DNA from: a virus
Virus record (IMG/VR): IMGVR_UViG_3300005336_000001
Span: 29,561 to 93,560 of that record
Direction: 5' to 3' (one strand)
DNA: 64,000 nt
In this document: in pieces, positions 1-64,000 of the stretch
How the letters are laid out: the number at the start of each line of letters is the position of its first letter
Position numbering within the stretch: the stretch's first letter is position 1
Notes under the pieces: model-generated
Databases searched by the model: none
What the model was told of the DNA's origin: nothing
What the model saw: the letters and a program-made list of their open reading frames with translations, nothing else
Position numbers and translations under genes: made by a program

Positions 1-2586
1 CCATCAGCATCGGGGACTACCTCGGCGCTGGACTGCACGGGCGGAACGATAACCACCAGTGGTGTTAATCGCATCCACACGTTCACGAGTGGCGGTACTC
101 TAACGTGCACTGGTAGCGGAACCGCAAGCTATCTGATTGTCGCAGGTGGTGGCGGCGGTGGCTCTGGTGTCGCTGGCCTATCGAACGGCGGCGGCGGCGG
201 TGCGGGTGGCGTGTTGAGCGGAAGCGCGTCTCTTGGGGCGGGTACGTTCACAGCCGTAGTTGGCGGCGGCGGCGCTTCAAATATCTCCGGGTCGAATAGT
301 TCATTCAATGGCGTTACCGCGACCGGCGGTGGCGCGGGCGGCGGCAACGGTGGCACCGGCGTCAACGGCAGCGCGGGAGGCTCCGGCGGCGGAGGTAACG
401 GCACCACCACCAATTTTGGCACCGGCGGTGCTGGCACCGGCGGCCAAGGCAACAACGGCGGCGCGGGTGTCGGCAGCACGGCGGCACCGGGTGGCGGTGG
501 CGGCTGCAATGCAGTCGGCGGCGCGGGCGTCGGAAGCAATGGTGGCGCAGGTGGTAACGGCTGCTCGTCGTCGATCAGCGGTAGCGCGGTCACTTATGGT
601 GGCGGTGGCGGTGGCTCGACCGCGACCGGCGGCGCGAGTGGCGCGGGCGCTGGGGGCTCCGGCGGCGGTGGTCAGGGTTCAACTGGCGGTGCAGGCACGG
701 CAGGCACAGCCAATCTCGGCGGCGGTGGAGGCGGTGGAGGCAACGCTGGTTCAGCGGCGGGTGGCGCAGGCGGCTCCGGCGTCGTCATCGTCTCCTATGC
801 CGCGCAGGTCACGGTGTTCCTAACGTCGTCGAGCGGCAACTGGGTTGCCCCGTCGAATTGGAACAGCGGCAACAATTCGATCGAGACTATTGGCGGCGGC
901 GGCGCAGGAAACAACTCCGCAGGTGGCGGAGGTGGAGGTGGCGCGTATTCCAAGGCTACTAACGTAGCACTCACGGCTGGTACTCCAGTTTCGTTCGTCG
1001 TCGGTTCGGGCGGCGCAACGTCGGGCAGCAGCGGCGGAGACACCTATTTCTGTAATGCCACCTCCAACTGCGCGAGCATTTCCGGTACGTCGGTTCAATC
1101 GGGAGCGAAGGGCGGTGTAGGTGCCACCACAGGGACTGGTGGGGCTGGTGGCGCTGCCGCGTCCGGCGTGGGCAGCACAAAGAACAGCGGCGGCACGGGC
1201 GGCAACGTCGGCACCAATTCATGGGGTGCTGGTGGCGGCGCTGGAGGTCCGAACGGTGCGGGTGCGACTGGCGGCAACGGTATCAGCTCTGGCTTGGGAT
1301 CGGGCGGTGGCGGTGGCGGCGGCAATGGCGGCGGCACGGCTGGTGCTAACGGTGTCTCGACAACGACCGGCGGTGCAGGCGGCAATAACTCTCTAGCGGC
1401 TGGCGGTGGGGCTGGCGGCATCAATGCGTTTGGCTCTGCGGGAACATTTGGCGGCGGCGGTGGCGGCGGCGGTGGAAATGGAAACGGCGGTGGTGCTGGT
1501 GGTGCCGGTGTCGAATTCAGTGCGTCTCCCTCGTTCGGATCGGGCGGCGGCGGCGGTGGTGGCGCGAGCAATGGCGTGCCGGGCGGCAACGGTGGTCTTT
1601 ACGGTGGCGGCGGCGCTGGCGGTCTCACGACCGCAGGTGCGGGCGCGCTGGGCCTGATCGTCATCAAGTGGACGCCGACCACGGGCACACAGGTCTACAC
1701 ATTCACCGCAAGCGGTACGTTTTATGCACCGAGCAGTTTTTCATCGTCAACTTCAGAGGCGTGGGGTGCTGGCGGAAGTGGTGCCGCTGGGACGTCATCG
1801 CTCCGTGGTGGTGGCGGCGGTGGTGGCGGAGCATATTCATTCTCCTCTGCATCTTTAGCTGTAAATACGCCCTATGTGCTTACGGTGTCTGGATCGACCA
1901 CTGGTGGAGTCGCCTCAGGTAATGATGGCACAACGGGTGGTGATAGTTATTTCGGTGGTGCAAGTTGTGGAGCCGCACTCGTATGTGCCAAGGGCGGCGG
2001 AGCAGGTCTTGCATCCGGTAACGGCGGATCAGGAGGTGCGGCAACTTCTGGCATTGGTACTGTCAAGAAAAATGGGGGTGCAGGCGGTACAGGCGTCACC
2101 AATCGCGCGGGCAACGGTGGTGGTGGTGCTGGTGGCCCCAACGGAGATGGACAAACAGGCGGCAGCAATAGCGCCGCCAACGGACCCGGAGCTGGTGGCG
2201 GTGGACCGGATGGTGGTTCGGCTGGCGGCTCCCCGTCGGGCACGACGGGCGGCAATGGCGGCAACAATTTCGCAGGAACAGGCGGTGGTATAGGAACGAC
2301 GACTGTTGCTGGGTCAGCGAGCGCTGGCGGCGGTGGTGCTGGGGGTGGCGCAGGATCGACCTTCAATGCCGGGGGTAATGGAGCTAACGGAACAGCAAAC
2401 AATGCGGGTGGCGGCGGTGGTGGCGGCGGCAACAATAACACCACATCGGTTGCTGGCGTCGCAGGCGGAAATGGTGGCTTATACGGCGGTGGCGGTTCTG
2501 GTGGTATGGGGACCGGCGCAGTTAGTTCGTCCTCAAACGGCGGCAATGGTGCTGCTGGTGTTATTGTCGTAAGTGTAAAACCATAG
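1..2586 (+). CDS. Glycine-rich tail fibre/virion protein, 5' end outside window
   Basis: Frame is open from base 1 (PSASGTTSALDCTGGTITTSGVNRIHTFTSGG..YLIVAGGGGGG). Three Gly-rich units each end in G-[VL]-[VI]-I-V/I. Lies just before the lysis genes. Confidence 0.8.
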   Translation, partial: PSASGTTSALDCTGGTITTSGVNRIHTFTSGGTLTCTGSGTASYLIVAGGGGGGSGVAGLSNGGGGGAGGVLSGSASLGAGTFTAVVGGGGASNISGSNSSFNGVTATGGGAGGGNGGTGVNGSAGGSGGGGNGTTTNFGTGGAGTGGQGNNGGAGVGSTAAPGGGGGCNAVGGAGVGSNGGAGGNGCSSSISGSAVTYGGGGGGSTATGGASGAGAGGSGGGGQGSTGGAGTAGTANLGGGGGGGGNAGSAAGGAGGSGVVIVSYAAQVTVFLTSSSGNWVAPSNWNSGNNSIETIGGGGAGNNSAGGGGGGGAYSKATNVALTAGTPVSFVVGSGGATSGSSGGDTYFCNATSNCASISGTSVQSGAKGGVGATTGTGGAGGAAASGVGSTKNSGGTGGNVGTNSWGAGGGAGGPNGAGATGGNGISSGLGSGGGGGGGNGGGTAGANGVSTTTGGAGGNNSLAAGGGAGGINAFGSAGTFGGGGGGGGGNGNGGGAGGAGVEFSASPSFGSGGGGGGGASNGVPGGNGGLYGGGGAGGLTTAGAGALGLIVIKWTPTTGTQVYTFTASGTFYAPSSFSSSTSEAWGAGGSGAAGTSSLRGGGGGGGGAYSFSSASLAVNTPYVLTVSGSTTGGVASGNDGTTGGDSYFGGASCGAALVCAKGGGAGLASGNGGSGGAATSGIGTVKKNGGAGGTGVTNRAGNGGGGAGGPNGDGQTGGSNSAANGPGAGGGGPDGGSAGGSPSGTTGGNGGNNFAGTGGGIGTTTVAGSASAGGGGAGGGAGSTFNAGGNGANGTANNAGGGGGGGGNNNTTSVAGVAGGNGGLYGGGGSGGMGTGAVSSSSNGGNGAAGVIVVSVKP

Positions 2587-2650
2587 ATGTGATTGCAATT
2601 ACGTCATAAATCATCTATCTATCATGCACGTAAACACATGAGGAGTTCCA

Positions 2651-2902
2651 ATGCGTAAAGTTATGTGTCTGGCAGCCTTGTTGATTTTTACTTCTCCCGC
2701 CTCTTCTCAAAACGTTGAAATCAGCCCAGTTGTTCAGAAAATGATGGACTCTCTTGCTACCCAAAGAAACACTGCTTTGAACGCTCAGGCAATTGCCGAA
2801 TCCAATCTGGCAATTGCAAATGAGGATCTAAAAAAGGCTCAAGATCGCATCAAAGAACTTGAGAAAAAGACTGATCCTGACAAAAAACTTCCAACAAAGT
2901 AA
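2651..2902 (+). CDS. Small exported coiled-coil protein
   Basis: GAGGAG RBS; signal peptide ending ASS; helical heptad-like C-terminus. Confidence 0.65.
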   Translation: MRKVMCLAALLIFTSPASSQNVEISPVVQKMMDSLATQRNTALNAQAIAESNLAIANEDLKKAQDRIKELEKKTDPDKKLPTK

Positions 2903-2911
2903 GGCAGCGTC

Positions 2912-3766
2912 ATGCAAATAGTTGGAAAGAAATTTACTCACGCAGAATTCCAATCATATCTCGATAACTTGTCCGTATCTAAGTGGGCAAAGTTTGTAGT
3001 GGTGCACAATACCAGTGAACCTGATATTGCCCTCTATCATCAGTGGGAAGCGCGTCAAGGCAAATATGCCAATTGGACATCGGAACAATGGTTGAGGAAT
3101 CTTTCCAGCTATTACTCAAGCTTGGGGTGGTCAGGTGGGCCACATTTGTTTGTCCCACCCACGCCTGACACAATTCTTATTCTTAATCCACTTACCACAA
3201 GTGGCATTCACACCCCTTCTTGGAATACCATCAGCCTTGGTGTAGAAACAGTTGGTGAGTTTGAACGCGAACCATTTGATGATCCCACTCGAGCCAATTT
3301 GGTGTTTGCACTTGCTGCTCTTCATAAGAAGTTTGGGTTGAATCCAGTCGACTTTCAACTTGGTGTTAAAGGTTTGCATTTCCACAAAGAGGATCATGCG
3401 ACCACACACAAAACATGCCCCGGTAAGAACATGGTCAAAATTGACCTTGTTTCCAGAGTAGCTCTTGCCATGAACATTGTGGCTCCCAAACCACCAGTTG
3501 TTCCATCTGATCCCCATACGCATGACGTGCCTCTTGCCTCACAAGAGGCAGACACCAGCAAATTGAACTCAGTAGAGCTAGTTTCTATGTATTGGCTGCA
3601 AGCTGCATTAAATCAGTGGAAGCCTGATCTTAAGTTGGCGGTGAACGGTAATCGTGATACACCGACAATCAATGCCATTGAGGCTTTTCAGACTTCTCAT
3701 GGTCTGGTTGTGGACGGAGTAGGTGGCCCCGTCACTCGCATCACCATTAAACATGCAAACGCATAG
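2912..3766 (+). CDS. Endolysin: N-acetylmuramoyl-L-alanine amidase (Amidase_2) with C-terminal peptidoglycan-binding domain
   Basis: VVVHNT, GPHLFV, SLGVE, FHKE..TCPGK Zn-amidase motifs; PG_binding_1-like LQAALN..AFQTSHGLVVDGVGGPVT. Confidence 0.9.
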   Translation: MQIVGKKFTHAEFQSYLDNLSVSKWAKFVVVHNTSEPDIALYHQWEARQGKYANWTSEQWLRNLSSYYSSLGWSGGPHLFVPPTPDTILILNPLTTSGIHTPSWNTISLGVETVGEFEREPFDDPTRANLVFALAALHKKFGLNPVDFQLGVKGLHFHKEDHATTHKTCPGKNMVKIDLVSRVALAMNIVAPKPPVVPSDPHTHDVPLASQEADTSKLNSVELVSMYWLQAALNQWKPDLKLAVNGNRDTPTINAIEAFQTSHGLVVDGVGGPVTRITIKHANA

Positions 3767-3775
3767 GGGAATGTT

Positions 3776-4081
3776 GTGACCAGTCAATCTTTTCAACAAT
3801 ATGTGCGTATTCTTTTGTATAACTTGTTCGCCGCACTCGCATCCTATGGCATCACCACTCCTGACAATACCAAAACGCTGATCTTCAGCGTTGTTGGCCT
3901 CATGGCCAATCTTGTGTGGACGATGTACGGAACACGTCTGAACGGGCTGCTTGAACAGGTCAAAGAAAAGACTGGTGTTCAGGAAGTTGCCATTAAAGTT
4001 GATCCTGAAGTAATTACAGCAACCGATGTCAATGCAGCTACTTCGGTTGGTATTATTGCTACTCCAGCAAAAGGCACCTGA
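3776..4081 (+). CDS. Putative holin (two TM segments)
   Basis: Directly after endolysin; two hydrophobic helices. Confidence 0.6.
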   Translation: MTSQSFQQYVRILLYNLFAALASYGITTPDNTKTLIFSVVGLMANLVWTMYGTRLNGLLEQVKEKTGVQEVAIKVDPEVITATDVNAATSVGIIATPAKGT

Positions 4082-4082
4082 C

Positions 4083-4484
4083 ATGAAGAAGTACCTAGCA
4101 GTAGCGTTGCTTGCCATTTCATTGGGTGGCTGTGCGCAACTCCAAGCCATCCAATCGGCCATTCAGATTGGAACGGCCACCGCTGCCAACCCAGTAACAC
4201 CTGATCGTCTTTTCCAAATGGAAAATGCAGCTCAGTTGATTTTTGTTGGCCTCAATACGTGGAAGACTTCGTGCAAGAACGGGATACTTCCTGTTAGTTG
4301 CAAAACTCAAATTGCAGCAGTGCAGGTCTATACACGTCAAATTCCGCCATACCTTGCACAACTTCGATCATTTGTTAAGAAAAATGATCAAATCAACGCA
4401 CAGGTCGTTTTCAATCAGATTACCAGCTTGATTTCTATTGTTAAAACACAAGCTGCGCAATCCAACGTGCCATTGGGGAGCTAA
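4083..4484 (+). CDS. Lipoprotein, possible spanin component
   Basis: Start at ATG 4083 gives MKKYLAVALLAISLGG-C lipobox; lies in lysis cassette. Confidence 0.7.
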   Translation: MKKYLAVALLAISLGGCAQLQAIQSAIQIGTATAANPVTPDRLFQMENAAQLIFVGLNTWKTSCKNGILPVSCKTQIAAVQVYTRQIPPYLAQLRSFVKKNDQINAQVVFNQITSLISIVKTQAAQSNVPLGS

Positions 4485-4486
4485 AA

Positions 4487-4696
4487 ATGGATATCGCAGC
4501 AATCTTGGCATTGATTGAAAAGGGCGTAGCAGTCATCAGCACTGCTATCTCAATTGGTGCTAGCGCCGCACCCGCAATCAAAGTGATAGAAGATTTAATT
4601 GCAGGTGCCAAATCAGGTACTGTCACAGACGAGGAACTCGCTGCTGCTGAACTTGCATTGGATGCAATGATCGACGACTTCAACACCCCTCTTTAA
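4487..4696 (+). CDS. Small hypothetical protein
   Basis: GGGAG RBS; tightly packed in operon. Confidence 0.6.
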   Translation: MDIAAILALIEKGVAVISTAISIGASAAPAIKVIEDLIAGAKSGTVTDEELAAAELALDAMIDDFNTPL

Positions 4697-4712
4697 AAGT
4701 GGGTGGACTAAA

Positions 4713-4913
4713 ATGCCGGATTGGATTGACAAGGTCGTCACTGGTGGCCCTGCGTTTATATTTGCGGTCTTATGGTGGCTAGAGCGGCAAGAACGTCATC
4801 AAGAGCGTGACGAACACAGAACCGTATCTAAAGAAATGCTTTCAGCCATGATTAAAACTGAAAGTACTCTTGACACCCTTGGAAAAATCTTTGAAGGCGG
4901 AAGAGCACCATGA
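4713..4913 (+). CDS. Small membrane protein (N-terminal TM, charged tail)
   Basis: GPAFIFAVLWWL hydrophobic stretch; ATGA overlap with next gene. Confidence 0.6.
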   Translation: MPDWIDKVVTGGPAFIFAVLWWLERQERHQERDEHRTVSKEMLSAMIKTESTLDTLGKIFEGGRAP

Positions 4914-5140
4914 TGTCGAAACTGTTGAAATGGTTGCGGCCCACAAAATCATCCTCTCCTGATGTTGAGCAGGCAAAAGAGCTTGCGCGTCGCATCCATC
5001 ACAAGGCCGAGAAGCTTCAGAAGCAATTAGATCATTACCGCAACGCAAAAGAGCCTGCTGTAGCTCTTTTTGCCGACGTCTATAATGCACGCCAAGTCAG
5101 CCGCATTCATTACGGTTTGAACGGCAAGCATCATATCTAA
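4910..5140 (+). CDS. Hypothetical protein
   Basis: Translationally coupled ORF. Confidence 0.55.
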   Translation: MMSKLLKWLRPTKSSSPDVEQAKELARRIHHKAEKLQKQLDHYRNAKEPAVALFADVYNARQVSRIHYGLNGKHHI

Positions 5141-5217
5141 AACGAGTCAAGAGGTTACAACGCCTTTTGATTTTTGTAATTTGGCCCCCTCGTTAAACAA
5201 AGCAGGGGATACTTCCT

Positions 5218-5727
5218 ATGAAATTACGAAGCTTTTTCGCCGTGCTGGTATTTTTGGCGTTTGCCATTAGCCCGGCCCAAGCTCGAAAGCAGCATCAGGT
5301 CTATCAAGCTGCTGAGGGCTGCAATGTGTTGTGGCCTTGTGAGGGAGTAAACACCTCCTCGCGTGGAGTGGCCATTGTAAAGGCCATGCACGGCTTTGGG
5401 GTGGCTCGTAAGGTGTACAGGGTCAATGGAGCAGTCATTGGGGGGAGGCCCTCAGGCTGCCCCTACCAGTTCTGTGGGTGTGGAGCATCATTGTACTTGT
5501 TTGGCAAAATCATCCCACGCCTCAACCTTGCAGCCAATTGGTTCAGCTTCCCACGTTCAACACCAGCCCCCCGTATGGTAGCAGTCCGCAGTCACCACGT
5601 GATGGTGTTGGTATCTCACGTATCAGGCGACACGTGGATGGTTCATGATTCCAACAGCGGCGGCCATCAGACACGACTTCATGAGCGTTCAATCCGTGGC
5701 TACTCAATCGTAAACCCAAGCGCATGA
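5218..5727 (+). CDS. Secreted Cys/His protein, CHAP/NlpC-like candidate
   Basis: Signal peptide (AQA); CPYQFCGC..LAANW..P.P.MVAVR.HHV pattern resembles CHAP-type Cys-His hydrolases. Confidence 0.55.
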   Translation: MKLRSFFAVLVFLAFAISPAQARKQHQVYQAAEGCNVLWPCEGVNTSSRGVAIVKAMHGFGVARKVYRVNGAVIGGRPSGCPYQFCGCGASLYLFGKIIPRLNLAANWFSFPRSTPAPRMVAVRSHHVMVLVSHVSGDTWMVHDSNSGGHQTRLHERSIRGYSIVNPSA

Positions 5728-5971
5728 TATTGCTTCTGCCACCACAATTGGCACATGACGCGAAGAGGCAGATAGTCATATCTGCCGCTTTGCACGGTAT
5801 CAAGAACCCTGTGGTGGTGGAATTGCCTTCTGACGAAGGCATGCGACGGTTTGAGATAACTCAGGGGGAGCAGGTGCCGGAGTCTGCTCCCCCTAGTTCA
5901 GACGTTGATCAGCCCAAGATCACTCAGGGGCCGCTCACTCCACAAGGGCAGTGAAATTAAAAACCCAACGT

Positions 5972-6181
5972 CTAAAGTTTGTGACCCAAGGCCACGCGGC
6001 AAGCTATAACAGCCGCCTTTGCAGTTGCATCGTCAGGAAAACGAGCGAGGTGTTTCTTCAGATTCACCAGCTTGTTCTGTTCACGACGATGGGAGTTTTT
6101 GTAGTGCAAGCAATAAACGGACTGACGCCCATGCTTGCGGTTTTTCTTAGACTTTTTTGCACGATGTTGTGCGGTAGCCAT
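5972..6181 (-). CDS. Small basic protein
   Basis: GAGGG RBS; K/R-rich 69 aa. Confidence 0.55.
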   Translation of the reverse strand: MATAQHRAKKSKKNRKHGRQSVYCLHYKNSHRREQNKLVNLKKHLARFPDDATAKAAVIACRVALGHKL

Positions 6182-6300
6182 GACATGCCCTCAAGGGCGG
6201 AAGTGCCCTAAGTACTTGTCATGACGTGCTCCTGTTTCATGGGTCAGCTCCTTGCCAATGTGCGGCTTGATAGTTGCACAGCCTGCACAAGTAAAGGAAA

Positions 6301-6606
6301 TTATTTGTTACGTGCCAAGTAAAGTTCACAAAAGAGCGCGTCTCTTGTTTCTTTGGGCTCAGCAGATAGCCTAGACAAGATCTCCAAGTACGGGCTGCCC
6401 CATATCTTTTGAGCAATATAATGATCAAAGATAAGGTAATCCGCACTTGGTATTTCTTGTGGAGCTTGGCTCCCATTTTGGGTGAAAATCAGATGGTGCC
6501 CAGTAACAGCCACATCTACGTTTGGAAACGCTTCACGGATGACAGCACAAAAAACTTCTGTGTTGTCAGTATTCCGTTTGTTTTCTGTTTCCCACAAACG
6601 AGCCAT
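6301..6606 (-). CDS. Hypothetical protein, paralogue of 53623..53973
   Basis: Shares E[IV]PSAD.LIFDH..AQKIWG; TAATG coupling to gcrA. Confidence 0.75.
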   Translation of the reverse strand: MARLWETENKRNTDNTEVFCAVIREAFPNVDVAVTGHHLIFTQNGSQAPQEIPSADYLIFDHYIAQKIWGSPYLEILSRLSAEPKETRDALFCELYLARNK

Positions 6607-7142
6607 TATCTGTTTATGTAAGTTCGTACAGCCAGCAGCGTGTGTGTCTCGCAATATGGTTTATCAACCAAACGACGGCATCCACAAAATCGGAAATCGG
6701 ATTGCTTTGGATCTCCCATCGGCCACTTGCACATGGTGGGCTGGAGTTCAGCAAACGTGACTGCCGTATCGCTCTCAATAAGTTTCAACCTTACTCGTTC
6801 CTTCTTTTTAACTAATACCAGTCTAGCTGGTCGTGGCATCAATCCTCTGGCTATCAATGCGGTATTGGCGCGAAGGTTTTTGTGAGACTTGAAAATGTTT
6901 CTGCTAATGACTTTCTCACCAGCCGGTTTTAACAACCCAGCTTTTCGTGCCCTATCTAATTTTCCTGCTATTGAGCCCCTTGAGCGGCCTACGTCTTCAG
7001 CGATTTTGCCCATTGAATGACCATCATTAAAGAGGTTGATTACGACAGTGATCTCTTCAGAAGTCCATGCTTTGCCAATTCCGCGCCAGTTCAACTTAGT
7101 TGATTCTGCTGTCGGCTTCAATTGTGATGCTGCTTCTTCCAT
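6606..7142 (-). CDS. gcrA: GcrA-family cell-cycle transcription regulator
   Basis: N-terminal WTSEE..GHSMGKIA..RSRGSIAGKLDR; C-terminal CKWPMGDP..FRFCG..PYCETH. Confidence 0.9.
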   Translation of the reverse strand: MEEAASQLKPTAESTKLNWRGIGKAWTSEEITVVINLFNDGHSMGKIAEDVGRSRGSIAGKLDRARKAGLLKPAGEKVISRNIFKSHKNLRANTALIARGLMPRPARLVLVKKKERVRLKLIESDTAVTFAELQPTMCKWPMGDPKQSDFRFCGCRRLVDKPYCETHTLLAVRTYINR

Positions 7143-8952
7143 TTTTGTCTTTCCTTGCTGTGATTATTCCTTCAAATTCACCAAAGTTGGCGATTGAAGT
7201 ATGGTCAACAATCCAAATACGTTTCCCTTCCTCCATGGCACGCTCATGCAACGTGTTTGCTAAATCCATCATCCCTTCAGTTGAAAGGTGCGTGGATGGT
7301 TCATCATAGAACTCTATCTTGTTGTTGAGACCTGCACCCTGCATGATTAAGTTGGCTAGACCAAGATCACCGGCCAATTGCAGGCGTTGTGTTTCACCCC
7401 CGGACCATGTTTCCCATTTGACCGGAGCAATATTGCCGGGTGACTTGACAAAAACCACAAAACCTTTGGTGACACCACCAGATTTATTTTCCCGCTCAAT
7501 ATCAAATGTTATTTGCCAGTCTGGCATTCCAAGTTGAGCCAGCACATTATTAACTTCCAGCTCTAGTGTTCTGAAAGCCTGCTCAATGATGAACAGGCGG
7601 ACACGTTTGAATCCTTTCACCCAAAAACTGATGGCTGCGTATTTTGCTTCGTAGCCCTCAAGGACGTTTCTGTCTTCGGTTAAACCCTCAGTCAAATCTT
7701 TAACCAAAAGTTTCTTACTATTTAGCATTTCCTTGTGAGGATTACGTTCAGCGGCAATCAGGTCTATCTGAGTATTGAGTGCGGCAAGCTGGTCATTTGC
7801 TCTTAATTCATTAACTTCTTGCTTGTTCAGTTCTTTTTCTAATTTAAGGATTTCATCCTGCCATTCAAAAGCTAATGTTTCTTGACGGCTGAGCCCATTC
7901 TTTGCTTTGATCATTTCCTTAGTCAGAGTTTGTAAAGTGTCATCTACAATTGCAATTTGTACATCTAGTTCAAGTCGCATGCGTTCATTGATATGCTTGA
8001 CGCTCTCAACGTGTTTGTGACTGATTTCTTGTAAACAGAGTGGGCATCCCCCCACTTTTAATTTTTCAGTACGGATGGCCTTTTTGTCAGCCAGTATCTC
8101 AGTACGTTTTTTGGATACGGCTGCAATCTTGTCCAAGAATGAATTTCGTGTGCTGGTCCAATTTTTCATCTCAAAATCACAAGCTTTCAATTCAGCTTTT
8201 GCTTTTACGATATTCCCTTTTATTTTTGAAATCTTAGGAGCGATTATGTTATCTATGTCATTTGCAATTCTTGTGTATTGAGTGTTTATCTTCTTGATAC
8301 GTTCTTTTTTGTCAATGTCGTAATTGTCCGTTGATATTGTCAGTGTTTTAATATCTTCCTTTAACACAGTCAAACGACCTTCATCATGGTTAATGCTGGC
8401 TGTGCATTCAGTTATTTTAGAAGAAAATTTGTCAGCCTGTTTCCCCGCCGCCTTGCTCAACTCAAGCCAGTAGTCCAGATTTTGAATATCTGAGAACAGA
8501 TTGAGTTTTGCCGTAGGCTGCATGGCAAAAAATGATTCTGAGAACTGTGGGTTCAGGACTGAGTATTTGAAAGACTCATAGTTGAGCCTCAGATATTTCT
8601 GAAGTTCAACCTGATCCACGGGTTTGTCATCAAGGAACAGCCCATTGGGCTTTTGAGTGCGTTTAATGAGGCTGCGGCGGTCACCTACAGTGAGTTCTAT
8701 GGTGACGGTAGCGGAGGTAGCCCCCCAAGACACCACTTCAGCGGCCTTTAGACCGCGTGTGGTGCGGCCAAACAAAACCCACGAAATGGCGTCAAGGAAG
8801 GTTGATTTGCCTGCCCCATTGGCCCCGAGTGCTGGGGACATGATGTTCCTACCTGACAGAAAATACAGTCCGTGCTTGGTTGGGAAGTCAAACTCATGGG
8901 TACCAAGGTATGACCTGAAATTGGTCAGGATGATGCTGTGAAGGTCGAACAT
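7096..8952 (-). CDS. SbcC/Rad50-like recombination ATPase (gp46-like)
   Basis: GANGAGKS Walker A; coiled coil with CPLC Zn hook; WSGGE signature; YDEP Walker B. Confidence 0.93.
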   Translation of the reverse strand: MFDLHSIILTNFRSYLGTHEFDFPTKHGLYFLSGRNIMSPALGANGAGKSTFLDAISWVLFGRTTRGLKAAEVVSWGATSATVTIELTVGDRRSLIKRTQKPNGLFLDDKPVDQVELQKYLRLNYESFKYSVLNPQFSESFFAMQPTAKLNLFSDIQNLDYWLELSKAAGKQADKFSSKITECTASINHDEGRLTVLKEDIKTLTISTDNYDIDKKERIKKINTQYTRIANDIDNIIAPKISKIKGNIVKAKAELKACDFEMKNWTSTRNSFLDKIAAVSKKRTEILADKKAIRTEKLKVGGCPLCLQEISHKHVESVKHINERMRLELDVQIAIVDDTLQTLTKEMIKAKNGLSRQETLAFEWQDEILKLEKELNKQEVNELRANDQLAALNTQIDLIAAERNPHKEMLNSKKLLVKDLTEGLTEDRNVLEGYEAKYAAISFWVKGFKRVRLFIIEQAFRTLELEVNNVLAQLGMPDWQITFDIERENKSGGVTKGFVVFVKSPGNIAPVKWETWSGGETQRLQLAGDLGLANLIMQGAGLNNKIEFYDEPSTHLSTEGMMDLANTLHERAMEEGKRIWIVDHTSIANFGEFEGIITARKDKNGRSSITIEADSRIN

Positions 8953-9272
8953 TATTCCGGGTCTGAGCCTCTGGTGATTGCTTTGACTCTATTCATCCAC
9001 AAATTGACGCAATGCGGGCACAAATCCACATCTATGATTTCAATGGGGGGTTTTGAAGGTGCCGCAAGATTTTGCGCAACACTAACCCCACCAATCCCAC
9101 CACCACCACCGTAATTCCCAGCCGCATTCTGCTGTGCATGAATGTGCATTTGCACTGCTTGTTGCATCCTTTGCGTCTCATATGAGAGTTGTTGTTTCAC
9201 ACCACCAAACGACAGTACTGTTACGTCACGTGCTACATTTCCACAGTGGTCACAGAATGTTTTTGTTACCAT
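8952..9272 (-). CDS. Small Zn-finger-like protein
   Basis: FCDHCG and DLCPHC pairs. Confidence 0.6.
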   Translation of the reverse strand: MVTKTFCDHCGNVARDVTVLSFGGVKQQLSYETQRMQQAVQMHIHAQQNAAGNYGGGGGIGGVSVAQNLAAPSKPPIEIIDVDLCPHCVNLWMNRVKAITRGSDPE

Positions 9273-10260
9273 TGATGATTCCCTTTCCTGCATCTCTAAT
9301 ATTTCGTGATAGATTTTCCGCATTGCTGAACTGATCAAAGACGGCAGCGGGATCATTTCCAGTATTGCTTGCCATACTTCGTTTTTTAACTTCATTTGTT
9401 TTCATCTCCATCTTAGCTCCATAGACGTCAAGTTTGAGTTCCTTGCAGGCGTCAAGCACACGTTGCCTGATTTGTTTCCATTCAACGGCTTCTTCACGTG
9501 TGACTTCTATTACCAATTTTACCTGATCGCCTTCCATCAAATGTTTATTGTTAAGAAGGTTGTCAGCGTCACGTATTTTGAGTGACCATTTCCGTGGCGC
9601 ATCCATCCATGGGTATGCTTCAGTGCCATTTTGACTCACATGGATGCATCTAGGCTCAAAATCATCACCGAAACGCACCTGATAGGGGCACCCTATATAA
9701 GTCACCAGACCTTGGGTCTGGGGGCGGTGCACGTCCCCGGCGTATACCCCTAGCTCTGGCTTGGCAGACTCAATCAGTGAGGCCGACAGGCCCGATAAAC
9801 GTACCCCTGACTCAGCTATAGCCCCTTCAAAGGTTTGATGCACAAGAAAGCTATCAGGATCATCACCAAGACAGAGGTGAACAGCAGCGTCAAATTCATC
9901 CTGCGTCCTGTAGTGTGGGATAATTGCCATCCGTTTTTCCGCCTTAATGACGGTCGGTTTCGTGACAAAATGTAATCCTTCTATGTGACTAAGAAACTTG
10001 AAGAATGGATTCTTGTTGTCCCTGTAGTCGTGATTGCCCATGTCAATGTAGACGGGCGGTCTTAGCTGTGTGAGGCCCGTCACAATCTGGTTGACCAATG
10101 TGGCTGAATGCCTGTCCTTACTGTCAGTGATATCACCAGCCAAGAAAGTAGCGGCAACAGGATTCTTTTTCTGTTGCCGCTTAATCCAGTCGAAGATGTT
10201 GAACCTATACGCGTCCTGACCACGATCAGTTAAGTGCAGGTCCCCTACCAATAACCACAT
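9250..10260 (-). CDS. SbcD/Mre11-like metallophosphoesterase nuclease (gp47-like)
   Basis: GDLH, AGD, GNHD, GDVH motifs; next to SbcC-like gene. Confidence 0.92.
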   Translation of the reverse strand: MWLLVGDLHLTDRGQDAYRFNIFDWIKRQQKKNPVAATFLAGDITDSKDRHSATLVNQIVTGLTQLRPPVYIDMGNHDYRDNKNPFFKFLSHIEGLHFVTKPTVIKAEKRMAIIPHYRTQDEFDAAVHLCLGDDPDSFLVHQTFEGAIAESGVRLSGLSASLIESAKPELGVYAGDVHRPQTQGLVTYIGCPYQVRFGDDFEPRCIHVSQNGTEAYPWMDAPRKWSLKIRDADNLLNNKHLMEGDQVKLVIEVTREEAVEWKQIRQRVLDACKELKLDVYGAKMEMKTNEVKKRSMASNTGNDPAAVFDQFSNAENLSRNIRDAGKGIINGNKNIL

Positions 10261-10427
10261 TACTCTTTCCGTGCTTCATAGTGAGCCAGCCAAATAACCA
10301 AGAACAGCAACACTGGCACAATAAACAAGTGAACTACGAAACTGGCGAAGGACGGTTGCGCCATGAAGCCAGTGGCACCCCACACAACGAGTGCAAGGTA
10401 CACCGATGGTTTAGTGTGAAAGTTCAT
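10260..10427 (-). CDS. Small two-TM membrane protein
   Basis: Hydrophobic 55 aa; TAATG coupling. Confidence 0.5.
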   Translation of the reverse strand: MNFHTKPSVYLALVVWGATGFMAQPSFASFVVHLFIVPVLLFLVIWLAHYEARKE

Positions 10428-11094
10428 GTGTTTTCCATTTTGACCAGAGGTAGGCGACACCAAGCACAAATCCAACGCCCTGTGCAGCCCAGATACGTGG
10501 ATCAATCTCAAGTTGGGTGATAAAGCCCTCACTGGCGATCAACTCGCCGGCAAGCCAGCCTAGCAGCGCGGCCCCCGCCCAAATAAGGATGGGGAATTTG
10601 TTCAGGATCATGGTTATCAAGGTAGCCCCAGTAACCACTAGCGGGATACTGACAGCCAAACCAATGGCAAGAAGGAGGACGTTGCCTTGTGCAACAGCAG
10701 CCACCGCCACCATGTTATCCACACTCATGACAATATCAGCCAACACGATGATTCTGATTGCTGCAAAGAGTTTGTCAGAAGACTTTACGTCACTCTCACC
10801 ATCATCAGGCAGACACATCTTGATGGCTACAAAGAGCAATGCCAACCCGCCAGCAAGTTTGAGGTAAGGAAGTGTCATTAGTGTGGACACAACGCCTGTA
10901 GCGGCAATACGCAACAAGACAGCACTCAGGGCACCTAAGATAATACCCCAAAAGCGTTGACGCTCAGGCAGGCCACGGCATGCCATAGCTATAACCAGTG
11001 CATTGTCACCAGACAATAGTGCATCTATCCAAATGACTTTGCCAATAGCCAGCCAAAAGGCTGGGTCGTGCAGTTCCATTTCTAACCACGGCAT
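10411..11094 (-). CDS. TerC/YjbE-family integral membrane protein
   Basis: IDALLSGDNALVIA and ADIVMSVDNMVAVA motifs; multiple TM segments. Confidence 0.92.
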   Translation of the reverse strand: MPWLEMELHDPAFWLAIGKVIWIDALLSGDNALVIAMACRGLPERQRFWGIILGALSAVLLRIAATGVVSTLMTLPYLKLAGGLALLFVAIKMCLPDDGESDVKSSDKLFAAIRIIVLADIVMSVDNMVAVAAVAQGNVLLLAIGLAVSIPLVVTGATLITMILNKFPILIWAGAALLGWLAGELIASEGFITQLEIDPRIWAAQGVGFVLGVAYLWSKWKTHELSH

Positions 11095-11182
11095 GTTTGA
11101 TCCTCAAATATAGACAAAGCGGGGCGGCCTATTTAAGCACCGCAAGAACAGTGCCGAGCCGCCCCTACCCAGCCGGGGTTAC

Positions 11183-11644
11183 TTAGAAGTCAAACTTGGA
11201 AGGATCAACATTCAGGCGCTTTGCAATCTTTTCAAGCACCTTGGTCTCATCTTCACCAGCTTTGCCGTTGTGGTTTGACGAGGCCACGTCTACCGCAACA
11301 AGGTAGACGTCATCAGCCATTTGGCTCGCATTGGGCAGGCTGTTCACTGCATCAAGGTTCCGTGCAAGCTCTTGCTTGCCAGAAGCAGTGGTGGCATGCC
11401 CTAGTGCGTTGTTGAGGGTGCTTTCAATCTGTTGACGGGTGTACAGGCCCGACAACTGGGTGTGGCTGGTAAGCACTTCCATGGCCTTTTTCTTTTCAGC
11501 ATCCTCACAGGTGCCGTCAGCATAGGCAATGAGGGCACATGAAGCAGAGACTGCCTTCAGGAAGTCTTCAGTCTTGCCATACTCCTTGTTCAGTTCCTTC
11601 ATGCCTGAGGCAAAGACGCTCTTAAACATAGACGAGATTGACAT
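11183..11644 (-). CDS. TerB-family (tellurite resistance-like) protein
   Basis: ALIAYADG..AEKK; E..VLEKIAKRL TerB pattern. Confidence 0.85.
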   Translation of the reverse strand: MSISSMFKSVFASGMKELNKEYGKTEDFLKAVSASCALIAYADGTCEDAEKKKAMEVLTSHTQLSGLYTRQQIESTLNNALGHATTASGKQELARNLDAVNSLPNASQMADDVYLVAVDVASSNHNGKAGEDETKVLEKIAKRLNVDPSKFDF

Positions 11645-11699
11645 TTACGCTTCTCCATTGCGCAGTTAAGCAAATGGGATGGTTGCGCGTTCCATCCCA

Positions 11700-12215
11700 T
11701 CATACAAAAGGCTTAGTAATTTTGAAGAACTTAGCTGCCTCTATAATGTGCAAATTGTGGCGCACACTGATTAACAGCATATTCTTGTACATAAGCCCTA
11801 AAAGCCTCCGGCCCTCTATATCAAGGCAAACCATCGGTTGCATACGGTTTTGACGGACCACCATTAGCGGGCGCTTTTTGTACCTTCCAGCCTGTTTTTG
11901 GATCTCGTCCCAAAACGTCAAAAGCTTGCCTTTGCCTGTCAATAGACCGGGATAGTCAAGGTTGGCATAGAACTTACACTCGGGGGCAAATGCTTCTATG
12001 AACTTGCTACCAGCATGGTGGACACATGAAATGTCACCAACCTGTGACGCATGGTGCTTGCCGCGTTTGTGTCCAACGGTGGCACGGCCTCCAGACATGG
12101 CACTCCGCCAAAATACGTCCTCACGTTCATTGTTAGTTATCCATTTTGAAAGCATGACACAGACATCACGCTCGAACTGCGCTCCCTTCTGCTTTCCCCC
12201 ACCAGCTCGCATCAA
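11700..12215 (-). CDS. Holliday junction resolvase-like PD-(D/E)xK nuclease
   Basis: KQKGAQFERDV..R..SGG..GDI..ECK. Confidence 0.8.
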   Translation of the reverse strand: MMRAGGGKQKGAQFERDVCVMLSKWITNNEREDVFWRSAMSGGRATVGHKRGKHHASQVGDISCVHHAGSKFIEAFAPECKFYANLDYPGLLTGKGKLLTFWDEIQKQAGRYKKRPLMVVRQNRMQPMVCLDIEGRRLLGLMYKNMLLISVRHNLHIIEAAKFFKITKPFV

Positions 12216-12519
12216 TTGTCCCTTTTTGGATCATCTTCTAAAGTACGGCAGTAATAGTGTGTGGTGCGCTTTGTAGTATCTTCAAAATAGATCACACACC
12301 CTTTATCTGTTTGAGATAAAGGCATTTTACATTCAGCACATAAGGCACCACGAACTATTTTTTCAAATTCATTTTTGACATTCATGGCATTACTCACTCG
12401 ATTTTTTCTTTTTCCACCACCGGGTAGCATTTAGAACAAACTCGCAATAGATAAAATTAGCCAAACTGCCAAAATAGGAGTAAGGATAATTACAATAACA
12501 GGAATTATGACATCCTCAA

Positions 12520-13095
12520 TCATGGCATTATCCATGCAATCTGATAACCAAAAGTAAACGGAGCAACGTCAATCTGTTTGAACCACTTGGCGACGAAGGC
12601 ACCTTTGCCACCTACCTCAAAGCCCGGACCCATAGGCGAATCATCAATGAACACGATTGAACCGGGGCGCAGACGTGGCCGTGCAGCGCAGAATTCAAAC
12701 AAACAGTGCATCGCAGCCGGGCCAGCATTGGCCATGTCGACGTCAAAGCTATCAAGATACAACATATCTATGACCGGGCCGGGCTTTGACAATTCAAGTA
12801 CGCTATCGCTAACAACAGACCCTGAATTCTTTAATGTGGTACGAACCAATTCAATAGCATCTTGGTCAGTGTCTATCGTGGTGAATGATCCGGTGTGCCA
12901 TTGAATGTAACTATCCCAAATGACAGTGGATTGCCCATCACCTTCCCAATTGTCAAGTTTGCGCATGCAGCCAGTTTCTACGATGTGCCGTACTTGGCGT
13001 GTGACGGCCTCACGAATCACAGCCCTGAAGGTTGGGGCGCGGATTCCAAGCTTGGGCATGTACGCAACATCAAACCTATCTACAAAATCAGGCAT
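12520..13095 (-). CDS. Class I SAM-dependent methyltransferase (Methyltransf_24-like)
   Basis: IVETG, IDMLYLDS, LRPGSIVFIDD. Confidence 0.8.
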   Translation of the reverse strand: MPDFVDRFDVAYMPKLGIRAPTFRAVIREAVTRQVRHIVETGCMRKLDNWEGDGQSTVIWDSYIQWHTGSFTTIDTDQDAIELVRTTLKNSGSVVSDSVLELSKPGPVIDMLYLDSFDVDMANAGPAAMHCLFEFCAARPRLRPGSIVFIDDSPMGPGFEVGGKGAFVAKWFKQIDVAPFTFGYQIAWIMP

Positions 13096-14113
13096 ACTTA
13101 CTCCGCTTGGGCAAGAAGGTAGTTTCAATTTCACCCCATACTTGTTTGACGGCCTCTGCTGCACGAAGACGTTCTTCCTTGTGCTCAGCATCAGTCATTT
13201 CATTCAAGCCCTTGAGGTAATCCTTGAACTCTGTCTTTTTTAGGTCTATGGCATCAAGTCTATCCACTTCATTGAGCCAGTTTACACTGGCCAGAAGGTC
13301 ATTGATGCCGTAGCCGAATTCAAAGGTGAACTCTGCCTCTCTGAACGGCATGCCTACCTTGTTCTTTTTTACCTTGGCTTTAATTTCAATCCCGTATGGC
13401 CGTTCAACCTTGTTGATGGTCTTTTTGAGGATTTTGATATGGGCAAGCCAGAACACTTGAGAGGCGTAGAAGTCGAGAGCCTTCCCCCCGCTTCTCTTAT
13501 GCTTCTCTCCAAACATAGCGCCAATATTGTCCCGCACTTGGGACACAATGAAAAGAAGGACGTTGGCTTGTTCCTGCTTTCGTGTAATTTTACGAAACAT
13601 CTCACTCATCTTTTTGGCTTTAGCTGCTCCAAAAGATGCCTTGTCAATATCTCGATCCATTTCAGCGTCGTCGGAAAGGGCGTCAAAAGAATCAAGGACG
13701 TAGAGGCCCGGCTTCTTAGCTTTTTTCTGTTGGTCACAAAAAGCATCAAAGTCCTTGTAGAAGTCCTCAACAGTAATAATTGGATTTTCACGATCGCCAA
13801 AGTCAATGCGGTCAAGAGGCAAACCCATAGCCTCAGCGTAACTGTCATCCCATGCAGCTTCTGTTTCACGATAAGCAATGTTGCCATCTGGGCACACTAT
13901 TGAGAAGTTTATCATGACTTCAGTGGCAGTTCCGGTTTTAGCCGTGCTCTTGTCACCCACAATGTTGGCGGTGCGCCCTAGAGCAAGCCCACCGCCCAAA
14001 GCGCAGTCCAACAGAGTGCAGCCAGTGCTAACAAACTGAATGTTAGTCTTTTCAGAAGTGAAATAATTGTTTCGTGGCTTCTCAACGACTGCCCGTACCC
14101 TTTTTACCATCAC
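13088..14113 (-). CDS. recA: RecA/UvsX-like recombinase
   Basis: STGCTLLDCALGGGL, VLDS, SQVR, SGGKALDFYAS, KKNKVGMPFR. Confidence 0.92.
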   Translation of the reverse strand: MMVKRVRAVVEKPRNNYFTSEKTNIQFVSTGCTLLDCALGGGLALGRTANIVGDKSTAKTGTATEVMINFSIVCPDGNIAYRETEAAWDDSYAEAMGLPLDRIDFGDRENPIITVEDFYKDFDAFCDQQKKAKKPGLYVLDSFDALSDDAEMDRDIDKASFGAAKAKKMSEMFRKITRKQEQANVLLFIVSQVRDNIGAMFGEKHKRSGGKALDFYASQVFWLAHIKILKKTINKVERPYGIEIKAKVKKNKVGMPFREAEFTFEFGYGINDLLASVNWLNEVDRLDAIDLKKTEFKDYLKGLNEMTDAEHKEERLRAAEAVKQVWGEIETTFLPKRSKYA

Positions 14114-14568
14114 TCTTCCATCTTTGCTGGGACAGGTTCATTTACCTGATCCTGATATTTACCATTGTAGACTTGTTCAGTTGGTTTATCCAAAAATTCA
14201 AATATAATCTGAGCAATAGGCATTCCCTTCTTCAGATTAAGCATGTGGATGCCATTAAGAGCCAATTCAAGAGTTAAGTATCCCCTCCAGCCGGGTTCAA
14301 TAACTGTGTTAAATACTTGCAATCCTTGGCGTGCCCAAGTTGATTTATCATGGACACGTCCCACAACATCATCCGGCATATTGAAATGCTCAATCGTGGA
14401 AGCAAGCCTGAAACGCATGTATTCATTGGCATTGAGCATTACGTCTTGAGCAATGCGGACGTCATAACCGCAACTGGACAAGCCATAACTCATCCCAAAC
14501 TCAACTGTACGTTCACAGAAGGGGGTGATGATGCCACAACACCTGATGCTTTGTGCTGAGAGGATCAT
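14110..14568 (-). CDS. dcd: dCTP deaminase
   Basis: SYGLSSCGYDVR, KSTWARQGL, IEPGWRGYLTLE, YNGKYQDQ. Confidence 0.92.
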   Translation of the reverse strand: MILSAQSIRCCGIITPFCERTVEFGMSYGLSSCGYDVRIAQDVMLNANEYMRFRLASTIEHFNMPDDVVGRVHDKSTWARQGLQVFNTVIEPGWRGYLTLELALNGIHMLNLKKGMPIAQIIFEFLDKPTEQVYNGKYQDQVNEPVPAKMEE

Positions 14569-14843
14569 CCAAACCTCGGTGCGTTCTTGAAGGCTTCATC
14601 AAAGTTGGCTTTGCAGACAGAAAGGAACTGTTGCTCAGTCATGCCTACATCTACCCCTATGATGGCTGACAGTTGAGATAGGGCTACAACACTGATGCGG
14701 GAGTAAAGCACTTGGCTCACCCCCGCATCACGCATGCCGTCCACCCAAAACTGGCGCATCTCGTTCACTATCTTAACGTGGAGGAGGTACTCAGGCGAAG
14801 GATCTTCAACCTTCGGGGTGTCAGCTTTGATTCTTGGCATCAA
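14565..14843 (-). CDS. Hypothetical protein
   Basis: ATGA-coupled ORF in operon. Confidence 0.6.
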   Translation of the reverse strand: MMPRIKADTPKVEDPSPEYLLHVKIVNEMRQFWVDGMRDAGVSQVLYSRISVVALSQLSAIIGVDVGMTEQQFLSVCKANFDEAFKNAPRFG

Positions 14844-15004
14844 ATCTAGCCTTTAACAGTTCGGCCCAAGTGCGGTGGCCTGAACGGACAATGACCAATT
14901 GCTCTCTGGCCCATCTCATATACGGAATTTCGTCGTTCATGATTTCTGCTGAAGAACGCCGGTCAAGAACCACGGGGTCCTTGCCGGCTCTTTTTAGAAG
15001 TTCC

Positions 15005-16210
15005 TCAGTCCTCTTCTGAGTTTCGAGTTCGACGCCTCGCAGCTAGCTTGGCGCGGAGGCTGCCGCCAGTGTCCTCATCCTCATCTTCAGATTCAGTCTT
15101 CCCACGGCGGCTTTTCGTAGGGAGTGCTTCATCCTCATCTTCAGGTTCAGCCCTTACCCGTTTGCGGGCCGCAGGCTTTTCTTCAACATCATCATCATCG
15201 TCAGGATCGGCCTGTTTGCGTGATGACGAGCGACGTGCTGGTTTTTCATCTTCATCTTCATAATCAGGCTCAGGGTCTGGCCTTGCACGCTGTCTAGTCC
15301 GGGCCGGTTTTTCTTCAACCTCATCTTCATCCAGTTCTTGGTCCCTACGTGGGCCACGTGTTTTAAGTGGAAGCTCTTCCTGTTCAGGGTCCGAGCGCCG
15401 GGTGCGGCTACGCACCGGCTTTTCATCAACTTCATCCTCACCCGGATCACATGCCTTGCGACTACGGATAGTCTTTTCTTCAGATTCAGGATCATCCTCA
15501 TCCCTACGGCCAGCCTGACCACCAAAGGTTGCAGCAATGTGGTCATAGTCATAGAAGTTCAACACGTCAGGCAATTGGTTCTCAGCAATGAAATCCAGCC
15601 ATTCAGCTTCAAGCCCTTCATCCTCATGAATGTTTGAGGGCTTCAGCACCTTCATCTTGGAAGGGTCATACTTGGTCAACAGACCAGTACCCTCCTTGTA
15701 GAAACGCACGTCACGGCCATCAGACGGGCCATCAATGAAGATTACATCCTTGGTATCTTCATCAATGCACAAGTTGGACAGTGATTTGTCAAAGGTGAAA
15801 GGTGCGGCCCAAAGCAGTGGCCCTTCATCTTCATCCATGCGGTCAATGATCCAGTACAAAATGCGTTGTGACGGATTCAACGCCTTGGCCAGATCCTTAT
15901 CACCTTCCTTCTGAGCATCACGACGTGCTTCTGCCAACGGATCAGCACCTTTGCCGTGCTTGCTCAAAGAGAGGTACGATTGATTGTCAGCGCCAATATT
16001 GAAATTGACAAAGATATCCAAGCCGTAGTGTTTAGCCTTTTCCCACGTAGGGGGCAGAATACGGATAACGTTTTTTCCATCCTTTGGTTTCCACTGCTTG
16101 AACTTGGGCTTGATGTAGGTGTCATAATTGCCACCTTTCATATTGGCCCGTTCCTTCAGTGTGTCCTTTGAACGCTTTTGATACTTGAACCCACGCTCTT
16201 CTTTAGGCAT
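15005..16210 (-). CDS. Single-stranded DNA-binding protein (gp32-like) with long charged tail
   Basis: GKNVIRILPP..G.D..FYKEGTGLLTKY core; very D/E/R-rich C-terminus; replication context. Confidence 0.75.
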   Translation of the reverse strand: MPKEERGFKYQKRSKDTLKERANMKGGNYDTYIKPKFKQWKPKDGKNVIRILPPTWEKAKHYGLDIFVNFNIGADNQSYLSLSKHGKGADPLAEARRDAQKEGDKDLAKALNPSQRILYWIIDRMDEDEGPLLWAAPFTFDKSLSNLCIDEDTKDVIFIDGPSDGRDVRFYKEGTGLLTKYDPSKMKVLKPSNIHEDEGLEAEWLDFIAENQLPDVLNFYDYDHIAATFGGQAGRRDEDDPESEEKTIRSRKACDPGEDEVDEKPVRSRTRRSDPEQEELPLKTRGPRRDQELDEDEVEEKPARTRQRARPDPEPDYEDEDEKPARRSSSRKQADPDDDDDVEEKPAARKRVRAEPEDEDEALPTKSRRGKTESEDEDEDTGGSLRAKLAARRRTRNSEED

Positions 16211-16227
16211 TTGTCACCTTTCTCATG

Positions 16228-16722
16228 TTAATCTCCTCCTCTGGCTGACCGTGCATTAGCTATGCGGTTGCGGTTTGCAGCATAGTGAGAAGCTTCTTGG
16301 GCTTTGGTAGGCTTAACGGATGCATCCTCATAATAGTTGGCAGAATATAATGAGACTAAATCTCTAAGCATGTAACTACGTTGTTGAAAGGCTTCTTTTA
16401 GAGCAAGTAATTTGTCTGATTTTGTTTTGGCATCTAAATATTCATCAAAGGCTTTTTCATGGTCAATGTGCGTCTGCACGTAATTTTTGACCATGGTCTC
16501 GGTGACCTTATCAAACTTCTTAGCCAGTGCTCGCCTGCCTTCATTATCCAAATCAGCATCAACCACCGCTAGATTTTCCTTAGCACCATCCTTGTCAGCC
16601 AAGGCGTCAGTCAGCATTTCACTGATGGTGTAGAATAGGACAGGTTGCCTGATAACCTCGTCATCAAGCACAGACTTATCGATAGCTAATTGCGCTTGAA
16701 GATCACTTATTGTTAGTGGCAT
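16228..16722 (-). CDS. UvsY-like recombination mediator
   Basis: LAIDKSVLDDEVIRQP..VKNYV..EAFQQRSYML helical pattern; next to SSB and RecA. Confidence 0.55.
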   Translation of the reverse strand: MPLTISDLQAQLAIDKSVLDDEVIRQPVLFYTISEMLTDALADKDGAKENLAVVDADLDNEGRRALAKKFDKVTETMVKNYVQTHIDHEKAFDEYLDAKTKSDKLLALKEAFQQRSYMLRDLVSLYSANYYEDASVKPTKAQEASHYAANRNRIANARSARGGD

Positions 16723-16897
16723 CGGGCAACATGATCTCGATTTCAACATAGTGAGCCCGCTCAGTGGCGGGATCAAATGACCAAATAGGCTGCATGGCTT
16801 TAAACATCTCAAGTGATGTTTCGGCATCTGATCCGTGGATCATGTAGCCACCTTTGTCGTCGACAAGGACGACTGCTTTTACAGTCAGTGCTGGCAT
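16703..16897 (-). CDS. Hypothetical protein
   Basis: Fills the gap between coupled genes. Confidence 0.5.
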   Translation of the reverse strand: MPALTVKAVVLVDDKGGYMIHGSDAETSLEMFKAMQPIWSFDPATERAHYVEIEIMLPDATNNK

Positions 16898-17845
16898 TTA
16901 AACATCCAATTTCAAAGCTAGGCCGATTGAATACATCAGGGGAGCTTGTTTGTCTGAAGTCAGGTATGGTTTAGAGAAAGCCTCAATAAGTGAGAGTAGT
17001 TGGATGGCTGTTTTGTCTGATTTAGTGCCCTTCAATACGGCTGCAAAATAATTCATCAGAACTATTCGAACACTTTCAGCTTCCTGACCCTCCAACCCCT
17101 TTAGATACTTCGTAGCTTCAGCCCAATTGTGTCCCTTACCTGATACGAGCCAACGCGCGAGGTCCACTATTTCTTTGGATTGGCCAGCATTGCGCATGAT
17201 CTCACGCGCTTCATTTAGTGTTTTGCAGGAGAGACACTCCTCAAGATACACTAGGGCTTGACGTGGCGAGCCCCCACAATTTTCTACTATGGCCTCAATA
17301 ATTTCGTCTGAAACGTCAAACTTTTCATCATCTGCCACATGCACTAACAGGTCAAGTATCAGCTCTTCCTTGACCGGCTTGAGGTCGTACCTGAGGCATC
17401 GGGTGATGATTGCCTTTGGCATCTTTGCCACTTCGGTAGTGCAAAATGCCCAGTAGACGTGTGCTGGTGGCTCCTCAATAGGCTTGAGCATGACATCCCA
17501 CGCTGCCGCTGACAGCCTGTGAGCCTCATCCATGATGATGAATTTAGTAGGGCTCCCACCAATGGCCCTGTACAGTGTGCGGCTTACCAGCTCTTGGACG
17601 TCTTCCTTGCCTGACTTGGAAGCACCATTTACTTCTTCCAAGTTAATAACACTGCGCCCACTACCCCCAAACTCACCAGCAAGAATACGAGCAAGAGTTG
17701 TTTTTCCTGTACCGCTAGGCCCGGTGAAGATAAAAGCATGAGCACGTGCATCTTTGACTACCCTTTTCAAACTACGGACCACAGGGTCTTGGCCTAAGAC
17801 GTCTTCAAACTTCTCAGGACGGTATTTAGTGTGAAGGGAACTCAT
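16898..17845 (-). CDS. dnaX: Clamp loader, DNA polymerase III gamma/tau-like AAA+ ATPase
   Basis: KYRPEKFEDVLGQ, GPSGTGKTT, IMDEAHRL, LKPIEEPP, TRC, GSPR. Confidence 0.9.
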   Translation of the reverse strand: MSSLHTKYRPEKFEDVLGQDPVVRSLKRVVKDARAHAFIFTGPSGTGKTTLARILAGEFGGSGRSVINLEEVNGASKSGKEDVQELVSRTLYRAIGGSPTKFIIMDEAHRLSAAAWDVMLKPIEEPPAHVYWAFCTTEVAKMPKAIITRCLRYDLKPVKEELILDLLVHVADDEKFDVSDEIIEAIVENCGGSPRQALVYLEECLSCKTLNEAREIMRNAGQSKEIVDLARWLVSGKGHNWAEATKYLKGLEGQEAESVRIVLMNYFAAVLKGTKSDKTAIQLLSLIEAFSKPYLTSDKQAPLMYSIGLALKLDV

Positions 17846-18318
17846 AGGTCTTTGTCTCGTTCACCATCACGAAGTCTGTGAACTATTTCTTTAGGTGTCT
17901 CAGGATGTACATGCAATGCACGCATCCCTCGTAAATAGAAATTCCAACAACGTTTTCTGATTGTTTCATCAGGAAAATGAATGCCTGCAATAGCAAAGGC
18001 ATGCCACAGATGTTGGAGGAAATGAACGTTATATTGATCAATTGATCCGTAGAAAGTATTAGTCGCTCCCTTCCATGGATCTTCAAAATCAGCACCAATT
18101 AGGACGGTTTGCATGAATGGATCATCACGCCATACAACACCTTTATCCATTGGCTTGCCTTCACGTCCTGAGACCATCACCAAAGCACGTAAAGCGCGGA
18201 CAATTGGTTTTGCCACATCCTCTTTGGCAACTCCATCAGGCCCGCGAAGTGCGAGTATCAACACTCCTTGCTGCCTCAATGAGATATTCATTACCCAATC
18301 TTGGAGTACGCTAGGCAT
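17842..18318 (-). CDS. Hypothetical phage protein
   Basis: Coupled ORF; His-rich C-terminus (HFLQHLWHA, LHVHPE). Confidence 0.7.
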   Translation of the reverse strand: MPSVLQDWVMNISLRQQGVLILALRGPDGVAKEDVAKPIVRALRALVMVSGREGKPMDKGVVWRDDPFMQTVLIGADFEDPWKGATNTFYGSIDQYNVHFLQHLWHAFAIAGIHFPDETIRKRCWNFYLRGMRALHVHPETPKEIVHRLRDGERDKDL

Positions 18319-27128: not shown

Positions 27129-27363
27129 CTCGAAGCCTTTGAGTGTGGTAACGAGCCAATGATTGTTGGCGATGTTTCATTCGAAATTGTTCATTATTGT
27201 GACGTTTTGTAGTGAGCCTTTCACTTCGACATATTTTACATGCGCGTGATTTGTGGCCGTTCTTAGTCGTGACGAAATAGGTGGTGCTTTCGCGCCACCT
27301 ATGTCCGTGTTTGCAATGCGTCTTATCCACGACGCACCTTTGCATTTTGCTTAAAAGCCACAC
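27097..27363 (-). CDS. Small Cys/His protein (THCKHGH..RACKIC); start uncertain
   Basis: Motif typical of HNH-associated Zn-binding modules in phages. Confidence 0.6.
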   Translation of the reverse strand: MWLLSKMQRCVVDKTHCKHGHRWRESTTYFVTTKNGHKSRACKICRSERLTTKRHNNEQFRMKHRQQSLARYHTQRLRDGLAQVLRRE

Positions 27364-28354
27364 CTAAGAAGCCAGCAGGCTGCTTCCTTTCATCACCATC
27401 ATCGTTCATATCAAATGCTTCCTTCATTTTATCTAGACGATCAAACACCTCTTCTTCAGGCTGTTTGAAACATTGGGTGGCAATACATACTTCCCGCAAG
27501 TGCGCTACACTGTAGCCCTCTGTGGCATCCACCCATCGTTCAATGGTTTCTTTTGAAAGGCCGGGCTCTTTGGCCTTGAAGTAGACAAGACGTGCTTCAG
27601 GAGAGGGCATTCCCACCTTCATGATGGTGTCAAAGCGGCTGGGACGGTCAATAAAGCGCCTATCCAGCATGTGTGGATAATTGGTGGTGGCAACATGGAC
27701 CACGTTGTTAATTTGGAATTCACCATCAAGAAGTGCCAATAAGTGATGGTCACCATTTTCTTGAATGATGGCGTCAATGTCTTCCATCACCGTAATCATG
27801 GGCCGCGTTGGCTCAATCTTGCGGATCATGCTCAGACACCAGACAGCTATTTGCGGGTTCTCTACAAACACCACAATGCCATCATTATCCTTAACCAGTT
27901 TTTGGGTCATCTGCCACACAGCAGAAGTTTTGCCACTACCCGGAGGACCCCACATGAGCATTCCACGTTTGAAGGTAAAACCACGTGCATCAAAAGCAGG
28001 ACGAAGTTTCCAAAACTGGTCAAATTCATTCAGAAGAATTTCTGTTGAACTATCAGGCAGCGACAACAGATTATCAATCTGAATTTTCATCTTTTCAATG
28101 TATGGACCAGTATTGGACATGCCACAGCGGTAGGCACCTGCTGGCACCAAGTCCACAACGTCACTTACTGGAAAATAAGAATTGCCGGTCTGTGCCCAAC
28201 AAGAGGCCGCAGCCATGTTCTTGGCCCAGTCATGTTGACCGCTGGCTGCTGCTCCTTCAATTGAAGAAGGATGGTGACGTGGTGGTTGTTGTGCGCGAAC
28301 AGTAACTTCTTCACGTACTGCATCAATGAAATCACTCAGGTTGTCTTTTGCCAC
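27323..28354 (-). CDS. AAA+ ATPase (classic clade)
   Basis: RGMLMWGPPGSGKT, MEDID, TTNYP..LD..DRPSRFD. Confidence 0.9.
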   Translation of the reverse strand: MAKDNLSDFIDAVREEVTVRAQQPPRHHPSSIEGAAASGQHDWAKNMAAASCWAQTGNSYFPVSDVVDLVPAGAYRCGMSNTGPYIEKMKIQIDNLLSLPDSSTEILLNEFDQFWKLRPAFDARGFTFKRGMLMWGPPGSGKTSAVWQMTQKLVKDNDGIVVFVENPQIAVWCLSMIRKIEPTRPMITVMEDIDAIIQENGDHHLLALLDGEFQINNVVHVATTNYPHMLDRRFIDRPSRFDTIMKVGMPSPEARLVYFKAKEPGLSKETIERWVDATEGYSVAHLREVCIATQCFKQPEEEVFDRLDKMKEAFDMNDDGDERKQPAGFLGVAFKQNAKVRRG

Positions 28355-29921
28355 TAAACTTCTCCGTGCCCTTCAAGAGCTGTTCTAACAGGTTCTTGCC
28401 CTGTGTGTTTGCATAGTAAATTCGTTCATCAACCGTTCCTTCCATGAAGGGGTCTATGTAATAGACTGGCTGTGTTTGCCCCGGCCTCCAGATACGACGT
28501 TCCCCCTGTTGACGATTAATAGGCGAGTCAGGTTGCTCAAAAAAGAACATATAGTTGGCGTGTTGCAGGTTCAAGGAATTTGAACCTGATTGATCGTTTA
28601 AAACCAGAACAATGCACTTTGGATCATCTCTGAACTTCTTCAATTCACCGATGACGTCTTTTTGACCTGACCATATACGTGCATGTTTGATTTTAAGCTT
28701 AGAAAGCCGTTCACTGATAAGTCCGTTAGTGTGAATGAAGTGATGAAATACGACCATCTTGCGGCCATACGGCATGGCGTCTATTTTTTCTTCAAGTAAA
28801 TCCAATTTAGGATTGGTGTCAAACGACACCTTTACCTTGGCATTGCTCTCACCATTAACCGTCATGAAGCCGGAAGCTAACTGTCGTAATTGAAGGTAAG
28901 AAGCTTCTGCGGCTCGTGTCCTATCACCACTTTGACTTTTAATTGCGGCAATAAATTGAGCGGCAGCAACCGAGACATACCCTTCCATGGCTGTGGGCAA
29001 TGGCAGCTTGGCCTTGATATAACGCCGCTCCGGCAAGTCATGCATCTCAGATGCTTCGTAATGAATGCTGTTGTGCTTGATTAATTTTCGCAGCAGTGGC
29101 ATCTTTTTCTTATCAAATTTGTACTCTTTGAATTTGGTGAAAAAGTTTATTTTCTCCTCAAAGAATGCAGCTTGGAACAATCCTTTAGTTTCACCAATGG
29201 ATTCTCCAAAATCAATCAGATAAAACTGTGCCCAAATGTCCTCAACATTTTTACCAAAAGGTGTTCCGGACAAACCGATACCATATTCACATTCATTGCT
29301 GATGGCACGACACATCCTGTAGGTCAGGCTGCTCACATTGGAGCATTTGTGAATCTCATCCGCCACAAAAGTATCAAAGCCAGCAAACACCTTGCGTGTG
29401 TTCTTTGGATCAATTGTCCATGCCTTTTTCTTGCGTTTGGCTACAGGCATATCCTCTGCCAGCATGGCAACGGCACTAGCGTAACAGATCACATAGACGT
29501 CACTGGTACTTTCCTCGAGGTGACGAAGGTTTTGAATGGTGGAACCAATTAGTGGTGTGAGGCTTAGAGCTGGACTGTACTTCTTGCATTCTTCAATCCA
29601 TGTATCTACAGCCGTCACATAAGGCACAAAGATAATAGCCTTTGGTTTCTGCCCCAACATCTTGCGGTGTAGGATAGAAAATAAAGTGATCAGGGTTTTT
29701 CCCCCACCCATATCGATGTGAAGCATGAACCGCTTCAGTGTTGTGCAGAGCAAGAAACAGACGAGTTGATGGTCCCAAAGTTTTTCAAAGTTTGGAACGT
29801 TTTTCAGTTCTGAACGAAGCTCTTTGGCTAAAACCACTCGCTTTAGCTTTTTCATCCAATCATGATTGTCAGGCTTGCGCTCAAGAAGTGCGTTGACAGC
29901 TTGCTTAGCGATCAGGCCCAT
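28332..29921 (-). CDS. SNF2-family helicase
   Basis: DMGGGKT, DEIH, LSGTP, SLNLQ, QGERRIWRPGQ. Confidence 0.9.
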   Translation of the reverse strand: MGLIAKQAVNALLERKPDNHDWMKKLKRVVLAKELRSELKNVPNFEKLWDHQLVCFLLCTTLKRFMLHIDMGGGKTLITLFSILHRKMLGQKPKAIIFVPYVTAVDTWIEECKKYSPALSLTPLIGSTIQNLRHLEESTSDVYVICYASAVAMLAEDMPVAKRKKKAWTIDPKNTRKVFAGFDTFVADEIHKCSNVSSLTYRMCRAISNECEYGIGLSGTPFGKNVEDIWAQFYLIDFGESIGETKGLFQAAFFEEKINFFTKFKEYKFDKKKMPLLRKLIKHNSIHYEASEMHDLPERRYIKAKLPLPTAMEGYVSVAAAQFIAAIKSQSGDRTRAAEASYLQLRQLASGFMTVNGESNAKVKVSFDTNPKLDLLEEKIDAMPYGRKMVVFHHFIHTNGLISERLSKLKIKHARIWSGQKDVIGELKKFRDDPKCIVLVLNDQSGSNSLNLQHANYMFFFEQPDSPINRQQGERRIWRPGQTQPVYYIDPFMEGTVDERIYYANTQGKNLLEQLLKGTEKFSGKRQPE

Positions 29922-30125
29922 ATCAGGCTAGGAACATCAATAATGGCAGACACAACCAGAACCAATTCCCATTGCCAGTATGAAATCCCATGACTGCCCC
30001 AATCCCAATGGATACAACCATGCTTACCACCAAAGCATTCATGCGCCATCTCAACAACATGGAATGCAACCTTTTGTTCATCTGTGAATTATCCGGCATA
30101 ACTTAACGTGTCTGGAGACACAATC

Positions 30126-30374
30126 ATGGCTGGGATCATTATAGGCTTTTTTGAGATGGCACTCTACTGTGCCATCATCATCTTCATAGCGTACCTGTTT
30201 GTGTGGGGCCTTCAATTCTTTCTTGGGATTACTATTGATGGCAACGTACTAAAGTGGGGGCGCGTAATTGTAGGATTGCTTTGCTTCTTGGCGTTCCTCA
30301 CTTGGCTCTTTTCAGTATTGGGCCTTGGAGGTGGTTTTCCACACTTCTTTCCACACGGATATCTATCGCGCTAA
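30126..30374 (+). CDS. Small membrane protein on the opposite strand
   Basis: GGAG RBS; two long hydrophobic segments. Confidence 0.65.
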   Translation: MAGIIIGFFEMALYCAIIIFIAYLFVWGLQFFLGITIDGNVLKWGRVIVGLLCFLAFLTWLFSVLGLGGGFPHFFPHGYLSR

Positions 30375-30434
30375 GTCTCAGATAGGCCCATTGCCGTCAA
30401 TACCACCACCACCGCCTAGAATTTGTCGCAACTG

Positions 30435-30707
30435 CTAGTGTGGTTTAACCAGCTTGGATCGCGGTCCTTTTCCAAGCTGACCATTTTCATGGGCTTGGAT
30501 CATGGTGTTGTATAAGTGAGGGGGTGGCATGACGAACTTGCCAGCGTCCTGAATGGTGAGTTGATTGCCATCCCTGAACACACAAATGACGATGCAAGCC
30601 TCAGCGCCTACACGTCGTGCTACCCGTTCAGACTCACGTGTCATCTTGAGCATCAGCTCGGCCTTATCGCGTGCCGTCATTTTTGGCTTCGGTGCTTCTT
30701 CAGTCAT
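30435..30707 (-). CDS. Hypothetical protein
   Basis: GAGG RBS; 90 aa. Confidence 0.6.
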   Translation of the reverse strand: MTEEAPKPKMTARDKAELMLKMTRESERVARRVGAEACIVICVFRDGNQLTIQDAGKFVMPPPHLYNTMIQAHENGQLGKGPRSKLVKPH

Positions 30708-31082
30708 GCTAACCTCAAGGCTAGAGCTGGGATTTCAGCATCATTAAGCCTGTCTGACCCATACATAATCCATATGCAACGGCAATTTTCCCCATTGATG
30801 GAAATAATCACCATCCTTGGTGAACCAGACTTCAGGTAAACCCTGTCACCCGCTTTGAATTTATTCCCTGTTTCAGTCATTTGTAATCTTTCCTCAACCT
30901 TGCCAGCTCTTTTTGAGCTATTTTTACTTCTTTTTTTCCAATACCGGCATACTTCCGTTTGGCTCTGAGTTGTCGCAATTCATGCAACCACCAATGCCGT
31001 AAATCCATGTACTCCTTGGGGCGCTTACATTCGGACGGAATCAGTATAACTGAACGCATCCGCAACTTTAGTCTGACCCGTT

Positions 31083-32510
31083 TCATGGTTCCTCAGCTTC
31101 GCCATCACGACCTACCTCTGGTATGTTTGGCCAATAACTTGCCCCAGTCATCAAGATAGAATCCACGGCGAATATACCCATCGCATAGTTTTGTGAGACG
31201 CAGAGAGTTATCTGGTCCTCGTCATTGCGTCCACCTGATACGAACAAGCGCGCCAACCCCATCTTGTGCTCAGCAACTGTCTGATTGTAGGTGATGATGC
31301 AATCCGCATGGGCCACCTTGCTGTAAGCCTCAGCAACGCTATCTGACCCTACATGCTTAGCCTTGGCATTGGCCCGATTACTCTGGCTGACAACGGCCAC
31401 AGCCATGTTCCGGGTAACCCCCATACCACGCAGTTCCTTATAAATTTCGTCAATACTGAGGCGGTAATTGTTCTTGTCAATTTTCATAAGATCAGGATAG
31501 TCAATAATAAGAAGATCAGGTATAAATCTTTCATTACTCTCAAGACCGTCCAAATAGGCTTCTAACTGCCTTACTGTAAGTGAGCCGGTTGGGAACTGTT
31601 TGACAATTACATTGTCCAGTAAGCGGGGGCCAAATTTAGAAATACGATGTTCAAGCTTTGCCCTGATCTTGGGGTCGTCCATTGACAGCTTGGGCACCAT
31701 TTCCTTTTCGTTAAACCCAACCAATCGGCCCAATTGGTCACGGTCAAATTTGGTAATTATCTTTTTTTCTTTACGTTTAGATAGTGCAAACAACGCTTGC
31801 ATATATCTCTGTGCCGACCTTTCCTCAGACATTTCAAGTGAAATGTGACACACACGGAGCCTGTGAACCATCGCCATTTTGGCCAACTGGATCAACATCC
31901 ATGTTTTACCACGCTTTGCGGCTGCTATGTATAGCCATAGTTCTTTTCTGGTCGGTCCAAACCCACGTTTATCAAATTCGGGTATGCCAGTTGGAAAACA
32001 GTTCACTTGCTGATCAAGGAAATCTAGAACACGGTCTTTATTGCTTAGCCGGAGGCCGGAATCGAAAACCGATAGTTGTTGATTCTTTGTCCCTGCAAGC
32101 AGGGCCATTGCCTCATCGAGAGACTCATCCGTATCCTTTTGCAGAGCTTTGGCTAGGTCTATCGCTATAGAGCGCATTGATTGCCGTGTGATGAATTTCT
32201 CAAGTTGAGACATCACATAATCAGTGTTGATGCCGTCATGCAGGTCTTTGATGCCTAAGAGAATATCCTCGTATAGGCCAGCCTCACGTTTGTTCTTTTC
32301 ATCAAGCTTGTCAGCCAACAGGTCAGCAATGTGATCCTTGGGAGCCTTTTTGTATCGATCTATGTACTCATAGATGCGTCGTGCTATCAGCGCGTATGGA
32401 CCACCCCAAAACTCTGGCTCAATGACGTTGCGTATGAGCACACAATTCTTGTCGTCATATGCCAATAAAGTCACGAAGTTTTCTTGTAGCGCCGAGAGGC
32501 TTACAGCCAT
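31083..32510 (-). CDS. DnaB/gp41-like replicative helicase
   Basis: PTGIPEFD, AAAKRGKT, SLEMSE, IIDYPDLM, VSQSNR. Confidence 0.92.
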   Translation of the reverse strand: MAVSLSALQENFVTLLAYDDKNCVLIRNVIEPEFWGGPYALIARRIYEYIDRYKKAPKDHIADLLADKLDEKNKREAGLYEDILLGIKDLHDGINTDYVMSQLEKFITRQSMRSIAIDLAKALQKDTDESLDEAMALLAGTKNQQLSVFDSGLRLSNKDRVLDFLDQQVNCFPTGIPEFDKRGFGPTRKELWLYIAAAKRGKTWMLIQLAKMAMVHRLRVCHISLEMSEERSAQRYMQALFALSKRKEKKIITKFDRDQLGRLVGFNEKEMVPKLSMDDPKIRAKLEHRISKFGPRLLDNVIVKQFPTGSLTVRQLEAYLDGLESNERFIPDLLIIDYPDLMKIDKNNYRLSIDEIYKELRGMGVTRNMAVAVVSQSNRANAKAKHVGSDSVAEAYSKVAHADCIITYNQTVAEHKMGLARLFVSGGRNDEDQITLCVSQNYAMGIFAVDSILMTGASYWPNIPEVGRDGEAEEP

Positions 32511-32533
32511 GTGATACCCTTGTGATGCTAAAA

Positions 32534-32610
32534 TGGTCTGGATGGTTGGACTTGAACCAACGGCCCCCGCATTCCAAGTGCGGTACTCTACCTGACTGAG
32601 CTACATCCAG
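32534..32610 (-). tRNA. tRNA-Pro(UGG)
   Basis: Canonical cloverleaf; CCGCA-CU-UGG-AA-UGCGG; encoded CCA. Confidence 0.95.
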
Positions 32611-32614
32611 CTAT

Positions 32615-32986
32615 TTAACTGCGCCCTTTAATACTGTCAGGTCGTTTCCGCAACTCTACCAACTTCTCAATGTCATAGTGTGAGTCAAATACGGCGACAT
32701 CCCGGTAGGTGAATTTCTCCCGTGCCTCATGCTCAAGTGCGGTGAGGACCGCTTTGAATGCAGTTTGGACAATTTCGCCATCAGTCATGTGGATTGACAA
32801 ATTCCATTTACGGGACTTCCATCTGATATCAGCATCTGTCACGTTACATTTGTCATTACATTCTATTTGCATGTAATAGTTGCCGTTGACGACACCGACT
32901 ACAAAATAGAAGTTCGGGAAATCAACTCGTGTCAGGACATCACTAAAATGAGATATGTTAGTCTGTTCGTCTTGTAATTTGCTCAT
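32615..32986 (-). CDS. Hypothetical phage protein
   Basis: WKSRKW.LS.HMT.GEIVQTAFKA..EHEARE.F motif. Confidence 0.75.
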   Translation of the reverse strand: MSKLQDEQTNISHFSDVLTRVDFPNFYFVVGVVNGNYYMQIECNDKCNVTDADIRWKSRKWNLSIHMTDGEIVQTAFKAVLTALEHEAREKFTYRDVAVFDSHYDIEKLVELRKRPDSIKGRS

Positions 32987-33093
32987 GGTAATTTTCCTTA
33001 CACAGGACGTAAGTCCCTTTGCATGCTGCACAAGTGAAAACAGTATGGCCGTAAACGTCTACTGCCCCTTTATCCCAACTGTGGAAACCAGCA

Positions 33094-33570
33094 TCACATG
33101 CCGAATTTCTTAAGAATGAACGGTCCCAAACCAGACTCAATGTAGTTAGGGAACGCTTGATCAAAGATGCGAGGTATTTGGCCAAGGTTGCTCACCATAG
33201 TTCCCATGTTGGTTGGAACACTACGCTTTAACAGATCTTGGGAGAGGAGTTCAAACAGCATACGGAGCAGGGCCATTTGCCCTACTTTGTTTTTGTCCCA
33301 ACCCGGCAGCTTGCTGTCAAACCATTTGCCGAGGGGTAGTACCTTGGCATCAAATGCCCGCCCCCACTTGCTTGCCGCAAACGTGGCATAGGGCACAGGT
33401 GACGCTAAGGCCGCCCCTAGTGCCTCATAAACTGTTGCCCCTAGTTGGGTGGCGGGCTGGCCAATAGCCCCTGTACGGCCTTTGCAAAGGTGGCTGGCTA
33501 CGGAGGCAATGACGGCCTGATCTTCATGGGATAGGCCCGGCAACGCCGCTAGGATTTGATCTTTGGTCAC
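33094..33570 (-). CDS. Hypothetical protein
   Basis: 158-aa coupled ORF. Confidence 0.65.
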   Translation of the reverse strand: MTKDQILAALPGLSHEDQAVIASVASHLCKGRTGAIGQPATQLGATVYEALGAALASPVPYATFAASKWGRAFDAKVLPLGKWFDSKLPGWDKNKVGQMALLRMLFELLSQDLLKRSVPTNMGTMVSNLGQIPRIFDQAFPNYIESGLGPFILKKFGM

Positions 33571-34031
33571 AGGCTTTGGCTCTGTGGTGCGAAGACTATT
33601 TTCTCCGGTGGCTCACGCTTCCTGATCTGCCATGACAAAGCATAGTTGAAAAAGAGTATGTTCAGCATACAGGAAATTGCACTGAAGTATTGTCCACTTG
33701 CTGTTTCAACAATGGCTATTGCCAGAAAAGACACACATATCACAATTCGCATTACTGAGGATGACCAACTGCGTGCGATGGCATTGTATATTTCGTATTT
33801 TTCGGAGTTTTGCAACACACAGCGGAAGATGCAATTGGCTCCATTGAGCCCAATATTGAACATGGTCAGACCAGTGAATGCTTTGTCATCTAAATTATCA
33901 AACATCTCACCTGCGAGGAATGCAGTGACTGCGACGGTCCCTGCATACACCCCCGTCCTGTCAAATAACCACAAGTAAGAATCTTGTGTGCGTTTCAGGA
34001 TAAATTCATCCCATTGTTTTATTTTTTCCAT
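33567..34031 (-). CDS. Four-TM membrane protein
   Basis: Hydrophobic segments; AGGGAAG RBS. Confidence 0.6.
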   Translation of the reverse strand: MEKIKQWDEFILKRTQDSYLWLFDRTGVYAGTVAVTAFLAGEMFDNLDDKAFTGLTMFNIGLNGANCIFRCVLQNSEKYEIYNAIARSWSSSVMRIVICVSFLAIAIVETASGQYFSAISCMLNILFFNYALSWQIRKREPPEKIVFAPQSQSL

Positions 34032-34065
34032 TTGTCCAACTTCCCTTTGGTGAACTTGTTGAGGG

Positions 34066-34689
34066 TCATGTGGGCGCAGACTCGCGCTTGCCGCAGTCTT
34101 TTGCCACTTTGGCACCACTCCCGGCGTCCGATTTCCCTTGCGAGGTGAGGGCGGCGCGAATGTCGTGGACGGCACGGTGGATTTTCTGAGAAATGATTTT
34201 GTAGTGCTGGTTCTTGGTGTCGTTGCCGAGCGCGTAAAGATCGGCGAGCCCCTTCGTGATCACGTCGTCCCCCACCACATAGGCCGACGTATCGGCGGGG
34301 GTGGCGAGTGGCGTTCCGGTGTTTTGACATGCGCCACTTCCCCAACACCAGCCGGTGTTTGGGCACTTTTCGCAAGCCTCATGGATTGGCTTCACCCCCG
34401 CCGTTTCCGCTGCTGGCGGGGAGGCGAGCGCTGCAATCATCCGGTCAAACGACGCGTCAATGTCGCGCCGAATTGATCCGACTGAATTGTTCATCCAGTA
34501 TGATCGCTCAGCTTCTATCGCCTTTTCCACCTCTCCCCTTCCTGCGGTGGACGCAGAGGCGGAGTGGCGGAGGGCGGTTACGATCATGCCCCATTTATCG
34601 CCACTGATTATCGCGTCACCGGTATGAGATACCGCAAGTTCGATGCTGTCGGCCAGCTTCAGCAACTCGGGTGGGGTGGGGATCGTCAT
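34066..34689 (-). CDS. Hypothetical protein in a locally GC-rich segment
   Basis: AAGGA RBS; 207 aa; CEKC..WC..C. Confidence 0.6.
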   Translation of the reverse strand: MTIPTPPELLKLADSIELAVSHTGDAIISGDKWGMIVTALRHSASASTAGRGEVEKAIEAERSYWMNNSVGSIRRDIDASFDRMIAALASPPAAETAGVKPIHEACEKCPNTGWCWGSGACQNTGTPLATPADTSAYVVGDDVITKGLADLYALGNDTKNQHYKIISQKIHRAVHDIRAALTSQGKSDAGSGAKVAKDCGKRESAPT

Positions 34690-34731
34690 AGCTTAAAATT
34701 CCTTTTGTGTGCATTTCACCATGTTTTTCTC

Positions 34732-34992
34732 CTACGGAGCCAAACGCTCAATTCTGCGTTGGACTTTGCGCCAGAACTTCTTGTCCTTCTTGCCTGATGT
34801 CATCACCAAGGCGCGGCCAGACTTGACCGCCTTCCGGATCACATTAGAGACTGCCGAGAAATCGTGCCAGCGGCCCCAGCTCAAAGTCTCGGTGCGGTCA
34901 CGCATGTCCCCGGTGATGCGCCAAGCGTTGCCTCTGTTGTGCCAATTTGGTTTGGCACCTGTCCTTATTCTTATCGGAACTGGTTTGCTCAT
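34732..34992 (-). CDS. Small basic protein
   Basis: AAAGGA RBS; follows the tRNA. Confidence 0.55.
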   Translation of the reverse strand: MSKPVPIRIRTGAKPNWHNRGNAWRITGDMRDRTETLSWGRWHDFSAVSNVIRKAVKSGRALVMTSGKKDKKFWRKVQRRIERLAP

Positions 34993-35011
34993 TTCATGAG
35001 TCCTTTGTAAG

Positions 35012-35088
35012 TGGTGGGGGTGGAGAGATTCGAACTCCCGATGGCGGCATCAAAAGCCGCAGTCTTGGACCAACTAGACGACACCCCT
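35012..35088 (-). tRNA. tRNA-Gln(UUG)
   Basis: Cloverleaf; GCGGC-UU-UUG-AU-GCCGC; GUUCGAAU T loop; encoded CCA. Confidence 0.93.
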
Positions 35089-35439
35089 AAAACTTAATCT
35101 TGAGTTGGTGTTTTTTCACTCAATTCAGCGATCCGCCTTATATCACTGTTTGATACGTTCCCATAAGTCCACGGCAACACCCATTTTTGGAACTGAGCGT
35201 AGCTGTCAGCGTGATTAGAGACAGCCCCTTTTACAAAGGTATATTTACGTTTCCCTGCTTCCTCATATAACTGGAAGTATGAAGGTATCCAAGGATGACC
35301 CCCACGTTTGGACCATACGACAACAGTGGCTACCCACTTCTGGCTTTTGAACTCCTTGAGTGCCTCCTTGCGAGCCAGCCTAGCACGTCGCCATGCCCGG
35401 AAGTCACCAAGCAAACACGACCACCATGGCACTTTGAAG

Positions 35440-35724
35440 TCACTGGCTTTCGGTGTGTGCGGACTCAATTTGGTTTGATTCTTTGATCGCTTCTTCATTA
35501 GCCCATTTCCTGAACTTGATGATCCTCTGTTTGGCACGGTAAAGGCGGGATTTGACAGTGCCTACTGGCACGCCAAAGTGAAATACCAATTCGTCATAGG
35601 TCATGCGTGGTGTGACTTCAGAATTCAGCAATAGATCGTATTGGTTCTGACTCAATTTCTTAAGTTTGTTCAGATGTGGGCCATCAGCATCCGTTAATTT
35701 GAACGGCTCAGGTTTAGTTTTCAC
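35440..35724 (-). CDS. Stand-alone sigma-70 region 4 (ECF-type HTH) protein
   Basis: MTYDEL..GVPVGTVKSRLYRAKQRI; only 94 aa, no region 2. Confidence 0.8.
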   Translation of the reverse strand: MKTKPEPFKLTDADGPHLNKLKKLSQNQYDLLLNSEVTPRMTYDELVFHFGVPVGTVKSRLYRAKQRIIKFRKWANEEAIKESNQIESAHTESQ

Positions 35725-35948
35725 AGAGTGTTCCTTCCACGGGCTATGTTGATTAACATGTTGCGCACTCCAAATATTTTTTCAAGTTTGAAGATGTCAT
35801 GAAGTGCGATGCGTTGCCTCCCAGCCTCTATGTTGGCAAGTGCCGGGCGGCTCATTTTGGCTTTCTTAGCAAGGTCCTCCTGTCTCATACCTATTTCAAG
35901 TCTTGATTCCTTGATCGCTTTCCCCAACCTCTTGTAACATTGTTCCAT
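35721..35948 (-). CDS. XRE-family HTH regulator
   Basis: IKESR..GMRQEDLAKKAKMSRPALANIEAGRQ. Confidence 0.88.
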   Translation of the reverse strand: MEQCYKRLGKAIKESRLEIGMRQEDLAKKAKMSRPALANIEAGRQRIALHDIFKLEKIFGVRNMLINIARGRNTL

Positions 35949-37728
35949 TTTCTTTATCCTTTGCTCTCATAGCAGCAAGCATGGTTTGCCAATTGTCACC
36001 TGACAATGCTTGTAATCTTGCTCTTTGTTCTTTTGATAGAGCTTGCTTTTCATGGGCTCCTGTCCCTATGACTTCATCTACAATCTTCAGGACAGCGCCT
36101 GGCTTGTTTGTGTCCTTTAATTGCATTAACAGATTTTTGACTGCTGGAAAGAAAATTTCTGTAAATTCTTTATCTGTCATGTTTAACCTTCAACATACGT
36201 TTGATTGTTTCAGAGTGCGGACCTGCCAACGCCTTGAGCAGTTGTCTTTGTTTCTCAGTCAATGATTGTTCTTGAAGACGGATGTCAGGGTCCAAACCAA
36301 TAAGCAGTTTCAGTGGTTTGATATGTCCACTTCCGTTCCCAAAGCATTTACGTTTTGCGGGGAACCACAATTCAAGATCTTCTACTGACCAACGTTTCAT
36401 CCGTTTCATCATAGCTTCAATCCATGTCTGGCCCTGTAGGCCATGTGGATGGCATGGCCATGCTCACCATTGAACCTTTTCAAGAAAGTATCAAAGTTTT
36501 TAGGGAACCAATGGCTGCCAATCAGAAAAGATTTGTTTCCACGTAAAGTCTCATGGATGAGTATTCGGTCAGACTTGACCCTCACGTTGTGCAACTTGCA
36601 TAGGTATGTGGCTGTATGGAAATTTTCAGCATACTTGATTGAAGAAGTAATAATCAGATTGACCTTGCCCTTACGCCATGCGTCGAAATCACCGACTATA
36701 AACAAGTTACTATAATCCTTGATTTCAGACTTCTTGTATCCATTCCTTATCAAGGTTAGCCCAGTCTGCACACAATCCTCAGTGTAGACCAAGAAATCAA
36801 TATCCGTGAACATGGGCGGGGGTGAGCATACATACCGTGATCCGGCAGGGTGGATGGATGCATCTGGCAGGAGCCGTCTCAACTCATTCAACCGAGGCTT
36901 TATCGTAAGGTGGTAAGCCAATTTCTGTAACAAGCCCATTTCTGATCTCCATCATACGCTTGATCGTTGCCCCGTGCGGGCCAACCAGAGCTATAAGTTT
37001 GCTTTTTAGTTCGTCAGTCAGCTTTTGCTCCATGGTTGACATGTCAGGGTTCATACCAAGAAATATCCTAAGCTCCCTAGCCCTCACCAAAGGCCCCCTC
37101 TTGGTTTCCCAACTGTACAAGGCAGGGCCAAACAAACCACTGTCCCTAACAGGCTTCCAATACTTGTTGAACTCGTCACTGGTCATTTGCCACCTGCTTG
37201 ATCAAGATGATTTTGAGGAACACTTCAGCATGTGGACCTGCCAAACCAATCAATTGTGCCCTCAATTTGTCATCCAGTTCCATATTATTGGCATCAATAA
37301 AGGGATCACGGCCAAGAAGGCTTTTAATGGCTCTAGCCCTAGAAGGCATATTGTGGCGGTCGAACATGTTACGAAACAGCACACCATCCCGTACAGGCCG
37401 CCAATAACGCTCAATTTCGTCCTTAGTCATCAGAACCCTCCCTTGCTTCTATAGCCTTAAGAAGTGTCATCAGGTGTGGGCTATCGTGGAAGTCACGCAT
37501 CACTTCTAGCTTCTTGGCTGCTACCTCAGAAGTCTTGATGTATTGAACAAAGGTGAAAGGTTTCCTCCTCTTGATACTGATTTGAAAACGTTTCCACTGC
37601 CCCTTGGTAATTCCAGCCGTTTTCCTCAGTTTTTGCTGTTCTTCACGATGGGATTTGTGTGTATAGGAAATACCTCCTACTAAGCCTATCGTAGCTTCAT
37701 TCAAGAGACTTCTATCTATCTTAGGCAT
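35896..37728 (-). repeat. Cluster 1 of GPH-motif paralogues (6 CDS: 35896-36180, 36170-36412, 36409-36939, 36884-37186, 37176-37430, 37423-37728)
   Basis: C-termini LSGDNWQTMLAAM, LAGPHSETIKRM, FNGEHGHAIHMAY, LVGPHGATIKRM, LAGPHAEVFLKI, HDSPHLMTLLKAI. Confidence 0.8.
36409..36939 (-). CDS. Pol-beta-superfamily nucleotidyltransferase with C-terminal GPH-like motif
   Basis: AGSRY..TDIDFLV (hGS..DxD) signature. Confidence 0.75.
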   Translation of the reverse strand: MGLLQKLAYHLTIKPRLNELRRLLPDASIHPAGSRYVCSPPPMFTDIDFLVYTEDCVQTGLTLIRNGYKKSEIKDYSNLFIVGDFDAWRKGKVNLIITSSIKYAENFHTATYLCKLHNVRVKSDRILIHETLRGNKSFLIGSHWFPKNFDTFLKRFNGEHGHAIHMAYRARHGLKL

Positions 37729-38271
37729 GAGGAAGCTTCCTTCTACGCTTCTTATTGTAGTCTATAAATTGTCTAATTTAATGGTTTAGGCATAGTTCCG
37801 CTTTCCGCAATGTCGGGTATAGCTGCCTATACCATGCGGTTGCGACGGTTATATAGCACGTACTTCCATGGATACATTTTAACGTGTGCCGCACGGTCGG
37901 GCTAGAAGCTAACCTTCTAGTGTATATTGCCTCTACTCACGTAGATGCTTCCCTTAGAAGTCCATGGTATGGATCAGCCCAATAACCTGCAACTGACCCG
38001 GTACGGAAAGTCCCTGCCTCTGTACCCGTAGAAGTGTTTCACGCTTCCTTGGATAGCTTTGCGCGAGCAAAAGATACCCGTGCTCCGTCTTCAGGTGGTT
38101 TGTTGATGGAGGACTCAATCGGCCTAAGGCCGGGTCTAGCAAGCTTGCCGATTTGACCTCTGGCGGGTTTTGGCTTATCTAGGCCTCTGCCCTGCCGGGC
38201 TTTTCCAGTTCCTTGCTGTCATCAAGATCTGGATCGGAGCCGCTCCTGCTGAATACAGGGCGGCTCCACTT

Positions 38272-38592
38272 TTATACGCCGGGGGCAGCCCCAGATGTCA
38301 AGTGCCTGCCTAACCTGCGAACCGGGCCATGTTTTATCTCATAAGCCTTCAACAATGTTTTGAAGTGCGGGCTTTGAAGCATTCTGTACTTCGGCACCGC
38401 ATGTGCGTCAATCATCACCTTGTTACTGTTGATGTCCGAATAGTAAACAGCCCAAACATCGTGTCCCGTAAATTCATCTAATCCATTATCAAAGGTTGGC
38501 CGATTACAAAATTTCTTTTTAATTTTTAAAAATCTATCCCAATTGAGACAGGCTCTGAGCCATTCATCATAAGGCATTTCAACCTTGCTCAT
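38272..38592 (-). CDS. GPH-motif family protein
   Basis: MLQSPHFKTLLKAYEIKHG. Confidence 0.75.
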   Translation of the reverse strand: MSKVEMPYDEWLRACLNWDRFLKIKKKFCNRPTFDNGLDEFTGHDVWAVYYSDINSNKVMIDAHAVPKYRMLQSPHFKTLLKAYEIKHGPVRRLGRHLTSGAAPGV

Positions 38593-38873
38593 TTATTCCT
38601 CTTTTTGGTCCACGTGTTGGCAGGTACCTCACTGATGCCATCGCCAAGATCATACAGGAAGACGGTAACCATGAAATCCATCTTATAAGCAGTCAGCATT
38701 GCCAGCGACACGCTTATATCAGCGAATTCTTGATAACCAACCTCCTCACCTTTTCCCTGTTCAGCCTGATCGGCACCTGTACAGGAATTGTCATGCCATG
38801 TTGGTTCCATGATGGCCGTGACATTTTTCCATACGTAGGGCTTCTTGCGTCTATCAATCACGTTTCCGATCAT
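38589..38873 (-). CDS. Hypothetical protein
   Basis: Coupled ORF. Confidence 0.6.
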   Translation of the reverse strand: MIGNVIDRRKKPYVWKNVTAIMEPTWHDNSCTGADQAEQGKGEEVGYQEFADISVSLAMLTAYKMDFMVTVFLYDLGDGISEVPANTWTKKRNK

Positions 38874-39135
38874 TTTTTAACTCCCATGCTTTCAAGATAG
38901 TTTTCCAGTATGGCCCAGCCAACATGTTAAAACGTTGCTCCACCTCTTTAGAGGGCACACCTACAATTTTTTTACTATTATCTGTAAACACAAGCGATTC
39001 AATCCTACAACCTACGTATTCAAATACGTTGTATCGCGACATATCTGGATAGTGACATTCCCAATTTTCTATCGCAACGACAAAAGTCGTGTATAGGATT
39101 TTGCAGTCACACATAGGCCATTGTGTTGGTTTCAT
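38854..39135 (-). CDS. GPH-motif family protein
   Basis: MLAGPYWKTILKAWELK. Confidence 0.75.
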   Translation of the reverse strand: MKPTQWPMCDCKILYTTFVVAIENWECHYPDMSRYNVFEYVGCRIESLVFTDNSKKIVGVPSKEVEQRFNMLAGPYWKTILKAWELKNDRKRD

Positions 39136-39163
39136 GGTTTCACCAGTTGGAAAATTGACTAAA

Positions 39164-39194
39164 GAAAAACTGGGGATGATTGCTCATCCCCAGT
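39164..39194 (-). terminator. Rho-independent terminator
   Basis: ACUGGGGAUGA-GCAA-UCAUCCCCAGU followed by UUUUU. Confidence 0.85.
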
Positions 39195-39216
39195 ATCCCT
39201 TAACCGCCTAGAAATA

Positions 39217-39585
39217 TCAGGCGGTCACTTCTTCATCGGAATCGCTGAGGTCGTCAACGGCATCACCGTCATCCTCACCTTCATCCGAGTCAGCCTGACC
39301 ATCGAAATCCATCAAGCTCTTGATGAACTCGTCGTCGTTCGCCTTGCCCATGGTCAGTTCGCCCGACATGATGTCAGTCAGGGCACCGGCCAACGCCGAG
39401 CCGCCACGATTGAGGTTATCCACGCAATCATCGAGGTCGGCTTTTTCCTGATCGTTGATCAGGCCAGCCCGGTGCAGATCGCCGGTGTGAATGTGCTTCG
39501 CTTCGTCATAGCCGTTCGCCTCGGTCAGGCGAGCAGCGATGTGTGGGCGGTGCTTTGCAATGGTTGCCTTGAGGAGCTTTGACAT
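39217..39585 (-). CDS. Hypothetical protein with acidic tail
   Basis: AAAGGA RBS; own terminator. Confidence 0.7.
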   Translation of the reverse strand: MSKLLKATIAKHRPHIAARLTEANGYDEAKHIHTGDLHRAGLINDQEKADLDDCVDNLNRGGSALAGALTDIMSGELTMGKANDDEFIKSLMDFDGQADSDEGEDDGDAVDDLSDSDEEVTA

Positions 39586-40096
39586 GTGGTCTTTTCCTTT
39601 TGTGAGCATACCGATACAGGAAGGTCCTGCTCACAACCCTCCTGTTGAAGCGTAATGCTTCTCACTGAGGCTGATTAAAGCCTCAGGACAGAAACATTAT
39701 CTGATCTGCTGATATAGAAGGATGTTTCCAATTGTGATTCCAATAAAGATGTCAAATAAGGCAGCAATCATGAACCACAACATGATTTGCAATGCTCGTT
39801 TATCATTACTCATAGATAGACCCTTTCTGCCCCGGCTCATTGGAGCCTGTGCACGCAAGATTGTGATTAGTTGCTTTGGGGCAACGTTTGTTCCCGCAGT
39901 TGCGACACACCACCATGTGAACGGCAAGCTCGTTGCGCTCTTTGATACATTTGTGACAACCACATGCACCATTTGTGAGGGAAGCAAATGTACGTTCTTG
40001 CTTTTGCTGCATTTTCTTTAGACAGTCCAAGGCAACCTCCTATTAGGATTAATACTTTTGTGGTAGTTGAGAGTTCTCCAAAAGGAGGACCCCATT

Positions 40097-40393
40097 ATGT
40101 GGGATTGGTTCCAACGGAAGCGACGAGGGCACATCCTTCGCCGCATCGAACGAAAGGTGAATTGGCTCATGTCCAGTTTTGATGACCTTGCGGCAGCGCA
40201 AGCAGATACGCTTACCAAAGTGGCGGCAGTGAAGACTGACGTCGAAACTTTGCTTGCCCAGATCAAAAACATTCCGCCTGCTGGCTTAACGCCAGAGCAA
40301 CAGGCAGCGTTGGATCAGGCTGTGACCACTGCACAGAGCATCAATACTGCGCTCTCTGCGGTAGACACGGAGGTTCATCCTCCAGCGGCCTAA
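40097..40393 (+). CDS. Ala-rich helical protein on the opposite strand
   Basis: AAAGGAGG RBS; 98 aa. Confidence 0.7.
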   Translation: MWDWFQRKRRGHILRRIERKVNWLMSSFDDLAAAQADTLTKVAAVKTDVETLLAQIKNIPPAGLTPEQQAALDQAVTTAQSINTALSAVDTEVHPPAA

Positions 40394-40397
40394 TGCA

Positions 40398-40670
40398 CAA
40401 AAATGGCCACTGAGGAAACAGGAGGAGAATCCCAAACCTCAGTGGCCACCTTCTGCTGCACTTATAATGGTGAAAGGACCGAACCCATCATAAATGCGCG
40501 AACCGACGCCTTGGTAGGTTTCACTGTGAAGTCAAACCCGGAGGGCCAACAGTGACCACAGAACCTACCCTTGATTTATTCACCCGTTGACGTCGCGCGG
40601 CTGTAACTGATCTCACCGTCACTGCGGCCTCGGGTCCAAACTATGCGTAAACTTTTGACACCGCAACAGG
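40398..40670 (-). ncRNA. Putative multi-hairpin sRNA with anti-Shine-Dalgarno loops
   Basis: Gap without a long ORF; three stem-loops; the last is a 12-bp stem followed by UUUUU whose loop holds UUCUCCUCCUGUUU. Confidence 0.55.
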
Positions 40671-41068
40671 AAATCAAAAGTCTTTGGATTTGAACGCTCT
40701 TGATGCGGCCTTTTCAGCCAGTTCCTCATATGAATAGGGCCCAATCAATTGGCCCACTGGTTCATCATCTTCATCAATGAACTGGTAGTAATATCCAAGC
40801 ATTTGGTCCCCGTCTTCATCAAAGAAAGGCATTTCAGAGGGGACAAACTCATGGATAAGGGCATTGCATACCGCCATCATGTTTCCTTCATTTTACAGCC
40901 TTTACCAAGGCTGACTGTTGGCCGACGACGGCGTATATCAAATACCTCCCACCGCCTACGGCTATTTTAGTTTTGGCAAGCGCCTCAACTTCCGCAAGGG
41001 ATTTACATTCATCCCTCGTATAATGCCCGACACCGTCTTTCTTGACGAGAGTAAAGTAGTCGGCATGT

Positions 41069-41380
41069 TCACAGAACCAATCGTCCCTTTCTTGATACGT
41101 TTTGAAGTCTGGCATCAGCTTCCCTCCTTTTGATTAACAGTGCTTGATAAATTGCCCAACCATGCGGACCGGCGATTGCTTTGCACTTTGTAAGATGCGG
41201 CTTGAGTAAGTCGATCCATAACCCATACTGACTGTTTATTTCAGGAATTTCACCGCTGAATAGCCAGCATAAGTATGGTTTTCCTCTCGCTCTTCTATAA
41301 TTAGGCACGACGCGACCTTGATCATACCAGTGCTTGAGTGTGCTACAGGCATCTTCAATTATGTCAGTGAATGTTTCCAT
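41069..41380 (-). CDS. GPH-motif family protein
   Basis: AIAGPHGWAIYQALLIKR; AGGAG RBS. Confidence 0.75.
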   Translation of the reverse strand: METFTDIIEDACSTLKHWYDQGRVVPNYRRARGKPYLCWLFSGEIPEINSQYGLWIDLLKPHLTKCKAIAGPHGWAIYQALLIKRREADARLQNVSRKGRLVL

Positions 41381-41480
41381 GTTCAGCTCCTGAAAATTGA
41401 CAAACGAAAGCCCCCTCACCAGCATCACTTGGCGAGGGGGCAGATTAGTTCAGGTGCTCGGGAGGCTAAACCTAAACTAA

Positions 41481-42011
41481 TTACTTCTTCATCTTCAGGA
41501 AATAACGTGTGACCGAACGTTGGCCTTCACGCTCCTCCTTAACACGCTTGACCTCATGGCCAGCTTCTTCAAGGCCATTGAGGACGTTCAGTTGGACCGA
41601 ACCAACCGCTTCCTTGACCTCTTCAAGAGTAGCACCCGCTTTGGCGGCATAGAGCGCCACAGCTTGAGACTTGGCGCTGCCTTCACGGAAGCCCCATGCG
41701 TCCTTCTTCACTCCCTCGGCCTTTGGCTTGGCAACCTTGGGCTTTTCTGACCCTTTAGCGGCCTTTACCGTGGCCTTGGGTGCGGCCTTGGCCTTGGCCG
41801 CTACCTTGACCGCCTTTGCCACCTTAGGCTTGCCAGCGGCCTTTACAGGCGGTTTAGCCGCCCCATTTGCCTTGACCAGTGCCTTTGCCTTTGCCTTGGC
41901 CTTTGGGGCCGTCTCTTCCATTGCTTCACTCATGTACATAAACTCTGCTTTGTTGTTGGCATCCCGTTTAAGGAAAGTGGGGATGTCAAGGGGTTCAGGC
42001 ACTGTGCCCAT
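41481..42011 (-). CDS. Histone H1-like K/A-rich protein with C-terminal winged-helix-like domain
   Basis: KAKAKA/PKVAKA tracts; DAWGFREGSAK..GATLEEVKE. Confidence 0.75.
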   Translation of the reverse strand: MGTVPEPLDIPTFLKRDANNKAEFMYMSEAMEETAPKAKAKAKALVKANGAAKPPVKAAGKPKVAKAVKVAAKAKAAPKATVKAAKGSEKPKVAKPKAEGVKKDAWGFREGSAKSQAVALYAAKAGATLEEVKEAVGSVQLNVLNGLEEAGHEVKRVKEEREGQRSVTRYFLKMKK

Positions 42012-42411
42012 TACTAGGTTCCCTTTCCTCAGATTACAGAGCTAAAGAACTGGAACCGCTAAGTCAAGCGGGATTCCAATTCATTTAGAGGTTTTTGGTT
42101 TCAAACTATTTTGGATTACTTTACTTCGTTGAGAATTGGCTCACCTTTGGCCAAAATCTCTCGAGCACCCTCAAGTCCGCCCTCTACACCTTCACCACAA
42201 AGCGTGCAATTAGGTTCTGCAATGCCTTGCTCCACTTGATCCTTGAGGCATTCAAAGACCTCAAGCCCATCATCTGTGCCGGGCAAGATATCATTGCATA
42301 TGGGACATTTACGACAATAATTCATGTCTTTTGTTGACATGTTTCTCCCCCCTGTTGAAGTGTAGTGCTTCCCGGAGGGCTGACCTAAGCCAGCCCTCGA
42401 AGCTGCACTCG

Positions 42412-42678
42412 TTACTTTTTCAGCTTCTGACGACCTTCAGATGTAAGGGGAAGGCTCGTAGCCCCCATTGCAACAGCAGCCGCAGCAACTGTCGCAAATT
42501 GCGGCCTACGGGTCTTACCCTTGAACCAATTACGAAGGGTAGAAGTAGTGGGGCCACCTCCAGCAGTGATTTCACCATCTGACATGTCAGTGTCACGCTT
42601 GAGAGTGCGCAACACATCGATAACCGGGTCCTTATCCACAAAGGGATAAGCCTTATAACGCAAGAATCCTCTTGCCAT
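42412..42678 (-). CDS. XRE/Cro-like HTH protein
   Basis: PTTSTLRNWFKGKTRRPQFATV. Confidence 0.7.
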   Translation of the reverse strand: MARGFLRYKAYPFVDKDPVIDVLRTLKRDTDMSDGEITAGGGPTTSTLRNWFKGKTRRPQFATVAAAAVAMGATSLPLTSEGRQKLKK

Positions 42679-42758
42679 ACGTTCTCTCTCCTGTTTTAAC
42701 ACTGAAGCCTTTAGAGCTTCGTGCTGGGGCTTGAGAAGCCCCAGTGTCGAAGCTCTAA

Positions 42759-43097
42759 TCAGACCCTTACGAAATGTCCACGTGAACGTGGCTTTGCCAG
42801 CTTAGCCTCCTTCATGGCCTTTACATAATGATTGTATGCGGAGGCAGAAGCGCCGAGTTGGGTAAGGTGTTGTTTGATGTTCTTAGAAGTGAACACAGTG
42901 TCCTTGGGAAGCTTCTCAACGTACTTGAGAAACATATCCTTGTAGGATGAAGCATTGGTTTCAGCCTTGACAACGCCCTTCTCAACTGTGGCATTCACCA
43001 CCGGCTGCGGCGGCTCCATGTTCAACACCATGCCTTGCACGGCGTGAAGGACTTTTGACAACTTGTTGTCCTCCACAAAAAACGTAACTCTGAACAT
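42759..43097 (-). CDS. Hypothetical protein, possible C-terminal winged helix
   Basis: Strong RBS element; 112 aa. Confidence 0.65.
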   Translation of the reverse strand: MFRVTFFVEDNKLSKVLHAVQGMVLNMEPPQPVVNATVEKGVVKAETNASSYKDMFLKYVEKLPKDTVFTSKNIKQHLTQLGASASAYNHYVKAMKEAKLAKPRSRGHFVRV

Positions 43098-43170
43098 ATT
43101 TTCTCCTCCTGTTGGTTGAAGCGTTAATGCTTCTGACTACGCTGGTTTGATCCAGCGTAGGGTAGAAACA

Positions 43171-43533
43171 TTACTCGTCGTCATCAACTTCAGTCAGCTC
43201 GTCCTTGCGGACACGCTTCTTGACATTTAGTGTGGCCGAAAGGTTCAAGAGCTCGAATTTGAGATCGATCAGATCAGTATATTCTCGTGCCCTGTACCAG
43301 ATATTGTGATTGACCTCCTTGCCGGATTTTTTGCTGACAAGGTAGGTTTTGTACCATGACTTGGACTTGGACGGCTCACCTTCCACATCTTTGATTTTTT
43401 CGTATACGTGAACTTCACGTGAGGGGGAAACATCAATCACCCATTTGGGCTTTTCAAGAAATGCTTCAGGCAATGTGAGAGCAAATTTCTCAGCTTCAAC
43501 ACGCTCAGTGACAACGTTGGTAGTTTTTCGCAT
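43171..43533 (-). CDS. Hypothetical protein
   Basis: Strong RBS element. Confidence 0.65.
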   Translation of the reverse strand: MRKTTNVVTERVEAEKFALTLPEAFLEKPKWVIDVSPSREVHVYEKIKDVEGEPSKSKSWYKTYLVSKKSGKEVNHNIWYRAREYTDLIDLKFELLNLSATLNVKKRVRKDELTEVDDDE

Positions 43534-43596
43534 ATTCTCCTCCTGTTGGAGCACTATTGCTCACCAACACCCCGCGTGCGGGATGCGGCGTGAACA

Positions 43597-44439
43597 TTAG
43601 GTTACCGTCATAGAACCGGATACTTCCAACTTTGGAAACGGCTCAGGGGATGAGCCCTGATTGCGCCACGTCAAGCTCTTGACGTCCCTTTTATAAAAGG
43701 CGGCATTTGCCGCCTTTATCATCAGGGCAATTGTGACTACCGGATCCTTTTTCCTCGTGTTGTCGCTTGCAAAGTACATGCGCAACCTGAAGAATGGATC
43801 GTTCATGCTGATACCTGCCGGGTTTTCCAAAGTATGTACCATCCGTTCAGCCAATTCAGGGCTGCGGTTGGCCAAAATATAATAGAAAAACCCAACAATG
43901 GAGGGGTTTGCCAAACCCCTCAAACGGCTGACACGTTCAATCGCTCGTTCAACACCGGGGTTATTGTCGTACATCAATTCGATGTCTGAATTTTCAATCC
44001 GGTTTTGCGGTGAACGATAGTTCTCAATTGTTCCACGCTGCCATCGTATCAGCCACTGGAAAGCTGCTGACATGTAGCTTCGGTAACGCCCCGCACCTTT
44101 CAATGCAAGGATGTCAGAGCCGGAACGTGCTTTACGTAGAGTATCAATGGTGGCAAATGCGTCCGCTTCAATTCCCTCAACAATGAGGGTTTCAACAGGC
44201 ACATTTGCTTCCACGATGGCCCACAACCTGTGTTGTCCATCCAACACGTCTTTCTTCACTGAGAACTTGATAGTGTCCCCATTGAAACGCCATTTCCCTG
44301 CAATGATCTGTGCAGCAATTCGCTTGACGTGTTGCTCGTTCAACGGCCTGTTGTGGGTATTGTATTCAAGATACTGCATGGCCATCTCAGGCGTCAGAAG
44401 TATCTTTCTTGGATTGCCGTTGGTGGGAGACCCACTCAT
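43597..44439 (-). CDS. ParB/Srx-like DGQHR-domain protein
   Basis: TPEMA..NTHNRPL..GKW..I.F..LDGQHRLWAI. Confidence 0.8.
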   Translation of the reverse strand: MSGSPTNGNPRKILLTPEMAMQYLEYNTHNRPLNEQHVKRIAAQIIAGKWRFNGDTIKFSVKKDVLDGQHRLWAIVEANVPVETLIVEGIEADAFATIDTLRKARSGSDILALKGAGRYRSYMSAAFQWLIRWQRGTIENYRSPQNRIENSDIELMYDNNPGVERAIERVSRLRGLANPSIVGFFYYILANRSPELAERMVHTLENPAGISMNDPFFRLRMYFASDNTRKKDPVVTIALMIKAANAAFYKRDVKSLTWRNQGSSPEPFPKLEVSGSMTVT

Positions 44440-44905
44440 GTTCAAACTCCATAAGCCACGCAGTTGCAGTTTCAAGAAGCTCGTTGACGGTGCCCTCACG
44501 CCCCCTGTTGCGCAAGACCACCCCAACCATTTCTTTTGGACTTGGAAGGCTTGTTAGGCTCTTCAGTGCGGGGCGCAAGTCACCCCACAGAGCCGTGTCT
44601 TGCTCAGACACGGTCATGAATTTCTCAGAACGTATTCCAGCGAAGCGTCGATCAAGCACTTCCTTGATCTGTTCTTCAGTCATATGCTTTTTGACCCTTT
44701 TGTAGATATCACTTAGGCCATAAGCACCGGACTTGAACTGAGCTATTTCATCTTCAGTACCGTACAAGATGATCACACGAGCTTTGTTTACCGAACCGCG
44801 CGAAAGACCTGCTTCCTCAGCAACCTGTGTCAAAGGTACCTTGGTCGTACCGATGGTCTTTTGCACGGCAGACATGACCTTTACAGGGTCATATTTCCAT
44901 ACCAT
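44387..44905 (-). CDS. Putative HTH DNA-binding protein
   Basis: LTQVAEEAGLSRGSVNKARVI. Confidence 0.6.
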   Translation of the reverse strand: MVWKYDPVKVMSAVQKTIGTTKVPLTQVAEEAGLSRGSVNKARVIILYGTEDEIAQFKSGAYGLSDIYKRVKKHMTEEQIKEVLDRRFAGIRSEKFMTVSEQDTALWGDLRPALKSLTSLPSPKEMVGVVLRNRGREGTVNELLETATAWLMEFEHEWVSHQRQSKKDTSDA

Positions 44906-45148
44906 GTTTTCTCCTCCTGTTTTGAGCGTAGATGCTCACCACTGCCGCTCGTAAGCGGCAGGACGTGAACAACTATTTTTCAACATAGCTTTTCAAGCTA
45001 AGTCGAATTTCATCAGCACTTTTTTCGTCACTTTGATTTGGGAACACATAATCATATGATCCCATTTCAAAGATTCGATTTAAAAGTTCAAGATGACGTT
45101 TGGCTTGAAGCGGGGTAAATTCAAGCCACAGAGGCGGCTTATTTCCCA

Positions 45149-46333
45149 TTAACCCGTCTCTGACACATGGATGCTGGTGCCAAACGGGGCACGTGCAACC
45201 AGTTGGTCGAAATATTGTGACGGACCGTAGACTGCCCACATGACTGGGCAACCGGGGTCTTCACCATATTCGTTAACCTGAAGGTCAGTCAGGTAGATGA
45301 CGCAACTGGCATCAGGATGATTTTTGCTGAGCCAATTAAACGAGTCACGGAAATCAGTTCCGCCACCCGTGTATTGACCAATGGTAACCATATCGCCCTG
45401 CACGAATTCATCAACGTGTTGAACCCGTGTGTCGGCGTAGGCCACCACGATCATGTCAGCGGTGCCCTGATCCAACGCACCACCGACTTCACTGAGCATT
45501 TCAAGCGCCATCTTGTGACTGACGGAACCTGAAACATCAATAAAGAACACCAACTTGTTGAGCCTGTCTGACACATAGCCCGGCATCAGAACACCCAATG
45601 CCGCCGAGCGCCTGTTGGGGCGAGCCCAACTGGTAGCCTTTGACATTGATTGATCGATGAAGCGCATGGTCAGATCACGCCATGACACCTTTGGTTTGCT
45701 CAATTCCGCGATCAAGTTCCTGAGTGATCCCGGTATTTGGCCAGCATTTTGTCCTGCGGCAACCTGTACCGCAGCGCGCACTGACATTTCCCATTCATGC
45801 TTAGTTGCTTCCTTCTTATCAGCATTGCCGGGAGCATCCATCACACCACCACACCCACCGGGATCGGTGCCGTCACCAAAGCTATCCACGTACACTTTTT
45901 CAAAAGTGTCATAGATTTCTTCAGTGGTCATTCCCTTGTACTTCTTGTCAATGCAACACTTGAAGTTTTTTCCACTAATCTCACGATCATGGATTAACTT
46001 GAAGCCTGCCTCCTGAAGATCAAGGTTGATGACGAAATCACCTGCAATGTTCCACGCTTTGGGATCGCGCGTACCACGGCGAGTGAAATGCTGGAAGCAA
46101 CAGTGCATGACTTCGTGCGCTACCAAGAACTCCAACTCACGATCGTCCAATTGATTGACGAAATTGGGATTGTAGAACATGGACACGCCGTCAACACCGG
46201 CGGTTGGCAGATCATAACTTTCCACCAACCGCAATTGTAGTGCAAGGAAGCCAAAGAAACCGTTGCTCACCAGCAAACTTGTGCGGGCGGACACCATTTT
46301 CTCTAAAGCTCCTTTGTCCTTTATCTTAGCCAT
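45149..46333 (-). CDS. DUF2201-type metallopeptidase-vWA fusion
   Basis: TAGVDG, AHEVMH (HExxH), NIAGDFVIN; IDVSGS, GGTDF, YLTD. Confidence 0.9.
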   Translation of the reverse strand: MAKIKDKGALEKMVSARTSLLVSNGFFGFLALQLRLVESYDLPTAGVDGVSMFYNPNFVNQLDDRELEFLVAHEVMHCCFQHFTRRGTRDPKAWNIAGDFVINLDLQEAGFKLIHDREISGKNFKCCIDKKYKGMTTEEIYDTFEKVYVDSFGDGTDPGGCGGVMDAPGNADKKEATKHEWEMSVRAAVQVAAGQNAGQIPGSLRNLIAELSKPKVSWRDLTMRFIDQSMSKATSWARPNRRSAALGVLMPGYVSDRLNKLVFFIDVSGSVSHKMALEMLSEVGGALDQGTADMIVVAYADTRVQHVDEFVQGDMVTIGQYTGGGTDFRDSFNWLSKNHPDASCVIYLTDLQVNEYGEDPGCPVMWAVYGPSQYFDQLVARAPFGTSIHVSETG

Positions 46334-46467
46334 ATTTTCTCCTCCTGTTTTTGAAGCATAACACTTCACTAAAAAGATGAGCCCCCACACAGAGGTAGGT
46401 CAAACTTGTATGGGGGCGATGCCTTACGTGTTTCCACGTCTTACAGGCACATCTTTTTAAAGCAGAG

Positions 46468-46818
46468 TTAGCGTAGTTCGAAACTCACACGTTCATCCGT
46501 GTCATTACGGATGAATTGCTCATAGATAGAAGGTTTTTCCTCTTTGAGCTTCTTTTGATCAAGCCGATCAATGGGGATCAATTTCAGGATAGCCTTGAAC
46601 AAAGTTCCCTTCAATTCACCCTCATCGTGCTTAAGTTTGTCCTTGATTTCGTTCTTGATGGACTTGTCAAGCACCTCGCATGTTTTGGCCACAGGTTTAA
46701 GGCGTGCGGCCAAATCGATCTTGTCTTTGAGTGTCATGGTGTCAAGTTTCTTGGAAAAGCCTTCCAAGATATCGGCCATGTCAGCAAGGTCCATTTCTAC
46801 TGCTGGTTTCAAGTGCAT
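46468..46818 (-). CDS. Hypothetical protein
   Basis: RBS element; RLDQKKLKEEKPSIYEQF. Confidence 0.65.
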   Translation of the reverse strand: MHLKPAVEMDLADMADILEGFSKKLDTMTLKDKIDLAARLKPVAKTCEVLDKSIKNEIKDKLKHDEGELKGTLFKAILKLIPIDRLDQKKLKEEKPSIYEQFIRNDTDERVSFELR

Positions 46819-46882
46819 TCTCCTCCTGTTGAAGTTTGATACTTCCTGCTGCGGTGAGATTAGTCACCGCAGAGTGGAAACA

Positions 46883-47518
46883 TCATTTGGTCAAGTAAAG
46901 GAATTTAGTGCCGGGGGACTTCAGTTTGATCAAGATTTTGAGCATGTCATTGATCAGACGCTTTAGCCCTTTCAAATCCTTGACGTGAGCCATGTAGTCG
47001 CATTTAACGTCAATGGACTCATTAAGTTTGACATTACAGTAAAACTCATTGCCAGCCTCAAGGTTTTTGAGAGCTTCTTCAAGCTCCTTACGCTTGTCGG
47101 CAATGCCAGCAAGATATGTCTTGCGACGCTGGCTGGACCATTTGCTGAAGATGTATTCACGCATGGCGTCATTCCATTGTTCAGTAGTGATGGCTTTCGC
47201 CGAACCCAATTGGGCAATGGCAATCTTACGCAAGCCACGACTACGCTCCATCTTGGTCTTTTCAGAGTTCTGGCAACCATCCTCGTCATTCCAATAACAG
47301 GAATCATTGAGGCCAATCTTCATGTCACGGATTGCGCGCAATACACACTTTGGGTTATCCGTGTGAGGTTCACCCATGGCATATGCCACGGCTGCTTCTA
47401 CACACATCTGGCCCGGCTGAGGGCTGCCCACACCATGGGATAACCCTGCATCGACAACCTTCAGCACTTTGAGAACAAGTGCTTTGGTTATGGGTGTGTT
47501 TTTGACTTTCTTAGCCAT
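46883..47518 (-). CDS. Hypothetical protein
   Basis: RBS element; MCVEAAVAY..EPHTDNPKCV. Confidence 0.7.
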   Translation of the reverse strand: MAKKVKNTPITKALVLKVLKVVDAGLSHGVGSPQPGQMCVEAAVAYAMGEPHTDNPKCVLRAIRDMKIGLNDSCYWNDEDGCQNSEKTKMERSRGLRKIAIAQLGSAKAITTEQWNDAMREYIFSKWSSQRRKTYLAGIADKRKELEEALKNLEAGNEFYCNVKLNESIDVKCDYMAHVKDLKGLKRLINDMLKILIKLKSPGTKFLYLTK

Positions 47519-47592
47519 AGAAATCTCCTCCTGTTGACGAAGCATTAGTGCTTCTCACATGCCCGGCTGTGAACCGGGCATGGACAGAAGGA

Positions 47593-48618
47593 CTAAATGT
47601 GCAGCGACTTGTTGTTCTTGGCCCACGTCACAAACGTGGGGGTATCGCACAACGTGCTGTCACGCTTGGTAGCGTCCAGCACAACCACGGTGCTGAAGTC
47701 CGCACCAAAACCATCCCGGTTGATGTATTTGTAGATGGCCGGGAAAGTGTCCTTGGTCGTGCTGCGTGCTAACAACGCACTGAGGGCGTACCGGCCAGCC
47801 GGTGCATCGGGGATATCAGCTTTCATCGGGTTGGACAAGATGTCCTCCAAGTCCGGCAACTCAGCCGTCTTGAAGTAGGTCTCAACCTCCAACGCCGCGC
47901 CCTCACCGACAATAGCTGCCACCAGTTTGAAACGCATGCCCTCCGGTGCGTCGAACACCTTCGAAGCACTTGCCCAAGAACGCGGTGACGGGAAGGCCAA
48001 CAAGTCAGCTCCTTCCATGCTGTGGATGAGGTTGGGACGGTACTTGATGAAACCGATCAACATCGGATCGATACCATTCAAGTTCGCCCAATGCCCCCAG
48101 CATTCAGCATCAGCCCGGATGTGAACATGTGCGAAGCGGTTTGCCAAAGCTGATGACAGCGATTGCGCCGCAGCACGATCTTCCCTCCGGTTGCCAGCGG
48201 CTACCGGCCACCACCCATCGGGTAACTTGTAATCGCCGATCTGACGATCCAAGATCACCCGGTAGATGCATGACTGCAACTGACGCGGTGCGTCACTGAG
48301 TTCGTCAAACGCGATAATGCCCTTCGGGCCATCACGGTTCACGTCAGGCCAGAAGGCAGCCCGCAACCATACTGCCAGTTTTTTCTCGAGGTCAGGCACC
48401 GGGATGCCTGTGAGATCTTCAGGCAACATGGTGCCCACACGGACGTCGATAAAGCCGGACTCATCCTCAGCAGCAAGCTGTTTCATGATGTCCGACTTGC
48501 CGATGCCCGGCGCACTGTGGAAGTATGTGGGAATGTTTTTTGACCTGAAGATGCGGGCAATATCCTTTGCCGTCTCAATGGTCTCAGTGCGTACCCCACT
48601 TGTTACGTTTTCACTCAT
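47593..48618 (-). CDS. MoxR-like AAA+ ATPase
   Basis: SAPGIGKS, DLTGIP, FDEL, AAGNR, ALANRF, SPRSW. Confidence 0.9.
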   Translation of the reverse strand: MSENVTSGVRTETIETAKDIARIFRSKNIPTYFHSAPGIGKSDIMKQLAAEDESGFIDVRVGTMLPEDLTGIPVPDLEKKLAVWLRAAFWPDVNRDGPKGIIAFDELSDAPRQLQSCIYRVILDRQIGDYKLPDGWWPVAAGNRREDRAAAQSLSSALANRFAHVHIRADAECWGHWANLNGIDPMLIGFIKYRPNLIHSMEGADLLAFPSPRSWASASKVFDAPEGMRFKLVAAIVGEGAALEVETYFKTAELPDLEDILSNPMKADIPDAPAGRYALSALLARSTTKDTFPAIYKYINRDGFGADFSTVVVLDATKRDSTLCDTPTFVTWAKNNKSLHI

Positions 48619-48698
48619 AGTTCTCTCCTCCTGTTTAGGAATGAAGCATTGTCGCTTCTTACTACTGTCACCTTTATGGCGACAGTAGGGTAGAAACG

Positions 48699-49034
48699 TC
48701 ACTTCATCGCAAGTTCGCTTTCACGGATCAGATCAGATCTGATCACGTCTGGGAGTGCCAACCGTGCACGTTCCATTGCCGCTCCGTAAGTACGGGGATG
48801 GTTCATGGCAATGTCGTTCACGACCTGTGGGATGACAAAATCATCATCATCGATGGTGGCTTCGGTCAAGCCAACCAACACTTTCCGTGCTTTTGGGAAA
48901 GCAGCTTTCAACGATTGAGCCAGCAAACATGAACGAGGATTGCCCGCATCATAGATGCCGTCGTAAGGTTTTGCCTGAAGCCATTTGATCAGGCTCTCCA
49001 CGTCCTGACGTGTGGCCGGTTTTTCATATACCAT
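48699..49034 (-). CDS. Hypothetical protein
   Basis: RBS element. Confidence 0.65.
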   Translation of the reverse strand: MVYEKPATRQDVESLIKWLQAKPYDGIYDAGNPRSCLLAQSLKAAFPKARKVLVGLTEATIDDDDFVIPQVVNDIAMNHPRTYGAAMERARLALPDVIRSDLIRESELAMK

Positions 49035-49233
49035 AGTTCTCCTCCTGTTAGATGCGGTAATGCATCTTTGAGCGCACCCCGTAGGATGCGCCCCGTAGAT
49101 GAACTACTTCAGTTGTATTCTGATGATGTATGGTAAGCGAACACCCGCCACCATCCTGCGAACGCCATCGTGTGGCACGTAGACGTATTTGCCAAAACAA
49201 AGCCAAACACTGTATGTCATGACGATGCCCTTA

Positions 49234-50109
49234 TCACTTCATGTAGCTTTGGACTTTCTTCAGGATCTTGTCGGCCTTGCTGATAGTTTCAGCACGCACC
49301 TTGTTATCCGCACGCAGAATTTCAGGTGAGTGCTCAACCAGATCAGAGCGTAACTGCTTTGCCAATTCAGTGATGCGTGGATCATCAGTGACATTCAGAA
49401 CTGGAATGAGGTTGACCAGTTCATCAATGTTGTACACCAGCGAACTGTGGATGGTGCCTTCAGCCTTGTTGCCATCCTTGGATGGCACGTAAGCCTTAAG
49501 CTTTTCAGTCATGTGCCGAACGAGCCCCTCAACCCGTCCAAAGACGTCCTTCATGGCATTTTCCAGACGCTCATTGGTGCGCCGTTCAATGTCCTTGATG
49601 ATGGCCTTGGTGGATTCATCGCTGAGTTTGGCACGGAAATCCTGTGCCTGTGGCAGCGGCTTGACCTCGACGTCGAAGTCAAACTTGGCCTCAAGCACAC
49701 TCACGTCAGGGTAATCGTCCTGATTGAACATGTCACCCAGCCGCGTTTTGCCTTCCTTGATTGCATTGGGCAAATCATCAAGGAAAGCTTTCACTTCCTT
49801 CTCAATGGCAATGCGGCAATCACGCATCTTTTTGGTGTACTCGATGTACCCCGTGTTGCTGAGGATGCGCGTACCATCATCCTCCCACGGCAACGTGTAC
49901 AGCCGATGCACCTTGCGGGCATTGCTGTGCGCCGTGGAAACGCCACTGAAGAAACTGGCCTTGACCAACCGCTTGTTATATCGGCCTGCTTCTTTCTCAG
50001 CCTTGAAGTCAGCATTGACGGAATCAGTGACCTCTCGGTCCACCATCATGCCTGACCATGACTTGATATGGAGCGATGAAAGCATCGCCCTTTCAGCTAA
50101 TTTGCTCAT
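49234..50109 (-). CDS. DUF3150-like helical protein
   Basis: L.I..WSG..D..V..K.L..TLPW..G.R.L..F..DYP pattern; next to MoxR/vWA genes. Confidence 0.6.
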   Translation of the reverse strand: MSKLAERAMLSSLHIKSWSGMMVDREVTDSVNADFKAEKEAGRYNKRLVKASFFSGVSTAHSNARKVHRLYTLPWEDDGTRILSNTGYIEYTKKMRDCRIAIEKEVKAFLDDLPNAIKEGKTRLGDMFNQDDYPDVSVLEAKFDFDVEVKPLPQAQDFRAKLSDESTKAIIKDIERRTNERLENAMKDVFGRVEGLVRHMTEKLKAYVPSKDGNKAEGTIHSSLVYNIDELVNLIPVLNVTDDPRITELAKQLRSDLVEHSPEILRADNKVRAETISKADKILKKVQSYMK

Positions 50110-50178
50110 GGTTTTTCTCCTCCTGTTTGAAGCACAAATGCTTCCTACTATGGCCCGCAGGCCATAGAGTGGAAACAT

Positions 50179-50712
50179 TCAGTAACCAGCCTTCTCAAGC
50201 TTGGCCTGAAACTTCTTCATGGCCGCATGGAAAGGCTCAGGGTCCATGGGCTCATATGGTGGGATGTCAGTGCATAACTTATTCAACTTTCGAGTCTCAG
50301 GAGTGTTGTCCCAGTCATACATGTTTGCATCAGGAAACAAACTGCTGTAAGCCACCAGAGCTTGACCAGTTCTCAGATTGTTGATGGCATGGAGCTGCTT
50401 CATGTTGGCGGGAAATGAAGCAGGCTCCATGTAGCGTTTTTTGCCATCGGCACCCAGTGAGAAGGCCATGACACTGCCAGCGGCACAGACCGAACATATC
50501 TTGGTCTTGCTGATGGTGCTGTCACCGACAACACAGGTCAATTCCGCATTGGGCTGATACCAATCATCCATGTCGACCGCGTACTTGGTCTTCATTTTTT
50601 CCACTTTGCGGAGATCCTTCAAGGCAATGGCAACGAGCTTGCTCATGACCATGGGCAGGATGACGAGTTTCTTGGCTTTGGGTTTAGTTCTAGCTTTGGC
50701 TTTCTTAGCCAT
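50179..50712 (-). CDS. Hypothetical protein
   Basis: RBS element; DMDDW..CSVCAAG. Confidence 0.7.
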   Translation of the reverse strand: MAKKAKARTKPKAKKLVILPMVMSKLVAIALKDLRKVEKMKTKYAVDMDDWYQPNAELTCVVGDSTISKTKICSVCAAGSVMAFSLGADGKKRYMEPASFPANMKQLHAINNLRTGQALVAYSSLFPDANMYDWDNTPETRKLNKLCTDIPPYEPMDPEPFHAAMKKFQAKLEKAGY

Positions 50713-50918
50713 AATTTTTACTCCTCCTGTTTGTGGGGACGAAGCGTAATGCTTCTCACTGCGGCCACATGAGCCGCAGGACAGAAACATTAGTCAAAGT
50801 CGGTGTACTCGTCAGGTTTGCTGTCCTTGCAATAAAGGAAGTTCCCCACTAGCACCAACGCAATAGCAAAGAAGGTCATGGTGAACAGAAACGCTTCTTT
50901 TGACATGTTCTCCTCCTG

Positions 50919-51452
50919 TTAAGTTAGGCTGAAAATGTCAGCCAAGACTTGTGTGATAATTGGCAAACTGGCCTCATCGCCCGTAATTTTCCATTGATTA
51001 CGGGACACCATTTGAAGTTCGTACATGGTGTTGATATCGCCCGGCTTCCCCGTGTAGTAACCAAACTCCCTTAGGTTGATCACGAACTTTTTGTCATACC
51101 GTCTACGGAAGTGTTTCATCATCTTTTTTGAATTAAGATGGATGACTTGATAGTCCTCGTTTTCAGCAACTCTAGTAAGAAGTGCATGGCCGAAAATGCT
51201 GATGGTTTGGCGGATGAAGCGCTCACGCTTCAATGCCCTACTGGTAGCTTCAGGGTCGGCAAAGTCCCCAGATGATTTGACATGCTCAAGTTGAAACTTG
51301 AGGCAATCAGCAGCTTCTTGGCAGGACAAGAAAGGTAGCAGCCCTCTATGGAAGTCAGGTCGGCCACTGTAGCTTCGCACACACATGACAATATAATCCT
51401 GCCGTGTGGTGTTTAACTTGTCCAAATAAGTAGCGAGTGTTTTTACACTCAT
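50919..51452 (-). CDS. Hypothetical protein
   Basis: RBS element; 177 aa. Confidence 0.65.
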   Translation of the reverse strand: MSVKTLATYLDKLNTTRQDYIVMCVRSYSGRPDFHRGLLPFLSCQEAADCLKFQLEHVKSSGDFADPEATSRALKRERFIRQTISIFGHALLTRVAENEDYQVIHLNSKKMMKHFRRRYDKKFVINLREFGYYTGKPGDINTMYELQMVSRNQWKITGDEASLPIITQVLADIFSLT

Positions 51453-51516
51453 TTTCTCCTCCTGTTTTGTAGATGTTCACCACTGCCCCTCCACGTGGAG
51501 AGGCAGGACGTCAACA

Positions 51517-52002
51517 TCAGATATTATCGGCAGCCGCCACAAATTCACGGATTTGTTTGGCAACTGCAAGTTCACCTTCAGCACCAACAGGAAGTTTCCT
51601 GTTGTCGTATTTCTCTTCATATCCTTCACCGGTGAAGAGATGGTAGACAGCCCACCTGTCAATTTCAAAGAAATCACCGACGGCCTCAAAGTTATCCAAG
51701 CCGTTGAAGTAAGGCGTGAGATAGTACGCGCCTTCCGCAGACTTGAGTTTGTAGGTCAACCCTTCATCCTTGAAGATGCCACTGATGGCAGCAAAACCCA
51801 CAGCACACGCGACGGTCCCACAATCAACCGGGACAGTCTCAGTTTCAGATTTGAACAAATATGGAATATTCGTGTCATAGTCTGCGTCGGCATTGTAGCC
51901 ATCCTTGGCTGCCCACGTGCCGATATCAAATTTGATACCAGTGGGATTGGCTGCGTCCATTTCAAGGGCAGCGGCCAACCTCAACAAAAGATCTTTACGC
52001 AT
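51517..52002 (-). CDS. Hypothetical protein
   Basis: RBS element; FDIGTW..CGTVACAVG. Confidence 0.7.
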   Translation of the reverse strand: MRKDLLLRLAAALEMDAANPTGIKFDIGTWAAKDGYNADADYDTNIPYLFKSETETVPVDCGTVACAVGFAAISGIFKDEGLTYKLKSAEGAYYLTPYFNGLDNFEAVGDFFEIDRWAVYHLFTGEGYEEKYDNRKLPVGAEGELAVAKQIREFVAAADNI

Positions 52003-52079
52003 AATCATCTCCTCCTGTTTGACACTCACCATGAGTGTTCAGTCCTGCTCACCCAATTAAGGATGAGCAGAGTGAAGAC

Positions 52080-52295
52080 TCAGCCTTCGTCGAGATCAAA
52101 CGTGATACGCTTTGGCGCCCGGCCATCCAATTTGGCCTTACGCAAGTAGAGCGTACCGACGATGGCACCGTCAGCGTCAGTCTTGAGATGAACGCCGTTT
52201 TCATCCACTTCCTGATAGCGCAGTGCGCCCGGCGTAGTCTTGATCAGCTCGAAACTGACCTTGGCGATATGACCCGCATGAGTTTTCTCAGTCAT
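52080..52295 (-). CDS. Small hypothetical protein
   Basis: RBS element; TPGALRYQE..GTLYLRK. Confidence 0.7.
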   Translation of the reverse strand: MTEKTHAGHIAKVSFELIKTTPGALRYQEVDENGVHLKTDADGAIVGTLYLRKAKLDGRAPKRITFDLDEG

Positions 52296-52960
52296 GATAT
52301 TCTCCTCCTGTTGAAGCTTAATTGCTTCTTTGGACGCTGATATTTTGCCCAGCGCCCCGTAGAAACAATTTCAGAGATGTGTCAACATAGAAATGACAAA
52401 CTCCTCATTGGAACAATCATACAATCCAGCCACATATTTTGGCCGGGCATGATCTGCCCGCACACGCGCTGCAAACCGAACATTCGGCTGCCTGCGCAGC
52501 AATGAGACGGCGTTAGCTGCCGACTCAGGATTGTTGAAGCGCAACACGCTCGCAGTGCCGTCACGCTCCATGACCAACACGTTCATAGGTTCGGGCTTCA
52601 TGTGATGCTTCTCCGCTTTTTTGAATTTGGCTTCCATGATTGCCGCATCCAGATCTTGACCACGCAGGCCAGCACCAAAAAGCCGTGCACTGAGCACGGC
52701 CTCTGAATCTGTCCCATTGATGAAGTCTGTTTTGATCTGAGCAATGCGGCGGTTTACTTCTGGCCACAATGGCTCGCTAATCGTCGGCATTATCAGCCTC
52801 AAGTACACCCAAATTGTTGTACTCCGTTACCGGAATAACAATTTGAATGTTCCATTCAGCGTTGCGGACAGTTTGAGCAAAACGATCGGCTGCCTCAAAC
52901 GAGTCATAAGGGCCAACCAACCGTGTGCCATCGAACGCATTGCCAACTGCAACGACGTAC

Positions 52961-53128
52961 TTAGGCATTGGAGCGCTCCTTCTTTGGAAGCGTCAAAGTC
53001 GCCAGTTCCCACCCGCTGTTCCACTCACCGGCCAAAACCGAACCAAGTGGATGTGGGCAGTCTTGAAGTTGCTTGCCCTCTTCACAGGCACGGACTCCTT
53101 CGAGCCATGCCTTTTCAAACTCATTCAT
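52961..53128 (-). CDS. Rmf/CrpP-fold small protein (55 aa, below ORF-track cut-off)
   Basis: MNEFEKAWLEGVRACEEGKQLQDCPHPLGSVLAGEWNSGW; AGGAGGAG RBS. Confidence 0.7.
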   Translation of the reverse strand: MNEFEKAWLEGVRACEEGKQLQDCPHPLGSVLAGEWNSGWELATLTLPKKERSNA

Positions 53129-53622
53129 TTTCTCCTCCTATTACAGTCATAATGACTGACCACTACCGCTCGTAAGCGGCAGGACGTCAGCAATCATGCT
53201 TCGCTGGGATCGAGCGCAAACAAAAGGTTCGTAAGAAATGCAATGTGCATTTCATAGTGCGGATGCCACTCGTGAACCGCCCAAATGCCACCAGCCGCAC
53301 AGATGAGAACTATGCGGTAATGACGCTTGCGTACCTTCACCTTCTCAATGTGAGGCAGGTGAAGTTTGGACCAACGTACACTCTTCACGGTCCACCTCCT
53401 TTCATTGGCTGGCAGCTCGCTCGTAAGTGCCAGCGCGAGTGTTTTCAGTGAAATTCATTTGGGAGGAGATGTCCCACCAAACGATCATGAAAAAAGCCGC
53501 CCCAAGCAGAGCGGCTTTAAACAGATGCTGAACCTTTTCGCGGTTGTCCATTTCTCCTCCTGTTTCATTGAAGCGTGATTGCTTCTCACTGCCCCACGTA
53601 TGGGGCAGGACAGAAACAGTCA

Positions 53623-53973
53623 TTATTTGCCGCGCCCGTAGTAGAGCTTGGCCAATTCAGCATCCCGCTCTTCAGCGGGGATGAGCACCAACCGCGTCAG
53701 CACCGTGCCCCAGTCTTTGCCCCAAATCTTTTGGGCGGCCAGATGGTCAAAGATCAACGTGTCAGCACTGGGCACCTCTTCCATGACGGTCACATTGAAA
53801 CCGCCTTGGTTTTCTTGGTACTCATAACAGATGTGATGACCAATCAACACATCCTGCACGCCATACACTTCACGGATGATGTCCTTGAAGAGTTGACGGC
53901 TGATGGCATTCCGGTCGTTTTCCCACACGCCTTCAATTTTCACGCCACCGGGCGTGAAGTCCTGTTTGTTCAT
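53623..53973 (-). CDS. Hypothetical protein, paralogue of 6301..6606
   Basis: EVPSADTLIFDHLAAQKIWG. Confidence 0.75.
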   Translation of the reverse strand: MNKQDFTPGGVKIEGVWENDRNAISRQLFKDIIREVYGVQDVLIGHHICYEYQENQGGFNVTVMEEVPSADTLIFDHLAAQKIWGKDWGTVLTRLVLIPAEERDAELAKLYYGRGK

Positions 53974-54277
53974 TTCTCTCCTCCTGTTCAGATTAGAAGC
54001 ACAGATGCTTCTCACATGGCTGATTGCTCAGCCATGGACAGAAACATCAGTGAAGGATGCCAACCACAATGGCCAGCACGATGACCACCGAGCCAATGAT
54101 GCCAAGCATGGCAATCCAGTTGACCCGGTAAGGCTGCTCAGTGAACACATCGACCGCTTCATCAAGCTCGTCCCTGCGGTCAAGCTTGTCGTCACGGTTG
54201 GGGTCCGGCATCATGTATTCAGAACCAATCATATTTTCTCCTCCTGTTATGAAGCTTAAATGCTTCTTGCAGGGCGC

Positions 54278-54900
54278 TTATTCATCGCCCTGTGTAGAAA
54301 CATTCTTGTAGCCATGCTTTGCTGCGATGGCTTTCAAGATTGTTAGAACGTGTGGGCCTCTTGCTTGCGTAAGTGATATCCTTTTTGATATTAGATCCTC
54401 TTTACACCTGCGCCAGCTATCCAACCCATCACCCCATGGTTCATCTGGAAAACCAAAGGTTTGTGCGACTAGCAACAAAGCATCGTGCAAACTCGCCGTC
54501 TGCCCATTGGCACGTATATGTCTGAGGGCATAAATTACCCCCAACATGTAATCATCTTTTTTATCTATGGCCATTTGGGATACTTGCTCAAGTCAACCCC
54601 ACGGATGGTTGCCAGTGCGTACACCAGTATTTTTCCATGAGGGCCAGCCAATGCTTGGAGCATCAGTGCTCGTTTTGCATCACGAGGCTTTTGACCATGT
54701 GATGCAGCAGTGTGGAAGTGTTGAGATGCTGAATTGCGCCCCTTGAGATCCTTTACTTTGTATCCCAACAAGGCACGCAACACGGATGGACTTCCACGCT
54801 TGTCACCCATCCGTCTTGGCATATTGCCCAAGGCGGCATGCCAAATCTCAGTCCAATCAGCACGTTCAGGGATGTGACGTCTTGGATTACCTCTAGGCAT
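54278..54900 (-). repeat. Two GPH-motif paralogues (54278-54574, 54565-54900)
   Basis: ARGPHVLTILKAIAAKHG; LAGPHGKILVYALATIRG. Confidence 0.75.
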
Positions 54901-57155
54901 CGCCTTAACCGTCAGTGATGCGTGTGATTGGGATCGTCCACGTCCACGCCACAAGCACCGCATATCATCGGCATCTTGTTGACCAACGGGAACTGCCCTA
55001 CTGGCTTATCACACGTGGAGCAATGAATGCCCAACGTAGATGAATCCATCAGCCCAACCTCAAGGCTGTCCTTGCGACCTTCCTGCAAGCAAGACTTGCA
55101 GTGAAAATACATCTTCATTTGTTGCTCCACTTCTCGGTGATGGCATCAAATGCGGTGATGAGGTCTTCAGCATCATTGTCCTCGTCAATGCCGTACTCAA
55201 CAGCATAGCCGTCAAGGTTGTTCAACACGACAAGCATCTGATCCTTACGAGTGTCAGCATTTGCTTTTTCAAACAAAGCTAACCATTCATCTTTGCTTAT
55301 ACTCATGTTTTCTCCTCCTGTTTGAACATAGTGTTCACCACGGAAGCTTGTTAAAGCTTCCGGACGTCAACACTAAGATTTAGCATTTTTCATTTGTTCT
55401 TCAGACAACAGATGAAAACACTTGTCTCCCTCAAACGTGGACAACCAAATTTCACCAGCACCGGGCTCTTCAGAAAGAACATCTGGTTGATATTGCCCCA
55501 GATACTTTCCATCTTTGTCATATTTGTAACGGGCGGAACCATCATCCCGTTCAAACCCAGTTTTAGTCTTAATGATAAATTCACGCATGACCTTTATCCT
55601 CCTGTTGAAGCAAATGCTTCTGCCTGCACTGAGATTAGTCAGTGCAGGATAGAAACATTAACCCCTGTGTTTTTTTAACATAGGTTCAATAGTTGAGATG
55701 CCACGATGCCAAGCAGCCAATACCTCTATGCCCGTATAAGGTTGTTTAGGATACAACAACTGGGCCGCTGCCTGCAAATGTTCCACAGCTTTTAAAGTTG
55801 CTTCCAACTCATTAGCATCACCGCGTATTTCATCTACCGTAAGTGGTTTAGTCATGATCTTGATCCTCCTGTTTGATATCAATGGGTATCGGTGGAAGGC
55901 CCTAATCACATGGTGCAGCCGGTCAGTTTTGCTTCAAACACAGCATTCTAAACGACATATACCCTGCATCTATCAACAGGTGTTGGGGCCACCCTCCTGA
56001 TGCAGTCATCCCTAATCTATCGCTGGGCTTGGGGGCTGTTGGTTGCGATAGTTAGTTGACTAGGGCCTTCCGCCGATAGCCATTATTGTAATTCTTATTC
56101 CTGCAACTTTGCAGGCTTCTAAGATTGAATGATGATAGCAGGGGAAGCCGTTAAGCTTCCCCCACTTTCACCGTTTGTAAACAGGCACGGACATTGCTGT
56201 CCGTGTGCACTTGCAATTAAGCAAGTGCAAGGAGGAGATATATGTACCCATGGTTATTGAATACGCTTAATGACGTGGGCCACCTCTCATTGCCTGCAAT
56301 TAGGTTATGTATCTTTCAAGCCCTGTGACTTAACAGGGTCAACGGCTCTCATGTCCGTTGTGCTTCATTGCTTTGAAGGAGTTGATACAAATACGCAGGG
56401 GCTCTGACTTCCCTACTAGCTCACACGGTTCATGCTTTCTACTTCTAACAACAGCCATGAACGTCACATCCACGTACCCGCGCTATCTCTAGCGGCGTTG
56501 GGTTTGGAACCCCAAACGAATTATACATATGGATTGCTTGTGCAGCATTTTATATCAACCATGCTCAAAGCGCCTAGCAGGCTCATTGGTGCGGTTTGGC
56601 TTGAATTGGGGGTTAGGTAGGCCGTTGGCAAACAAACGCGCCAGCGGCCTTTAAAACACGTTATAGGCCCTATCAAACCAATGCCTTAGCTTTGGGCGCA
56701 ATAATTCCATGGGTACGGCGGCCCATTCATTGCCTGACTTTGTGCTTACCACCGCTTCCCCGTTCTAATCACCGGGTACAACGTTCCTAGGCAATTGCCC
56801 CATAGGGGGGCGTCAGACAAACTTGCGCTCAGCGCGCGGGCAAACGACCGTGACGGGGATGGATGTACGTCCTAAGTGCCACATATTTCAGCGGTAGGTT
56901 ACAGTGGAAACTGCTTGTTAGCGCAACAGCCCCAAAGTGACATTAACCCAATCGCCTGATGCAGCGGGCTTCAAGTGCCCATTTGCAGAGGAGTCATCAA
57001 CCCGTGTTTATTGACCTGTTAGGCACCGTATTTGCCACACCGCCTAAGATATGACCGGTAGCACCGGGTGCAAAATTCGCGCTCAAAGTAGGCGCAAATC
57101 ACCCGGTAGTGTGCCAACGGTAGCCCAACATAATGGCTTGCCAAGGAAGTTCATG

Positions 57156-58842
57156 TCACTCGTCAAGTTTATTTGGACTTCTGGTTAACGGCGTTTCCAG
57201 ACCGCGCTTCACATGCCAAATCGTGAAGAACGCATGTCCATTAGGCCCTATAAGCTTCTCACAGAATGCAATGTCGTTTGCATTGAAATTCCTGATCATT
57301 GTGTGTTTGTCTGGGTAATCACACATGAATGCCAGATACTTTGGACCAGCCCAATTGGATGGCAACGGTCTGTAGCTGTCAAAGAACGCATAGACTTTGC
57401 CTCTTAGTCGGCTTTCTTCATCCGTTTGTTGTAATGTTCTTGTTCTGCGGTCGTACTGATATTTAACTATCCCGCTCATGTTGTTTGTCCTCTTCCCGCG
57501 CTATGGCCTGTTGCAGAAGAACATTATAAACAAGAAATCCGTTTGGCCCAAGCATCTTGTCAAGCAACTCTTCTGATTTGTTGGACCAAAACTCGTCCAT
57601 TATCAATGTGTTTTCATATCCAAGTATCCACGCAATGTGCTTCTTGTTTAAATATGGAAATGGTTGAACGAGGATTGAATCTATCTTGCCAGCACCCTTC
57701 CACCGCCAAAGCTTTTTATTGAGTACGTACAGTTTTACCCCCATCATAGCTGTTTGTGCTCCAATTGACGCCGCATTACCCATGTTTGGCTTCCAACGCT
57801 TTGAAGATAGTCAAACCATTGGAGCCAAGCAGCATCAGGGTAAGTTTATCTATTTTTTCTTTATCCTTGGCACGTGTCAATTCCTCAACTGTTTTATATT
57901 CCAAAAGTTTCAAGATAATTTCATCAATTGCATTTGGGACAACGAGAATTGGTGGAGCAGACTGTCCACAGTTTATTTGCCCACTCCCCCACCATACAGC
58001 CAACACATTATAAAGATCAGCAGTGAGTGCACAAAATTCCTGTCGTATGAAGCTGTTCATGTTTGATCCCGATTGGCCTCCAACGCTTTGCACACAGCAA
58101 CGGTATGAGCCGAGGCTAACATTCTGAGTGCTCTGTCTATCTTGCCATCCAGTTCATAACTATGGGCAGTAATGAATAACCAATAGTCGGCATAGCCAAA
58201 CAACCATGGCAGATACCGACCGGGGTCTTGCGTGACGCCGCAAACGACAAGCCTCTGGCCTGCCGCCATACGCAATTCAGCTCTGGTACCAAATGACATC
58301 TACCCAAGCCCCCGTTTGATCTTCATGGCGACCCATATTGCATCTCCATGCGGACCAAGGAGCAGTTCTAATTGCCTGCTGACAGGTCCATTGTCTTTTT
58401 GGAGGTAATGTGTTTCCTGCATGTGCTTGTAATCCCTAAAACCGAGCATTTTACCAAGCAACGTGCCACTCTCGCCTCCTTGTTCCCAAGGTAGCCCTTT
58501 ATTGTTGAAATGCTTCATTGAGACATCTACACGCAAGGCCAGTTTGTAATCCGTATCACCATCATCTAAGAAGTAAACAGACATCTATCTGACCTCACGC
58601 TTGACAAGCATGGCTTTGAAGAGGGTGAAACTGTGATCAGAGGTGAGAAGTAATTTGATTTTGGCTTCTATCTCAGGGGTATCTGTTTTATCATTGATGA
58701 AGTCATACCAATCCTCAAAACCAAATGCCTCAGCAACCTTGGCCTCAGCAATCCTGGCTTTTTTTAATTCATTGTAGCTGCCGGGGAATAGACGTTCGAC
58801 CAAGCTTATCAGCCGCCAATACCTTTTCATGTCAGTTCTCAT
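57156..58842 (-). repeat. Cluster 2 of GPH-motif paralogues (6 CDS: 57156-57479, 57463-57783, 57776-58060, 58057-58299, 58300-58584, 58585-58842)
   Basis: LIGPNGHAF, MLGPNGFLV, LLGSNGLTIFKAL, LASAHTVAVCKAL, LLGPHGDAIWVAM, LTSDHSFTLFKAM. Confidence 0.8.
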
Positions 58843-59480
58843 CTATCTAACCCCAAATCAAAACTCAAACCACGGTAACCCGTAAAACAAAACAACGGCA
58901 AGGAACAACAGTAACTTCTATCCAGTAGATTAGGCCGCATTTAAGCAAACACAGATTAAAACCAATCCAATCTTCAGATAGCAATCATCACCAGACGCAA
59001 ATAAAATAGACAAATGAAACAGGCTTATGGAAACATAGTTACAGGACGATCACTGATCAATTGATAGATGTGTCAGATGAATCTATCAGCCAACATTGGC
59101 GTATCAGACAGTCTAAATACCCTTGTAGACAAAGACAAACATAGATCATCCATAGAAGTGAACTTCTGCATACTTGTGGATATGGATAGATGAGGCTATT
59201 AGCCCATAAGCACATACTAAAGCGCTCGGAGACAACCCGCGAGACATGGCAGACAAACAAGAGCAAGACGATTTATAATTGCTTCTTCATAGATGAGGAG
59301 GATAGATGAGATGAGCAGATGTCTAATCGTCTGCTCTTTTTATACTTCTTGGTCTTACTCTTCCATGATTAACTCAAATGAAGAAGTAACCTAAGAAGAC
59401 AATGCAAAGAACAAAGCTAAGAAGATAAGGTGTGGAAGTAAGAAGTAAGAATAACCTTATTTAGTCAGGTATTGGGGGAC

Positions 59481-59522
59481 GAAAAAACCGCCCAACCCGG
59501 TCAAGGGCTGGACGGTGTTTTT
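59481..59522. terminator. Probable bidirectional terminator
   Basis: AAAAA-ACCGCCCAACCC-GGTCAA-GGGCTGGACGGT-GTTTTT. Confidence 0.65.
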
Positions 59523-59743
59523 CAAACGCGGGTGGCAAAATCCGCTTCTAGCTTTTGCTCAATGGCACGCCAGCTAAAGCCAAATTGTTCTTGTAGTGGG
59601 CCATAACCTAATTGCTTTTGCACGAGCGCCAGCAATGCCAGCAATTCACCATTGGTGAACCGGAGTTCAAAAGGTTTTGCATCGCCTTGTGAAAGTGAGC
59701 GTTCAAGATTTGTCATGGTGGAAGACTTTCATTTGAGCCAATG

Positions 59744-59770
59744 AAAAGGGCGGCATTGCTGCCGCCCTTT
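59744..59770. terminator. Rho-independent terminator after 59784..60320
   Basis: AAAAGGGCGGC-ATTGCT-GCCGCCCTTTT. Confidence 0.85.
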
Positions 59771-59783
59771 ATTGAGTTGACGC

Positions 59784-60320
59784 TTAGGCTTGCACCGTGG
59801 CGTCAGCCGTATCAGGCACCGTAACGGTGACGCTGGCGGCCTCACTGGTGCCAGTAACCGGTTGAACCGGGGTATTGGCCTGCTTGGCGTTGCGCGTACC
59901 CTTGGCCTTTGCTTTGGCCTTGGGTTCACCCTCAGCCGCACCAGCCGCCTCGGCCTTGGCCAGCGCCTTCTCAGCGCGTTCAATGCGCTGCTTGCCCTTG
60001 GCCGTCAGTTCCAGCTTGTAGCAGGTGTGCCCATCCACCTTGGGCGCGGCCACCCGCTTCAAAAATGCATCGGTAATGAAACCGCGCATTTTGTTGAGCT
60101 GCGGAGCGCCGCAAGCGATCTGCATTTGCGCCGCAGTGATACCCGTTTCACGCAGGCCCATGGCAATAGCCAGTGCCTGCTTGCCGGGCCGAGCGCCCAG
60201 CTTGTGAACGGCATCAAGGGTTTCAGCCGTCGGCTTGGGACCGAGCAGCTTGGCCTTTTCACCGGACCAGCCCTTGAAAGTGTCAGCGTAGTGGGTCGCA
60301 GCATTGTTTGAGTTTGTCAT
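59784..60320 (-). CDS. K/A-rich putative DNA-binding protein (winged-helix-like)
   Basis: GAAAGG RBS; GARPGKQALAIAM..GIT..GAPQLN..YKLELTAKGK; KAKAKAK tail. Confidence 0.7.
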   Translation of the reverse strand: MTNSNNAATHYADTFKGWSGEKAKLLGPKPTAETLDAVHKLGARPGKQALAIAMGLRETGITAAQMQIACGAPQLNKMRGFITDAFLKRVAAPKVDGHTCYKLELTAKGKQRIERAEKALAKAEAAGAAEGEPKAKAKAKGTRNAKQANTPVQPVTGTSEAASVTVTVPDTADATVQA

Positions 60321-60956
60321 GGAAGTGACCTTTCACAGAAATGCCAAAGCCTAGGGACGGTTTGCCCCTAGGTCAATTAGCGGGTTAACAATGAGAAACA
60401 GCCCGTCAACGCAACGCGCGTCAACATGCCAAACATAAGCAAACCACCACCAAATTCAAGTGATACAAGTCACACATCTAAAGTTTTTTCATATTTTCAT
60501 TATCACGTATTGTTACAGCGCAAGCACGCTTCCACGCATTCACTTCTATCCATGCATCCAGAGCATAGCAATAGACGTTCATTTCATGTTGCCAAGGCCG
60601 CCCAATAGCCATCCATGGAAGTGGCATCTATCCACCTACCTCAAGAAATAACTCACCAGACGCCAAATGTCGCGGTGTAGGATAGAAGCAACACCCTGTC
60701 TCATCGTAGGGACTAGATAGATGCATCCATCCTTGTATACCAGACGAGTGCATAGAAGCGACAGGTGTCCCAAGACAACCATGAAGAACAAAGCTAAGAG
60801 GATCAATGAAGCCACACACCTATGGAAAAAGGCTAAGAGGATAAGGTGACTCGCTCAGGTATCAGGAAAAACGTCCAGATGACAAAATGGTCCCCCTCCC
60901 CCCATGCCATGGCTATATCCTCCGCCTACGATGCACATAAAAAATTCAAGATGCTT

Positions 60957-63900
60957 CTACGGAAGTGTTTTGCTTGAGTAGTACTTGACCAACCACGCTC
61001 TCACATAGGTAGAAGCATGTGGACCCATAATGGCATCAAAGCGACGCTTCCCGGTGATGCTCAATTCAAATATGTCAATGTCTTCCGGATCATCAATGTC
61101 GTCTCGAAATACAACCCGGTTTTGTGGACTAAGATACGTCCTGAAGTCTGGTGCTACTAGAAAAAAATCACCGGGCAAGTCATAGACAATTTGCCAATAA
61201 AGACACTCTGCTTTTAGAAACTGCAATCCAGTTACTTCCATGATTCTCGTCTCCTCCCCTTAGGACCCACACCAAATATTTGAGATGCTTCTTAGGAAGT
61301 AGCATGACGCACCAACCATGCTTTTATCAGCGCGTAGGCATTACTTCTGTTCAGGCACAGTTCTATCAGCTTTGCGCCTTCATCAGATACGGTCACCACA
61401 TGTTCACTGGGTCTTTGCATGGTTGTCATTTGTGGCACTATTGCCGAAGTCAGTTTTTTGAACTCGTTATAGCCAGATTCATTTGGATACTTCTCACTAT
61501 TGTACATTACATGATGATAGTGGTTGAAAGCCCAAAAAAATTTGACTCTGGGTATGATTGGCATTTCTTGCTTCTATCCATCTACTGATGTGTAGGGGTC
61601 TGCCCCATTCAGTTCCATGACTTTTGCCACGGCCCTGTAATGTGGTCCTTTCAGCGCCTGTACCCTCTTGCATACTGCTTCTGGGAAGTCCCAATCGCCA
61701 TCAGGATTCATTCCTGGTCTTTTCAGGCCAATGAAATGCCAGAAGTAAAAACCTTTGCCGGTGCCGCTGGGGAAGTACACTTTCATAAAATTTGTGTAGG
61801 CGGCACTTACATCTTGGTCGCTTTGGATCATTTGTGAATTCCTGCCTTGGATAGATAATTTTTATTTCAGTTACTTCTTGGGTATGTTTACTTCTAGAGC
61901 CTTAAGCAAGGTGTGACAATGTGGGCCATTCAACATGGCAATCTTGCGGGCCGCTTCTATTGACATGTCGTATCCATCATATGGCACATACATCTTGTTC
62001 TTGGCACCAAGCCAGCCCCAGAATGGGTACCAGTGGCGTTCAGACTTGCCCCAGTATTCAAACCAGCGTGCTTTGGCTGTTTCTACGTCTCGCTTCTTTA
62101 CCTTCATTTTTGACCCTTAGAAGTACGTGGCAATGTAGGCTTTGGTTATTGTGTTGGAATGTGGCCCTGTCAGGTATTGAATTTTCCTGCTGAGTACTTC
62201 GTCACACTGACCTTCGTGCACGAGATAACAAAGGCGTGAGAAGTCCATTTGTAGGTAGTCTTCAAGCTGCGGCCAATTGCCCCCTGAATTGTTCCAGTTG
62301 GCTGCTACCTGAAATATGTCGCTGAAGGATGGTTGTGTCACTTCTTGTACTTTGCTTCTATGGCCTTGAACAGGGTCAAGGTGGTTTTAAGGTCTGGGCT
62401 TGATCGCAATATGAGACGTATCTTGGCAACGTGCATGGGTGAGAGGCCTATTTTCCCACATTGACGATATCTCTGTATTTGTTTGGACGTCACACCAATC
62501 CTTTTGAGGAGCATCTCATCGCAAGAAGTGGAACTGTAGAAGTTCATGGCTGCGTGCCTGATGATGTCGGCTTTTATTTTCATTTTTGCTTCCGTGCAAA
62601 ATAGGCTTTCACTAGTGTCGGCCCATGCGGGCCAACCAGTTGCCTGAACCTGATGTTTTGCTCTTCATCCGTTTTGTCATCAAAACCAATGAATTGCCTA
62701 TAGTGAGACAGCCCATCTGGATAGAAAATGCCTTCTGGCACGTTGTTCCACCAGACTGCCCATGCTGATTTCCCCCATGTTTTTGACACAATCATTTCCA
62801 TTTCTCCTATGGAAGCAATGTTTATATTCAAAGCGGTTTCAAATTTCCATGTTTTGCGAACCATGCCTTGATGATTGTCACGCTATGCGGCCCATTCAGT
62901 TGATTTATTTTGCGTCCTGCATCTTTATCTACCAACATCATGTCTATGTTTACCGAATATTGTGGATCAGGATCTCCTATATAAGCCAAAAAAGTTTCAC
63001 GAGTATGGTAAGGTGCGTACAGATCCCATTTGTCAGCCGCTAATTTCCACTCAAGGTAACCTATCTCAATTTTGTTTCCCACGCTTGGCCTCCTTTGCTT
63101 TAAGAATAGCGTACCAATGTGGTGAATTGAGAAGCATGATCTTTGCCACAGCACTCGGGCGCATCATTAATGGTTCACCACGCATAGAACGAAGTAATCC
63201 AATTCTGGTGACACCCAAATAGCTCGCAAAACTGCCTGTGCCATTATTGTTCATGTTTCCTGTAAATTTTATCCACCTGTTGAAAGCTTCTGCGAAGTGA
63301 ACTCGTTCAACAGGGATTGATTTAATCTTGTTTGGCAAGATACACCCTTATTTCCATGGATTGTTGACGTACCATGCTTTGATGAAAGCGTGGTAGTTGT
63401 GGCCTGATAGCAAAGTAATCCGTTTATGAATGCTCGGGAATACTTCAATAAATTCATCTTCACCTGACCACGCATCTATTGATGTTGGATTGGTATCACC
63501 GGGGTCTATCAGCCTGCAAAAACGCTCCATGGTCACTTCACAATCAATTCCATAGTGAAACTCAATCCAGTTTTCCCAAGCTTTTTCTATCTTGGCCTGT
63601 GCAATCTTCATCATGTCAATCTTGTTTGGCAAGATACACCTTGATCATTGTTTTGTGGTTGTCATTCAATAACATATTTATTCTTTTGCACTGTTCCTCA
63701 GAAATTGCATTGTTGTTTGGATCGCTATAAAATCTGCCCAAGGTAAATCCTAGATAGGCTTCTAGTTGACCATTCAATTCTGTGCCAACTGCATCCTGCC
63801 AATTAAGGATAGCTTTATGAATGTTGAACTGAGTTATCCTCATTTCTTGATCCTTGTTTTGTGGACTGAGATATAAGCTTTCCAATTGTCACTTAGAAGC

Positions 63901-64000
63901 ATACCCAACCTTTTCAAACCATCGTTGTTGACTTTGAATGAGCCAGTCCAAGTGGTGGATATGGCATCCATAGGATCTGTTTTTAGAAATTTCCAAAAAG
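60957..64000 (-). repeat. Cluster 3 of GPH-motif paralogues (12 CDS: 60957-61241, 61292-61564, 61574-61831, 61871-62107, 62117-62341, 62338-62583, 62580-62864, 62828-63082, 63066-63338, 63348-63632, 63616-63843, partial 63840-64000)
   Basis: IMGPHASTYVRAW, LKGPHYRAVAKV, LNGPHCHTLLKAL, LTGPHSNTITKAY, LVGPHGPTLVKAY, LNGPHSVTIIKAW, LNSPHWYAILKAK, LSGHNYHAFIKAW, LLSDNWKAYI. Confidence 0.85.

Follow-up and report, generated by a model that had tools for sequence, protein, structure and literature searches.

A tandem array of 32 fast-diverging copies of one small, unnamed domain in the 93.6-kb genome of an uncultured phage

The Array and Its Members

The window analysed here is a stretch of 64,000 nucleotides from the genome of an uncultured phage, which is represented by one contig of 93,560 bp. 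The terminal 50 bases are the same at both ends of the contig, whereas the terminal 100 are not, and on account of this identity the genome is probably circular. The 29 small genes that the initial annotation had described in tandem clusters are all present at those places as open reading frames (ORFs) on the minus strand. The array also continues beyond the window, as had been proposed; the last member is cut by the window end, and three more lie across the genome junction. These three match a C-terminal HMM trained without them at E-values between 1e-7 and 1e-4. The window and junction together hold 32 copies in five clusters on a single strand, amounting to 9.7 kb or 10.4% of the genome (Table 1).

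Table 1. Members of the array (window positions, minus strand; the last row gives genome positions)
Position	Member	Evidence
35896..36180	94 aa, subgroup IIa, variant motif L-S-G-D-N-W	foreign profile E 2.3e-6, C-terminal part only
36170..36412	80 aa, subgroup IIa	foreign profile E 6.1e-7
36409..36939	176-aa fusion, Pol-beta-type nucleotidyltransferase (by signature and predicted fold) with family hairpin only	phrog_15166; hhalign of tail
36884..37186	100 aa, subgroup IIa	foreign profile E 7.7e-9; N-terminus 38% identical to 37176
37176..37430	84 aa, subgroup IIa	foreign profile E 3.5e-5
37423..37728	101 aa, divergent N-terminus	foreign profile E 1e-4, hairpin only
38272..38592	106 aa, canonical full-length	foreign profile E 4.5e-21; N-terminus alone z 21.8, 0/500 shuffles
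38854..39135	93 aa, canonical full-length	foreign profile E 9e-16; N-terminus 0/500 shuffles
41069..41428	119 aa (103 aa from internal ATG, cf. P0005)	foreign profile E 2.7e-4; in IIb profile
54278..54574	98 aa	foreign profile E 2e-4; L008 orthologue 37% identical
54565..54963	132 aa, very basic N-terminal extension, pI 11.6	trained C-terminal HMM E 8.5e-8; foreign profile only E 0.099; L008 orthologue 43% identical
57156..57479	107 aa, G-P-N-G variant, marginal	trained HMM E 4.7e-9; foreign profile E 0.068
57463..57783	106 aa, G-P-N-G variant, weakest	trained HMM E 0.0019; no foreign-profile match; 29% identical to L008 member, E 1e-14
57776..58093	105 aa	foreign profile E 0.002
58057..58299	80 aa	foreign profile E 1.1e-5
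58300..58584	94 aa	foreign profile E 1.5e-5; IIb profile lead sequence
58585..58842	85 aa	foreign profile E 4.1e-5
60957..61241	94 aa, acidic	foreign profile E 5.7e-6, residues 2-90
61292..61564	90 aa, canonical	foreign profile E 2.2e-9; N-terminus 0/500 shuffles
61574..61831	85 aa, canonical	foreign profile E 1.1e-16; N-terminus 0/500
61871..62107	78 aa, canonical	foreign profile E 3.7e-21; N-terminus 0/500
62117..62341	74 aa, canonical	foreign profile E 4.3e-9; N-terminus 5/500
62338..62583	81 aa, canonical, linker resembles HTH recognition helix	foreign profile E 6e-4; N-terminus 0/500
62580..62864	94 aa, canonical	foreign profile E 9.1e-10; N-terminus 3/500
62828..63154	108 aa (84 aa from GTG at 63082), modelled	AF2; foreign profile E 4e-18
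63066..63338	90 aa, canonical	foreign profile E 4.5e-19; N-terminus 0/500
63348..63632	94 aa, canonical	foreign profile E 1.4e-15; N-terminus 0/500
63616..63885	89 aa, canonical	foreign profile E 2.4e-16; N-terminus 0/500
63840..64000	cut by window end; complete, 82 aa across junction	foreign profile E 6.2e-16
genome 131-394, 375-638, 638-1312	three members beyond window	foreign profile E 5.4e-14, 7.7e-20, 3.8e-7

Membership was examined with a foreign profile built from 124 metagenomic homologues and containing zero rows from the studied phage. This profile recovers 27 of the 32 members at E<=1e-3. With foreign profiles, the nucleotidyltransferase fusion (E 0.026) and the two G-P-N-G variants are marginal. 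A slightly broader, A2-derived profile of 134 rows, ten of them from the studied phage, gives 33 matches to ORFs in the real genome; since the sequence scanned contained the junction twice, these come from 29 different ORFs. The same profile has 0 matches in each of 15 triplet-shuffled genomes. Codons vary at the conserved positions of Leu (six codons), Gly (four), Pro (three) and His, and the conservation is therefore at the level of the protein. This diversity rules out a DNA repeat and, together with the tails of 3-25 residues that follow the motif, a ribosome-binding site of the next gene.

The array is of tandem origin. The nearest paralogues are neighbours, with a mean rank distance of 6.3 compared to 11.0 +/- 1.4 in shuffled orders, and most gene spacings are -4 to -17 or 0 to 9; with many homologous copies clustered on the same strand next to their best paralogues, the array is a lineage-specific tandem expansion. 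The copies are old rather than very similar, since even the best paralogue pairs within the array are only 24-40% identical. Approximately 450 metagenomic relatives of 70-110 aa are matched by the profile almost from end to end, and similar arrays are found in related soil-type phage contigs, which fall into three related lineages (L004/L006; L003/L009/L011, with L011 from a 92-kb contig; and L008/L010). Between lineages, members are 28-43% identical and core proteins 64-78%, and the copies therefore diverge much faster than the core genes. In two strains that are 98.4% identical, all nine members compared are intact.

A Single Domain in Most Members

The initial annotation noted that the N-terminal parts look unrelated and took the motif for a docking or sorting tag attached to variable modules. 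The former impression holds in pairwise comparison but not in profile comparison. A foreign profile of the N-terminal part only matches the N-terminus alone of 13 of the 32 members with scores reached by 0 of 500 shuffles, and of 18 members at the 5% level; 14 of the 32 N-termini are not recognised by it. In profile-profile alignment, the group at 57-58.8 kb (IIb profile, including 41069) aligns with the family over 78 columns, helix 1 included. Overall, the N-terminal domain is common to at least 18-25 members. The four genes at 35.9-37.4 kb (IIa) share only their last ~50 residues with the family (50 columns), and no homology is detectable for their N-terminus of ~35 aa.

The AlphaFold2 model of one member (62828..63154), a prediction that the initial annotation had called for, shows both halves as one compact domain (pLDDT 90.5, pTM 0.80). 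From the N-terminus, the model begins with a strand followed by helices 1 and 2, the second of which closes with F-L-G; after a linker of variable length come another strand, helix 3, a G-P-H turn and helix 4. The motif, L-x-G-P-H-x2-T-I-I-K-A, is in this model a basic helix-turn-helix hairpin made of helix 3, the GPH turn and helix 4. The N-terminal half has its own conserved positions in the family alignment, including A15 (94%) and W19 (77%) in the N-terminal helix and F31, F34, L35 and G36 (86%) in the helix with F-L-G, of which the last three confirm the [FY]-[LI]-G element noticed earlier about 25 aa upstream of the motif. From these positions, the compact model and the nearly full-length matches, it follows that most of the bodies are divergent forms of a single domain. 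In the majority of members, the motif is thus the best-conserved part of this domain of ~85 aa and not a tag on unrelated modules; the tag reading survives for the nucleotidyltransferase fusion and possibly for the four IIa genes.

The Hairpin Fused to a Nucleotidyltransferase

The product of 36409-36939 is, by its signature and predicted fold, a nucleotidyltransferase of the Pol-beta superfamily. Its residues 29-135 are matched by phrog_15166 (E 4.5e-19), and the GS...DxD motif (G33-S34...D46-I-D48), which conforms to the catalytic signature hG[GS]-x(9-13)-D-h-[DE]-h of the superfamily, is invariant in 28 orthologues. Its AF2 model (pLDDT 90.4) finds Cid1 and other TUTases in Foldseek (prob 1.0, E 9e-5). 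Of the family, the protein carries only the 33 C-terminal residues, as its tail (hhalign 94.8%, E 5.5e-8). This tail is kept in 28 of 28 orthologues, whereas the homologues in cultured phages are without it; near the nucleotidyltransferase of phage Milano, no ORF with the motif was found. Because this gene is a fusion carrying the hairpin alone, the hairpin has been portable at least once. That it can occur apart from the other parts of the domain is more in keeping with docking than with a function in the core alone.

The fusion speaks for a portable docking hairpin, a narrowed form of the idea in the initial annotation, in which a basic helix-GPH-helix unit of ~33 residues would bring varied heads and the nucleotidyltransferase to one common partner (a host hub, nucleic acid or each other), the remainder of each protein being a variable payload. 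Such a reading is also consistent with the sharing of only the last ~50 residues by IIa, with the pair of P0016 and member 38854, which are identical in the last 24 aa and 34% identical in the remainder, and with charge: the net charge of the hairpin is never negative (mean +2.4), while that of the N-terminal parts ranges from -9 to +15. However, the hairpin is integral to the compact domain of the modelled member, most of its residues occupy hydrophobic positions of core type as read from helix periodicity, and N-terminal positions are conserved as strongly as its own. Bodies of 30-60 aa are too short as independent modules and, as weak evidence, no domain-bearing protein of at least 196 aa was found. 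We consider the docking hairpin rather unlikely, and still less likely a reading in which the basic hairpin is a dedicated pairing or docking module that joins ~30 variable adaptors and the nucleotidyltransferase to each other or to one hub. If true, the latter would amount to a combinatorial targeting system, for example one in which adaptors direct or gate the nucleotidylation of host or rival targets.

Relation to Known Folds

No Pfam-A or PHROG family reaches the cut-off for the small members among the 29 window sequences and 135 aligned relatives, and none is common to more than two of them; the isolated matches are below threshold (SAM_SMF on 62338, E 1.4e-4; DUF4240 on 58585, E 3.2e-4). 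A profile search of the PDB with the family gave no match at E<=10, and Foldseek with the modelled member gave none at E<=1e-3 in the PDB or BFVD. The initial annotation had allowed for a simple domain family with one known fold; a domain family it largely is, but its predicted fold has no clear counterpart among known ones.

The best structural matches, obtained with VIA-align, are XRE-type and CUT domains, which raises the question of a panel of degenerate XRE/lambda-repressor-like HTH proteins that would regulate by binding DNA or RNA or would be nucleoid-associated. The modelled domain and the XRE-type domains are alike in size and in the order of four helices, and F31-x2-F34-L35-G36 fits, in our own reading, the hydrophobic-hydrophobic-Gly end of HTH helix 2. 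In addition, the linkers of 63066, 62338 and 37423 read like an intact helix-turn-helix, the median pI is 9.2, and the ~35 zinc-ribbon copies of phage G offer a precedent (PMC7824862). The structural likeness is nevertheless weak: the top match, the C-terminal domain of MqsA (PDB 3fmy; Z 5.2, rmsd 2.8 over 62 residues), falls under the noise guide of 7-8, as do CUT (4.7), HigA2 (5j9i, 4.5), RsaL (3.9) and 2ppx (3.4). The family has no sequence or profile similarity to XRE HTH domains; no HTH Pfam match appears at E<=1 in the 29 + 135 sequences, nor at E<=10 for the most HTH-like members including 62338, and comparison by hhalign with the HTH_3 protein encoded in the window gives 0.5%. The XRE fold has five helices with a recognition unit of helix 2, turn and helix 3. 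Where its recognition helix would lie, the family is least conserved and varies in length, and the model has a loop or hairpin with short strands; an extra strand is present at the N-terminus, and ~18% of the relatives are acidic. We know of no conserved G-P-H turn as an XRE feature. An HTH panel is improbable.

Genome Layout and Proposed Role

The minus-strand genes run from a divergent junction to the polymerase and helicase, and the array starts right at this junction, with overlapping or abutting runs on the same strand and arm as the replication genes. This arrangement suggests early expression as polycistronic units, as far as gene order can indicate; promoter and terminator scans at the divergent junction were no better than shuffles. 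The arm on the opposite strand is taken as structural from its gene sizes. The layout gives no support to the suggestion of the initial annotation that the motif serves head packaging or ejection. Phages do target internal proteins with short signals, as in the case of the T4 internal proteins, and a capsid-targeting or ejection signal on virion-packaged proteins has this general precedent. The location of the genes on the replication-side arm, opposite in strand to the presumed structural arm, and the place of the hairpin in the folded core of the model both oppose it, and the capsid-targeting signals known to us are N-terminal and cleaved, not C-terminal folded hairpins. This possibility is very remote.

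The reading that we favour is that the tandem copies of one small, fast-diverging domain of ~85 residues, presumably cytoplasmic, act as an early intracellular panel of binders, which we judge slightly more probable than its negation. In the model, the positively charged hairpin of helices 3 and 4 forms the core on which the N-terminal helices pack; it would serve as a scaffold and possibly also as a shared contact surface. Specificity may be set by the linker and by the outward-facing side of helix 1, both of which vary in sequence and length. Most likely, the proteins would make up a set of small binders or modulators that act during takeover, with a different target in the host or the phage for each.

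Small early gene expansions are where phages tend to keep functions of host takeover and counter-defence. The present family is unnamed, and its confidently predicted structure has no clear match among solved or predicted viral structures; with its 32 copies in a mid-sized genome and its metagenomic relatives, which number in the hundreds, it makes up a defined set of candidates. The core hairpin shared with a phage nucleotidyltransferase is a tangible starting point towards a partner or pathway.

Comparison with Known Systems

The phrog_15166 nucleotidyltransferases of Agrobacterium phages Milano and 7-7-1 and of Xanthomonas and Pseudomonas phages are of the same minimal Pol-beta type, with residues 29-135, the GS...DxD motif and the predicted Cid1/TUTase-like fold in common. 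The added C-terminal hairpin, common with 31 small proteins, is found only in the studied phage group.

Phages G and 121Q have been described as carrying over 30 similar small genes in tandem, an expansion put down to tandem duplication (Hua et al. 2017, PMC5646251). For Bacillus phage G, Iyer et al. (2021, PMC7824862) described a zinc ribbon in ~35 copies and proposed that these act as transcription factors or bind DNA in a structural role. The initial annotation held that paralogue expansion on such a scale is unusual in phages; these precedents speak against it in general, but for a genome of 94 kb it stands. The arrays are alike in consisting of one small protein in ~30-35 tandem copies, lineage-specific and in a virulent phage. 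Phages G and 121Q, however, have jumbo genomes, defined as >200 kb in both papers (PMC5646251, PMC7824862), whereas the studied array takes its 10.4% from a genome of 93.6 kb, and its domain, without zinc ribbon, Pfam or PHROG, differs from that expanded in phage G. The array thus represents a new, unnamed family within the known phenomenon of tandem small-gene arrays.

Extent of the array and reality of the motif

The 93,560-bp virus contig, of which the window covers bases 29,561-93,560, is probably a circular assembly because it begins and ends with the same 50 bases, an identity that no longer holds at 100 bases. All 29 open reading frames (ORFs) to which the initial annotation ascribed a shared C-terminal motif are present; they lie on the minus strand and cluster at 35.9-39.1, 41.1, 54.3-55.0, 57.2-58.8, and 61.0-64.0 kb. 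The array was also said to run past the end of the window, and it indeed wraps round the genome junction, where the final member of the window is completed to 82 aa and is followed by three more members at locus L001. The 32 genes together occupy 9,747 nt, or 10.4% of the genome, and their products have a median length of 94 aa, with 28 of the 32 falling between 70 and 110 aa.

When 1.84 billion representative proteins were searched with a profile built from the 29 paralogues, 449 matched at E≤1e-3. Nearly all of the best 150 are 70-110 aa long and align along their entire length with positions ~5-87 of the 100-position profile, and the ten relatives looked up are all unnamed metagenomic singletons. 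A homologue search with member 36884 (members are named by their start coordinate in the window) returned only 36884 itself. Four metagenomic relatives of 143-174 aa (P0004, P0011, P0014, and P0021) consist of two complete family units in tandem, which shows that neighbouring copies can fuse. The alignment termed A2 was made from 135 of the 449 matches, and after removal of the 11 rows that belong to this phage the other 124 constitute a foreign profile that finds 27 of the 32 members at E≤1e-3; 36409, 57156, and 57463 are marginal with foreign profiles.

The motif itself proved to be significant. An HMM of the C-terminal block (30 positions, trained on 29 members) recovered the three untrained members with E values of 1e-7 to 1e-4. 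An A2-derived profile of 134 rows, ten of them from this phage, gave 33 ORF matches in the real genome, representing 29 different ORFs with the junction duplicated for the scan, and none in 15 triplet-shuffled genomes. Furthermore, the conserved residues are encoded by diverse codons (six for Leu, four for Gly, three for Pro, and two for His), indicating selection on the protein rather than a DNA repeat. A ribosome-binding site or a DNA repeat as the nature of the motif is ruled out by these codons together with the variable tails that follow it.

Conserved columns and predicted fold

Conservation in A2 is spread beyond the C-terminus. The conserved columns comprise V/I7 in the N-terminal strand; A15 (94%), N/R18, and W19 (77%) in helix 1; F31, F34, L35, and G36 (86%) in helix 2; K58, I59, and L62 (90%) in helix 3; G/S64, P65 (93%), and H66 (86%) in the turn; and T/A69, I70, K72 (82%), A73 (79%), A76, and K77 in helix 4. 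Positions 37-50 show the lowest conservation and are variable in length. AlphaFold2, run on A2 for the 84-aa form of member 62828, predicts a confident single domain (pLDDT 90.5, pTM 0.80) composed of a strand (4-8), two helices (9-22 and 28-35), short strands (41-42 and 48-52), a third helix (53-62), the G-P-H turn, and a fourth helix (67-78). It could be deduced from this order of elements that the motif corresponds to a hairpin of helix 3, turn, and helix 4, and the [FY]-[LI]-G "turn" noted upstream of it is the end of helix 2 in the model.

Foldseek searches with the family model gave nothing at E≤1e-3 in the PDB and BFVD, the ESM Atlas gave no usable match, and a sequence-profile search of the PDB gave no match. 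The helix 2 pattern and weak structural rows (MqsA-C with Z 5.2, HigA2-C, and CUT domains) could suggest that the domain is a helix-turn-helix (HTH), but the sequence signal of an HTH is absent and the position of the recognition helix is occupied by the variable loop; we consider an HTH distinctly unlikely.

Most of the conserved hairpin residues are hydrophobic and fall in helices 3 and 4; to judge from the helix periodicity of the A2 columns, these plausibly make up the core of the fold. The polar conserved residues K58, H66, K72, and K/R77, together with the mostly basic residue 68, might line up as a basic stripe and possibly provide a shared surface. The net charge of the 30-residue C-terminal block averages +2.4 and is never negative; that of the N-terminal parts ranges from -9 to +15.

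Relatedness of the N-terminal parts

The N-terminal parts had been described as unrelated, which is nearly so in pairwise comparison but mostly not so by profiles. Pairwise BLAST found one clearly significant pair only, 36884/37176, and is therefore unable to settle relatedness. Leave-one-out profiles of the paralogues alone were weak, with 5 of the 32 members clear. The foreign profile (124 rows) was then stripped of all hairpin columns, and each member's N-terminus was compared with 500 shuffles. The real score was reached by no shuffle for 13 of the 32 members, by at most five (1%) for 15, and by at most 25 (5%) for 18. Every shuffle was beaten by 38272, 38854, most of the 61.3-64 kb cluster, and two members past the junction.

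Subgroup alignments enlarged with orthologues from related contigs were also subjected to profile-profile comparison. The group at 57-58.8 kb with 41069 (IIb) matches the foreign profile across 78 columns, among them the Trp of helix 1, with 96.9% probability. The 35.9-37.4 kb group (IIa) matches it with 97.8% probability over only the last 50 columns, beginning at L-L-G; in its first ~35 residues, where the N-terminus reads MT-x-E-E-x3-Y-W-x-P-A-R, homology was not detectable in this comparison. In hhalign, the N-termini of IIa, IIb, and the third subgroup, IIc, were not significantly similar to the family N-terminus, and the LLG/FLG spot alone was aligned. Collectively, we read these profiles as pointing to one domain family, with homology over the full length demonstrated for about two thirds of the members, and at least the end of helix 2, the linker, and the hairpin appear to be common to all small members.

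A nucleotidyltransferase bearing the hairpin

Member 36409 is of a different kind. Residues 29-135 of its product match phrog_15166 (E 4.5e-19), and a G-S...D-x-D signature is invariant across its 28 orthologues, which are 43-97% identical and several of which lie on 93-94 kb contigs. The AF2 model (pLDDT 90.4, pTM 0.86) matches terminal uridylyl transferases such as Cid1 (E 9e-5, prob 1.0), and a Pol-beta-type nucleotidyltransferase fold is predicted. The final 33 residues correspond to the family hairpin and to no other part of the domain (hhalign 94.8%, E 5.5e-8). In Agrobacterium, Xanthomonas, Pseudomonas, and Stenotrophomonas phages, the match to homologues is restricted to residues ~29-136; the hairpin tail is missing from the Milano protein, and a motif-bearing ORF is absent within 4 kb of it. 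Since the tail is present on 36409 and missing from the cultured-phage homologues, the hairpin must on at least one occasion have become attached to an enzyme outside the family. A search for longer fusions came back empty, a negative result that carries little weight.

This fusion bears out, for one enzyme, the original proposal of a portable tag, whereas for most members the profiles show one domain family. That the hairpin is a docking module would agree with the fusion and with the IIa group, whose homology is confined to the last 50 columns; we regard it as unlikely.

Possible function and genome context

The reading that we favour, and hold to be moderately probable, is that the proteins are early intracellular binders built as a scaffold with a variable surface, the hairpin having a primarily structural role. 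That the members form a single family with a single domain is the well-supported part of this reading; the binder function is conjecture, to which we would give rather less than even confidence. Specificity would reside in the variable face of helix 1 and in the variable linker. Packaging into the virion found no support and is very improbable.

Plus-strand genes, which we take to be structural from their size, occupy 1.6-35.7 kb of the genome. Starting at ~1.5 kb, minus-strand genes continue leftward across the junction as far as the replication-side genes, which include the helicase and polymerase, so that the family heads the leftward arm and recurs within it. This gene order suggests early expression. 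A promoter and terminator scan at the junction performed no better than shuffles. Adjacent genes either share 4-17 nt or abut directly.

Closest to the divergent junction lies a member whose 224-aa ORF has the family domain at residues ~118-193, a hydrophobic N-terminal part, and a hydrophobic, tail-anchor-like C-terminus after the domain. Translation may actually begin at an internal ATG, and the product could be a membrane-anchored variant. Two regulators lie directly downstream of the first array, and the HTH_3 protein neighbours the array in the related locus L003 as well (54% identity). The tRNAs found by ARAGORN carry the anticodons CUA (labelled tRNA-Pyl, i.e. amber-reading), UGG (tRNA-Pro), and UUG (tRNA-Gln). 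Other features are listed in the table.

Features of the array and its surroundings (window positions unless marked as genome)
Feature	Position	Strand	Description
Member past junction (L001)	genome 131-394	minus	
Member past junction (L001)	genome 375-638	minus	
Member nearest divergent junction (L001)	genome 638-1312	minus	
Modelled member 62828	62828-63082	minus	
Nucleotidyltransferase-hairpin fusion 36409	36409-36939	minus	176 aa; phrog_15166 + family hairpin
Motif-less ORF within first array	38589-38873	minus	94 aa; overlaps neighbours by 4 and 20 nt; no Pfam or PHROG match
Regulator	35440-35724	minus	94 aa; sigma-70 region 4 match just below cut-off (E 1.7e-5, 24.8 vs 25.7 bits)
Regulator	35721-35948	minus	75 aa; HTH_3, E 1.8e-12
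DUF2201 protein	45149-46390	minus	413 aa; DUF2201_N (putative metallopeptidase, E 5e-41) + DUF2201 VWA-like domain
ORF	47593-48702		369 aa; no Pfam match; 78% identical to P-loop (GIGKS) protein of L008
tRNA	25112-25182	minus	
tRNA	32534-32610	minus	
tRNA	35012-35088	minus	
GC-rich stretch	1-2000		GC 66% vs ~47% elsewhere; Pro-rich reading frames; falls in the next gene
914-aa gene	genome 29402-32146	plus	

Divergence, distribution, and precedents

In most cases a member and its nearest paralogue are neighbours (mean rank distance 6.3, compared to 11.0 ± 1.4 in shuffled order), and even the best pairs reach just 24-40% identity, indicating that the duplications are old. IMG/VR was searched with a degenerate DNA pattern, and arrays are present in three groups of related contigs. 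L004 (98.4% identical over 6.6 kb) and L006 are the same lineage. A second lineage (L003, L009, and L011, the last in a 92,293-bp contig) has nine members in 6.6 kb, and a third (L008 and L010) has seven. Between lineages, core proteins are 64-78% identical and family members 28-43%, with one-to-one orthologues often unclear, which shows a fast divergence of the family relative to the core. In two near-identical strains, nine of nine members compared are intact, the substitutions being too few for dN/dS. The metagenomic relative P0016 is identical to 38854 in the last 24 residues and 34% identical in the remainder, a pattern that points to recombination within the family or, alternatively, to strongly heterogeneous rates.

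There is no close relative among cultured phages: the identity of the polymerase does not exceed 32%, tblastn of one foreign member (P0020) against GenBank phages gave no match, and neither did megablast of the 57-64 kb region of the window against cultured phages. A narrow pattern scan of 185,579 bacterial and archaeal species genomes gave only chance-level matches of 15-18 residues and no evidence of prophage copies.

Expansion on this scale was initially considered unusual in phages. In number of genes it has precedents, since phages G and 121Q contain arrays of >30 small tandem genes (PMC5646251) and phage G has a ~35-copy zinc-ribbon expansion (PMC7824862); what remains unusual is the heavy share, 10.4%, of a mid-sized genome. 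Also new in comparison with these systems are the family itself, for which Pfam, PHROG, and the PDB contain no relative and whose fold has no confident match, and a core hairpin that this family has in common with a phage nucleotidyltransferase.

Follow-up and report, generated by a model that had tools for sequence, protein, structure and literature searches.

Since the work on T7, structured hairpins have been known to lie between the early genes of phages, and for Bacillus phage SP82 Hue et al. reportedly found in 1995 that the downstream product of a processed early mRNA is stabilised by a 5' element. In T7, the RNase III signals of the early mRNA (R0.3, R0.5, R1, R1.1, R1.3 and R3.8) are intercistronic in a long phage transcript and have a lower stem and a GC-rich upper stem of 9-10 bp, parted by an asymmetric internal loop and capped by a small apical loop; RNase III substrates span about two helical turns, internal loops limit cutting to one strand, a protective 3' hairpin is left, and the enzyme's rules on antideterminant base pairs in the proximal and distal boxes have been defined for E. 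coli (PMC1540722). For the SP82 early-mRNA RNase III sites, two later sources describe a 5'-proximal stabiliser that includes a strong polypurine resembling a Shine-Dalgarno sequence (SD) (PMC3997798, PMC7509114). In mycobacteriophages of cluster K (SAS/ESAS) and cluster M (CR3/CR4), an SD-containing motif lies just ahead of the start codon in some of the genes, with an inverted repeat or stem-loop directly upstream, and inserted genes bring their own copy (PMC3203893, PMC7953290). The PeSL cassettes of T4-type phages have repeats, made of a sigma-70 promoter and a terminator stem-loop, that flank non-essential ORFan genes, and recombination shuffles these genes (PMC2839356, PMC4122927). Among synthetic insulators, RiboJ and Csy4 place, in about 75 nt, a cleavage site and then a hairpin before the ribosome-binding site (RBS), which gives uniform 5' ends, and a proposed role of the RiboJ hairpin is to make the message more stable and the RBS accessible (PMC6206723).

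In an uncultured phage of 94 kb (93.6-kb genome), about 20 early genes are parted by a standard RNA junction of about 75 bases. A covariance model trained on 20 copies from the window (the 64,000-nucleotide stretch of DNA analysed here) finds 22 copies in the 93.6-kb genome, every one on the minus strand, which is the mRNA sense, and all within window positions 39,635-55,670, a co-directional 16-kb block; the model finds none in the rest of the genome. The 16-nt core pattern gives 10 matches against 0.69 expected by chance, which bears out the repeated element that a sequence-only reading had placed here. About 60 further copies occur in five related IMG/VR phage records, making more than 80 over six phages. 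Rfam covariance models run against 20 kb returned no family match (two chance-level hits only, E up to 1), and the junction is a compact RNA family absent from Rfam.

Each copy lies between cistrons of the co-directional block and reaches from the stop codon of the upstream gene as far as the following SD (Table 1). From 5' to 3' it comprises a lower stem, an internal loop (3x2 in most copies), a GC hairpin of 8-10 bp with hypervariable sequence, a middle segment, a short loop, a third segment and CAGGAGGAG. The middle segment has two alternative partners: with the upstream arm it closes a long hairpin (mean 17.9 bp, range 12-21 and 17-21 in most copies, plus the 3x2 loop), and with the third segment it forms a small hairpin of 5-7 bp that lies 2-12 nt 5' of the invariant CAGGAGGAG. 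This plan had been read correctly from the sequence, except that the lower stem has 9-11 bp including the stop codon, not 7, and that not every copy follows it: the copy at 51,455-51,529 has no third segment and therefore no small hairpin, and those at 46,338-46,378 and 52,008-52,091 are degenerate. The stop codon's place within the lower stem had been overlooked. A terminator-like hairpin precedes the degenerate copy at 46,338-46,378, and at 54,237-54,315 the upstream ORF stops within the upper-hairpin loop rather than at the arm.

Table 1. Junction copies and parts of the exemplar, in window coordinates (R1, model score; triples give upstream arm / middle segment / third segment).
Feature	Position	Strand	Evidence
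Copy 1, exemplar	39635..39709	-	R1 70.4 bits; sequence; fold z = -4.6
Copy 1, stop UAA	39697-39699	-	sequence
Copy 1, upstream arm UGUUUCU	39690-39696	-	sequence
Copy 1, internal loop GUC and UG	39687-39689 and 39663-39664	-	sequence
Copy 1, upper hairpin	39665-39686	-	sequence
Copy 1, middle segment AGAAGCA	39656-39662	-	sequence
Copy 1, third segment GCUUC	39647-39651	-	sequence
Copy 1, SD AGGAGG	39638-39643	-	sequence
Variant lower stem GCUUC / GGAAGCA; 4-bp small hairpin; SD AGGGGGG	42344..42420	-	R1 47 bits; parse
Variant triple AGCUUCG / CGAAGCU / GGCUUC	42683..42767	-	R1 48.3 bits; parse
Canonical UGUUUCU / AGAAGCA / GCUUC	43102..43183	-	R1 75.5 bits
Variant UGUUCAC / GUGAGCA / UGCUC	43536..43609	-	R1 64 bits; parse
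Variant triple UGUUCAC / GUGAGCA / GCUCA	44910..44984	-	R1 74.8 bits; parse
Degenerate: small hairpin UGAAG / CUUCA and SD only	46338..46378	-	R1 22.8 bits; sequence
Variant triple UGUUUCC / GGAAGUA / ACUUC	46819..46895	-	R1 69.3 bits; parse
Arm UCCUUCU / AGAAGCA / UGCUUC	47524..47605	-	R1 67.2 bits
Variant CGUUUCU / AGAAGCG / UGCUUC	48624..48711	-	R1 68.5 bits; parse
Variant triple UUCAUCU / AGAUGCA / GCAUCU	49038..49116	-	R1 59 bits; folds
Variant UGUUUCC / GGAAGCA / UGCUUC	50116..50190	-	R1 75.2 bits
Canonical	50720..50802	-	R1 69.6 bits
Long hairpin only, UGUUGAC / GUGAACA	51455..51529	-	R1 59.3 bits; parse; small-hairpin dG 0
Degenerate/diverged: hairpin, small hairpin ACACU / AGUGU, SD	52008..52091	-	R1 30.5 bits
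Canonical arms, internal loop ACG/AA	52301..52380	-	R1 66 bits
Variant triple GCUGAC / GUCAGUCA / UGACUG	53131..53205	-	R1 58.2 bits; parse
Canonical, top model score of all copies	53553..53631	-	R1 76.5 bits
Canonical, 7-bp small hairpin	53977..54059	-	R1 65 bits; parse
Canonical	54237..54315	-	R1 67.3 bits
Variant triple UGUUGAC / GUGAACA / UGUUCA; one G.G mismatch in lower stem	55311..55385	-	R1 61 bits; parse
Canonical, first copy in transcription direction	55595..55670	-	R1 67.2 bits

Both helices covary. For the long hairpin, a plain MAFFT alignment has 97.3% of cells paired against 66.5% when shuffled, with changes on both sides at 13 of 15 pairs. For the small hairpin, alignment of the third segment on sequence alone leaves 88.6% of cells paired, compared with 81.3% after shuffling, and both sides change at 6/6 pairs, neither value being reached in any of 500 shuffles, and the result was repeated in two further genomes. 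When partners were permuted among copies, 0 of 5,000 permutations matched the true pairing for either helix, even with one copy per middle-segment type, and the covarying copies comprise at least 14 sequence types. The variant triples read earlier at 44.9, 49.05 and 53.15 kb (the last with GUCAGUCA) are all present on parsing; in the first, two middle-segment positions are altered jointly with both partners, and for the second the predicted minimum-free-energy (MFE) fold is the two-hairpin form. The three-way covariation claimed for the middle segment is thus stronger than first stated. With two mutually exclusive helices that each covary, the junction is, by this comparative evidence, a switch rather than a single fold. 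The small energy gap between the states fits a switch, the long form being favoured in prediction by only about 3.7 kcal/mol and giving the MFE in 47 of 54 copies.

The long hairpins are of great stability (folding energy about -24 kcal/mol, z between -3.6 and -5.3), intercistronic and in sense orientation. This would suit a passive barrier that stops exonucleases or RNase E scanning and stabilises individual segments in the way of REP/BIME palindromes, neither cut at a specific site nor working as a switch. We consider this quite improbable, however, as it leaves unexplained both the covariation of the third and middle segments and the upkeep of a non-canonical internal loop.

G.U combinations outnumber A.C ones by 94 to 15 overall and by 25 to 0 in the upper stem, so that selection acts on the sense-strand RNA and not on a DNA site, in agreement with the RNA-level nature first proposed. 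This one-strand asymmetry makes it highly improbable that the junction works primarily at the DNA level, be it as a promoter, as a palindrome bound by a protein or as a repeat that is mobile or serves recombination like PeSLs or MITEs, with incidental RNA folds. All copies are also sense-oriented and fixed between stop codon and SD, without a promoter hexamer pattern and without a U tract after either hairpin. Promoter-like sites, the alternative that the sequence-only reading had named, are in no excess in the block (14 against 19.5 expected) and none recurs inside the junctions; terminator-like sites are in no clear excess (25 against 19.1 expected, sd 4.9). What a DNA-level element does account for is the gene content: compared with relatives, phage-specific genes are whole element-bounded units, six of them wholly unique, a single junction remains at each place where genes 12 and 22 were lost, and the same upper hairpin is found again, complete and unchanged, at junctions that are not orthologous, within G001 and within G003. 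Gene gain and loss between related phages track the element boundaries, which suits an earlier side remark on recombination; as a by-product at the DNA level, the junction repeats may be sites of cassette gain, loss and homogenisation between related phages. PeSL cassettes are alike in that repeats bound the indels of variable genes, but the junction lacks both their sigma-70-like promoter and their terminator stem-loop and sits inside a transcript.

The explanation that we favour, tentatively and at slightly less than an even chance, is that the junction marks a cut point in a long message, each piece of which would thereby acquire a protected end and an accessible ribosome site. In the predicted default state, the stop-proximal arm and the middle segment close a hairpin of about two helical turns that may be a substrate of host RNase III, a double-strand-specific endonuclease. 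The enzyme would nick at or near the internal loop, as at the T7 early-mRNA sites, and the upstream message would end in the GC hairpin, barring 3' exonucleases. Released from its upstream partner, the middle segment pairs with the third segment, and each processed message would carry an identical short structured 5' end and an identical exposed ribosome site, much as the insulator RiboJ provides. Removal of the arm in silico lets the small hairpin form and raises the predicted free SD fraction from 0.46 to 0.63. Stem-loops at the 5' terminus and strong SDs near it are known mRNA stabilisers (PMC3997798, PMC7509114). A single co-directional block without promoter or terminator excess fits processing.

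The geometry of the long form fits RNase III substrates. T7 intergenic sites folded identically have the same stem, loop and stem plan over about two helical turns, so the likeness to T7 drawn earlier holds: the junction has the two-turn hairpin, the internal loop between stems that goes with one-strand cutting and that stays non-canonical in nearly all of its 14 sequence combinations, and the position between cistrons of a polycistronic transcript, and its upstream product would likewise keep a 3' hairpin. There is no sequence similarity, and T7 has 10 copies against at least 20 per genome here. Unlike in T7, both stop codon and SD hold fixed places in the element, and cleavage, a feature of T7, is putative for the junction. 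The third segment covaries here with the 3' arm, whereas none of the six T7 sites has a matching one. With the cleavage coordinates reportedly given by Dunn and Studier in 1983, four of the six downstream products of T7 have only weak folds (-0.3 to -4.8 kcal/mol), a short hairpin persists in that of R1.1 at 2 nt from the 5' end, and the fold of R3.8 includes the start codon. The junction resembles SP82 in the very strong SD, AGGAGGAG, near the presumed new 5' end; we know of no covarying refolding hairpin described for SP82. RiboJ is engineered and self-cleaving, whereas the junction would rely on a host enzyme as cutter and form its hairpin only after refolding.

Several points count against processing. 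T7 sites function without a refolding segment, and processing alone therefore needs none. The stop codon lies within the lower stem in nearly all copies, an arrangement that processing does not predict but that a compact genome might account for. SD exposure is predicted to rise modestly and with much noise, no RNase III was found among the phage-encoded proteins, the third segment is absent from two full copies, and the upper stem, at 8-10 bp, is among the shortest that would suit E. coli RNase III. As a whole, the sequence-only interpretation is partly supported.

The stop codon within the lower stem makes a translation-termination switch, doubtful as we judge it, a serious rival. A ribosome finishing the upstream gene must melt this stem, and as the stop codon is separated from the arm by 0-1 nt in 42 of the 55 copies and by no more than 4 nt in 53, termination by itself would suffice to flip the switch, making cleavage unnecessary. 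The middle segment would snap onto the third, the SD would be freed from weak CUUC/GGAG pairing, and downstream initiation would be coupled to upstream translation, the long hairpin reforming after the ribosome departs. It is worth noting that the last 2-3 nt ahead of the arm, which belong to the stop codon, show pairing and covariation with the small-hairpin loop, and that in long-state MFE folds the CUUC of the third segment is paired with the GGAG of the SD, the two states being similar in energy. Blocking the first 16 nt raises the predicted pairing of middle and third segments from 0.14 to 0.63 and lowers the predicted SD paired fraction from 0.57 to 0.44 (p = 0.006), with 12 copies changing in the opposite direction. 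However, the predicted masking is weak, and the SD cannot covary. The adjacency of the stop codon may merely reflect tight genome packing, the conserved internal loop and the two-turn length are left without a role, and coupling would be superfluous with SDs that are already very strong.

GUC/UG forms the internal loop of 33 of the 55 copies, and most of the lower-stem sequence is conserved. This hints at an operator whose stem, loop and stem shape would be recognised by an RNA-binding protein of the phage. Such a protein, whether a repressor of translation or a dedicated endonuclease like Cas6 or RegB, would control the whole gene class. The many ORFans in the block and an SD context common to that class, matched by the loop of an anti-SD hairpin, would agree with this. 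An operator nevertheless seems rather improbable: the loop occurs in 14 sequence combinations, the apical loops vary freely, the three-way pairing constraint already accounts for lower-stem conservation, and a search for phage-encoded candidates found no nuclease or RNA-binding domain.

The anti-SD hairpin also enters a combined proposal, which we regard as unlikely, of an RNA-only programme for the timing and stoichiometry of early genes. Termination would flip the junction, a ribosome-actuated bistable RNA, and so control initiation or decay of the next cistron, and a conserved phage RNA whose terminator-hairpin loop is an exact anti-SD would silence the SD-tagged class as a whole. Such a programme would be modular and would recur in other phages under unrelated sequences. 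The SAS/ESAS and CR3/CR4 motifs, which occur in one orientation plus a single complementary-strand copy, offer a comparison for this hairpin. ESAS differs from the junction in being a single 17-bp imperfect inverted repeat with a 4-13 bp spacer, for which alternative pairing and three-way covariation are not reported; hosts and sequences are unrelated. The junction instead has CAGGAGGAG with 7-10 nt arms around a second hairpin and bears no sequence relation to SAS/ESAS (PMC3203893). Neither the 13-bp SAS consensus nor the 17-bp ESAS repeats are present in it, and SAS/ESAS is an analogue only.

The comparison thus shows one segment with two covarying partners, in more than 80 copies over six phages, set between stop codon and SD. 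If the junction is a processing site, it would be a natural counterpart of designed insulators, with their cleavage site, hairpin and RBS, and could be used as one; if terminating ribosomes flip it, it would be a novel translational coupling device. Its three short segments, open to mutation and compensation, provide an experimental handle, and the junction is a concrete case of regulatory repeats that double as breakpoints of gene-cassette exchange in phages.

In the 100 nt that precede each strong minus-strand Shine-Dalgarno sequence (SD), one layout recurs about twenty times between 39.6 and 55.7 kb. In mRNA sense, a stop codon is followed by an arm (UGUUUCU), GUC, a variable GC hairpin, UG and a middle segment (AGAAGCA), then by 3-6 nt, a third segment (GCUUC), 2-12 nt, CAGGAGGAG, 5-8 nt and AUG. 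A pattern scan (10 matches against 0.69 expected) and a direct-repeat scan agree, while a loose three-segment genome scan was discarded as too noisy. R1, a covariance model of the element built on a MAFFT alignment of 20 copies, gives 22 hits genome-wide, every one on the minus strand and within 39,635-55,670, so that the repeated intergenic layout first described from the sequence alone holds. No Rfam family matches the element. Pattern and protein scans of IMG/VR turned up five other records that carry it, and our comparison is built on them. They comprise three partial genomes (13, 14 and 8 strong copies), a fragment of 35 kb (20 copies) and a complete 93-kb genome (7 diverged copies).

The middle segment can pair either with the arm, forming a long hairpin, or with the third segment, forming a small one, and both helices covary. 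In A1, a sequence-only alignment of copies, 97.3% of long-hairpin cells are paired versus 66.5% in shuffles, both-sided changes occur in 13 of 15 pairs, among them five of the seven in the lower stem, and every slid register drops to 38-53% paired. A larger alignment of 55 copies (A3), with the third segment positioned from sequence alone, gives the same picture for the long hairpin; on it the small hairpin is 88.6% paired versus 81.3% in shuffles, with both-sided changes in all six pairs, and neither value was reached in any of 500 shuffles. The small hairpin was supported again on a further alignment (A4) containing copies from two previously unused genomes. In an alignment-free test, we swapped partners among copies and took as scores the number of lower-stem pairs and the energies of the duplex and of the hairpin; the true partners were better than 5,000 of 5,000 permutations, whether we used all copies, unique types, the window alone or one copy per middle-segment type (n=14). 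Positions 2-4 of the middle segment vary in step with both partners, as in the window triples (arm/middle/third) UGUUCAC/GUGAGCA/GCUCA, UUCAUCU/AGAUGCA/GCAUCU and GCUGAC/GUCAGUCA/UGACUG, and the diverged genome has wholly different triples, for example CAGCAGCG/CGCUACUG/GUAGC. The three-way covariation proposed in the sequence-only reading is thus borne out by shuffles, partner permutation and two new genomes, and at the level of sequence comparison the copies are established as a bistable sense-strand intercistronic RNA family.

That reading had named DNA-level promoters as the alternative that would undo it. G.U pairs outnumber A.C pairs by 94 to 15 (25 to 0 in the upper stem), which marks the element as sense-strand RNA, since a site acting as double-stranded DNA would show no such asymmetry. 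Sigma-70-like promoters are not in excess in the block, intrinsic terminators show no clear excess there, and the element lacks a U tract. On the pairing asymmetry and the promoter and terminator counts we reject a DNA-level promoter or terminator.

The usual long form has a lower stem of 9-11 bp and an upper stem of 8-10 bp, separated by a 3x2 loop and capped by a tetraloop (mean 17.9 bp). Its lower stem reaches two to three more covarying pairs into the nucleotides 5' of the arm, whose partners lie in the small-hairpin loop. In 33 of 55 copies the internal loop reads GUC/UG; other combinations are still non-canonical, mostly with a purine-purine pair adjoining the lower stem. The arms are conserved and the upper hairpin is hypervariable, as expected if a change in the arm demands three coordinated substitutions. 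At most 1 nt separates the upstream stop codon from the arm in 42 of 55 copies, and at most 4 nt in 53 of 55; the stop codon therefore falls inside the lower stem. Readthrough or frameshift stimulation by a hairpin after the stop was dropped on reasoning alone; the extension looked arbitrary in the single copy read by eye. A C-terminal motif noted separately is not visibly encoded by the element.

Whole-element folds give z from -3.6 to -5.3. Mean energies are -24.5 kcal/mol for the long hairpin and -14.7 plus -6.0 kcal/mol for the upper and small hairpins, so that the long form is favoured by about 3.7 kcal/mol; it is the minimum-free-energy structure in 47 of 54 copies. Predicted folds in which the arm is deleted or blocked show the small hairpin, with middle:third pairing rising from 0.14 to 0.63. 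The SD is then predicted to be somewhat freer, a weak effect, and modelling hints only faintly that the third segment masks the SD. A switch driven by termination, for which the stop codon inside the lower stem speaks, seems rather unlikely to us, though it is a serious rival. We give a better chance, though somewhat short of even, to RNase III-type processing of the junction, after which the middle segment would refold onto the third. The two are mutually compatible.

RNase III substrates span about two turns, an internal loop confines the cut to a single phosphodiester, and the product is left with a hairpin that protects its 3' end (PMC1540722); 5'-terminal stem-loops and strong 5'-proximal SDs are known mRNA stabilisers (PMC3997798, PMC7509114). 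No RNase III was found encoded by the phage, and any such enzyme would therefore be the host's. No T7-like RNA polymerase was found either, a weak negative because the control for the polymerase search was silent everywhere. For comparison we folded six T7 intergenic regions containing RNase III sites, at coordinates that we take to be those of Dunn and Studier (1983); the T7 record does not annotate them. All six share the plan of the element, a GC upper stem and a lower stem with an asymmetric loop between them. Among their downstream products, four fold weakly (-0.3 to -4.8 kcal/mol); in R1.1 a short hairpin remains 2 nt from the 5' end, and the R3.8 fold (-6.0 kcal/mol) includes the start codon. 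None of the six T7 sites has a matching refolding segment, whereas the element does, and the third segment is therefore a new feature of the element.

The minus strand holds nearly all genes from about 6 kb to 64 kb of the window, which makes up the right-hand 64 kb of a 93,560-bp record with direct terminal repeats. Recognisable genes encode replication functions (a family A DNA polymerase with a UDG-like domain, DnaB-like and SNF2 helicases, an SbcC-like ATPase). No close relative is known among cultured phages: megablast returned no match, and the polymerase shares about 30% identity with its Vibrio and Edwardsiella phage counterparts. No nuclease or RNA-binding domain was found among the proteins of the element block. 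Most of them are ORFans; the exceptions are a MoxR-like ATPase and a VWA/DUF2201 protein, with two small genes between them; proximity of MoxR and VWA genes is typical of MoxR-VWA systems. Further features are collected in the table.

Features of the window and of related-phage sequences (L124 to L127)
Sequence	Position	Strand	Feature
Window	39169-39194	minus	strong intrinsic-terminator-like hairpin, 11-bp stem, T run
Window	40404-40448	minus	anti-SD hairpin: terminator-like, 11-bp stem, U run, 20-nt loop containing UUCUCCUCCUGUUU
Window	41410-41441	minus	strong intrinsic-terminator-like hairpin, 12-bp stem, T run
Window	45152-46369	minus	DUF2201 metallopeptidase-like/VWA protein
Window	46382-46420	minus	junction between 116-aa and DUF2201 genes: 11-bp GC hairpin, 15-nt loop, U-rich tail replacing the long hairpin
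Window	47596-48618	minus	MoxR-like AAA ATPase (phrog_1297)
Window	55860-56560	minus	about 700 nt, hairpin-rich, no convincing ORF, directly upstream of first element-bearing gene
L124 (G001)	9917-9990, 10385-10457, 11238-11310		identical complete upper hairpins
L125	near 1390		anti-SD hairpin
L126	near 11954		anti-SD hairpin
L127	near 1295		anti-SD hairpin

The hairpin-rich stretch may contain the block's promoter or leader; a -35/-10 pair read by hand near 55.97 kb (TTGATA...TAGAAT) was dropped for its 20-nt spacer. The two strong terminator-like hairpins are probably where transcription units stop, inside the block or beyond it. Downstream of the hairpin that replaces the long form, only the small hairpin and SD are present; its loop motif TTTGACCTACCTCT is kept in the relative G001 and is not repeated in the window, and a putative promoter with this motif at the gene 4/5 junction was discarded for that lack of repetition. 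The anti-SD loop is the exact complement of AAACAGGAGGAGAA, the SD context common to element-bearing genes, and is the sole copy in that sense among 17 matches, the other 16 being SDs. Four related phages retain the hairpin, its loop conserved and its stems covarying, and it may be a class-wide anti-SD regulatory RNA.

Finally, the suggestion that the repeats serve as recombination points agrees with gene order. Across four phages the backbone order is kept, gain and loss of genes follow element boundaries, single-phage genes make up whole element-bounded units (six in the window), and a missing gene leaves a single element, as at genes 12 and 22. Such exchange is similar to PeSL-mediated shuffling (PMC2839356), but the element has no promoter or terminator; a second likeness is to the mycobacteriophage repeats SAS/ESAS and CR3/CR4 (PMC3203893, PMC7953290). 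Orthologous junctions often retain a variant arm type though their upper hairpins differ. By contrast, non-orthologous junctions share identical upper hairpins inside two of the genomes; besides the group in the table, four others of such complete hairpins occur in L124 and L125. This sharing suggests that elements were recently copied or underwent gene conversion with one another.

Follow-up and report, generated by a model that had tools for sequence, protein, structure and literature searches.

A conserved phage hairpin with a loop complementary to the shared ribosome-binding site of a gene block: a putative regulatory RNA

Background

Temporal shut-off of early phage genes is known to proceed via proteins, through promoter shut-off, the RegB nuclease and the RegA repressor, and the phage antisense RNAs known to us act on single genes. 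The c4 RNA of phages P1 and P7, which controls one operon (icd-ant) for immunity, shares a transcription unit region with its target and is freed through processing by RNase P. The loops of the P1 RNA pair at the ribosome-binding site (RBS) of ant and block its translation (PMC12197685), and in phage T4 RegB inactivates early mRNAs via their GGAG Shine-Dalgarno (SD) sequence (PMC3014915).

The cuckoo, alpha-r14 and RSs0680 (CcsR) small RNAs (sRNAs) of the alphaproteobacteria consist of two to four adjacent hairpins, each of which carries CCUCCUCCC in its loop (PMC4615179). The anti-SD loop motif is the sole conserved sequence of cuckoo RNAs, their stems varying through compensatory changes, and in some members transcription is shared with a small hypothetical gene upstream and a terminator-like hairpin follows (PMC4615179). 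RNAIII of Staphylococcus aureus, a 514-nt chromosomal quorum-sensing effector, forms imperfect duplexes that are specific to each of its targets. Its hairpin 14 (H14) is the terminator, so that one of its loops belongs to the 3′-terminal hairpin. Pairing with SD regions takes place through the C-rich loops of hairpins 7, 13 and 14 (PMC2837412). In full-text searches of the literature and in a 2025 review of phage sRNAs we found no phage RNA described as antisense to an RBS that many genes of the same phage share.

We analysed a 64,000-nt stretch of DNA from a soil phage, referred to here as the window, in which an initial annotation had placed a putative minus-strand sRNA with a terminator loop antisense to the RBS shared by a group of early genes. 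We favour, at a probability of roughly 0.55, the reading that the phage encodes a regulatory RNA which pairs through its loop with the RBS common to a gene block and represses the genes of that block together.

Results and discussion

Genome setting

The window corresponds to bases 29561-93560 of a 93,560-bp IMG/VR record, the two ends of which carry an identical 50 bp. From ~6 kb to 64 kb nearly all genes are encoded on the minus strand and the phage looks lytic. Its DNA polymerase is ~30 % identical to those of known phages, and blastn against the INPHARED phage set recovered no DNA relative. An ORF on the plus strand at 1-2586, open at the 5′ end of the window with 861 aa within it, has a G+C content of 66 % compared to ~47 % for the genome and is probably a repetitive fibre-like gene. 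ARAGORN reports a 71-nt tRNA with a CUA anticodon, labelled Pyl, at 25112-25182 on the minus strand, which falls below the Rfam tRNA threshold.

A terminal hairpin displays the complement of a shared RBS

The conserved core of the element is an anti-RBS hairpin at 40404-40448 on the minus strand, identified by sequence, fold and covariance model, in which a 12-bp GC-rich stem (5′ arm UGGCCACUGAGG, 40448-40437; 3′ arm CCUCAGUGGCCA, 40415-40404) closes a 21-nt loop (UUUGGGAUUCUCCUCCUGUUU, 40436-40416). A U5 tract (40399-40403, minus strand) follows directly 3′ of the stem and resembles the 3′ end of a Rho-independent terminator. Within the loop the 14-mer UUCUCCUCCUGUUU (40416-40429, minus strand) is the exact complement of AAACAGGAGGAGAA. 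Exact copies of AAACAGGAGGAGAA occur on the minus strand at 44909, 46337, 50115, 51454, 53552 and 55310, and on the plus strand at a single site (40416-40429), which is the hairpin loop. With up to one mismatch the window contains 17 copies, compared to 0.07 expected by chance, 16 of which are RBSs of minus-strand genes between 43101 and 55323, leaving the loop as the sole inverted copy. The position of the hairpin, the six exact sites with the loop as their perfect complement and, among the 17 near-exact copies, the unique inversion of the loop were thus all as initially annotated. A looser second inverted SD-like string, AUCUCCUCCUUG, is found at 56240-56229.

The 286-nt stretch at 40395-40680 is far more stable on the minus strand than its shuffles (z = -4.7), and most of the hairpin loop is predicted to be unpaired, the exception being a weak inner helix of 4 bp. 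A covariance model of the hairpin has a single match in the window, at 40399-40453 (E 3.5e-6).

The complementary RBS is restricted to one gene block

The predicted targets, based on motif counts and duplex energies, are a block of ~18-20 minus-strand genes at 43101-55323 with the RBS (A)ACAGGAGGAGA(A), whose products include a ParB-like protein, a DUF2201 metallopeptidase/VWA protein, an ATPase and many unknowns. On the gene strand of the window CAGGAGGAG is confined to this 12-kb block. Every minus-strand copy of AAACAGGAGGAGAA stands between a small GAAGC-N5-6-GCUUC hairpin on its 5′ side and a start codon on its 3′ side, both being parts of an intergenic cassette repeated across 43101-55900 of the window (minus strand) in the order variable GC-rich hairpin, GAAGC-N5-6-GCUUC hairpin, (A)ACAGGAGGAGA(A), start codon. 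The same cassette is present in the relatives L002, L003, L004 and L143 and may represent an RNA processing or stabilising unit. Early timing of the block is assumed from its position in the genome.

In the window, L002, L003 and L004 each region contains 14-21 gene-strand AGGAGGAG sites, a start codon accompanying every one of them, and the single inverted copy per region is the loop; to this the window adds the looser string at 56230. Over 66 sites the RBS block AACAGGAGGAGA(a) is conserved at 86-100 % per position, and the complement of AACAGGAGGAGA coincides with the conserved part of the loop, including a UGU opposite ACA. A 16S rRNA tail of the CCUCCUU type would not pair with the ACA of the cassette RBS.

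Predicted duplexes between the loop and translation initiation regions range from -20 to -26 kcal/mol for cassette genes versus -4 to -15 kcal/mol for most others, and when both strands of the whole genome were scanned cassette RBSs accounted for 18 of the 19 sites found on the minus strand at ≤ -22 kcal/mol. The target 13-mers are predicted to be ~50 % unpaired on average. The hairpin is thereby predicted to possess what is looked for in a trans-acting sRNA, an accessible conserved seed complementary to several translation initiation regions. The nearest cassette RBS lies 2.7 kb upstream of the hairpin and the targets as a whole 2.7-15 kb upstream.

Directly upstream of the first cassette gene is a 1.2-kb ORF-free, hairpin-rich stretch (55910-57150, minus strand), within which AUCUCCUCCUUG, as a second anti-SD-like string, is situated directly 5′ of a hairpin. 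Only ~100 nt of this stretch are conserved (73 %), in one relative.

Stems are rewritten and the loop is retained among relatives

Relatives were fetched from viral, metagenome and genome collections using the ParB-like neighbour and gene X, a 75-aa gene (40888-41115, minus strand) that lies upstream of the hairpin as a conserved neighbour in every close relative. A same-strand hairpin with an anti-SD loop was located 66-460 nt after gene X in all 15 loci for which downstream DNA was present. Among these are 11 distinct hairpin sequences, their stems 10-19 bp and their loops 16-24 nt long. The stems differ wholly among relatives (GGCCACUGAGG, GCGGAUCGGG, GCGGGGUGGG, AUGCCCCGUGUG, AUGCCCGCUAGG, CCCGCCGUCAGG) while the loop core CUCCUCCUGU is retained in most of the 11, taking the form UUCUCCUCCUGUU in most and the variant forms CUCCUCCUUA in L024 and GUCCUCCUGUA in L022, lineages with variant loops being represented by contigs of 1-6 kb.

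As MAFFT alignments misalign the hairpin arms, an alignment based on the covariance model was used in place of RNAalifold. For seven distinct sequences 70 of 70 cells were paired and seven of ten pairs showed double compensatory changes; an alignment of this kind leans to structure, and an alignment-free analysis of the stems agrees with it. The covariation score of 0.795 compares to 0.24 for shuffles (0 of 500 reached 0.795) and to ≤ 0.24 when the pairing was slid. The model finds exactly one copy of the hairpin per genome.

As a control we drew on a pattern scan of viral contigs for GGNTTCTCCTCCTGT, in which the matches listed were mostly unrelated. Among those listed, the stems flanking the same 15-mer in unrelated viral contigs were mostly 2-5 bp long, and the six unrelated matches with the longest stems all lacked SD copies on the same strand and resemble normal RBSs of genes encoded on the opposite one. 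The comparative evidence establishes the hairpin as genuine and as subject to selection.

The structure belongs to the gene-strand RNA

Of the 11 stems, 8 contain G-U or U-G pairs, which become A-C mismatches on the opposite strand. Such pairs are compatible with the gene strand only, and the structure is therefore that of the gene-strand RNA. The covariance model likewise gives ≤ 17 bits on the reverse strand compared to 25-90 bits on the gene strand.

Were the plus strand the functional one, the loop would be the RBS of a small plus-strand ORF or a protein-binding site at the DNA level. The plus strand of the stretch also folds well (z = -4.2), and in the window it offers a perfect SD with a GTG 14 nt downstream that opens a 37-codon frame. 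This spacing is not workable however, no other usable start codon is available in the window and none was seen in L009-type and L012-type sequences, and relatives are without a convergent gene at the hairpin. Together with the strand-specific G-U pairs and the low reverse-strand scores this makes a plus-strand function extremely improbable, and the RBS/ORF version of it was discarded. An inversion of the whole cassette was also dismissed, since the inverted GAAGC-N-GCUUC hairpin is absent.

The window does contain a lone plus-strand ORF of 98 aa (40097-40393, strong SD AAGGAGGA), which converges on the hairpin and stops 11 nt away from it. It has no counterpart in L002 or L004, is lineage-specific and lies outside the conserved element. 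The ORF encodes a basic N-terminus, is located in the minus-strand arm of the genome and is divergent from a Cys-rich 74-aa ORF at 39806-40030.

Genes adjoining the hairpin

Between gene X and the RNA lies a 68-aa gene (40674-40880, minus strand) confined to the lineages of the window, L020, L022 and L024, for which a protein search recovered a near-identical contig alone. The gene X family comprises 21 clusters only. We considered gene X as an RNA-binding partner and dropped the idea; its AF2 model is an alpha-beta fold (pLDDT 92) with no match in the PDB (Foldseek, E ≤ 0.001). Scans of PHROGs and Pfam with gene X, the 68-aa ORF and the plus-strand ORF returned no match.

A strong terminator-like hairpin of 12 bp, nine of them GC (41441-41410, minus strand), separates gene X and the 68-aa ORF from the cassette block. 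After it comes a promoter-like TGAACA-16-CATAAT with an extended TG, and this segment (41358-41441, minus strand) may be the start of a small operon that ends in the anti-RBS hairpin.

Transcript architecture upstream of the hairpin

The region at 40449-40673 (minus strand) appears to be a structured non-coding leader or body of the RNA (fold z = -4.7), includes a hairpin with the loop GUUCGGUCCUUUCA and yielded no conserved ORF in our search. Its structure is partly conserved in three sequences (the window, L020 and L022). Just past the stop of the 68-aa gene we identified a candidate promoter, TTGCGG-N17-TAGTTT (40638-40666, minus strand). Five L009-type sequences, all from one sub-clade, share an invariant TTGAAG-N17-TAA(A/G)CT within the 30 nt past the gene X stop, the spacer of which partly varies, and L024 has TTGAAG-N17-TAGCTT at the equivalent place. 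The L009-type motif is promoter-like and would give an RNA of ~110 nt. A strict promoter motif was not found in L012, L023, L020 or L022, so the element there may be a plain 3′-UTR of gene X. The promoter-like motif and the U-rich tails of most lineages fit either a small RNA or one derived from a 3′-UTR.

A mid-domain of the RNA, GGGUGAA..AAGG..GGUUC-stem-GUGAAACC, can be recognised in the window (40500-40600, minus strand), in L020 (~3540-3600) and in L022 (~3050-3130) with apparent covariation of its stem. It is restricted to lineages that also carry the 68-aa gene and has no Rfam match. An Rfam cmscan of 38000-43000 at E values up to 1 found no family at the locus and two chance matches elsewhere, Rfam at gathering scores recovered two tRNAs alone in the whole window, and a tRNA/tmRNA scan gave nothing at the hairpin locus.

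In many lineages a second hairpin with a C/U-rich loop (UCCUUUC, UCCUCU or UUCCCCCU) precedes the terminal one on its 5′ side. The initial annotation had described two upstream hairpins with exposed pyrimidine-rich loops, of which GGUCCUUUCA is indeed exposed in the minimum free energy (MFE) fold while GGCCCUCCGG is partly paired. Loops of this kind are absent in L015, L021 and L020 and variable elsewhere, so they do not define the element.

The second loop bears on the proposal that the RNA is a generic 16S-like anti-SD decoy, in which a CUCCUCC loop would bind strong host SDs, or a host factor specific for CU-rich loops, in the course of host takeover, and the match to phage RBSs would arise incidentally, loop and RBSs alike being adapted to the host ribosome. 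CCUCC, the core of the loop, is the universal anti-SD, GGAU-CUCCUCCU bears a loose resemblance to the 3′ tail of 16S rRNA, and the additional C-rich loops of many lineages would suit G-rich SDs generally. Conservation of the terminal loop is not confined to the SD core however and includes UGU and UUCU, complementary to ACA and AGAA, the phage-specific flanks of the cassette RBS, and the second loop is not maintained in the three lineages named above. We regard a generic decoy as quite unlikely.

Terminator-like features of the hairpin

In the window the 12-bp GC-rich stem and U5 tract have the form of an intrinsic terminator, as initially annotated. The loop does not: terminator loops are typically 3-8 nt, whereas those of all 11 distinct hairpin sequences are 16-24 nt, and a consensus terminator scan missed the hairpin because it admits loops of 3-8 nt only. 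U-rich tails 3′ of the stem are present in the window, L012, L023, L020 and L024, weak in L009-type sequences and absent in L143, the inverted copy of which shows that a terminator is not universal to the design.

The hairpin could accordingly be imagined as a plain terminator or 3′-end stabiliser, its loop a relic of an inverted RBS cassette without base-pairing function. Besides the stem and U-tract, the A-rich tract that several lineages have on the 5′ side of the stem, as in bidirectional terminators, and the plus-strand ORF ending 11 nt away in the window would be in keeping with such a role. A relic loop would decay however, yet a core of 10-13 nt is fixed in most lineages whose stems have been wholly rewritten. 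Loops of 16-24 nt are also atypical and costly for terminators, no other part of the cassette was found inverted, and L143 retains the loop in the absence of a U-tail. A function restricted to termination or stabilisation is for these reasons very unlikely.

A distant relative places the loop within the block

L143 (DASTCT010000326.1) is a 92-kb contig with a gene X of 41 % identity. CAGGAGGAG occurs there 10 times in sense orientation and once inverted, although one inverted 9-mer in 92 kb is by itself not significant. The inverted copy is again displayed in a large hairpin loop, here closed by a stem of 18 bp (fold z = -7.5). This hairpin lacks a U-tail and is located within the cassette block, where a cassette RBS follows ~85 nt downstream. 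Its placement suggests that display of the loop is the conserved principle and that terminator function is lineage-specific, and it hints at a role in cis. The contig is binned in an Acidobacteriota MAG ('Ca. Angelobacter'), which is either a hint of the host of the clade or the result of a mis-binned phage contig.

Acting in cis, the loop would pair within the molecule with one or a few RBSs of the same long transcript, tuning or gating the translation of certain neighbours or organising mRNA folding and processing, and would not be a diffusible global repressor. Apart from the arrangement in L143, such a role is favoured by L012, where ~27 nt separate the gene X stop from the first hairpin with no promoter motif, so that the element is at least partly a 3′-UTR there. 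In the window however the nearest cassette RBS is 2.7 kb away with the terminator-like hairpin at 41441-41410 in between, the genes adjoining the hairpin are without the cassette RBS in the window, L002, L003 and L004, and even in L143 the MFE fold does not pair the loop with the nearby SD. We judge a purely cis-acting element to be unlikely.

Comparison with known antisense systems

The putative regulatory RNA resembles the cuckoo RNAs in having a conserved anti-SD-like loop (CCUCCUCCC in cuckoo, UCUCCUCCUG here) on stems that vary by compensation, as seen in the double changes at seven of ten pairs and in the pairing of 100 % of cells. It differs in being phage-borne and in that its loop fits a 10-14-nt RBS consensus of its own genome and not a generic SD. 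The architecture of two to four hairpins with CCUCCUCCC is not reproduced; the terminal hairpin alone has the motif, which reads UCUCCUCCUG, and upstream loops are heterogeneous or absent. The curated Rfam models of anti-SD sRNAs do not detect the element. The alphaproteobacterial families cited in the initial annotation are consequently analogues only, sharing the logic of a conserved loop on a variable stem.

C-rich loops acting on the unpaired strong SDs of several related mRNAs to block the 30S subunit are a feature of RNAIII that the proposed RNA would share with it and with UCCC-loop sRNAs (PMC2837412). There is no sequence or structural homology to RNAIII, and in contrast to the imperfect, target-specific duplexes of that RNA the complementarity predicted here is perfect and directed at ~20 near-identical RBSs.

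The c4 RNA of P1/P7 is likewise a phage-encoded RNA with a loop complementary to a phage RBS. Here, unlike c4, a single loop matches the RBSs of a multi-gene set, the phage looks lytic, no tRNA-like element or processing signal adjoins the RNA and the targets are situated 2.7-15 kb upstream, past a terminator-like hairpin. In function the closest parallel is T4 RegB, in that a class of the phage's own messages is singled out by a shared motif in the SD region and, in T4, jointly inactivated once the early period is over. In T4 the agents, RegB and RegA, are proteins, whereas the discriminating agent here would be an RNA loop acting by base pairing.

Proposed mechanism

The favoured reading retains part of the initial proposal of an sRNA, namely a conserved strand-specific RNA structure, an RBS-complementary loop, a U-tail and a promoter-like motif, and gives up the upstream loops, which are not conserved. 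The stable hairpin would form the 3′ end of the gene X transcript and, where a sigma-70-like promoter of its own is present, as predicted in at least some lineages, that of a small RNA of ~110-270 nt. Its large loop would display 10-14 nt exactly complementary to the extended SD region (A)ACAGGAGGAGA(A) common to ~20 genes in the block just upstream. The loop is proposed to pair in trans with these RBSs while they are single-stranded and to out-compete the 30S subunit, and the pairing could also create a target for RNase. As the RNA would be protected by its stem it is expected to be stable and, once accumulated, could lead to a joint translational shut-down of the whole block. We infer from the sequence a discrete RNA species, its pairing in vivo, repression as the direction of its effect and the timing of that effect.

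Two features of the design constrain this model. With one hairpin against ~20 target sites per genome a stoichiometric effect requires accumulation or catalysis, and a 14-bp helix inside a closed loop of 21 nt is topologically strained, so that effective pairing may be limited to ~7-10 bp.

Conclusions

In its broadest form, to which we give a little less than even odds, the proposal is that in this lytic phage clade one small RNA is the master post-transcriptional switch for ~20 genes with the same RBS address, which are silenced together as the RNA accumulates. The element is short, makes clear predictions for compensatory mutations and provides a search rule for other phage genomes, in which hairpin loops antisense to the genome's own consensus RBS can be sought. 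If true, the locus would represent a new and very compact design of viral timing switch, an RNA loop that addresses a whole block of genes via an extended RBS. It would parallel T4 RegB/RegA by means of RNA only, provide a natural example of a regulon defined by RBS sequence and mean that RBS sequences are able to evolve as regulatory 'addresses' beyond their role in ribosome docking.
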